Source: an uncultured Chloroflexia bacterium (GTDB lineage Bacteria > Chloroflexota > Anaerolineae > CG2-30-64-16). Taken from it: a stretch of 64,000 bases of DNA. Position 1 is the first letter of the stretch; each line of letters starts with the position of its first letter. This document shows, in pieces, positions 1 through 64,000 of the stretch. The position numbers and the translations under genes were made by a program. Below the pieces are notes generated by a model. That model worked only from the letters and a program-made list of their open reading frames with translations, had not been told where the DNA came from and made no database searches. The DNA is taken from positions 96,001 to 160,000 of the forward strand of contig CAWEMM010000011.1 in assembly GCA_963810095.1 (NCBI GenBank), in the 5' to 3' direction.

Positions 1-3000
1 TTCCGGTTCTGATAACGCAGTCCATGCTCAGGGATCGGGCGGTGAAGCTCGTTGTCGAACGCCCCGAGCTAGTCCTGATCCAGATGGATGCCGACGCGCC
101 GCAGCTGGCGTCGCGAAGCACAATGCCGCCCCCCGTTACAGTGAAGCCGGCGAACCTGGCCTACGTGATCTATACGTCAGGATCGACCGGGATCCCGAAA
201 GGGGTTTCGATCCAGCAGCGCGCCATCGCCCGCTTGATCTTCAATACGAACTACATCGACCTGCAGCCGGGCGACAAGATCGGGCAAATTTCCAATGCAT
301 CGTTCGATGCCGCTACCTTCGAGATATGGGGCTCGCTGCTGCGCGGCGGGGAGCTAATCGGGGTTGACAAGGAGACGGCGTTGTCGCCGGGCGCGCTCGC
401 AGCCTACCTGCGCCGCAGCGGGATCGGGATCATGTTCCTGACCGCCGCACTCTTCAACTACGTCGCTTCAGAGGAACCGACCGCCTTCAACACGATGAGC
501 TGCCTGATGGCGGGCGGCGAGGCCCTAGATCCTAGATGGGTGCGCCGAGTACTCGAGCACGGCGGACCGGCTCGCTTGCTGAATGGGTACGGGCCGACGG
601 AGAGCACGACATTTGCCACCTGGCATCCCATTTCCGAGGTGCCGCCGGACGCCCTGGGCGTGCCGATCGGAAGGCCCCTCTCGAACACGCAGGTCTATGT
701 GCTGGACCGTCACTTCCGCCCGGTCCCGATTGGTGTGTCTGGCGAGCTATGCATTGGCGGCGACGGGCTGGCGGTTGGCTACCTGAACCGGCCCGAGTTG
801 ACCGCAGAAAAGTTCGTGCCCAACCCGTTCGACGGCCACGATGCCCCGCGCCTCTACCGGACGGGCGACCTCGTGCGGTGGCTGCCAAATGGCAGCATCG
901 AGTTCCAGGGGCGTATCGATCACCAGGTAAAGATCCGCGGGTTCCGCATCGAGCTCGGCGAGATCGAGACCATGCTGGGACGCCACCCGCAGGTGCGCCA
1001 GGCGTTTGCGATGGTCAGCCCCGGCAACCTGGTGCAGGATGCATCGGGTGCGGGCGCGGACACGATCAGTTCGACAGAGCGCAAGATCGTGGCGTGCATT
1101 ATGCCGAAAGAGGGCGCAGCTGCGCCCAGCACATCAGACTTGCGCAGCCACTTGAAGCAGCATCTGCCCGACTACATGATCCCCGCTGCGTTTGTGCTCC
1201 TGGACGAGCTCCCGATCAACCCCAACGGCAAGGTTGACCGCGGCGCCTTACAGCGCATCGCACTGCAAGCGCTGAGCTCCGGTCCGGCCGAATCCGAGCG
1301 GGCATACGTCGCACCGCGCAGCCCGGTCGAGCGCTTCCTGGCCGAAAAGTGGCAGGAAGTGCTCGGCGTCGAGAAGGTGAGCGTCACCGACAACTTCTTC
1401 GAGCTGGGCGGCAACTCGCTGCAGGCCGCGGTGCTGACGAACCGGATGCAGGAGGAACTCGGCGCCAGCGCGCACGTGCGCGCGCTCTTCATGGCGCCTA
1501 CGATCGCCGACCTGGCCAACTACCTGGACGAGTATTACCCGGACGCGGTGGCGCGCATCGCCGGCATCGGCGTCGTCCCTGCGGCCAAGCGCGAACCCTC
1601 CGGCCCTGGTACCGGTGGGGCAAGCGCGGAGGGCGTTGGAACTGCGGGTGCGTCGGCTTCGCCCGCCGCCTACACCTTCCAGGAAAAGGTGCGCGCCGCG
1701 CAGGTGGACGATGCGAAGGTGGCACAGTTCGGACAGATCGTGCCGCCGCTGCCCGCTCGCGGCGAGAGCCCGCTCGAGATGACCGACCGGAACCCGCCGG
1801 CCGTGTTCGTCCTGTCGCCGCCGCGCTCCGGCTCCACGCTGCTGCGCGTGATGTTGGCCGGGAACCCGCAGCTCTTTGCGCCGCCTGAGCTCGATCTCAT
1901 GTCCTTCAACACGCTCGCCGAGCGCCGGGATGCCTTCTCCGGGAAGTTCCAGTTCTGGCTCGAAGGCCCGCTGAAGGCAATCATGGAACTGCGGCAGTGC
2001 AGCGCGGACGAAGCAGAGTCGATCATGGCCAGTTTCGAGCGCGCGGGTTGGTCGACCAAACGCTTCTACCGACAACTACAGGAGTGGATCGCGGAATCAC
2101 AGCGCGCGGCGAACTCCGGTCTCCCGGTGTCGCAGCGGATGCTGGTCGACAAGACCCCCGTCTACCCCATGGACCGCCACATCCTGGCCCGGATGGAGCA
2201 GGACTTCGAGAACGCCCGCTACATTCACCTGGTGCGGCACCCGTTCGCGACCGTCTACTCCTTCATGGAAGCCAAGCTGGAAGACATCTTCTTCCGGTGG
2301 GACCACCCCTGGAGCATGCGGGAGTTGGCCGAGCTGGTTTATCTCGTCAGCCATCGCAATATCCTCAACTTCCTGGAACAGATCCCGGCAGAGCGCCAGC
2401 ATCGCGTGTGGTTCGAGGAGATGGTCGGGGATGCGCCGCGCGTAATGCGCGGTATCTGCGACTTCCTGCAGATCGAGTTCCATCCCGATATGCTCGAGCC
2501 GTACAAGGGCGACAAGATGACCTCGGGCATCCGTCCGGGGCACCAGATGGTCGGCGACTTCAAGTTCTACCTGCGGAACAAGATCGATCCGAAAGCTGCC
2601 GATCGGTGGAAGCGTTTCAAGAAGGACGATCGGCTGGCCGAGCAGACCTGGGACGTCGCGCGGCGGCTCAATTACGAGTTGCCGGCAGACGAAGAAGGCG
2701 GGGAGTCCGCAGCCGGGTCGACGAACGGCACGGGGCACAACCAGAACGGTGCACAGAACGCGCCTATCCGCCGCCGGGGTGCGGACGAGCCGCCCGTGCT
2801 CTCCTTTGCGCAGGAGCGGCTGTGGTTTCTCGACCAGTTCGAAGGGGCCGGTGCTAATGGCGGAGGCAGCCCATTCTACAACGTGCCGGCGGCTGTGCGG
2901 CTTACGGGAAACATCGACGTAGGTGCGCTGCGGTGGGCTCTGAACACGATCGTGCAGCGCCATGAGGTGCTGCGCACAACCTTCGCCTCGGTCAACGGCG

Positions 3001-6000
3001 TCGCGTCGCCGGTCGTGGCAGAGCACCTCGAAGTCGAGCTGTCCGTGGTCGACCTGGCCTCGTTGCCCCAGGAGATGCGGGAAGTGGAGGCAGGGCGACT
3101 GGCGGCCGAAGAAGCGCGCCGGCCCTTCAACCTGGCGACGGGGCCCCTGCTCCGGGCGACGCTGCTTGACCTGGGAACGAGCGAAAACGGGCGCGAGACG
3201 GTCGCTCTCATCACCATGCACCATATCGTGTCTGACGGCTGGTCAGTCAATGTGTTCATCAGAGAGCTCGCGGCGCTGTACGGCGCGCACACGTCGGAAG
3301 CACGCCCGGGCCAGCCGGAGAATACGGCAGTTTTGCTGCCGCTGCCGATCCAGTACGCGGACTTCGCTGCCTGGCAGCGAAACTGGTTTGCAGGCCATGA
3401 CGACGCACACGCTGGCGGATCGCGGCGTTCGCCGCTGCAAGACCAGCTGGACTACTGGATAGAGCAGTTGAAGGGCCTGCCGGCCCGGCTGGACCTGCCG
3501 ACTGACCGGCCGCGGCCGGCAGTGCAGACGCTGAACGGCGAGCGCTACACCTTCACCCTGCCGGAGGAACTGACGGGGCGCATCAAGGCGCTCGCGCGCA
3601 GCGAGGGCGTAACCCTGTTCATGACGCTCCTGGCCGCGTTCCAGACGCTGCTGATGCGCTACACGGGCGAGGAAGATCTTGCCGTGGGCACCCCCATCGC
3701 AGGCCGCAACCGGCCCGAGATGGCGAACCTCATCGGCTTCTTCGTCAACACCCTGGTCATGCGCGGCGACCTTTCGTCTGCGCCCGGCGAGGCGCCGCTC
3801 ACCTTCCGCCAGTTGCTCAAGCGCACGCAGGCGACGGCGATCAAAGCCTTTGCGAACCAGGACGTGCCGTTCGAAACCCTGGTCGATACCCTGCAGCGGC
3901 AGGGCGCTCAACCCCAGCGCGACATGAGCCACACGCCACTCTTCCAGGTCATGTTCGCACTGCAGGATGCGCCGCTCCAGGCCATGCACGCGCCGGGCCT
4001 CACCCTCAGCCCGCTGCAGCCCGACACAAAGACGGCGAAGTTCGACCTGATGCTCAACGTGGTCGAACGGACCGACGTCCTGCGCTGCGCGCTCGAGTAC
4101 AACACGGACCTGTTTCGCGCCAGCACCGCCGTCCGGATGGCCCAGCACCTGCAAGTCCTGCTCCAATCGATCGTGTCTGACCTGCCGCGGCAGGGTCCAG
4201 ACACGCCGCTGGCGACGCTGCCGGTGCTCACGCCGGCCGAGCGGCAGATGATGCTGGCCGACTGGAACGACACGCGCACCGACGTGGATACGGGCGATAC
4301 GCTTGCCGCCCGATTCGAGGCGCAGGCGCGGAAGACGCCCGAGGCGCAGGCCGTGATCGCCGAGGTTGAACAAGGCGGCGCGGGCCATTCAACGTCGCTG
4401 ACTTACGCCGAGCTGGATGCCCGGGCCGGAGCGCTCGCCAAGCACCTCGCCTCGCTGGGTGTGGGCCCGGAGAGCATCGTAGGCTTGATGGCCGATCGCT
4501 CGCTCGATCTCCTGGTCGGGGTCGTCGGCATCTGGAAGGCAGGGGCCGCGTACGTGCCGCTCGATCCGGCATATCCCCCGGACCGGCTCGCATACATGCT
4601 CTCGGATTCCGGCGCACGGGTGCTGGTCACCCAGGCGCAGCACGCGCGGCCCGAGGTGGTGGACGATCTGGCAGTCGTCCTGCTCGACTCCGACGCATTA
4701 GGGGTTGCCGGCTCCACATCCGCCGAAACATCGGGGAGGCATGCTGCGCCCGACAACCTGGCCTACGTCATCTACACGTCGGGCTCGACAGGACGGCCGA
4801 AAGGGGTGTCGGTCACCCATCGCACTGCGCTCAACCTGGCCGCCGCGCTGCAGCGAGCCGCGTACGCCGAGCATGGTGACGAGCGGCCCCTGCGCCTCAG
4901 CCTGAACGCGCCGCTGTCGTTCGACGCGTCGGTCCAGCAGCTCGTGATGTTGACGCTAGGTCACACGCTGGTCGTCGTGCCCCAAGACGTGCGCGCGGAT
5001 GCCCCGGCGCTGCTCGCGTTCATCCGCCGCCAGCGCCTGGACCAACTCGACTGCGTGCCGTCGCAGCTCAAGCTGCTGCTCGAGGAAGGACTCCTGGCGG
5101 AGGATGCCGAGTGGCGGCCGTCCATCGTTTTCCCGGGCGGCGAAGCCATCGACGAGCCAACGTGGGCGACGCTGGCCGCCGCGCCCGAGACGCGCTTCTA
5201 CAACATGTACGGCCCGACCGAGTGCACGGTCGACTCGACCACGATCTCGGCTCATGTCGCGCCACGCCGACCCACGATCGGCCGGCCGTTGGCCAACGTT
5301 CGAGCCTACGTCCTCGACCGCAACCTGGAGCCCGCGCCCATTGGCGTGCCCGGCGAGTTGTACCTTGCCGGCGCGGGCGTCTCGCGCGGCTATCTCCACC
5401 GGCCCGATCTCACCGCGGAACGCTTCCTGCCCGACCCGTTTGACGCGCAGGAGACTCCGGGATTTGGGGCCGGCCGCATGTATCGCACGGGCGACCGAGT
5501 GCGCTGGTTACCCGACGGCACGCTTGAATTCCTGGGCCGCGTCGACTTCCAGGTGAAGGTGCGCGGCTTCCGCATCGAGCTAGGCGAGATCGAGGAGGCG
5601 CTGCGGTCACACCCTGGGCTCGCCGAAGCTGTCGTCCTGGTTGCCGAAGACGCGGGGCCCGCCGACGAAGGCATGTCGGGCACGAAGCGCTTAGTCGCGT
5701 ACGTCGTCCCGCGGACCGGCTCGGCAGCGGCGACGCCATTGAGCACGGCCGACCTGCGGCGTCACCTCCTCACCTCGCTGCCCGAATACATGCTTCCTTC
5801 TGCGTTCATGCTGCTCGATGCAATGCCGCTGACGCCGAACGGCAAGCTTGACCGGAAGGCGCTGCTGAAACTGTCGCCCGACGAAGCGGTGCGGACCGAA
5901 ACCGGCACGAGCTATGTCGAGCCGTCCGGCTTCGTGCAGACAACCCTGGCCGAGATCTATGGCCGGGTGCTCGGACTCGAGCGGGTCGGAATCAACGACA

Positions 6001-7668
6001 ACTTCTTCGAGTTGGGTGGGGATTCGATCCTTACCATCCAGGCCGTCGCCCACGCTGGCCAGGCAGGCATCACCATCACGCCGAAGCAGATCTTCCAAGC
6101 GCCGACCGTCAGCCAGTTGGCGCTGCTCGCCGAGGCGAGCGCGGCCGCCGGCGAGGCCGGCGTAATGGCGGACGAGCAGGGACCGGTGGAGGGTGACCTC
6201 CCCTTGACGCCCATCCAGCACCGCTTCTTCGAGACCGGCTTCGCACAGCCGCATCACTGGAACCAGTCGCTGCTGCTGGCGGTGCAGGCCCAGATCGATC
6301 CGAAGAGCATGCGGGACGCGGTCGCCGCGGTGCTCGGCCAGCACGACGCGCTCCGGCTGAGGTTCGCCGTGGTCGACGGCCAATGGCGTCAGTGGAATGC
6401 CGGCCTCTCGGACGACGTCCCATTCGAGAGCATCGACCTCTCGGCGCTCGACGAACCGGCTCGGGGCGAGGCATTGCGCGAGCACACTCTGCGCCTCCAG
6501 CAAAGCCTGAACGTCAGCCATGGGCCGCTCCTGCGGGTCGCATACTTTGACTTCGGCCCCAACGCGGCCGGGCGGCTGTTGACCATCGTCCACCACCTGG
6601 CAGTGGACCGGGTCTCCTGGCGGCTCATTCTGGAGGACCTCGGCTCGGCCTATGAACAGGCCTGCAGCGGCCGCGCGCCGCAGCTGCCGCGGAAGACGAC
6701 AGCCTTTCGCGACTGGGCCCGGCGGCTGGCAGAATACGCCGGATCGTCCGGCGTCGCGGCAGAAGCGAAGCGGTGGATGCAGTGGGGCGGGCAGGCCCTG
6801 CCCGCAGCGGAGGCGGCGCCCGTACCCTGCGATTACCCGGCGGGGAGCAACCTTGAAGCCGATGCGCGCACCGTCGCGGTCTACCTGAATGAAGCCGAGA
6901 CGGGAACGCTGATCCAAGAAGCCGGAAAAGCGTACGGGACCGAAGTGAGCGACGCGCTCCTCACCGCGCTCGGCCATGGCCTTCCGCCGCTGGACGGGCT
7001 CGCCCGCGTGCCTGGTGGAAGTCGAAGGCCACGGCCGCCAGGCGGAACTCGTCGGCGCATCGCTCGGAAACGGCGGCGAGAGCAAAATCAACCTCGCGCG
7101 CACGGTCGGTTGGTTTACATCCGTATACCCGGTCCTGCTGCAGATTCCGCCGCACGACGAGCCCGGCCAGGCGTTGATGGCCGTCAAGGAGCAACTCCGC
7201 GCCACGCCGAACGGTGGGATCGACTACGGGGTGCTCCGCTACCTGTCCACTGACCCGCACATCACGGCGGTCATGCAGGGCTTGCCGCGACCCCAGATCA
7301 GCTTCAACTACCTGGGCCAGTTCATCCAGGAAACGACTGAGGCGGCGTTCGGCAGCGCGGTGTTCCGGCCCGCGCCGGAAAACAGCGGACCCGACCACGC
7401 CGCGGAGCACCAGCGGCAGTATGCGCTTGACGTGACAGTGAGCGTATTTGCCGGCAAGCTTCGGGTCGAGTTTACGTACAGCGATGCGCAATTTGCCCCG
7501 GAGACGGCCGAGACTCTCGCGGACTTCTATGTCGACGCGCTCCGCGGCTTGATCCAGCACTGTCTTTCCCCCGAGGCCGGAGGATACACCGCATCGGACT
7601 TCGCCGACACCGGCTTGAGCGACGAAGGGGTGCGGGATTTGTTGGCAGAGCTCGGCGAGATCGACTGA
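1..7668 (+). CDS. NRPS gene 1 (5'-truncated by window): A(partial)-PCP-sulfotransferase-C(LCL)-A-PCP-E-COM; one apparent 1-bp frameshift at ~6975
   Basis: Frame is open from position 3 (PVLITQSMLRDR), so ATG 24 is not the real start. Motifs: [28 protein letters not shown]; PCP DNFFELGGNSL; ST PRSGSTLLR; C HHIVSDGWS; second A; PCP GGDSI; E domain PLTPIQ..HHLAVD. The E domain continues in ORF 6976..7668 (VEGHGR, RTVGWFTSVYP, FNYLGQF, TASDF). Confidence 0.95.
1791..2686 (+). other. Embedded PAPS-dependent sulfotransferase domain (CurM/OLS-type) between PCP1 and C2
   Basis: VFVLSPPRSGSTLLRVMLAG..LFAPPEL (5'-PSB loop), LVDKTP, YIHLVRHP (3'-PB), NILNFLEQIPAERQH, ending LNYELP. These motifs occur in the same order as in the CurM sulfotransferase as I recall it. 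Confidence 0.9.
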
Positions 7669-7693
7669 ACCGACACACGCGGATAGGACTGGC

Positions 7694-14469
<6,776 letters not shown>

Positions 14470-14473
<4 letters not shown>

Positions 14474-17400
14474 TGGAGTTGCCGGACAACTTCGCCGACC
14501 TCACGCCAGAACAGCAAGAGCTCCTGGCGCTGCTGCTGGCCGAACAAGGCGTCGAAATGTACGACTCCGCCCTTGCTCCGCGGAAGCAGCCCGGCGAAGA
14601 CGCGCCGTTGTCCTTCTCACAGGCAAGGCTCTGGTTCCTCGACCAACTGGAGCCGAACAGCCCGATGTACAACATGCCAGCCGCGGCCCGGTTGCACGGT
14701 ACTTTGTCTGTTCCGGTCTTGCAAGCCTGCCTGGATGAGATCGCGGCGCGGCATGAGGTGCTGCGGACCATCTTCGTGCGCGGCGATGACGGCCAGGCCG
14801 TGCAGCATATTCTTCCCGAGCTTCACGTGCCGATCACCACGGCCGACCTGAGCGGACTCGCTGCCGCTGCGCAGGAGCAAGAGATTCTCCGATTGGCTTC
14901 GGCAGAGATTCAGCGCCCGTTCGATCTGGCCCGCGGCCCGCTGCTCCGCGTCATGCTGTTGGTGTTGTCCGAGAGCGACGTTCTGCTGCTGCTCAACATG
15001 CACCACATCATCACGGATGGGTGGTCAGTCGGTGTCTTCCTCCGAGAGTTAGGCGCACTTTACGGGGCCTTCGCCAAGGGACGCCCTTCGCCTTTGACCC
15101 CGCTGCCGCTGCAATACGGGGATTATGCCCTTTGGCAGCGCGAGAGTCTGCGGGGCCAGACCCTGGAGCAGCAACTGGCGTATTGGCGTGAAGCACTCCG
15201 TGATGCACCGGCAGTCCTCGAGCTGCCGCTCGACCGGCCGAGACCCCCCGTGCAGACACACCGCGGCGCGGCCCTGGACGTCACTATCGGGGCTCCCGTG
15301 CAGGCCGCTTTGAATCAACTCGCTCAATCCGAAGGCGCCACGCTCTTCATGACCCTGCTGGCCGCTTTCCAGGTGTTCTTATCGCGCTATTCTCGCATGT
15401 CAGACGTCTGCATAGGCACCCCGATTGCGAACCGCACCCGGGGCGAGCTGGAGGGACTGATCGGCTTCTTTACGAACACCCTGGTAATTCGCGCCCGCAT
15501 CGCGCCTGGCATGACCTTCCGCCAGTTCCTGCGAAGCGTTCGCGATGCGACGCTGGCCGCCTACGAGCACCAGGACGTTCCGTTCGAGCAAATCGTCGAG
15601 GCCGTACATCCCGAGCGCACCATGAGTTACTCGCCGCTGTTCCAGGTGATGTTTGCGCTTCAGAACGTGCCTCAGCAGGCCGTCGAGCTCCCCGGCATCA
15701 GACTTAGTTCGGCATCATTCCCCAGCGTTACGGCGAAGTTCGACCTCACATTGAATCTCGGCGAGCGCGGAGACGGTATCGGCGGCAGTATCGAGTACAA
15801 CTTGGACCTGTTTGACGAGACGACGGTCCAGCGGATGATTCAAAACCTGGGAGTCTTGATCGAAGCGGTGGCGATCGATCCCGACCAGGCCGTCGGCGCC
15901 CTGCCGATTATGACGCATACGGAACGCGCGCTCGTGATGGACGCGTGGAACGATACCGCGATGGCCTTCCCCGCCGATACGACGATTCATGCGCTCATCG
16001 CGGAATGGGCCGAGCGCACGCCAGACGGCGTGGCCGCAGAGTTTGCCGAACTGACCGAGCAAGGGCTCCGTACCACGCCCCTCACGTACCGCGAGCTTCA
16101 CGACCGGGCCAACCGCCTCGCCCACCATCTGCGACAACTTGGCGTCGGCACAGATGCGGAGCGAAGCAGCACATTTGTCGGGTTATCCGTGACGCGCTCG
16201 CTCGAAATGGTTGTGGGCATCCTGGGCATCCTCCGAGCCGGCGGCGCGTACTTGCCGCTGGACCCCGGCTACCCGGCCGACCGCCTCGCCTTCATGATCG
16301 CAGACTCGGGAACCCGCATTCTGGTCACAGAAGGGGCGATTGCCTCCCGGCTGCCCCTATCCGGCGCGGGAGTTCCGCCTGACCTGGCCGTCGTACGGAT
16401 TGACGAGGACTGGAACGAGATCGCTGCCCAGCCCCCCACCGATCCCCACGCTGCCGTGGGACCCGACGATCCCGTCTACTGCATCTACACGTCCGGTTCG
16501 ACGGGCCGGCCCAAGGGCACCCCCGTCCGCCACCGCAGCATTTGCAGCCTTGCCACGGCCGCCGCGCGCGACTTTGACATGGCTCCCGGCAAGAGAGTTC
16601 TGCAGTTCGCCGCGTTCTCCTTCGACGCGTCTGTCTGGGAGACCACGATGGCGCTGCGCAACGGCGCCACGCTGATCTTGGCCAGGCAGGAAGTCCTCGC
16701 TTCGGGGCCTGAGCTGCTCCGGCTACTCAAACTTGCCCGCATCACCACCGTCATTCTACCTCCCGCGCTCGCAGCCGTGCTGGAGCCGGTCCCGCTGCCC
16801 GACCTTACCACGGTGCTGTGCGGGGGCGAGCGGGTCACAAATCAGATGGTGCGGCGATGGGCCCCGGGGCGGCGCTTCATAAATGCGTACGGCCCGACTG
16901 AGACAACGGTGTGCGCAACCATGCGCGTCTGCCACGAAACAGAGGTGTGGCCGTTCGGGGGCCCGCCCATTGGACGCCCGGTCGCGAACCTCCGCTGCTA
17001 CGTGGTGGACGATGCCGGTGCGGGTCTGCAGCTTCAGCCGGTCGGAGTGGCAGGCGAGCTGGTTATTGCGGGGGTTGGCGTCTCGCAGGGATATCTTAAC
17101 CGCCCCGAACTGTCTGCCGAACGCTTCATTGCGGAGCTACCGGCCCCGGTCGCCCGTTCTGCGAACGGCGCAGAGGCAGGCCCCATCTCCGGCCCGCTTT
17201 ACCGCACGGGCGACCTCGTGCGCTGGTTGCCCGGCGGCGAGATCGAATACCTGGGCCGGATGGATGACCAGGTGAAGGTGCGTGGGTTCCGCATCGAGCT
17301 TGGCGAGATCGAATCGGTCCTGCGGGGGCATCCCGACGTCAAGGACGGCCTCGTCACTGTGCGCGGCGACGCGCTTGTGGGCTACTACATTCCCAAGGGG

Positions 17401-20400
17401 GGTGAGGCCACGATAGAGACGGGGCGGCCTGCTGCAACTGAGCTGCGCGCACATCTGCGCCAACACCTGCCCGAGTACATGGTGCCGGCTGTCTTCGTGC
17501 CAATGACGTCCTTCCCGCTGTCGCCCGCCCAAAAGGTGGACCGGCGCTTGCTGCCTCCACCGAACCAGGTCGCAGGGAATGAGTACGTCGCGCCACGCAC
17601 GCCGACCGAGGAGCTCCTGGCGAGCGTCTGGACGCAGCTTCTGAACGTACCGCGTGTGGGCGCCGACGATAGTTTCTTCGAGCTGGGCGGGCACTCGCTT
17701 TCGGCCACGCAGCTTGTCTCCCGCGCCCGGGCAGCATTTGGCGTCGAGGTGCCGCTGCGGGCGCTGTTCGAGACGCCCACCTTGTCGGGGCTCGCAGCCG
17801 CGATTGACCACCTGCGGGCTGCCGCGCTGGACACAGTTGCGCCCCCGATTGCCAGCGTGCCGCGACAGGGGGATGCAGACGGCAAAGTGCGCCTACCGCT
17901 CTCCTTTGCGCAGCAGCGCCTGTGGTTCCTCGATCAGTTCGAGGGTGCCGAGAACGGGGGCACCTCGCTCTACAACATTCCGGTCGCCGTGCGCTTGAAG
18001 GGCCGCCTGGACGGTGCGGCTCTGTCGAACACGCTCGCAGCGCTTGCCGAGCGGCACGAGTCGCTGCGTACCTCGTTCGAGAGCGTCGACGGGAAGCCGG
18101 TCCAGGCCATCGCGCCGCACGGCGCGCTCTCCCTCAACGTAGTCGACCTATCGGACGTGGAGGAGGCTGAGGTAGAGGCGGCGATCATGACCCACGCCGA
18201 GGCGGAGGCCGGCAGGCCGTTCGTCCTTGCCAGTGGCCCCTTGGTTCGGGTTACGCTCCTGCGCCTGCACGCCGAGGAGCATGTCCTGCTCTTTACGATG
18301 CACCACATAATCTCGGATGGGTGGTCCAGCGGCGTCCTGATCCGCGAGTTCGGCGAGTTGTACGCGGCGCTCGCGTCGGGCGCAAACATTCAGCTTGCTC
18401 CACTCGCCCTGCAGTATGCGGATTATGCCGTCTGGCAGCGGAAGTGGCTACTCGACCGGGCGGGCAAAGACGACCGGGACGAGGCAGCGACGCCGTTGCA
18501 GAAACAGCTGGCTTACTGGCGCGAGGCCCTGAAGGGTGCGCCGGCGCTGCTCGAGCTGCCCACCGACCGGCCCAGGCCGGCGGTCCCATCGCACGGCGGA
18601 GCGGCCATTGCATTTGAGCTGCCGGCGGACCTCACCGAGCGCGTGCGGCGGCTTAACCGCGAGGAAGGTGCCACTGTCTTCATGACCTTGATGGCCGCTT
18701 TCCAGGCCCTGCTGTCGCGCCTGAGTGCGCAAACGGATATCTTGGTGGGGACCCCGGTCGCCAACCGCACGCATGCGGAGTTGGAAGGGATTATCGGTTT
18801 CTTCGTCAACACGCTAATCATGCGGGCCCAATTCGGCGACGGGCCCTCGTTCCGCCGGCTGCTGGGCCAGGTTCGAACCGCGGCACTCGGCGCCTACGCA
18901 TACCAGGACGTCCCGTTTGAGAAGCTCGTGGACGAGCTCGAAGTCGTGCGGGACGCCAGCCACAGCCCCCTGTTCCAGGTGATGTTTGTCTGGCAGGAGC
19001 AGCGTCAGAGCGCCATGTCCGCGCCCATCACGCTGCCCGGCCTGAGCCTTTCGCCGATCCCAGTTCACGGCGGCACGGCCACGTTTGACCTCACCCTCGC
19101 GATGGCCGACGGCCCGCGGGGGTTGAGCGGTTGGCTCGAGTACTCCACCGACTTGTTCGATCGCTCCACAGCAGAACGCTTCGTCCGGCTGTTCGAGACC
19201 CTGCTGACCAACGTCCTGGCCACTCCCGACCTCCCGATCGCCCAGGTTCCGCTATTGACCGCCGAGGAACGCCGCATGGTCGTCGAGGACTGGAACGACA
19301 CGGCGGTTCCGGTTCCGGCGGTGTCGCTCCATGGGGCGTTCGAGCAGCAGGTCGCCCGCACTCCAGACGCCGTGGCGCTCGTGTTTGCCGGCGACGGCGG
19401 ATCGCGGCTGCGCTGCGAAGTCACGTATGCCGAGCTGAACCGCCGCGCGGACGGGGTGGCAAGCGAGCTGCAGCGGCTCGGCGTACGGCGAGAAGAGATC
19501 GTCGCCATCTCGGTCGAGAAGTCGGTCGAGCAGATCGCGGGCTTGCTCGGCATCCTGAAGGCGGGCGCGGCCTACTTGCCCATCGACCCCGCGTACCCCA
19601 CCGAACGCATTGCGTACCTGTTGGCCGACTCCGGTGCACAGGTCTTGCTCACGCAATCGCACCTCGCACAAGGCTTCGCCGGGCTGCACCTGCGCCACGT
19701 CGTCTGCCTTGACGAGTTCGTGGAGGCTCAGCGCGCCGGGCAAGCAGCCCTGGCGTCGCAGCCTCTGGCCCCAGCCCCGCACACGAGCGCGGACAGCCTG
19801 GCCTATGTGATCTACACCTCGGGGAGCACCGGGCAGCCCAAAGGCGTCATGGTCGAGCACCGCAACATTGTCAACCATGCGCATGCGCTGATGGCGCAAA
19901 CCGGCATCGGCCCGGGCGACCGGATGCTCCAGTTCGTCTCCCTGAGCTTCGACGCGGCCGGCGAGGAGTTTTACCCCACCCTGCTCTCGGGTGCGACCCT
20001 TGTCCTGCCCGCGGACAGCCAGGCGCTGCTGGGAACCGAGCTGCCGGCCTTCTGCGAGGTGCATGGCATCACCCTCCTGCACATGCCGGCGACGGCATGG
20101 CACGGCGTGATTGACGGCCTGTCGGCCCAGGGGGAGGCGTGGCGCGGGCCACTTCGCCTGCTGATGCTGGGGGGCGATGCCCCGGACCCGGCGAGGCTCA
20201 TTGCGTTCCGGAAGCTCCTCGACAGGGAAATCCCGTTCATTAACCTCTACGGCCCAACCGAAGCGACCATCACCGCAACAACATTCCAGACGACCGGCCT
20301 CACGGCGCTGCAGAAGGTGCCGATCGGCCGTCCCATCGCCAATGCGGCGGTCTACGTGTTGGACGCGGCCGGGCAACCCTCGCCTATCGGCGTGCCGGGC

Positions 20401-22650
20401 GAAATCTACATCGGCGGCGCCGGCGTCGCACGGGGCTACCTCGGGCGACCCGAGCTGACGGCAGAGAAATTCGTACAGGGCGAGAACCTGACCGGCAGCC
20501 CGGCCACCCGCCTCTACCGCACGGGGGATCTCGCGCGCTGGCTGCCCGACGGTAATCTGGAGTTCGTTGGCCGGGCCGACGACCAGGTCAAGGTGCGGGG
20601 CTATCGCATCGAGCTGGGCGAGATCGAGGTCGCGCTTGCCGCGCACCCAGAGGTGAAGGAGTGTGCGGTGCTGGCCCGGGCGGACGCCGGTGATGGGGGA
20701 CGGCGGCTCGTGGCATACTTCGTGCCCGCAGCCGATCCGGCGCCTTCGGTCGCAGATCTCCGGGCATTCCTGTCCAAGATCATTCCGGACCACATGGTGC
20801 CTGCGGTCTTCGTGCGGCTGCCGGCGCTGCCGCTCAATGCGCACGGCAAGGTCGATCGCCGCGCTCTGCCCGCACCGTCGGAGGCCCAGCAGGCCGACAG
20901 CGGGGCCGAGTTCCTGGCGGCCACGACCCCGGCCGAAAGGGCGCTCGCCGACATCTGGCAGCAGGTGCTCGGCGTGCCGCACGTCGGGGCTCACGACAAC
21001 TTCTTCGAGCTGGGCGGCGATTCGATCCTGTCCATCCAGGTCGTGTCGCGGGCGCAACCGGGCGGGACTGACCATCACGCCCAAGCAGCTGTTCCAGGCG
21101 CCGACGCTCTCCGCGCTGGCCGCGCTGGCAGGCACGGCCACGACCGGCTCTGCCGAGCAGGGGCCCGTGACGGGCCCGGTCCCGCTTACGCCGATTCAAC
21201 GCTGGTTCTTTGAACCAGGCATGTGGGGCGGCGAGGGGGCGAACCCCAACCACTGGAACCAGTCCGTACTGCTTTCCGTGCGCCAACAGCTTGACGGGGA
21301 GAGCTTGCGGGCCGCCGTCGTCGCGCTCGTAGAACACCATGACGCGCTCCGGCTGCGCTTCGTCGAGACGGATGACGGCTGGCAGGCGGAACATGCGCCT
21401 GCAGACCCGTCGCTCCCCACACCTTTCGACCATCTGGATCTCTCGCAGCTGGCCGAAGCAGAGCTCTCGTCCGCGGTCGAACGGCTGTCGGCCGAGGCGC
21501 AGAAGAGCCTGGATATTTCTCGCGGTCCGCTGCTCCGTGCGGTATACTTCGACGCCGGAGCCAAGCGCCCCGGGCGCCTGCTGCTCGTCATCCACCATCT
21601 TGCGGTCGACGGCGTATCCTGGCGGGTGCTTCTCGAAGACCTGCAGAATGCGTACGGCGAGCATATGCAGACCGGCCGGGTACAGCTGCCGCCCAAGACA
21701 AAGTCGTTCAAGAGCTGGGCCGAAAGCCTGGCATTGCACGCACGGTCCGAAGCGGTCGCCGGCGAACTCGACTACTGGCTGGAGCGGACCGGCGGGTGGA
21801 TTCCGTCCCTCCCCACCGACCACCCGGGCGGTGCGGCGGACAACACGGAAGCAGGTGTGGCGCAGATTGGCGTCACGCTGTCGCAGGAAGACACCGAGGC
21901 GCTGCTGACCCAGGCAAACGCGGCGTATCACACCGAGAGCCAGGACCTCCTGCTCGCCGCCCTCGCACAGGTCATAGAGCAGTGGACCGGGACGCCCACG
22001 CTGTACGTACATCTTGAGGGCCACGGCCGCGACGAGATCGACGAGGCCGAAGACGTATCGCGCACGATCGGGTGGTTCACGACAATGTACCCCGTGCGGC
22101 TCGACCTTCCGTGGGGCAGTGCCGATGCCCCGGGCGAGGCGCTTGTGGCAGTGAAGGAACAGCTTCGTGCGGTGCCCCGCCACGGGCGCGGTTACGGCCT
22201 GCTGCGCTACCTCGGCAGCGACGATGCGCGGGACGCGCTGGCATCCCAGCCCGAGCCCGAGATTTCGTTCAACTACCTGGGGCAGTTTGACCAGGTGCTC
22301 GCCGGAAGCGGCCAGGAAGCACTGCTCGGGCCCGCACCCGAGACCGCAGGACCGGACCGGGCCCCCGAGAACCGCCGCAGTCACCTGATCGACGTGACGG
22401 CCGCGGTTGCCGGGCACCGTCTCGGCGTGTCCTGGAGCTACAACCGGTCCCTGCACGACGAAGCGACCGTGCAGCAGTTGGCGCAAACGTATCTGCAGGC
22501 CCTGGCAAGGTTGATCGACCACTGCCGTTCGCCGGAAGTTGGCGCCTATACGCCCTCGGATTTCCCGCTAGCCGAGCTTGATCAGAAGCAGCTCGACAAA
22601 GTGCTGAAGCAGATGCAGCCCGGCCCCGCGCCGGCTGCTTCGGAGAACAC

Positions 22651-22654
<4 letters not shown>
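14470..22654 (+). CDS. NRPS gene 3: C(LCL)-A(Leu-like)-PCP-C(LCL)-A(unassigned, polar/basic)-PCP-E-COM; apparent 1-bp frameshift at ~21055
   Basis: ORF 14470..21213 reads to PCP GGDSILSIQVVSR. ORF 20663..22654 continues with NRAGLTITPKQLF, PLTPIQRWF, HHLAVDGVSW, EGHGR, TPSDFPL. ATGA overlap with gene 2. Confidence 0.94.
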
Positions 22655-43713
<21,059 letters not shown>

Positions 43714-43714
<1 letters not shown>

Positions 43715-44822
43715 TGGATAACATCATAGGTATCGCCTATCCTGAGTGGCGCGAGCTGCGCCGGGAGGTGAACAGCCTGGACAGCGGACGGGACGGGGTC
43801 GACCCGGACAAGAAGCAGTTAGCCCGCCGCCTGACCATCATGAGCCTGTGGGTGGCGTGGCGCAGCCGGGGTGAAACCCGCATGTTTGGCGAAGCCGTGG
43901 CGAAGACCGAGGTGCCCGACCCTGTCTTCATTCTGGGCCACTGGCGCAGCGGGACCACCCTGCTCCATAATATGATGGCCCTGGACGATCAGTTTGCCTA
44001 CCCCCGCATCTACCAGGTCTCGAACCCACACACCTTCTTGCGCATGCCCATCGAACGCATCGTCGAGCGCCAGAAGCAGACCTCCCAAAAACGAACGCGG
44101 CCGATGGACAACGTCGAGTTTGACCTGATGAGCGCGGCCGAGGACGAGTTCGCCACCTGCCCGATGAGCATCCGCTCGCACATGATCGCATGGTCGTTCT
44201 TACGACAGGAGCCTTTCTACGATCGCTTCCTGACCTTCCGGGAGGCGCCCCGAGAAGACTACGAGAGGTGGCGGAAATCGTTGGTCTGGTTCCTCAAGAA
44301 GGTTGTCTACAAGTACGACTGCTGCCGGCCTTTGCTCAAGTCGCCGCAGCATACGGGGCGAATCCGTTTCTTGCTCGAGCAGTTCCCCAATGCGCGTTTC
44401 GTCCATGTCCGGCGTAATCCGTACGTGGTGTTCCGCTCCACCCAGCGCCTCTACGACACGGGCATCCTGCCGCATGCGTTCCAGTCCTCCCCCGGCCCCG
44501 ACTTCGCCGTCGACGGCATCCTGCGCCGCTACAAGGAGATGTACGATGCCTTCTTCGAAGACCGGGCGCTGATCCCGGCCGGCCACTACACGGAGATTGC
44601 CTTCGAGGACCTCGAACAAGACATGATCGGGACCGTGGCTCGCACGCGTACGATGCAGTAGGCCTGGATGGTTATGCGCAGACAGAGCCAAAGCTGAAGG
44701 CGTTCGTCGCATCACAGAAGGACTACCAGAAGAATAAGCACCCGCAGATCGAAGAAGGGCTGCGCCAGCGCATCTATTCGACGTGGCAGCGGGCCTTCGA
44801 GGAATTCGGCTACCCTGCGTGA
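43714..44822 (+). CDS. Stand-alone sulfotransferase (Sulfotransfer_3/Stf3-like); apparent frameshift at ~44648
   Basis: PVFILGHWRSGTTLLH (PAPS loop), LLKSPQHTGRI, FVHVRRNPY, IAFEDL. After the shift the other frame reads AYDAVGLDG..YQKNKH..FEEFGYPA-TGA (44820-44822). ATG overlaps the NRPS stop (TGATG). Confidence 0.9.
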
Positions 44823-44873
44823 CCGGGCAAGTTTCTGCGCAGCATCGCACCAACTGACGACTAAGGAGACGGC

Positions 44874-46208
44874 ATGCAAGAGCCGCACGACATGCAAGAG
44901 CCCGACAAGCTGTTCAATCGCAACTTTGTGCTGCAGTGGCAGGGCCAGACGATCAGCCGGCTGGGCTCTCAGATATTCATGGCCGGCCTGCTCTTCTGGA
45001 TCAAGGGCGCCACCGGCTCGCCCGCGCTTATGGGCACGATCGCAATGGTCTCCAGCCTGCCTGGCGTGATCCTGATGCCGGTCGGCGGCGCGCTGGCAGA
45101 CCGCTTTCCGCGCCGCGTAATTATCATCCTCGGCGACCTGATTCGGGGCTTGGCGCTCCTCGGACTGACCGCGCTGATGGTGCTGCAGCCTCAAGCCATT
45201 CCCGCCATCCTCGCCGGCCTCTTCATCGTGTCGGTGATCAACGGCATTATCGGTTCGTTCTTCGGCCCCGCGCTGGCCGCCACCATCCCCGATCTCGTCC
45301 CGCAGTCCCGCGTGACGGCTGCCAATTCCCTCGGCCAGCTTTCACTGCAGGGGTCGCTGTTCATCGGGCAGGCCCTGGGCGGATGGCTCTTCGAAATGGT
45401 CGGCGCAGTCTGGCTCTTTCTGATCAACAGCCTCTCGTTCCTGTACTCGTCGGGCAGCGAGGTGCTGGTCAAGATCCCGCAGACCATTCCCGAGCGGAAG
45501 GGCAACTGGCGCGAGCAGTTCCGCACGTTCGGCCGGGAAATCCTGGAGGGCTTCCATTACGTGTGGGCGAAGCCCGGGCTGCGTGAGATGCTCTTCCTGT
45601 CGGCCGCGCTGAGCTTCTTTACCGCGCCCATCCTCGTGCTGATGCCGTTCTACGTTGAGGATACACTGCACGCAACCGCCAGGTGGTACGGGTTCCTCCT
45701 GTCGGGCTTCGCGGTCGGCACGATTCTCGGCTACGCGCTTGCGGGCGTCCTTCGGCTGCGCGCCACCCGCCGGGGCGCGGTCATGATGGTGATCTCCGTC
45801 CTTGTCCCGCTCGGGTTCATCGGCCTGGGTCTGGTCCGCACGACGGGCGCCGCGCTGGCCCTGACCATCCTGGGCGGCCTGGCGACGGGGTATGTCACGG
45901 TGAATATCACCGCCCTGATCCAGGTGACGACCCCCAGCGAGATTCGCGGCCGGGTTGTCGGCCTGCTCGCCGCGCTGTCGAGCGCACTCACTCCGATCGG
46001 CAGCGGGCTTGCCGGCATCGTCGCGGAGTTGCTGGGCAAAAATGTGGCGGTCGTCTTCATTGCGTGCGGCGCGCTCACCGCGGCGGTCGCGGTCTTCCTT
46101 TCGACACGCCGCAGCTACCGGGCTATAATGTCGACCGAGTTCGACCAGGCCCGCCAGCAGCGGCCCAGGCCGTCGAGGCCACCCGAACCAAAGCTGCCGC
46201 CGGCGTAA
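44874..46208 (+). CDS. MFS transporter (DHA3/EntS-like), probable peptide exporter
   Basis: NRNFVLQWQGQTISRLG, GGALADRFPRR (MFS motif A), about 12 hydrophobic segments, TPSEIRGRV. RBS aaggag upstream. Confidence 0.9.
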   Translation: MQEPHDMQEPDKLFNRNFVLQWQGQTISRLGSQIFMAGLLFWIKGATGSPALMGTIAMVSSLPGVILMPVGGALADRFPRRVIIILGDLIRGLALLGLTALMVLQPQAIPAILAGLFIVSVINGIIGSFFGPALAATIPDLVPQSRVTAANSLGQLSLQGSLFIGQALGGWLFEMVGAVWLFLINSLSFLYSSGSEVLVKIPQTIPERKGNWREQFRTFGREILEGFHYVWAKPGLREMLFLSAALSFFTAPILVLMPFYVEDTLHATARWYGFLLSGFAVGTILGYALAGVLRLRATRRGAVMMVISVLVPLGFIGLGLVRTTGAALALTILGGLATGYVTVNITALIQVTTPSEIRGRVVGLLAALSSALTPIGSGLAGIVAELLGKNVAVVFIACGALTAAVAVFLSTRRSYRAIMSTEFDQARQQRPRPSRPPEPKLPPA

Positions 46209-46225
46209 GCGAGACGAAACCACCG

Positions 46226-47002
46226 ATGACCAGCGCAACGCCAAACAAGTTCAATACCTGGATCTCGTGCCCGCGACCCAACGCAGCCGCCCGGGTGCGG
46301 TTGTTCTGTTTCCCTTACTCGGGTGCAGCCGCGAATGTTTTCTATCCGTGGTCCGACGTGCTGCCTGCAACCTGGGAAGTCTGCCCGGTGCAACTGCCCG
46401 GCCACGGAACGCGGCTAAACGAGCCGCTGGAAAAGCGCCTCGCCCTGCAGGTCGAAGCCGCGGCTGCCGGCCTCGCGCCGTACCTGGACAAGCCATACGC
46501 GTTCTTCGGCCACAGCATGGGCGCGCTGCTGGCGTTCGAGCTGACCCGCCACCTGCGCCAGGCCTCGGCGCCCCTGCCGCTCCACCTTTTCGTCTCGGGC
46601 CACCAGGCCCCCCAGCTCCCCGACCGCAACCCGCCGCTGCACGGGCTGCCGCACGACGAGTTCGTCGCCCGGCTGCGCGAGTTGAACGGCACGCCCGAAG
46701 AAGTGCTGAAGCACACCGAGCTCCTGCAATTGCTGGTGCCGATCCTGCGCGCGGACTTCGAGGTCTGCGAGACTTACGTGTATCCATCTGAACCGCCGCT
46801 GTCTGTCCCCATTTCCGCTTACAGCGGCCTGGGCGATGACTATGTGAACCGCGCCGAACTTGACGCGTGGCGCGAGCAGACAACCGGCACGTTCAGCGTC
46901 CGGATGTTTCCCGGCGATCATTTCTACATCAACACCGCGCGCCCGTACCTGCTCCAGGCGCTGGCGCGCGAACTCGAACAGACGCTCGCGACCCGGGCAT
47001 AG
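46226..47002 (+). CDS. Type II (editing) thioesterase
   Basis: [36 protein letters not shown]. The true ATG is at 46226 within ORF 45683..47002. Confidence 0.93.
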
Positions 47003-47064
47003 CACCGCAGCGAGCAATACACCCGTTTTCCGCGCAACTTTATCGTTGCGCAACAGGAGGCAAC

Positions 47065-47286
47065 ATGGGCTGGGACGATCGTGAGGACACCACGGTTTAC
47101 CGGGTGGTCGTGAACTATGAGGAGCAATACTCCATCTGGCCGGTGGACCGCGAGATCCCCGCGGGCTGGCGCGATGGGGGCAAGAGCGGACCGAAAGCGG
47201 AGTGCCTGGCCTACATCAAGGAAGTCTGGACCGACATGCGGCCGCTTAGCCTGCGCAAGCAGATGGATGAGGCGCAAGGGGAGTAG
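47065..47286 (+). CDS. mbtH: MbtH-like protein
   Basis: [39 protein letters not shown] aggagg precedes ATG 47065. Confidence 0.96.
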
Positions 47287-47299
47287 GAAGGGACGGCGG

Positions 47300-48103
47300 G
47301 TGCAGCCGCTTGCTCTGGCTGCATCCGCCCCCGCCGGCACGATGCTGCTTCCCCTCTGGGCGCCGCCAACCCGACTCTTCCCACTTGGACCGGCTGGTCT
47401 CCACCTGTGGCTCGTCGAACTCGAGCTCTCGCCGCACGAGCTCGAGCAGGCGCGCCAGGTGCTCACCGCCGGCGAGGTCGAACGCGCCCGGCGGTTCCAT
47501 TTCGACCATGACCGGCGCCGCTTTGTCGCCGCGCACGCCGCGCTGCGTACGGTCCTGGCGCAGTACGCCGGTCTTGCGCCGCGCCAGCTTGCCTTCCTGG
47601 CCACCCCTCATGGCAAGCCGTACCTCTCCCCCGACGTCAAGTATGCCGTCCCCGACCTGGCGTTCAACCTCTCGCATTCTGGCGAGCTTGCCCTCATCGC
47701 CGTCACCGCCGGTCGCCGTGTGGGCGTCGATATCGAGCTCATCCGGCCCGCGCTGGCCGAGGGCAACATCGCAGAGCGCTTCTTCTCTCCCGGCGAAGCG
47801 TGTGAGCTGGCCGCGCTGCCCGAGCACGAACGAGCCAGCGCCTTCTTCCGCTGCTGGACACGTAAAGAAGCGTTTGTCAAGGCCCGCGGCGAGGGCCTCT
47901 CGCTCCCTCTCGCCAGCTTCGACGTATCCCTGCGGCCCGACCGGCCGGCCGCCCTGCTTCGCACTTCACCAGACCCAGACGAAGCGGGCCGGTGGACCCT
48001 GGATGCTGTGCCTATCGACACCGAAGCGGAGTATGAGGCAGCAGTCGTCGTCGAAGGCCCACTGGCAGAAACGGCCCTCTGGAGGTTTCTTAGAAATACT
48101 TAA
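47300..48103 (+). CDS. sfp: Sfp-type 4'-phosphopantetheinyl transferase (start GTG 47300 or ATG 47342)
   Basis: HGKPYL, FNLSHSG, VGVDIE, FFRCWTRKEAFVKARGEGL. Confidence 0.93.
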   Translation: MQPLALAASAPAGTMLLPLWAPPTRLFPLGPAGLHLWLVELELSPHELEQARQVLTAGEVERARRFHFDHDRRRFVAAHAALRTVLAQYAGLAPRQLAFLATPHGKPYLSPDVKYAVPDLAFNLSHSGELALIAVTAGRRVGVDIELIRPALAEGNIAERFFSPGEACELAALPEHERASAFFRCWTRKEAFVKARGEGLSLPLASFDVSLRPDRPAALLRTSPDPDEAGRWTLDAVPIDTEAEYEAAVVVEGPLAETALWRFLRNT

Positions 48104-48223
48104 GAACCCTCCGTATCCTTCCGCGAATTCCCCCGTTGATGGAGTAAGTAACCGGTTTCAGATGCATTGCAGTTGCAGGCACGCAGACATCGCGGCCGGC
48201 AACGTGTCCCTAAGGAGACGCAG

Positions 48224-48748
48224 ATGGACGAGCACGAGCTCCTTCGCCGCTACCATGCCGGGGAGCGCGATTTCATGGGCGCAAAGCTTGCATTCTCGCA
48301 CCTGTCGGGCAGCAAGCTTCACGGCGCCAACTTGAGCGGGGTAAGTCTTTTCTCGGCGCGCTTGAGCGGCGCGGATCTGGCGGATACGGATCTGCGCGGT
48401 GCAAACCTGACGGGCGCCGAACTCGATGGGGCAAATCTCACGGGTGCGAAGCTGAATGCCGCCTCCCTTACCGGCGCAAATCTCGCCCGGGCCGACCTGC
48501 GGGGCGCGCGCACCGATCTGAGCGCGGCCAACCTGGCCTGGGCCAATCTCGGCGGCGCACGCTTGGCCGCGGCCAACCTGAGCGGGGCCAACCTGACCGG
48601 CGCACAGCTCGCGCATGCCGACCTGAGCGGCGCGGACCTGAGCGGCGCCGATCTTACGGACGCGGTCCTTGACGGCGCGATCCTGCGAGGTGTGAACTTC
48701 GCTAACGCCCGCCTGGCGGGCTCGTCGCTGGCCGGCGCGCTGCGCTAA
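48224..48748 (+). CDS. Pentapeptide-repeat protein (A(D/N)LxG type)
   Basis: MDEHELLRRYHAGERDF followed by roughly 30 A[DN]L[ST]G-like pentads. RBS taaggag. Confidence 0.92.
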   Translation: MDEHELLRRYHAGERDFMGAKLAFSHLSGSKLHGANLSGVSLFSARLSGADLADTDLRGANLTGAELDGANLTGAKLNAASLTGANLARADLRGARTDLSAANLAWANLGGARLAAANLSGANLTGAQLAHADLSGADLSGADLTDAVLDGAILRGVNFANARLAGSSLAGALR

Positions 48749-48786
48749 CTCACGCCCGCAGGGGCTACGTTCGCATCTCTTCCACG

Positions 48787-48833
48787 CCGCAGCTCACGGA
48801 AGGGGAACAGGCGGCTCCTTCCGTGAGCTGCGG
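48787..48833. terminator. 17-bp perfect inverted repeat between convergent genes (probable terminator hairpin)
   Basis: ccgcagctcacggaagg (48787-48803) pairs with ccttccgtgagctgcgg (48817-48833). No U-tract. Confidence 0.65.
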
Positions 48834-48860
48834 TCGCGTGTTGCGCCAGGCGCCGGGAGA

Positions 48861-48902
48861 ACAGAGAGGGGAGCGGCCGGTGCGGCACGCTCCCCTCTCT
48901 GT
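48861..48902. terminator. 15-bp perfect inverted repeat just downstream of the minus-strand operon
   Basis: acagagaggggagcg (48861-48875) pairs with cgctcccctctctgt (48888-48902). On the minus strand it is followed by a short tctc tract. Confidence 0.65.
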
Positions 48903-48927
48903 CGTCAGTTAGGCGGTGCCGGCTACC

Positions 48928-50506
48928 TCACGGCGTGCCGGCGGTCAGGCCGAACTCGAACAGGCCGACACGATTCGAAGGCGCCGCGGCGTCGGTCGTA
49001 CCCAGGCGGCCGTAGACGATATAGTATCTCGTGTCGGCCGGCAGGCCACGTACGGTGAGATCGTCGTACTGCCAGGGTGCGGCCGCATCCGTCGCATCGA
49101 CCACGAAGCCGCCGGTGGCCGAGGTGAAGTACGGGTTGGTCGGGTGCGCCAGGACGTGCGCCGCGTTGTTGGGCGCCGGATTCGTCCACGTCAGCCGCAC
49201 GTCTGCCGTGTTGAGGGGTGCGATGGCGAGGCCGGTCGCGGCCGGCACGGCGCACCGGGCGCGATGTAGTTGCCGCTGGCGTCGAACTCCCAGATGTGGT
49301 CTTCGACCTCGCCGAATTCGATGGGACCGCTCGGCGCGGGAACAGGCGTAGGCGTCCCCGCGACAGTTCTGCCAGATGCGGCAGCGGGCGGGGAAGGAAT
49401 TGGGCCAGGTCAGGCCCGCCGGAATGGTGATGCCGCGGGTCTTGGTTGTAGGGTTGATGATGCACGTTGCTTACGATGGTTTCGCCCGAGTCAGTCCACA
49501 CGCCGTTCTTGTTGAAGTCGATCCAGCAGCCGATGCGGGCGTTGGTTGGTGCCGACGATCGAAAAGTTCAGCGAGCCGCTGCCGTCGCTCCAGGTGTTGG
49601 TCGCGTCCGGGTAGATGCCTTGTTCGTCGTTAGGGCGTCGTGCCGTTCGTGTCGTCCGCGTCCGATGCTGCGTTCTGCAGGTTACCGGCATCAGCATCCA
49701 CGGCTTCATTTCCAAATCGCAGCGGCTGCCCGCCCGGCGTACCTGGGGCACAATACCGTGGCGTGCGCCGTCGCACTGCAGCCCGGTGAGTTGTCGGACT
49801 GCCGCAGGTCGCGGGCGGCAGTGCAGGCATACGTCTGGCCGTGTCGCCGTAGTCCATGGGGTTCGACAGGTCCGCTGCCGTCGAAGCCTGGTCGACCACA
49901 GAATCCCGTTGCACGTTGCTTGGTGCTCCAGCCGATACTGATCGGCGCGTGCTCCCGCGGCAGCCGGGATAAAGCAGGTACAGCGGCACGCCCCACTCGA
50001 TGCTGGCGCCGGCCGCGTCGGATGGTGGTCACCGCTGACCGCCCCGACGAACGTGAGCACACCGCTCGAGTTGGGGTGGCCGGGATACACGTTGACCGTT
50101 CCGTCCGGCGAAGAAGATAATCAGGCGGTCGCCCATCCGGTCCGTTCACAATGCGGTCGTTGAAAAGGCCGTCATGATTGCAGTCAATGCCCCCGACCGC
50201 TCGAAAGTTCGTGCCGGCAAGAGCAGGCGTGCCAATCGTATCGATGCGGAAGTAGATGTTCGTCCCGTCGTACCGCACCCAGGCCTTGGCAATTTCATTC
50301 CGATCGGTGATGGATCGGTTGTTGTTGGTATCCGTGTAGTTGGCGGTACCCCACGCGGCCGTGTCAATCGTGCCCGTCGCGAATTCGATCGTCGTCCACG
50401 CGGCGAATGCGGCCGACGCGACGGCAAGTCCGGTTGCGAGCACGCCAACGAAAACGAGCCAGCGCACCAGGCTGCGCTTGGATCGGGACCGTGCTTCCTT
50501 GGTCAT
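48928..50506 (-). CDS. Secreted protein with C-terminal FN3-like domain and SNRVGLFEFGLTAG tail; middle broken by several indels
   Basis: Signal peptide RSLVRWLVFVGVLATGLAVASAAFA with RBS ggagg. Coherent fragments 49706..50506, 49491..50090 and 48928..49248 (VRLTWTN..PYF..YYIV..SNRVGLFEF). Confidence 0.65.
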
Positions 50507-50538
50507 ACGCGTTCCTCCCTCTCGACAAGAATTGGGTG

Positions 50539-52276
50539 CTAGGGATGGTTTACCACTAGTTGATACGGGCTTGTGGCAGAGAAACCCGAGCCGACGAACA
50601 CGCGGACGTAGTAGTCGCCCGCCGCGCCGTACGCGCCCACCTCGTACGGGGCCGTCGTGTCGGTCATCAAGGTGTTGGCAATGTTGTCATAGTACAACAC
50701 CACCCGCACGGTCTCGCCCACCATGCCATCGACCCGGGCCGTGATTGCGCCGGCTTGGGTCATTTGCACGTGGAAGAAGTCACTTGAGTCGTTGGGCAGC
50801 GCGTAGACCGCTGCATCGCTGGTCAAACCGCCGTTGGCCTGCGTAAGCACATTGTTCGGTTCCGTCTCCCAACTCACCGCAGCACTGCGCACCTCGGACC
50901 AGGGGCTTGTGCCGCCGAAGTTGCGCGCTCGGACGCGGTAGTAGAAGGTGCCGATGCCGCGGCTGGGCATGTGAAACGAGGCGCTCTCGCCGGTATAGAC
51001 GATCTGGGTTGTTCCGGCAAAATCCGCGTTCTGCCCCTGCTCAACTTCGTAGACGTAGGCGTCATAGATCGGCGTCCACGAAATCAGGTAACTCGGACTT
51101 CCACCGGGCGGCTCGATCGCCATGAGTGAAGGCGCCAGCGGTGGCTGCAGATCAGCCGGCAGTTGGAGCACCAGCGGGAGATACACATTGGGCACACGGG
51201 TGGCCTCAGGCGTTCCCGTTTCGGTGGCCGTCGCAGTGGGCGTAAACGACTCGGCCGGAGTGGGGGTATCGGTGGCCGTAGGGCCCTCAGTGGCCGTCGG
51301 GCTCGGCGTGGGCGTCTCCGTTGGGGTTGCGGTGGGCGTAGACGTCACCTCGGACGTCGGCGTATCGGTCGGAGCCGGCGTGGACGTCGCGGCACGCACG
51401 CCGAAGTTGACCACCTTGTTCGTCGGGAAAACCAGGGTGACCGGCACCTGTGTCGGGCTCGTAGCTGCGTAGCCCGCCGGCAGCTGGACGGAGACGGTGT
51501 AGACGCCCGCGGCAGCCGTCGGGAACTCGTAGTAGCCGGCCGCGAAAGTGGTTGCCTGCCTCCGCAGCTTCGGGTCGTCTGGCCGCGGCACCAGGTCCAC
51601 CTTGACACCGCTCACCCCCGACGTCTCGTTGGGGTTACGGATGCCGTCCCCGTTTTGGTCAAGAAATACATGACCGGTCAGCGGAATGACAACCTTGACG
51701 GTGACTTTGTCGGTGCGCGATAACTGGGTCCCGTCGCCATCGACGGCCGTCCAGGTCGCAGTGTTTGTAACATCCTGGAGCAGCGCAGGCGGGAGCCCGG
51801 CGAGACCGATCTGTCCGCTGGGTGGGAGATTGAACACTGCGGGACCCGGGCTGCCCAGCTTGTCGTCGACAAGCGTGTGGGTGATCCACGTCGTAGTCCC
51901 GTTGTTTGTTACGATGTAGCAGTACGCCACCGTCGTGCTGTACCACACGGTCAGCGAGTCGACCGCGCCCACGCACCCCCCCTGCGCGTCAAAGTCCGAT
52001 CGCAGCATGACCTTCTTGTCGAACCGAAAATCGGGTGCCGCGGGCTGGTCGGGCGAAGCCGGGGCCGGTCCGGTTATCCGCCTGCCCCATCCCGAAGGCA
52101 GGCAGCAGACGGAACTCGGTCGAACCCGCCCCGGCCGCGCCGGCCACAGCGTCGGCGAGCGGCCCGGCCGGCCGCGCCGGCGCCGCCAGCACTGCCAGTA
52201 CAAGGGCAGCGGACAGCCCGGCACCCACCAGTATGAGTGTCAGCAAGCCGGCAGTCCGGCGCAATCCGCTTCTCAC
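50539..52276 (-). CDS. Secreted multidomain protein: DUF11-like, SdrD B-like, Pro/Thr linker, YLPL motif, FN3, PPC-like; frameshift near 52070-52110
   Basis: Signal peptide in ORF 51989..52279 (RRTAGLLTLILVGAGLSAALVLAVLA) after RBS gaggagg. Main ORF has YCYIVTNNG, VFLDQNGDGIRNPNE, VYLPLVLQ, YYRVRARN..SPWS, ETEPNN..GDYYVRV. Confidence 0.8.
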
Positions 52277-52306
52277 CAAGCCTCCTCGAGCCGCCGTGCG
52301 CTCAAG

Positions 52307-55300
52307 CTAGCGCTGAATCAAAGGCAGATAGAGCCGCGTCAGGTCCCCATTGAAGACCGAATTGCTGCGCGATTGATAGCTGCCGCCATCGAAAGACCAG
52401 TACGCATAGGCGCCCCGATTTAGAACGCTGACGGAATTCCCCACGGCTCGCGGCGCAGCACCCGCAGGCAGCGGGAGATAGATGTCAGGCACCGGCGGAG
52501 CGAGCGGCGTCTCGGGCGTAGGAGTGTCGGTATCGACCGGCGCCGGCACAGGCGTATCCGTCGGCGTGAGCGTATACGTGGCAGTTGGCGGCTCAGGCGT
52601 GTCGGTCGGCGTGAGCGTGTACGTGGCAGTTGGCGGCACAGGCGTGTCCGTCGGCGTCCACGTCGGTGTCCAGGTGGCAGTGTCCGTTGGCGTCCACGTC
52701 GGTGTCGACGTAGCAGTGTCGGTCGGCGTCCAAGTAGGCGTCCACGTCGGTGTCCAGGTGGCGGTGTCAGTGGGCGTCCAAGTGGGCGTATGGGTGGGCG
52801 TGGGCGTATTCGTCGGGGTGTTGGTCGGCGTGTTGGATGGCGTACTCGTCGGTGTGTAAGTAGGTGTGTTGGTTGGCGTATTGGTCGGCGTCGGCGTCCA
52901 TGCAAGGTAATTCGCAGTGACCGTTACGTCCAGCGTGGACGGCGTGAAGGAAGTCGCCGGCGAAGTGCTGCCCCCAAGACTGCCCGAGGTTGCGGTCCAG
53001 TTATTGAAGTTGAAACCCGTGTTGACCGAGGCCGATATCGCGATCGCGACGCCCGGCTGATACTTCGTGCCGCCGCCGGGGCAGTTGGGCGCACCCACGC
53101 TCACGACACCCGCGCCGAGGGGCGACACCGCCGTCGTCACCGCGACGCATGCCTGGAAGTTCGCTGTGACGCTCTTGTTCGCGCTCATCGAAACGCCGGT
53201 TGGATTCGCGGAGCCGGTAACGTCGCCGCTCCAGCTGCTGAACCCATAGTCCGTCGCAGGGCTGGCCGTCAGTTGCACGAACGTGTTCGGCACATATTTC
53301 GTGCCGCCCTTGCAATTGGGCGCCGGCGCTGCCCCCACCGTCCCTGACCCGCTCGGGCTTACACCCTTGCTGAGGGAATAGCACCCCGCGAAGCGGGCGG
53401 TCAGGCTCTTCTCGCCGTCCATGGTAATCGTGATCGGATTGGCCCGGCTGTCCTGGCTAAGCGGCACGTCGCCGCTCCAGTAGTCGAAGGCGTAATCGTT
53501 CTCGGGCGCAGCCGTGAGCTGGACGACCGTGCCGTACTTGTATTGGCCGGCGGCAGTCGTGCAGTTCGGGGCAACGTTCGCGCTGATCGTGCCCGCACCG
53601 GCCGGCAACACTCCGGACGTGAGCGTAAAGCACGCGTCGATGAAGTTCGCCTGGACCGCCTTGTCCGCGTTCATCGTGATCGTGGTCGGATTTGCCGTGC
53701 CGGTGACGTCGCCGCTCCATTGGTCAAACACGTAGCCGGTGTTCGCGCTGGCGGTCAACGCCACACTCGTGCCCGGCAGGTAACGGTCGCCTCCGCAGTT
53801 CGGCGCGGGGCTCTTCCCGATGGACCCGGCGCCAAACGGACTCGGCGCAGCCGAGAGGATCTTGCACGTATCGTAGTTAGCCGTTACGGTCGAATTCGCC
53901 GTGCCCAGCGTCAGGGTGGTATTGGGCGAGGTGGGTGCGGCCACGCTCCCGCTGCTCGCAGACCACTGCTTGAACACATCGTAGGCGCTGGACGAGCTCG
54001 TGCTGATGTTTACCGTGCTGTTTGGCGCGTATTTCGTGCCGCCGCCGGGGCAGTTAGGCGCGCTATCCACCTTCGCCGTTGCACCGGTTCCGCCCGAAGT
54101 CGCTACGGTGACCCCAACGCACGAGAGGAAGTTGGCGGTGACTGTCTTCGCGGCATCCATCGTCACGCTTGTAGGGTTGGCGGAGACCGACGAGACCGGC
54201 CCGCTCCAATCCTTGAATGCGAAGTCGATCGCGGGCGCAGCCGTGAGGTTCACGACGGTACCCGGGTTGTACATGTTCGTGCCGCCACCCTGGCAGTTCG
54301 GCGCGACGTCACGGTTGACCGCGCCGCCGCCGGCTGGGTTCGATTGCGTCGTCAGGGGAAAGCATGCTGTGAAGTTCGCCGTGACGCTCTTGTTCGCCGT
54401 CATACTGACCGTGACAGGGCTCACGGCGCCGCTCGCATCACCCGTCCAACTGCTGAACTTGTAGCCCGACGCCGGGTTGGCCGTGAGGCTAACGTTCGTC
54501 CCATAGGTGTACTTAGTCGCGTCGGCCGCGCAATTGGGCGCAGGCAACGGCACAACCGCGCCACTGCTCGCCGGGCTCACCGTAGTCGCCAGGCTGAAGC
54601 ACGAGATCTCGAAGAGCGCCGTGACGTTCTTGTTCGCGTCCATCGTGATCGTGACGGGGTTCTTCTTTTGATCCGCAGTCGGAACGTCGCCGCTCCACTG
54701 TTGGAAGGTCTTGCCTGTCACCGGCACCGCCTCGAGGGTCACCGCGGTCCCGGGCAGATAGCGGTCCACACCGCAGTTCGGCGCGGTCTTTACCGAGACA
54801 GAACCGTCAGCCGCAGGCTGAGCCGCGGTCGTCAACGTCTTGCACTCGTCGTAGTTAGCGGTGGCCTTGGCATCAGTCGTGCCCAACGAAAGCGTCGTGT
54901 TCTGGGCGGTGGCGCTGCCGAGCGACCCGCTTGTCGTGGTCCAGTTCTTAAAGAGGAAGTACGCGCTTGCCGGGCTGGTGGTGATGTTCACCTGCGTGTT
55001 GGGCTTGTACTTGGTGCCGCCCTGGCAGTTCGGCGCAGTCGTCACGCTTGAGGTGCCGCCGCCGGTCGGATTGATCGCCGTGGACGCAGCGACACACGCT
55101 TCGAAATCCGCCGTCACCGACCGAGCCGCACTCATGGTCACCGAGGCCGGGCTGGTGCTGCCGGTGACGTCCCCGCTCCAGCTCTTGAAGTTCCAGTTGC
55201 TCGCCGGGCTCGCCGTCAGGTTAACGACCGTGCCCGGGTTGTACAGGTTCGCGCCCCCGCCCTGACAGTTCGGCGCGACGCTGGCGCTCACGGTGCCCGA

Positions 55301-57556
55301 CCCACTCGGCGCGCTGCTGGTGGTCAGGGGGAAGCAGCCTGTGAAGTTGGCAGTAACAGACCGGTCACCGTTCAGCGTCAGCGACACCGGGTTGGTGGGG
55401 CCGGCGGCATCTCCGTTCCAATCGACAAACTGGTAGCCGGTTGCGGGCTGCGCCTGCAGCTGGAGCTGTGAGCCGATGTTGTACAGGTTCTGTCCGTTGG
55501 CGCCGCCCTGGCAGTTCGGCGCGGGGCTGATCGACACGTTGCCACTGCTGCTGGGCGCAACTGATGCGCTGAGCAGCGAGCAGGCGCGGGTGCCGAAGTT
55601 CTCGACCACCGAGCAACCCTTGAGCGCAGCCGTGACGCTCGTCGGCGACGTGGCGGAGTAACCCGTGGGCAGTTCGTAACTGACCTGGTAGTCGCCGAGC
55701 TGCAGGCCCGTGAACTGGTAGTATCCGGAGCTCAAAGTCGTGGCCGGCGCACTGGCCTGCGAGCCGTTCTTGGTCAGCCGCACGGTGACGCCGGCCACGC
55801 CGGCCTCGCCGACGTCTCTCACCATGTTCGCGTTGGCGTCCAGGAACACGTACCCTTCGACCTTGCCGGTCGAGCAGGTGATCGCGGTTCCGGTGGAAGT
55901 CGCCGTCGACGTCTGCGTGCCGGTCGCAGTGGTCGATGCAGTGGGCGTGCTCGATGCACGCACCGTCGGGGTCACGGATGGGGTCGAGGTGGCAGTCCCG
56001 GTCTGCGTGGCCGTGGGACTGGGTCCCGGTGTTGCCGTCAATGTACGCGTGGCGGTCGGCGACTGGGTGGCCGTGGGCGTGGCGGTGGGAAGCGGCGCAA
56101 CGACCTTGTACCCAACCGTGTCCGCCGAGCCGGTCGTCAGGTCGCCCAGCGACCACGTGATCACTCGGCCATCGACTGTGGCTCGACTTGCCGGGAAGAT
56201 CGAACCCGGTACAAGTTCTACGTTGGACGGGACGGCATTCGTGATGACCGCGTTGGTGGCGATGCCCGCACCCAGCACTTGGTAGTCGATGAAGTAGCTG
56301 ATCTGGTCGCCCGGATTGATGGGGCCGTCGGGCGAAGACCACAGCGACAAGGCGATGCGGGGACCGACGGGCGTGTTTGTCACGGTCGGCGTCGAGGTGG
56401 GGGCCACGGTGTCGGTGGGTTGCGGTGTGTCACTTGGCGTAGGCGTAGGGGTGCGCGGGATCGTGACCGCAGCCCACAGACCGTCGTTCGTGCCTGCCAG
56501 GAGCCGGTTGTACGCCGCCCACCGGACCAGGTAAATCTTGCGCCCGGGCTCGCCAAGCCCATCAAACATCCATTGCCCGTCTTCGTAGCGATACATGCCC
56601 GAATCGCGGGTCCCTGCATAAAGTGCGAGGTCCCAGCCCTGGCTGACGGTATAGATCGACGACGGCCCGCCGAGCGGCGCCCAGGTCGCACCGCCATCCT
56701 TGCTCGAGAAAACGCCCCCGGAGTTCGTGCCCGCCCAAATCTCTCCTGATCCGGACCGGTCGTACGCGAAATCGTATACGCCGTACCCAACCAGGCCGGC
56801 CGGCTGCCAGACCTTGCCGCCATCGTAGGAAACGTAGGCGCCGTTGACCGTTCCCAACCCGACGATGCCGGGAACCGCGAAGAGGGTCAGTATCTTGCGG
56901 TCGTTCGCGCCGGTGCGGATGCCCGTATTGGCTGGGGTCCAATTAGCGCCTTCGTTCGTGGTACGGAAGATGCCCTGATCGTACGTGCCGACCAACGCCA
57001 CGTTCTGCGCATCGCAGGAGACCGCCGAAATATACAGCTGGGTGAGCCCCGTGTTCACCTGCGTCCACTGCCCCAGCTGCGGATCGTGACGAAACACGCC
57101 GCCGCCCCACGTGCCAGCGTAGATCTTGCCGGAAGGACAGACGGCGAAGGCTTGTATGCTCCGGTTGGTCAGGCCGATCGTGCTCATCTGGATCCACGAC
57201 TGGCCCGCGTCCTGGCTGCGGAAAAGCCCCACGCCATCAATGGCCGCGAAGGTGAAGTTGGGGCTCGATTGGATCACGACGATCCAGCGCACGTCGCCGA
57301 AGCTGTTGGGCGTCTTGCTCCAGCCTGTCGATTGGGTCCCGGCCGGGCTCGCTGCGGGACCAGGTCCAGCGCTCCAGCCGCGCGGAGGCTCGGGCGCGCC
57401 ATCCGGCACGCTGGCGGGGGCTGCAGGCGTGGAGGCGTCCTGAGCACTGACCGCGGCGGCTGGCAGCAGCGAGGTGAGCAGCGCGACGAGCATGATGAGC
57501 GCCAAAAGCGTTCTGTTCGGCGCTTGTGCTCGCTTCCCGGAACTGGACCGAAACAT
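52307..57556 (-). CDS. Giant surface protein/adhesin (~1750 aa): signal peptide, BNR-type beta-propeller, DUF11, SdrD B-like, 11 InlB-B/Flg_new-like repeats, Pro/Thr stalk, C-terminal LYLPLIQR
   Basis: RBS ggagga before ATG 57556. SxDGGxxW (Asp-box) repeats; PGDQISY..WSLGDL; VFLDANAN; repeated P..GY.F..W.GD...T..M......TANF units. Confidence 0.88.
52510..52900 (-). repeat. Low-complexity Pro/Thr repeat (TPTW/TPTN/TPTD) including a duplicated [15 protein letters not shown] unit
   Basis: Direct translation of ORF 52307..57568. Confidence 0.85.
52900..55585 (-). repeat. Eleven ~80-aa tandem Cys-paired beta-grasp (InlB B-like) repeats
   Basis: Each unit starts with Cys, contains APNC and F..W, and ends with a T/Q-A-x-F/Y-type strand. 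Confidence 0.85.
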
Positions 57557-57626
57557 GGGCTCCTCCAATAATCTCTACAACGACTGCATGCTCCGACCGC
57601 CACCCCTCGGGAGGACGGCGCGGCCA

Positions 57627-59597
57627 TTACTTAGTCTTCGGCGGCACGGGCACGGGCGTCGGCGTGAGCCCGCCCCAAACAAGCAGCCGGGCGCCCTCGG
57701 TGGTGGGCTGCGTCAGCCGCGCATAGGGATCTTTACGAACCACCAGGACCGTCCAATACAGACGATCGCCGCTTAACTGGCCCGTCGAAGCCATCGAGTC
57801 GATATTCACCTTCGCCTGATTCTTCGTCGTAACCGGTGCAAGGCCGCGGGCGTCGGCAGGCGTCTGGTCGGGGCTCCAGTAGACCACCTCGTACGCCGCG
57901 CCGGCCGGCAATGGACCCGCAGGCTGCCAACGGAAGACAACCGCCTCGTTCAAGCTCACGTTATCTTTTGGATCCAGAAGCACGGGCGGCGCGACTGCCG
58001 CGGGCGCTGCAGTCGCCGGTGGCGGCACCTTGGCCGTGGCCGCCGGCTTCGCGCCTGAAGTCTTTGGCGCAGCCGCCGTGCCCGGCGTGGTCGGCGTAAT
58101 CGTTGCTGTCGGCGCGACCGTCGCCGTCGGCGGCACAGGGGTCGCAGTCGGCGTCAAGGTGGGGGTCGACGTACGTGTCGGCGGCCTCTCGGCAATCCGG
58201 GTCGCCGTGTCCCCGGTCACCTGCCCCGTTCCGCTGCCCGGCTCGACCATGACCTTGGCCGTCATGTTCCACAACAGGCGGTCGTCCGTCCGGTCTGGCG
58301 CAAGATAGACGGTGTACGTAATATCGCCCTGGGTGTTCTGGCCGATGCTCCGGACGCGTGTAACTTGTGCCGGCAGCTCCAGGTCGGGAATCGCATCAAA
58401 GGCGACGATCGCTCGGTCGCCCGGCCGGACGCCGACGACGCGCAGTTCGGTCAAGTCACGCGTTTCGATCAGCCAGGAAGAGAAGTCAGCGAGCTGGACG
58501 GCGGGGGCGGTCGGTCCCACCTGCTGCCCGATGGATACGTCGACCGACGCGATCTGCCCCGCAAACGGCGCCCTGAGCTCGGTCTCCCCCAGCCCGGCCT
58601 GAGCCTGCTGCAGCTGCGCGTGGGCCGCGGCCAGATCCGCTTCGGCCGCCAGCAGCTCTTCGGCCTGCGGACCGGCCAAGAACAGCTCGAGTTTGGCCCT
58701 GGCCTGGCGCACGTCGGCCTCGGCCGCCGCGACGTCGGAGGGCCGCGGTGGTGCCAGCCTACCCTGCAGCTCAGCCCGCGCCCGGTCCACCTGGGCCTTC
58801 GCGTTGGCGATGTCTGCGGGGTTGGGACCGCGTTTCGCGCTCTCATACCGCGCCTTCGCCGCGTCGTACTCATTGGTACGCTGCTGCAAAGCCAGGGCCT
58901 GCGGACTCATGCCGGCCATGGGATATTCGCCGATGCGGTCGTACTCGCTCTGGGCCATCTGCACCTTAGCCGCGGCATTGTCCATGTCGGCCTTAGCCGC
59001 CGCAATGTCGTTCGGATTCGCCGGCGTCTGGGCCTTTTGCAGCACGGCTTCGGCCTGGGCGACGTTGGCCCGGGCGGCTGCAACGTCCGCCTCGCCTGGA
59101 CCGGCCTTCAAGGAGTCGACGCGCGCCTGGGCCGCATCGACGGCAGCCCGGGCGCCGTCGATCTCCTGGCTACGTGACCCGGCCCGCACCTGGCTAAGCC
59201 GCGCTTCGGCGCGCTTGACGTCCGCTTCGGCCTGGGCGACGCTGGCCTGCTGGCGCGCGCTGCCCAGCCGAACCAGCACCTGGTCCATCTCGACGCGGTC
59301 ACCCTCTGCCACCAGCACCTCGTCGACCGTCCCCGTTGTGCCAAAACGCAGATCCGAGCTTCGAATCGGGATGACGTGCCCGTCGGCAATGATACGGTCG
59401 TCTGCCTTGACTGCCGGAAGCGGCGTTGGCGCGGCCGCAGGGGGCTGGGCGTTGCACGCAGTCAACAGCACAAGCAAGGGCAAGCAAAGCAGAGCGTTCC
59501 ACGGGCGCCGGCGGCGATCCGAAGCGTCATGGATCTGCCTGCGCGGCGTATCTTTCTGCGTCATCTGCGTTCTATTCAGTAATGCGGCTGGACGCAT
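57627..59597 (-). CDS. HlyD/MacA-family membrane-fusion (efflux adaptor) lipoprotein with extra C-terminal Pro/Thr linker and Ig-like domain
   Basis: Lipobox LLTAC; GTVDEVLVAEGDRV and LRAPFAGQIASVDV (lipoyl halves); long Ala/Gln coiled coil; LLWNMTAKV; then PT linker and FRWQP..YEVVYW..YWTVLVV. RBS aaggga before ATG 59597. Confidence 0.88.
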   Translation of the reverse strand: MRPAALLNRTQMTQKDTPRRQIHDASDRRRRPWNALLCLPLLVLLTACNAQPPAAAPTPLPAVKADDRIIADGHVIPIRSSDLRFGTTGTVDEVLVAEGDRVEMDQVLVRLGSARQQASVAQAEADVKRAEARLSQVRAGSRSQEIDGARAAVDAAQARVDSLKAGPGEADVAAARANVAQAEAVLQKAQTPANPNDIAAAKADMDNAAAKVQMAQSEYDRIGEYPMAGMSPQALALQQRTNEYDAAKARYESAKRGPNPADIANAKAQVDRARAELQGRLAPPRPSDVAAAEADVRQARAKLELFLAGPQAEELLAAEADLAAAHAQLQQAQAGLGETELRAPFAGQIASVDVSIGQQVGPTAPAVQLADFSSWLIETRDLTELRVVGVRPGDRAIVAFDAIPDLELPAQVTRVRSIGQNTQGDITYTVYLAPDRTDDRLLWNMTAKVMVEPGSGTGQVTGDTATRIAERPPTRTSTPTLTPTATPVPPTATVAPTATITPTTPGTAAAPKTSGAKPAATAKVPPPATAAPAAVAPPVLLDPKDNVSLNEAVVFRWQPAGPLPAGAAYEVVYWSPDQTPADARGLAPVTTKNQAKVNIDSMASTGQLSGDRLYWTVLVVRKDPYARLTQPTTEGARLLVWGGLTPTPVPVPPKTK

Positions 59598-59608
59598 GTA
59601 CGTTCCCT

Positions 59609-62007
59609 TTACTCGTAGGCCAGCACCTCGCGCACGCTGAGGCGCGAGGCGTTGCGCGCGGGCCACAGGCTCGCAACGGCGGCTAGCAGTAAAACTGCAG
59701 CTAGCCAAATGAACGCGCCGGGTGCGGAGAAGCTGTAGCTGAGCGGCGTGCGCAGAAAGGCGATGCCGACCGCGTTGCTCAGGAAGCGACTCAGGGGCAG
59801 CGCGAGAAGCAGGCCCGCGGACCAACTCAGCACTCCAATCAACGCACCTTCGCCAATAACGATTCCCCGAATTGCAGCGCCCGTTGCGCCGACCGCGCGC
59901 ATCACGCCGATTTCACGCGTACGTTCGAGTACGTTAATGCTCATCGTTCCGGCCAGACCGAGCGCACCTACGACGGCAATCAGCACGGCCATGATCAGGA
60001 GAAACACCACGATGACGTTGAATTGGTTGACTGTGGCCGCCCGCAACTGGCCGATCGTCTGAGTCGAACTGACCCGTAGCCCCGCGGCCTCGAACCGTTG
60101 CTCCAGCGCCCGGGCGAGCTGCATCTGCCCTTGCAGTGTGGCGGCGGGCGCGACTACTTGCACGCTGCCGGCCCGATCGACATTGCGCGCAACCCGCGTA
60201 AAGTACGGATAATTGGCATACACCGTGGGGCCCGAGAGCACCCCTCGGATAATGCCAACGACCGTCCACGTCGTCGGCCGGCCGTCCATCTGCAGCTCGA
60301 TCTGCTGGCCGATGCGAACGTCTGGCTCCTGTTGTAGAAAATCGGTATTGATGACGACCGCGTTCTCGTCATCGTCGAGCAGCCAGCGCCCCCGCCAGAC
60401 GTCAGGCTGCAGGAGTTTTGTGTCCGCCGCGGTGCGATGAGGACGTAGCCTTCGCTCTCGGTGCCGTCGGGGCGCTCGCGGCGGACACTCTGGTATCCCC
60501 AGGTTTCCGCGGCCAGAACGCCAGGCACGGACCGGGCCTGCTGTTCGATGTCGTCGACGCGGTAGGGGCGATTGAAGACAACCCCCACGTCATATTGCCA
60601 GTACTTGAGCGCGTCGTCAAGTGTTAGCAGCAGCGACGCGCGCACGCTGAACACCGACATGAAGATGGCGCTCCCCAAGCTGAGGGTGATCAGCGTGAGC
60701 GCCAGCCTCCGCTTGCGCCGGAATGTGTTGCGGAGCGACAGCACGAGCGGCCGCGAGAGGAACCGGATGGCCGACAGGATGCGGTCGACCGGCCCACGCC
60801 CGAACCCCCCTCCCGACAGGCCGTAGTTCGTGATGGCCTCGCGCACCGTGATGCGCGCACCCCCGCGTACCGGGCCGATGGCGGCTGCCAGGGGCACCAG
60901 TAGGGCCGCAGCAGCCTGGATGCCGAACACCCAGAGTGGCACCTGGAAGCCCTTCAAGTCAAAGTTGACCAGCCGGGCGAGGAAGCTCACGATTGCCCGC
61001 GCGGCCAGCATGCTGAGCGGCACCGCGATGGCAAGGGCGACGAGACCCAGCGCCAACACCATCGTAAGGTACATGCCCGAGAGCTGCGCCGACGTCGCGC
61101 CCACCGCCTTCATAACGCCAATCTGCCGCACCTGCTGCGCCAGCAGCGCCGAAATGGTGTTGACGATCAGGAAAGCGCTGAGAATGAGGGTCAGGACGCC
61201 CAGCGCGGTCAACAACATGACCATCGGTTCGACGAACCGTTGGAAGGGGTGGCGGCCCGGCGTGGGCACTTCGGTGTAGTAGACGCGGCGCCCGCTCTTC
61301 TCGATCTTGTAGCGCACATCCTGCGTCACGTCGAGAATGTGCTCCCGGTCGAGCTTGCCGTGCTTGACGACAAACTGGAGCTCGTTAAAGCTGTTTGGCG
61401 CGCCCAGCCACTCCAACGTGCCAGGGCTAATATAGGCATAGACGCGGTTGGAGAACGTCGGCGAGGGCAGCGTCGCGTCGTGCACCGTCCCGGTCACCTT
61501 CAGCTCGCGCTCGCTGTCGTTCGGCATCCGGATCGTGATCGTGTCGCCGACGGTGGCGCCTGCCAGGGCGAGCGCACCCCGCTCGATGAGGATATCGCGA
61601 TCGGCGGGCGGGTACGCGCCCACCTCGGGGGTGATCCGGTCGATCTGCATCGACTCGTAATCGGGGATGGCGAAGAGCGTGATGTCGCGCCATTGGGGTT
61701 CGCCAGACTCGGTTCCCTTGACCTGGACGCGAGCGCTGACGGTGCGCCGTCCCTCGGCCTCGCCCACGCCCGACAGATTCCGGATGGTCTGCACCAACTC
61801 GTCGTCAAACGGATCGGAGACGATGCTTGCGCTGGCCGGGTTGGCCGCGTTGTAGCCTGCGGGCAGGTCACGGGAGATGATGGCATAGCTCGCGCCGATA
61901 ATCCCCAGGGCAGCCACGCCCACGGCAATAGAGAGGACCACGAGGAGGGTGCGCGCCCGGTTGCCCCAGAGATCGCGAAGCACCTTGCGCCAGCGGGGCG
62001 CGATCAT
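59609..62007 (-). CDS. MacB/FtsX-type ABC permease (two FtsX halves); 1-bp deletion at ~60430
   Basis: [54 protein letters not shown]. Adding one base at ~60430 joins ORFs 60154..62007 and 59609..60289 via [18 protein letters not shown]. Confidence 0.9.
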
Positions 62008-62840
62008 GCGCCGGTCTCCGCCGGGGCTGCTGCCGCCGCCAGCTCCCCGGGGGTCTGGCCCGAGTCGTCAAGGGCAACAAACTGGCCGTCGGCGATGCGG
62101 AGGGTCCGCGTGACGCGCTGTGAAAGGTCGCGATCGTGGGTCACCATGACCACGGTCTTGCCGCCGGCGACCGCCTCGGTGAAGAGATGAAAGACCGCCT
62201 CCGCGGTGCGCGAGTCGAGGTTGCCCGTCGGCTCGTCGGCGATCAGGATAGGCGGGTCGTTGGCCAGCGCCCGGGCAATGGCGACGCGCTGCTGTTCGCC
62301 GCCCGAAAGGGTCGTAGGCAGCTTGTCGGCATGGCGCGACATCTCGACGCGATCGAGGAGGGCCAGCGCACGCTTACGCCGCTCGCGCACCGGATAGGTG
62401 TTGCAGAAATCCATCGGCAGCATGACGTTTTCCGCCACGCTGAGCATGGGCAGGAGCTGGAAAAACTGGAAGACGAGCCCGACGTTGCGCCCCCGCCAGA
62501 CCGCCATCTTCTCTTCGTTAAGGGTGTGCACCGCGGTATCGCCGATGTAGATTTCCCCCGAGGTTGGCCGGTCGATACCCGTCAGCATGTTGATGAGCGT
62601 CGACTTGCCCGAGCCGGATTTGCCGACAATCGCAAGGAACTCGCCGGGGTTGACGCACAGGTCGACACCCCTGAGGGCCATGAAGCTGGCTCCCGCTTCG
62701 CCCGCCCGCGGCCCAAGCGCAAATGTCTTGACGACGTTGCGCACCTCGATGAGGTGGGTGTTGCCATAGCGATAGTGCGGGCCAGCGCCGGCCGCGTCGC
62801 CCTGCGCGCTCGCTGCAGGCTGCCGGGAGTTACGTCGCAC
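62004..62840 (-). CDS. ABC transporter ATP-binding protein (LolD/MacB type)
   Basis: Walker [44 protein letters not shown] start after gaggag. Confidence 0.95.
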
Positions 62841-63052
62841 GAGGATCTCCTCGATCTCGGATCAGAACTGCGCCTGCGGCGCCGGTCGCGCAACAGCGCG
62901 GAGTCGGCCCGCCTTTGGGAACACGATCGGATTTCGGATGTGCCGGTCGCTTGCGCTGGCTGGAGCTCGCCACCACTGGGCACGGGAGACGGTCCGGGGA
63001 TTATGCGGCCGCCGAGCGCGCGCCAGAGCCCACGGGACCTGGCAGCCACGGA

Positions 63053-63061
63053 AGTATACCA
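63053..63061 (-). promoter_or_regulatory. Extended -10 element TGGTATACT for the ABC/surface-protein operon
   Basis: Reverse complement of agtatacca; matches the TGn-TATAcT pattern; about 210 bp upstream of the ATPase start. Confidence 0.5.
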
Positions 63062-63143
63062 TAGGTGAGATTGGAGGGCGAAGTTCGGCGGTCAGATTCT
63101 ATTGGCAGGGCCGGGCAGACCTGATGAAAAACTCGCCGTGTGG

Positions 63144-63152
63144 TGGTATACT
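63144..63152 (+). promoter_or_regulatory. Extended -10 element TGGTATACT for the URO-D-family gene
   Basis: tggtatact 20 bp upstream of ATG 63173; weak -35 (atgaaa) at 17-bp spacing; RBS ggagg. Confidence 0.55.
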
Positions 63153-63172
63153 GCGGTCTGACGGAGGCGCCC

Positions 63173-64000
63173 ATGTCGACTCGAACCTGCATCATCAACT
63201 GCTTCGCCGCCAAGCCCGATCCTGAGCCGCGCCCCCCACTCCTCCTCGATCTGACCCTGTGGCACAAGTGGCATCGCGAGCGCGGCACCTTGCCCCGCGG
63301 CTGGGACACCGTGATCGACGCGGCAAAGGCCTTGGGCACGCCCGTGTGGGCGCCGTTCAAGCCTTGGCGCACCGAGTACGACTGCTTGTTTGGCACAGAG
63401 GAAACTGCTGAGGCGCGCACAGTCGTGTACCGTGCCGGCGGCCGCACGTTGGTGGCCCGCTGGACGCGGGGACCCGACGGAGACTGGTGGCAGACGGAGT
63501 ACCCGGTGAAGTCGCCGGAAGACCTGGAGACGGCCGTCCTGATTGCTGCCGCGCGCCGTTATGTCCTTGACCCGGCGGGGCTGGCCGAGTGGCGGGCAGC
63601 CGTGGGCGAAGCGGGCGTCGTCCCGCTGGAACTCCCGATGCAACCGTACTCCGACGTGCTGCACACGCTCGTCGGCTGGGGCGACGGCCTCGCGCTCATG
63701 CTGGGCGAGGGCAAGCCGCTGGTGGGCGAGATCGTTGCCAGCCTGCAGGCCGCGCTCCTGCAGTTGGCAGGCGACCTGGGCGGACTGGACGCCGACCTAT
63801 TCCTCGCGCCCGACAACCTGGACGGCCAGTACATCTCGCCCCGCTCGTTCAAGGAGTACCTCGGTCCCGGCTACGCCGCGACGGCGAGTGTGGGCCAGCG
63901 CTGCAACACCGCGACCGTGGTGCACGTGGGCGGGCCGGCCCGCAAGCTCGTCCCGCTGCTTGCGCAGAGCGGCGTCGCCGGCATCGAAGGGCTCGCCGGG
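63173..64000 (+). CDS. Uroporphyrinogen decarboxylase / MtaA-CmuA methyltransferase family protein (3'-truncated; absent from the ORF track)
   Basis: Open frame from ATG 63173 to the window end: MSTRTC..TEYPVKSPEDL..PDNLDGQYISPRSFKEYLGPGY..VVHVGG..SGVAGIEGL. Confidence 0.75.
   Translation, partial: MSTRTCIINCFAAKPDPEPRPPLLLDLTLWHKWHRERGTLPRGWDTVIDAAKALGTPVWAPFKPWRTEYDCLFGTEETAEARTVVYRAGGRTLVARWTRGPDGDWWQTEYPVKSPEDLETAVLIAAARRYVLDPAGLAEWRAAVGEAGVVPLELPMQPYSDVLHTLVGWGDGLALMLGEGKPLVGEIVASLQAALLQLAGDLGGLDADLFLAPDNLDGQYISPRSFKEYLGPGYAATASVGQRCNTATVVHVGGPARKLVPLLAQSGVAGIEGLAG

Follow-up and report, generated by a model that had tools for sequence, protein, structure and literature searches.

The closest described relatives of the sulfotransferase (ST) domain considered here are those of CurM, from the curacin A pathway, and OLS, both organized as ACP-ST-TE (PDB IDs 4GBM and 4GOX). 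In these two proteins the ST domain follows a KR-containing PKS module and is itself followed by a decarboxylating TE, which leads to a terminal alkene. The domain in the present cluster resembles them over its whole length, shares the PAPS loop PRSGSTLL, and is likewise fused directly behind a carrier. In contrast to CurM and OLS, the preceding carrier (T) belongs to an NRPS module of the Ile/Val type with the KR two modules upstream, the domain that follows is an ordinary C domain, and the motif PPELHLL is replaced by PPELDLM. The start of the line, FAAL-ACP-KS followed by NRPS modules, is that of mycosubtilin/iturin-type lines, but the cluster lacks their aminotransferase domain, contains an AT, and has a second PKS module with a KR after the first amino acid.

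ST domains inside an NRPS polypeptide are also present in OciA (cyanopeptolin 1138/oscillapeptin E) and DysB (dysinosins), which we compared by description. These domains are described as lying in the loading region with a glyceric-acid (FkbH-type) starter and as probably leaving their sulfate on the finished peptide (PMC2533009, PMC6520454), whereas the ST domain of our cluster is located mid-line after the Ile/Val module, and Pfam searches detected no FkbH-type glyceric-acid loading family in any of its synthetases. Our literature searches on ST domains in such lines returned only loading-module and terminal examples. A separate sulfotransferase gene beside the synthetases, as in the present cluster, is known from the aeruginosins (AerL), compared here by gene position. 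In Planktothrix, presence of a stand-alone sulfotransferase gene correlates with a sulfated peptide (PMC10744761).

Architecture of the assembly line

The window (the whole stretch of 64,000 nucleotides that was analyzed) contains five synthetase genes on the + strand with 12 A, 12 T, 11 C, 2 E, and 1 TE domains, as determined from a domain map built with the cluster's own seed domains and from Pfam profile searches run alongside. On the same contig, the assembly line begins ~19.3 kb ahead of the window (near -19300); the cluster measures ~68 kb (about 76,700-144,750 of the contig), and the complete line comprises 2 PKS and 14 NRPS modules, 12 of the latter inside the window. The original prediction of a 12-or-more-module NRPS with five synthetases, two E domains, and a TE agrees with what the window holds, as does the set of exporter, type II thioesterase, MbtH, and PPTase that it had listed. 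The features are as follows.

1-~7600, + strand: first synthetase (Pfam, domain map)
1..1232, beginning at -276 outside the window, + strand: module 3 A domain, code DAFFMGGTFK, Ile/Val-like (domain map, code, Pfam)
1335..1526, + strand: module 3 carrier (T), GGNSL in place of the usual GGHSL (domain map, carrier motif)
1797..2501, + strand: in-line CurM-type ST domain, PF13469 (Pfam, PDB matches, domain map)
2790..7578, + strand: module 4, C-A-T-E, A code DAQDFGMVDK (Gln-like), carrier motif GGDSI; frame change near 6980 within E
6195-7578 and 21179-22549, + strand: E domains (sequence comparison)
7694..14473, + strand: synthetase, modules 5-6, C (post-E type)-A(DASTIAAIGK)-T-C-A(DAWTIAAVCK)-T (Pfam, domain map, codes)
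14470..22654, + strand: synthetase, modules 7-8, C-A(DAWILGAVCK)-T-C-A(DAEHMGLITK)-T-E; frame change near 21100; TIGR01720 in the second E
22651..29478, + strand: synthetase, modules 9-10, C (post-E type)-A(DAEHVGAVTK)-T-C-A(DAWTVAAVCK)-T (Pfam, domain map, codes)
29475..43714, + strand: synthetase, modules 11-14 and TE, codes DVGEAGSIDK, DLTKIGEVGK, DASTIAAIGK, DASTIAAIGK; 14 frame changes
9098..10730, 37461-39241, and 40828-42605, + strand: three-copy repeat (C end and whole A domain), 96-97% identical
42953-43672, + strand: TE (Pfam, domain map)
43711..~44816, + strand: stand-alone sulfotransferase, PF13469; frame change near 44640
44874..46208, + strand: MFS exporter (Pfam)
~46283..47002, start approximate, + strand: type II thioesterase, PF00975 at residues 206-429 of ORF 45683-47002
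about 47068..47286, + strand: MbtH-like protein, PF03621, E 1.1e-21
~47342..48103, start approximate, within ORF 47117-48103, + strand: Sfp-type 4'-phosphopantetheinyl transferase (PPTase) (Pfam)
48167..48748, + strand: pentapeptide-repeat protein, the final + strand gene (Pfam)

The line has the organization of a modular type I NRPS, with repeated C-A-T modules carrying the Pfam Condensation, AMP-binding, and PP-binding domains, a TE for release, and the PPTase, MbtH, and type II thioesterase as helper genes. The HHxxxD motif is present in 16/16 C or E domains, the carrier serine in 16/16 carriers, and the initial D (Asp235) and final K (Lys517) in all 14 A codes. The two E domains are 47% identical to one another and about 20% identical to the C domains, each is preceded by a carrier reading GGDSI, and directly after each comes a separate type of C domain, the two copies of which are 53% identical. 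Together with the domain map, these comparisons bear out the D-residue positions and the TE release proposed previously. A second extraction reproduced the 12 specificity codes of the original prediction with no change of letter or order, the code positions having been set on conserved motifs from GrsA numbering; PDB chain 1amu ranked only tenth in the structure search with the A domain. The amino acid names attached to the codes, taken from general code tables, are presumptive, and for DQENIGAVTK, DAEHMGLITK, and DAEHVGAVTK we know of no nameable match.

The original prediction also advised retrieving the upstream DNA for the starter module, and it is there, on the same contig, that FAAL-ACP, KS-AT-ACP-C-A-T, and KS-AT-KR-ACP-C-A-T are found in this order. 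Both FAAL fragments score best against fatty acyl-AMP ligase models, yet under the whole-protein cut-offs because the gene is split; they are followed by a PP-binding fragment and then a KS, the arrangement of FAAL-primed loading. The code of module 1 is DASTIAAIGK (Tyr-like) and that of module 2 DQENIGAVTK.

A PKS/NRPS hybrid that is primed by a FAAL and has 14 NRPS modules points to a lipopeptide as the product. A fatty acid would be loaded by the fatty acyl-AMP ligase, extended by one ketide unit on KS-AT-ACP, and joined to a Tyr-like residue by the first C-A-T, whereupon KS-AT-KR-ACP would turn this residue into a gamma-amino-beta-hydroxy (statine-type) unit. The KR contains neither the LDD nor the Trp motif by which KR stereochemistry is typed. 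Thirteen further NRPS modules would follow, with residues 4 (Gln-like) and 8 epimerized to D, before release by the TE and, as the last step, export by the MFS pump. A colinear reading predicts acyl-ketide-Tyr*-ketide(OH)-X-Ile/Val-D-Gln-Tyr*-Phe-hydrophobic-D-X-X-Phe-Orn-Asn-Tyr*-Tyr*. The line should accordingly build a fatty-acid-capped, 14-residue peptide that is undescribed to our knowledge; literature searches of main texts returned no described product for this cluster. The peptide is probably sulfated. We assign a probability of roughly 0.7 to the reading in which an uncultured bacterium of the Anaerolineae (Chloroflexota) carries an orphan hybrid PKS/NRPS line for a lipopeptide.

The in-line sulfotransferase domain and its carrier

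The original prediction named two different sulfotransferases. Two are indeed present, but the first is a domain within the first synthetase rather than a separate gene, positioned between the carrier of Ile/Val module 3 and an ordinary C domain, and a single open frame of 3049 residues spans C-A-T-ST-C-A-T. The in-line domain matches CurM (PDB ID 4gbm, E 9.9e-58) and OLS (PDB ID 4gox, E 3.5e-50), and its PAPS loop PRSGSTLL aligns with that of 4gbm. The motifs PRSGSTLL, PPELDLM, LVDKTP, and HLVRHP are kept across its homologues (n = 121 domains), and the His of PPELHLL in CurM and OLS corresponds to E or D in the clade of NRPS-embedded ST domains. Apart from the PAPS loop, the stand-alone enzyme shows no relationship to the in-line domain; it matches PF13469 only, plus a weak match to PDB ID 2zq5 (E 2e-4). 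These two are the only PF13469 matches in the genome, which also encodes an APS kinase.

The carrier in front of the ST domain belongs to a distinct type. Among the homologues, carriers preceding ST have D or N at the His position of GGHSL in 93/113 cases, as compared with 8 GGHSL and 1 GGHSM among 11 comparison carriers not located before an ST. This special GGNSL-type carrier argues that the ST domain works on module 3's own carrier. The C domain that follows contains the motif HHIVSDGWS; of the 12 remaining ordinary C domains of the cluster, 11 share 50-54% identity with it and the divergent first one 39%. A search limited to proteins of 526-2000 residues gave 978 matches to the ST domain, and on this sequence evidence the carrier-sulfotransferase-condensation layout is common in metagenomes.

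Predicted target and fate of the sulfate

Sulfate transfer by the in-line ST is predicted from its homology. With PAPS as donor, the domain most likely O-sulfonates a hydroxyl of the intermediate held on the module 3 carrier. The module 3 residue is Ile/Val-like and has no hydroxyl, and the target would therefore lie upstream. Sulfation of this residue itself as a route to a dehydroamino acid was rejected, the A code being of the Ile/Val type in the window and in 8/8 loci with the same cassette.

The beta-hydroxyl made by the KR is our tentative first choice of target, held at less than even odds. The block C-A(D[QA]ENIGAxTK)-T-C-A(Ile-type)-T-ST-C recurs in eight loci (L004-L010, labeled Anaerolineae or Anaerolineales, and L012, labeled Zhuqueibacterota), with a KR-ACP just upstream in seven; in the eighth, L004, the contig is too short. 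Because these cassettes are orthologous, the association of KR with ST counts as approximately one observation and not as eight. In its full form, this choice describes a mid-line ST, paired with a dedicated carrier subtype (GG[D/N]S), that reaches back to a KR-made statine-type hydroxyl, leaving either a sulfate ester or a sulfate that departs to give a vinylogous amino acid, with no need for a dehydratase domain; stated this specifically, it is unlikely to be correct in every part. If true, it would be an on-line tailoring step new to NRPSs. The unrelated stand-alone enzyme probably sulfates a different hydroxyl.

The Tyr-like phenol is a doubtful second choice. Placed in a complete scheme, in which the in-line ST sulfates the phenol of residue 1, the stand-alone enzyme sulfates other Tyr-like residues, and the statine-type hydroxyl stays free, it appears rather unlikely. 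The clade probably accepts phenols, as 5 of 19 complete A codes before ST in related T-ST-C modules are of the Tyr type, and the residue 1 code is DASTIAAIGK both here and in the related cluster G024 and DASTIAAVGK in G014. In those Tyr-type cases, however, the ST stands directly behind the Tyr module, as opposed to two modules later in the present line, and the solved relatives act on secondary alcohols.

The in-line ST could instead be an activating enzyme as in curacin A, sulfonating the beta-hydroxyl as a leaving group so that an alkene forms (a vinylogous Tyr-type unit). This would replace the missing dehydratase, and no sulfate from the in-line ST would remain in the final product. Both of the nearest solved relatives, CurM and OLS, are activating sulfotransferases that make a leaving group and not a lasting ester, a TE follows the ST in 65/121 related domains as it does in CurM, and PKS module 2 (KS-AT-KR-ACP) has no dehydratase match in Pfam. 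Elimination of the CurM type goes together with hydrolysis and decarboxylation by the TE, but in our cluster the in-line ST is followed by an ordinary C domain and not by a TE, and the target hydroxyl lies two residues away from the thioester. The known NRPS-embedded ST domains, moreover, are tied to retained sulfate on glyceric acid (PMC2533009, PMC6520454). We regard this activating role as distinctly improbable.

Intactness, host, and related clusters

The window contains 17 frame changes, and the last synthetase gene (29475-43714) accounts for 14. These are very probably assembly indels in a cluster that is intact in nature, and the earlier advice to polish indels was well placed. The haem genes hemA, hemC, and hemB, located just upstream of the cluster, are each split across two frames. 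Near-identical metagenome contigs have one base fewer at 40601 and at 41424, which restores the frame of C12 or A12, and one such contig has 15 extra bases at 41421 and also restores the frame in the A12/C12 region. Frame repair by independent contigs is clear at only 2 of the 17 sites, stretches without contig cover being uninformative. A 1-base contig difference at 35600 was not counted, as it lies outside the frame-overlap zone in contigs of only ~97% identity. Over frame junctions, the two records that cover 34735-35054 and 39013-39213 have one base less than the window, with gap positions unlisted, and are consistent with repair. Assembly errors could be concealed by the 96-97% identical repeats of modules 5, 13, and 14. 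The contig belongs to a MAG (88.5% complete, 4.8% contaminated), and the maximum share of sampled words in any sequencing run is 0.22.

A decaying pseudogene cluster, in which the frame changes are real and the strain makes no full-length product, would fit the number and concentration of these changes, the location of several outside long homopolymers, and a gap of 14 nt, atypical of read error, that A12 shows against A3. It is nevertheless very unlikely given that three neighboring housekeeping haem genes are split in the same way, that the frame is recovered in independent contigs at 40601 and 41421-41424, including the site of the 14-nt gap, that all catalytic motifs checked are intact (C/E HHxxxD, carrier Ser, A codes), and that the corresponding open frames in relatives, of 3138 and 3199 residues, are unbroken.

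The assignment of the host to the Chloroflexota, made originally from the DNA alone, is upheld by HemL, encoded on the same contig: among its best 120 matches, all 15 that carry an organism name are from Chloroflexota (6 Caldilinea/Caldilineaceae, 4 Anaerolineae/Anaerolineaceae, and 5 unspecified). Genomes of the same genus and family match loci labeled Anaerolineales or Anaerolineae bacterium. Two genomes of the same family, G014 and G024, contain colinear clusters with codes identical or one letter apart at modules 1, 2, 4, 6, and 10-13; the module 3 code is two letters off that of the window and of the same Ile/Val type, and the summary count of codes identical or one letter apart is 9/14. 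Both carry the MFS exporter, the second sulfotransferase (49-50% identity), MbtH (87-93%), and the PPTase; of the two, only G014 has a confirmed type II thioesterase. As judged by these comparisons, the cluster is a member of a conserved family.

The pentapeptide-repeat gene is conserved as well: in G014, a homologue with 66% identity comes immediately behind the PPTase. It ends at 48748, exactly where the span of the original prediction ended, although it had not been named there. Such a gene at the cluster end might mark a topoisomerase-directed product.

We know of no NRPS product characterized from the class Anaerolineae, and literature searches on NRPS products, lipopeptides, or sulfotransferases of Chloroflexota/Anaerolineae returned no characterized NRPS product. 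If a single example were worked out, it would account for a large class of peptides predicted to be sulfated or sulfate-activated and would also supply a tailoring domain for engineering. The in-line ST block is present in 6 of 24 other same-family genomes searched, and an ecological role of the conserved cluster family is therefore probable in these Anaerolineae, which are abundant and for the most part uncultured.

Architecture, borders and host of the cluster

Domain order was determined from Pfam scans and a domain map with profiles seeded with the cluster's own domains. Both place five co-directional synthetase genes in the window, with the accessory genes downstream on the same strand, and together they recovered the complete downstream line of the original prediction (five synthetases, two E domains, TE, exporter, type II thioesterase, MbtH and PPTase). 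The start of the line, which had been expected on the upstream contig, is located on the same contig, upstream of the window.

Genes of the line (window coordinates unless prefixed C11, the contig; ST, in-line sulfotransferase domain)
From about C11:76,670, fatty acyl-AMP ligase (FAAL) and carrier fragment, best scores to FadD32-type and other FAAL models
Upstream of window, KS-AT-ACP-C-A-T, A code DASTIAAIGK
Upstream of window, KS-AT-KR-ACP-C-A-T, 2726 residues, A code DQENIGAVTK
1-~7600, synthetase (C)-A-T-ST-C-A-T-E, gene start upstream of window
7694-14473, synthetase C-A-T-C-A-T
14470-22654, synthetase C-A-T-C-A-T-E
22651-29478, synthetase C-A-T-C-A-T
29475-43714, synthetase C-A-T-C-A-T-C-A-T-C-A-T-TE
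43711-~44816, stand-alone PF13469 sulfotransferase
44874-46208, MFS exporter
~46283-47002, type II thioesterase
About 47068-47286, MbtH-like gene (PF03621, E 1.1e-21)
After the MbtH-like gene, same strand, Sfp-type PPTase
48167-48748, pentapeptide-repeat gene, closing the operon

The synthetase crossing the window start comprises 3049 residues up to the point where its E domain changes frame, and the full line consists of the FAAL, two PKS modules and 14 NRPS modules. This domain order predicts a lipopeptide in which the first amino acid would be elongated to a gamma-amino-beta-hydroxy (statine-type) unit. Haem-biosynthesis genes upstream of the FAAL set the left border, and the right border is placed at ~48750 because the genes beyond are on the other strand. 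These occupy 50539-62840 (- strand) and encode two large surface proteins (SdrD_B; ten InlB B-repeat domains in a protein of 1753 residues), followed by an ABC exporter of MacB type (HlyD-like, two FtsX fragments, ABC ATPase), in which FtsX appears divided, perhaps by another frameshift. Genes for a MerR-type regulator and a radical SAM/SPASM protein precede the haem operon (8064-10177 of L001, the contig stretch upstream of the window) and have no apparent link to the cluster. The pentapeptide-repeat protein resembles the HetL, MfpA and Qnr models at scores below threshold and is possibly a self-protection factor.

The contig (C11) is 366 kb long, with the window at its positions 96001-160000, and belongs to an assembly of 16 contigs (6.13 Mb, 65% G+C) rated at 88.5% completeness and 4.8% contamination. 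The proposed Chloroflexota host is supported by HemL, encoded on the same contig, for which all 15 organism-named proteins among the best 120 database hits are from Chloroflexota (6 Caldilinea/Caldilineaceae, 4 Anaerolineae/Anaerolineaceae, 5 unspecified). It is also supported by the genome search, which ranked G007 in the same genus and G014, G019, G021 and G024 in the same family, the matching contigs of these relatives coinciding with loci titled Anaerolineales or Anaerolineae bacterium.

Frame changes, specificity codes and predicted D-residues

There are 17 frame changes in the window, one each in E1, the T6/E2 junction, C9, C12 and the stand-alone sulfotransferase, two each in T10 and A12, three in A10 and five in A11; the upstream genes contain at least four more. 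These are attributed to assembly indels on two grounds. The hemA, hemC and hemB genes adjoining the cluster (L001:10187-13438, equal to C11 68,187-71,438) each lie in two overlapping frames, indicating that such errors reach housekeeping genes of this assembly too, and contigs from public metagenome runs matching at 98-99% deviate from the window exactly at the frame breaks. At 40601 (C12 junction) one base is missing from the matching sequence, which restores the reading frame. At 41421-41424, where A12 is 14 bases short compared with its near-identical copy A3, contigs of two runs have one base fewer at 41424 and one of the two also carries 15 additional bases at 41421; by base arithmetic, these differences restore the A12 frame. 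Two other contigs are one base shorter than the window across junctions in A10 and A11 (gap positions not listed), and a difference at 35600 is ambiguous. The cluster is very probably intact in nature.

The ten Stachelhaus positions were read from an alignment of every A domain to a profile built on the intact domains, with the frame pieces of broken domains aligned separately; positions were set on conserved motifs by what we take to be the GrsA numbering. The 12 codes extracted in this way from the window are identical, letter for letter and in order, to those first read there. D-residues are predicted at NRPS modules 4 and 8, the positions originally assigned, from three features. The two E domains share 47% identity, against about 20% with C domains, both carry HHLAVDxVSW, and the second also matches TIGR01720; the carriers preceding them read GGDSI; and the C domain after each is of a distinct type, with 53% mutual identity and 25-31% identity to ordinary C domains.

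The in-line sulfotransferase domain and its putative target

The in-line ST spans residues 1232-1460 of the 3049-residue protein (window 1797-2501), matches PF13469 and aligns with the sulfotransferase domains of CurM and OLS, whose structures are solved (E 9.9e-58 and 3.5e-50), including the PRSGSTLL PAPS loop. Two different sulfotransferases had been predicted, and the difference holds, the PAPS loop being the sole element common to the two, but one is a domain inside a synthetase and the other a stand-alone gene. No other PF13469 match occurs in the genome, which encodes an APS kinase elsewhere.

A database search with the ST domain, limited to proteins of 526-2000 residues, gave 978 hits, of which the best 120 (P0001-P0120) were analyzed. 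Among these, the complete ST is followed by TE in 65, by C in 38 (39 when the window's own domain is counted) and by the protein end in 17. The 19 complete A codes preceding ST in T-ST-C modules are 7 Thr-, 5 Tyr- and 6 Ile/Val-type and 1 other, and the 51 complete codes in T-ST-TE modules include 12 Thr-, 4 Ser- and 7 Tyr-type and no Ile/Val-type. The carrier before ST has D or N in place of the His of GGHSL, giving GG(D/N)S(I/L), in 93/113 cases; of 11 carriers elsewhere in these proteins, 8 read GGHSL and 1 reads GGHSM. By this motif, pre-ST carriers form a subtype of their own, comparable to the carrier before E domains. In the window, the carrier preceding ST (1335-1526) reads GGNSL, compared with GGHSL in the 12 NRPS carriers that feed C or TE and GGDSI in the two before E, which argues that the in-line ST would act in cis on the cargo of its own carrier.

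In the same protein set and at loci L013-L019, C-A-T-ST-TE modules of about 1700 residues abound in Acidobacteriota-labelled records, and many of them have A codes without an assignable residue, such as DGFFHGEIWK. At a Thermoanaerobaculia locus (L013), three ST domains occur in a single row of modules. Two Saprospiraceae-labelled loci (L020, L021) have the order A-T-ST-KS-AT-T-C-A-T-TE, which adds ST-KS to the ST-TE and ST-C contexts.

The carrier before ST is loaded by an Ile/Val-like module (DAFFMGGTFK), and this residue has no hydroxyl. When the chain reaches ST, its hydroxyls are the one placed at the beta position by KR and the phenolic one of the first, Tyr-like residue; we favor the former as the putative target, because the solved relatives presumably act on beta-hydroxyacyl carriers. 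The block KR-ACP-C-A(D[QA]ENIGAxTK)-T-C-A(Ile-type)-T-ST-C-A(DAQDFGMVDK)-T-E occurs at seven Anaerolineae/Anaerolineales-titled loci and one from Zhuqueibacterota, with KR visible in 7/8 and the eighth contig too short; these cassettes are orthologous and hence not independent observations. The sulfate ester is probably retained in the product (probability about 0.6). The ST shares its homology with the activating CurM and OLS domains, and sulfate serving only as a leaving group is an improbable alternative here, since the C domain that follows is ordinary and gives no hint of coupled elimination; retention of the ester is preferred on this basis.

Conservation, apparent module exchange and relation to known systems

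The sulfotransferase region was found in 7/41 genomes searched: the source genome and 6 of the 24 others from its family. It was found in 0/16 genomes of other families in the class (one per family). Colinear clusters were found in G014 and G024. Their codes are identical to those of the window or one letter off at modules 1, 2, 4, 6 and 10-13, two letters off at module 3 with the Ile/Val type kept, and different at modules 5, 7, 8, 9 and 14. The last module is a Thr module in both; the G014 line ends by Pfam in a terminal condensation-like domain with no TE after it, and the domain map shows this arrangement in G024 as well. Both relatives keep the MFS exporter, the PPTase, the second sulfotransferase at 49-50% identity and MbtH at 87-93%; a type II thioesterase was confirmed for G014 alone, and a 66% identical pentapeptide-repeat homologue lies at the same place in G014 and was not found in the G024 stretch searched. 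The G014 cluster (L031:8788-18753) ends with a separate C-A(Thr)-T-C protein lacking TE, and between its type II thioesterase and MbtH genes lies an additional carnitine O-acyltransferase-like gene, whose homologue in the source genome (42-45% identity) lies outside the cluster on contig C7.

Modules 5, 13 and 14 of the window share a 1.6-1.8-kb block covering the C end and the whole A domain (9098-10730, 37461-39241 and 40828-42605; 96-97% DNA identity). Together with the other codes at modules 5 and 14 in G014 and G024, this near-identity suggests that recombination within the cluster replaced the A domains of these two modules with that of module 13; a repeat-driven assembly error retains a small probability as the source of the three copies.

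The in-line ST is a homologue of the CurM and OLS domains but lacks their context of a same-module KR and a following TE. OciA and DysB likewise embed a sulfotransferase inside an NRPS, in glyceric-acid loading regions (PMC2533009, PMC6520454), and in aeruginosin clusters stand-alone sulfotransferases correlate with sulfated peptides (PMC10744761). Among the open-access papers and preprints searched, none was found to deal with T-ST-C modules in a mid-line position or with this family of clusters. The original observation is confirmed and its interpretation supported, with the lipid/PKS start and the in-line sulfotransferase as extensions. The mid-line ST is a known tailoring domain in an unstudied position, and the cluster, an orphan, belongs to a conserved Anaerolineae family.

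Follow-up and report, generated by a model that had tools for sequence, protein, structure and literature searches.

A CurM-type sulfotransferase domain within an NRPS elongation module of an uncultured Chloroflexia bacterium

The closest characterised relatives of the domain described here are the sulfotransferase (ST) domains of CurM (curacin A) and of the olefin synthase (OLS), in which a PKS module with a KR carries the ST in cis, immediately behind its ACP, and a decarboxylating TE comes next. These STs work by an activating mechanism with the sulfate as leaving group, as set out in PMC11730487. In starter modules the outcome differs: the loading-module T-ST-C of AerB (FkbH-PCP-ST; varlaxin, dysinosin B) gives sulfated glycerate products, according to PMC10143770, and the starter-module ST of OciA (cyanopeptolin) is reported to leave its sulfate in the peptide (PMC2533009).

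We analysed a 64,000-nucleotide stretch of DNA (the window) from an uncultured Chloroflexia bacterium. Like CurM and OLS, its ST lies directly behind a carrier in the same protein, but that carrier is the T domain of an amino-acid-activating NRPS module and the next domain is a C domain, so that in place of an ACP-ST-TE tridomain behind KS-AT-KR the order is A-T-ST-C. The window ST also differs from both in a 13-residue insertion before the VDK motif. As in AerB and OciA, the ST follows a carrier, a C domain comes next and the chain goes on. However, those two STs are described as parts of starter modules whose own glycerate they sulfate, whereas the window ST belongs to elongation module 3, which has a Val-like A domain in place of a loading module with a glycerate carrier.

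An intact ST domain between a carrier and a condensation domain

The open reading frame at 3..7253 (+) encodes the C-terminal 2416 residues of a 3049-residue NRPS, in which Pfam finds, in order, AMP-binding, PP-binding (aa 445-508), Sulfotransfer_3, Condensation (aa 933-1418), A, T and an E-type domain. The features of modules 3 and 4 are as follows.

3..1238, + strand: A domain of NRPS module 3, C-terminal part, its start upstream of the window (Pfam AMP-binding; code DAFFMGGTFK, Val/Ile-like)
1323..1538, + strand: carrier (T/PCP) of module 3, core GGNS (Pfam PP-binding; motif table)
1539..1763, + strand: T-ST linker, Gly/Ala/Pro-rich, about 75 aa, with no Pfam match (translation)
1764..2684, + strand: CurM-type PAPS sulfotransferase domain, Asp-type (PPELDL; VGDFKFY) (PF13469, CurM ST match, fold, motif conservation)
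2799..4262, + strand: condensation domain of module 4, LCL-like, a ten-residue motif (letters not shown) intact (Pfam, C-domain tree, motif)
4314..6122, + strand: A (DAQDFGMVDK, Gln-like) and T (GGDS) of module 4 (domain search, code extraction, motif table)
6192..7602, + strand: epimerisation domain of module 4, frameshift near 6975 (ORF and domain search)

The window ST is an intact domain of the CurM/OLS type, in the PF13469 branch. Pfam places Sulfotransfer_3 (PF13469) at residues 599-827 of the reading frame with an E-value of 5.4e-25, and the ST stretch matches the CurM ST (4gbm) with an E-value of 7.1e-65, covering residues 22-311 of the 323-residue chain, and the ST of the olefin synthase (4gox) with one of 3.6e-55; the NCBIfam scan returned only a sub-threshold match to NoeE. 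An AlphaFold model of the domain (pLDDT 83.7, pTM 0.84) was superposed by Foldseek on 4gbm with a target-normalised TM-score of 0.94, an rmsd of 2.1 Å and 39% identity, and it matched 4gox with a TM-score of 0.93, while retinol dehydratase and LGS1 were weaker fold matches. The PRSGST, PPE, VDK and RHP..S motifs are invariant or nearly so over 141 in-line relatives, and the window ST keeps all of them; in the alignment with CurM, the PRSGST loop, RHP..S, the PPEL Glu and the VDK Lys are identical. Roles for Glu60, His62 and Lys133 of the CurM ST were reportedly set out by McCarthy et al. in 2012, in a numbering that fits our alignment. The position of His62, two residues past the catalytic Glu, is His in both CurM and OLS but Asp in the window ST. 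We ruled out that this Asp marks a degenerate site, as it is invariant in the clade of the window ST (15/15) and the other motifs are all kept. The genome also encodes an APS-kinase domain (211 bits), consistent with a supply of PAPS.

The module 3 A domain is Val/Ile-like, given its code and its best PDB relative, the first A domain of linear gramicidin synthase A (LgrA), which we take to be Val-loading. Its carrier is unusual within the line, with a GGNS core where the other T domains that precede a C domain have GGHS. The same holds among related loci, in which the GGHS core occurred in none of 82 carriers preceding an ST, compared with 106 of 116 carriers preceding a C domain; the former carry GG[D/N/T/S]S. 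The C domain that follows the ST has a normal HHxxxDG motif without an extra His and can be labelled LCL because, in a tree, it clusters with C domains that follow non-epimerising modules and apart from the two C domains that follow E domains.

These results bear out the architecture given in the preliminary description, which had proposed from the letters alone a CurM-type ST fused in frame between a PCP and an LCL C domain, placed behind a Val/Ile-like module and retaining the PPEL Glu and the VDK Lys, with Asp where CurM has His. It had suggested structure prediction as a check, which gave the model above, and had named a degenerate PAPS site as an outcome that would count against it; the PAPS-binding motifs are intact.

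The assembly line and its cluster

Beyond module 4, the window contains the rest of the line and further genes of the cluster.

7694..42898, + strand: the remaining ten NRPS modules (A5-A14), among them two additional E domains, the stretch being broken by several frameshifts (domain search, codes)
42950..43684, + strand: terminal thioesterase (Pfam Thioesterase), the only in-line TE of the line, 40 kb downstream of the ST
43711..44661, + strand: stand-alone second sulfotransferase (PF13469, E 1e-32), distantly like mycobacterial Stf (2zq5, E 2e-4)
44874..48748, + strand: conserved cluster tail with an MFS exporter, a type II thioesterase, a PPTase and a pentapeptide-repeat protein (domain search, relatives)

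Inspection of the modules upstream of the window, as the preliminary description had advised, revealed a FAAL, two PKS modules and two NRPS modules, so that the line reads FAAL, KS-AT-ACP, NRPS1, KS-AT-KR-ACP and then NRPS2 to NRPS14. Five carriers lie upstream of the ST module. The carrier that had been called PCP1 is thus the first in the window but the third NRPS carrier of the line. The 11 modules predicted to follow the ST were recovered as 11 downstream A domains, and the predicted lack of a decarboxylating TE also held, with no TE adjacent to the ST. In the window line the A-domain code is DASTIAAIGK (Tyr-like) for residue 1 and DQENIGAVTK (basic-like) for residue 2. The PKS module two modules upstream of the ST has a KR and no DH; on reading its sequence we found the NADPH loop and the Lys/Ser/Tyr motifs of the KR present. 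No hydroxylase was found among the Pfam matches of open reading frames in a region that begins 12.5 kb before the FAAL and ends 16 kb beyond the TE, nor in the conserved cluster tail of five relatives.

Both of the genome's only two PF13469 domains, the in-line ST and the stand-alone one, fall inside this lipopeptide cluster. A homologue of the stand-alone ST was present in all five relatives' genomes searched (44-80% identity). In four of them it comes immediately behind the final domain of the line, a TE in G302, G237 and G143 and an E-type domain in G083; in G301 the contig ends at this homologue. Pentapeptide-repeat proteins, one of which is encoded in the tail, are a type known as self-resistance factors against gyrase poisons.

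The frameshifts in the cluster look like assembly errors because breaks of the same kind split essential housekeeping haem genes upstream, and the frameshift near 6975 in the module 4 E domain is probably such an error. One break lies at a run of five G. On the same grounds, we ruled out a pseudogene as the main explanation for the cluster.

ST classes and a conserved cassette

All of the 120 best database relatives have an in-line ST, in the order T-ST-C in 106 of them, and within the length range searched such a domain occurs in at least 1658 database proteins. The A-T-ST-C layout is therefore not rare, and in OciA and AerB there are precedents for a retained sulfate. In-line STs of elongation modules occur in abundance across uncultured Chloroflexota, Acidobacteriota, KSB1 and further bacterial groups. 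Across sampled genomes the distribution is sporadic, with a match at E 1e-40 in none of 400 other genomes of a phylum-wide sample and a match at E 1e-30 in 10 of 300 genomes of a class sample; the sampling added no further contexts of Asp-type STs. The preliminary description had named an earlier characterisation of this exact architecture in a known cluster as an outcome that would count against it; full-text searches returned only STs of PKSs, those of the OciA and AerB starter modules and the context of the stand-alone SulN, with no case of a C-A-T-ST elongation module, and searches on the active-site residues of the CurM ST gave nothing of relevance. To our knowledge, structure-prediction tools do not account for in-line STs of elongation modules.

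Comparison of these domains suggests that the residue at the position of the CurM His marks classes of ST, an observation new to this analysis. His at this position is confined to the clade with the PKS-linked STs: the four His-type STs form one clade, and two of the four lie directly after a KR-ACP. Glu is found in 74 of 76 STs of clade B and Asp in all 15 members of the window's clade, which has a support of 96 in FastTree and an SH-aLRT of 99 in IQ-TREE, the latter tree having been built without the ST sequences of CurM, OLS, OciA and AerB. The marker changes state seven times on the tree, compared with a possible minimum of six and a mean of 23.9 after shuffling. The Asp clade, including the window ST, has the signatures PPEL-D-L and VGDFKFY, as opposed to PPEL-E-L and LGDVKFH in the Glu-type STs.

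The classes also follow the A domains upstream of them, by provisional codes read at positions placed relative to core motifs. Glu-type STs follow Thr, Ser or Tyr codes in 46 of 56 cases with a readable code, and Ala- or Tyr-type STs follow Lys-like codes. In the protein set, for which eight of the ten code positions were tallied, none of the 55 Asp-type STs with a readable code follows a Ser, Thr or Tyr code; 44 follow Val/Ile-like codes and 11 follow Asn-, Gln- and other codes. Asp-type STs outside the cassette described below follow, for instance, DVWY/DVYY, Asn-like, Gln-like and DVEN codes. The Glu-type STs of NRPS elongation modules resemble the window ST in layout (C-A-T-ST-C or C-A-T-ST-TE), in the non-GGHS signature of their carriers and in an identity of about 50%, but they form a separate clade and their own module supplies the hydroxyl. 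The His-type STs of L036 and L040, which lie directly between a KR-ACP and a C domain, likewise belong to hybrid PKS-NRPS lines, with the KR-made hydroxyl as the likely acceptor; they differ from the window ST in keeping the CurM His and in sitting on a PKS carrier, and they cluster with an OLS-like KS-AT-KR-T-ST-TE (L042).

In all 11 Asp-clade loci with at least 8 kb of upstream DNA (up to 10 kb was examined for the metagenome loci), the ST lies two NRPS modules past a KS-AT-KR-ACP module, in the order KR-T-C-A[D.ENIGA.TK]-T-C-A-T-ST. These loci (the window, L012, L033, L034, L045, L048, L049, L050, L052, L073 and L093) belong to one clade with one inherited cassette and are not independent. 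The cassette runs Tyr-like, KR-PKS, basic-like, Val/Ile, ST, D-Gln, and the window fits it as KR-ACP-C-A(basic-like)-T-C-A(Val/Ile-like)-T-ST-C-A(Gln-like)-T-E. The residue 1 code DASTIAAIGK is shared by the window, G302 and G083, with DASTIAAIG? (last position unread) in G301, and the residue 2 code D.ENIGA.TK was found in the window, L012, L033, L045, L048-L050, L052, L073 and L093. In L073 the code of the ST module has changed to Lys-like and Gln is lost as the residue that follows, but the KR and the basic-like module are kept; there the Asp-type ST follows a Lys-like module that already bears its own Ala-type ST. The contig of L035 ends about 12 kb upstream of its Asp-type ST (at 12171), with no KR in the three preceding modules. 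Of the 41 clade-B loci, just two show a KR ahead of the ST.

Possible acceptors of the Asp-type ST

The window ST is, by its conserved motifs and context, probably an active in-line ST that acts on the tethered chain. Our leading hypothesis, which we hold tentatively, is that it is a functional PAPS-dependent enzyme of module 3 that targets the KR-made alcohol two modules upstream, with the sulfate kept in the product; we infer activity, acceptor, timing and retention alike from sequence comparison. The ST would act on the peptidyl chain held by the specialised GGNS carrier, before the next C domain hands the chain to D-Gln. Instead of the side chain of its own module, Val-like in this case, the Asp clade would target a group formed earlier on the chain. 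The preliminary description had similarly proposed that the domain sulfates something upstream on the tethered chain, and the comparative data favour a remote target, given the complete lack of Ser, Thr or Tyr codes before Asp-type STs and the KR upstream in every cassette locus. The likeliest acceptor would be the KR-made secondary alcohol, in a statine-like unit on the Tyr-like residue. If this alcohol is sulfated only when the beta-hydroxyacyl thioester has already been converted to an amide, loss of the sulfate by elimination would be prevented. The ordinary LCL-like C domain directly after the ST argues for retention of the sulfate in the final product, as do the sulfated glycerate products of the known T-ST-C loading modules. 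The conserved stand-alone ST encoded after the TE may add a second sulfate elsewhere.

Some observations nonetheless weigh against this remote O-sulfation. The link to a KR comes from a single clade with one inherited cassette, and the Asp-type ST of L035 has no KR in the three modules before it, where the contig ends. The His-type STs directly after a KR-ACP and before a C domain represent a direct solution to sulfating a KR-made hydroxyl, and given these the reason for doing so two modules later is not obvious. Furthermore, all the other residue classes correlate with the module in which the ST lies, and by analogy the Asp type might act on its own residue, if this were hydroxylated by an enzyme encoded elsewhere. 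The Val-like residue would then be beta-hydroxylated on its carrier by an enzyme from outside the cluster and O-sulfated by the ST of its module, the way the Glu-type STs seem to work, in line with the predominance of Val/Ile-like codes before Asp-type STs. We consider this quite improbable, because no hydroxylase was found in the cluster, its flanks or the conserved tail of the five relatives, 11 of the 55 Asp-type STs follow Asn-, Gln- and other codes, and the Asp-type ST of L073 follows a Lys-like module already provided with an Ala-type ST. The chain also offers the Tyr-like residue 1 and the basic-like residue 2 as possible acceptors, and the ST could instead sulfate the phenol of the one or the side chain of the other, possibly as an N-sulfamate. 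Within the cassette these two residues are conserved to the same degree as the KR, and the Ala-type STs after Lys-like modules suggest that some members of the family handle basic residues. However, the Tyr-directed STs of the family are Glu-type and lie inside the Tyr module itself, and the pairs of Lys-like module and Ala-type ST are likewise within one module, so that for a target in module 1 or 2 one would expect to find the ST in that module; with the stand-alone ST as a more natural candidate for phenols, we regard this explanation as unlikely.

The sulfate could also be a leaving group, as in CurM and OLS (PMC11730487), either eliminated on-line to give an alpha,beta-unsaturated (vinylogous) unit, in place of the missing DH, or displaced to close a ring, so that the product would lack the sulfate of this ST. 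The PKS module with a KR and no DH would suit such an activating role, and retinol dehydratase and LGS1, for which sulfate serves elimination or ring closure, are among the weaker fold matches. We nevertheless find it improbable: the window ST has no partner domain for elimination, being followed by an ordinary LCL-like C domain with a normal HHxxxDG, elimination is chemically harder once the unit is an amide, and the NRPS T-ST-C precedents described in PMC10143770 keep their sulfate. A catalytically dead domain with a purely structural role, as a spacer or for docking, appears very improbable. Although the CurM His is replaced and the surrounding assembly carries many frameshifts, the motifs for PAPS binding and catalysis are all retained and do not vary over the 141 relatives, the Asp is invariant within the clade, the reading frame of 3049 residues is open, and the frameshifts, which also hit essential haem genes, look like assembly errors.

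A more general and rather doubtful proposal is that the marker residue acts as a one-residue acceptor code, in which His would stand for a beta-hydroxyacyl-ACP, Glu for Ser, Thr or Tyr and Ala or Tyr for Lys-like residues. The Asp class would then modify a remote position of the peptide, perhaps with the sulfate as a leaving group that leads to a mid-assembly alkene or ring in place of the missing DH. We know of no described ST domain that modifies a remote position on a carrier-bound peptide. If the class marker holds, the sulfated building block could be predicted from sequence by genome miners, and the Asp class, whose own module lacks a hydroxyl, would be the informative exception: knowing its acceptor would tell whether the STs of assembly lines can work at a distance or have an activating role in peptide lines. 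The cluster itself, with its two STs and its pentapeptide-repeat protein, points to a family of doubly sulfated lipopeptides in Anaerolineae.

A sulfotransferase domain within an elongation module

The embedded sulfotransferase (ST) is a real feature, well above chance. ORF 3..7253 (+) encodes the C-terminal 2416 residues of an NRPS of 3049 residues, in which Pfam places, in order, an A-domain end, PP-binding, Sulfotransfer_3, Condensation, A, T and an epimerase-type C fold. Because the domain matches are placed there, the span 1300-2830 of the preliminary description takes in the carrier, the linker, the ST and the opening bases of the C domain.

Domains around the ST (window coordinates, with Pfam matches in residues of ORF 3..7253)
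1323-1538, + strand: carrier T3, followed by a linker; PP-binding, aa 445-508
1764-2684, + strand: ST; Sulfotransfer_3, aa 599-827, E 5.4e-25
2799-4262, + strand: C domain; Condensation, aa 933-1418

In a search of solved structures, the domain matched the CurM ST (4gbm) at E 7.1e-65 over chain residues 22-311 and, at E 3.6e-55, the olefin-synthase ST (4gox), and the next matches, tyrosylprotein sulfotransferases, reached an E of only ~0.003. An AlphaFold model resting on 13 relatives (pLDDT 83.7, pTM 0.84) superposed on 4gbm with a TM score of 0.94 and an rmsd of 2.1 Å. Together with the Pfam order, these matches bear out the original reading of a CurM-type ST in frame after a carrier and before a C domain. 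Alignment to CurM and OLS likewise upholds the retained PPEL Glu and VDK Lys, to which PRSGST and RHP..S can be added, and the Asp at the position of the CurM/OLS His. The module had been called Val/Ile-like, in agreement with its A-domain code, DAFFMGGTFK; among solved structures the domain comes closest to the first A domain of linear gramicidin synthase A, which loads Val. The following C domain, which carries a ten-residue stretch (letters not shown), had been read as LCL, and it clusters with C domains behind non-epimerising modules, apart from the two behind E domains, which form their own group (SH-aLRT 100). Eleven A domains downstream of the ST account for the eleven later modules described, and there is indeed no TE beside the ST, the in-line TE lying at 42950-43684 (+).

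Occurrence and classes of in-line sulfotransferases

When proteins of 1328-4228 aa (3866 candidates) were searched with the ST region, at least 1658 matched at E <= 1e-3. Among the matches listed, the ST lies between NRPS domains in 120 of 120 proteins, one of them the window's own, with T-ST-C in 106 and T-ST-TE in 16. A metagenome scan confirmed 545 loci, of which the 80 best were kept; the domain after their 88 STs is C in 55 and TE in 25. An ST match was found in 10 of 300 other sampled genomes of the window's own class and in 0 of 400 genomes of a phylum-wide sample; the closest named relatives of the window are Anaerolineales and Anaerolineae MAGs. In the literature searched for STs in NRPS elongation modules, none turned up; the finds were PKS STs and starter-module STs such as OciA and AerB (OMT-FkbH-PCP-ST for sulfated glycerate; PMC10143770). 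The general in-line layout recurs, and this instance is, by its sequence, in a distinct Asp-type class.

When the in-line ST domains of these 120 listed proteins were aligned (141 domains), the PAPS and catalytic motifs showed no variation, and the residue at the CurM-His position was D in 64 domains, E in 65, A in 6, Q in 6 and H in none. A FastTree tree of 94 STs taken from loci placed all Val/Ile-module STs within one 15-member clade that includes the window (support 96), with the other 76 NRPS STs on the opposite side (support 94) in sub-clades that follow Thr, Ser and Tyr modules; module labels changed 34 times, where shuffling gave a mean of 59.6. At the marker, 15/15 members of the window's clade have D, 74/76 of the other NRPS clade have E and the two STs of this set behind KR-ACP have H, and three more positions of a flap-like segment split the clades (VGDFKFY in the window's versus LGDVKFH in the other). 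With STs of relatives' genomes added, another tree (IQ-TREE in quick mode, 57 rows) contained clades for D (16 members, SH-aLRT 99), H (4 members, 100) and A/Y (4 members, 95), with 7 marker-state changes against a minimum of 6 and a shuffled mean of 23.9. In the protein set, whose databases overlap those of the locus set so that the two are not mutually independent, a Val/Ile-like code precedes 44 of the 55 D-type STs with a readable code and a Ser/Thr/Tyr code none; Thr, Ser or Tyr codes precede 37/54 E-type STs, and DAED..T[IV]VK all six A-type STs. At the level of sequence, then, the Asp is a class marker.

Different markers can also occur together: a single line (loci L036 and L037, G027:C49) has KR, ST[H], C-A[DAST..]-T-ST[E] and C-A[DAEH..]-T-ST[Q] in successive modules, with ST[E] behind a Tyr-like module and ST[Q] behind the DAEH-code module. 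Locus L042 (G264:C86), from the window's bacterial class, ends in KS-AT-KR-T-ST-TE, a terminal module of the classical OLS/CurM-like kind, and its ST has the His marker.

The arrangement KR-T-C-A[D.ENIGA.TK]-T-C-A-T-ST is present in 11/11 D-clade loci with at least 8 kb of upstream DNA (7/7 metagenome loci, the window, L012, L033 and L034); a KR lies upstream in just 2/41 loci of clade B, the other, mostly E-type NRPS STs. A DAQD (Gln-like) module, usually with an E domain, comes next in 39/46 Val/Ile-type ST modules of the protein set. In locus L073 a Lys-like ST module bears T-ST[A]-T-ST[D]; the KR and the basic-like module are kept and the residue after is no longer Gln. Such tandems behind a Lys-like module (L073 8720-10850; proteins P0016-P0018, P0020, P0025 and P0028) have an Ala-type first ST, on a long branch, and an Asp-type second.

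The assembly line and its neighbourhood

Upstream of the window (L009), the line comprises a frameshifted FAAL-type AMP ligase, KS-AT-ACP, C-A-T, KS-AT-KR-ACP, C-A-T and the ST protein, with haem-biosynthesis genes farther upstream. The first C-A-T has a Tyr-like code (DASTIAAIGK), and this residue-1 code is unchanged in the relatives where it is readable (in full in G302 and G083, at nine of ten positions in G301); the second (DQENIGAVTK) is judged basic-like from its code. The KR module is without a DH, and by reading of its sequence the KR has the NADPH loop and the Lys/Ser/Tyr motifs. In the closest relative (L148/L149, G302:C17), the FAAL and the KS-AT module are separated by one more PKS module (KS-AT...KR), and the lipid tail therefore differs among close relatives.

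Frameshifts in the line and the neighbouring haem genes
Window: ~6975, 30020, 34600-35740, 37860-38520, 40605, 41420-42510
Upstream DNA: L009 983-6016; L010 12187-15438

Because the adjoining hemA, hemC and hemB frames are split likewise, these look like indel errors of assembly and not gene decay; one break sits at a G5 run.

Behind the TE follow a stand-alone sulfotransferase, an MFS exporter, a type II thioesterase, a PPTase and a pentapeptide-repeat protein.

43711-44661, + strand: stand-alone sulfotransferase directly behind the TE; PF13469, E 1e-32; weakly like mycobacterial Stf1 (2zq5)

Its homologue was found in 5/5 relatives' genomes searched (44-80% identity), directly behind a TE in three (G302, G237 and G143) and behind an E-type domain in another (G083); the G301 contig stops at it. 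An MFS gene follows in 5/5, and the type II thioesterase and PPTase are present in the four relatives with enough downstream DNA. In G143 the homologue shares a contig with an Ala-type in-line ST. Members of the product family are probably sulfated twice.

The pentapeptide-repeat protein (48167-48748, +) adjoins the PPTase at the cluster end, a position kept in G302 and G301. Pentapeptide-repeat proteins are a known type of self-resistance factor against gyrase-targeting natural products, and this one may hint at the product's target. The stretches 50539-57568 and 57627-62840 (both -) hold two large surface-type proteins (561 aa and 1753 aa), bearing SdrD B-like domains as well as ten InlB B-repeat matches, and after them an HlyD/MacB-FtsX/ABC export set; these are probably unrelated to the cluster.

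Acceptor and carrier of the Asp-type domain

The acceptor of the D-type ST would be a group placed earlier on the chain, because the ST's own module and the one after it vary, unlike the KR and basic-like modules upstream, and because D-type STs never stand behind hydroxy-amino-acid modules. Of the candidates, the alcohol that the KR would make is the likeliest. Its sulfation would be delayed in this scheme, since elimination would be easy from a beta-sulfated thioester, following CurM logic, but not from a beta-sulfated amide. Against so remote a target, His-type STs right behind KR-ACP occur in the hybrid lines L036 and L040, the D-type ST of L035 has no KR in 12 kb upstream, and the 11 supporting loci share common ancestry.

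Less probably, the ST might sulfate a different upstream acceptor on the chain, or a trans-hydroxylated Val; no hydroxylase was seen from the haem-gene flank through the line to the cluster tail. It might also, less probably, have an activating role, and least probably the domain might be dead. The window's genome encodes an APS-kinase domain, and its only two PF13469 domains are both within the cluster. With a dedicated carrier and PAPS supply, the ST looks active.

Carriers ahead of an ST read GG[D/N/T/S]S, with GGHS in 0/82, and those ahead of a C domain read GGHS in 106/116. T3 of the window is GGNS; its ten other carriers ahead of C or TE are GGHS, and the two ahead of E domains are GGDS. 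The non-GGHS signature could be a sequence flag for ST-serving carriers.
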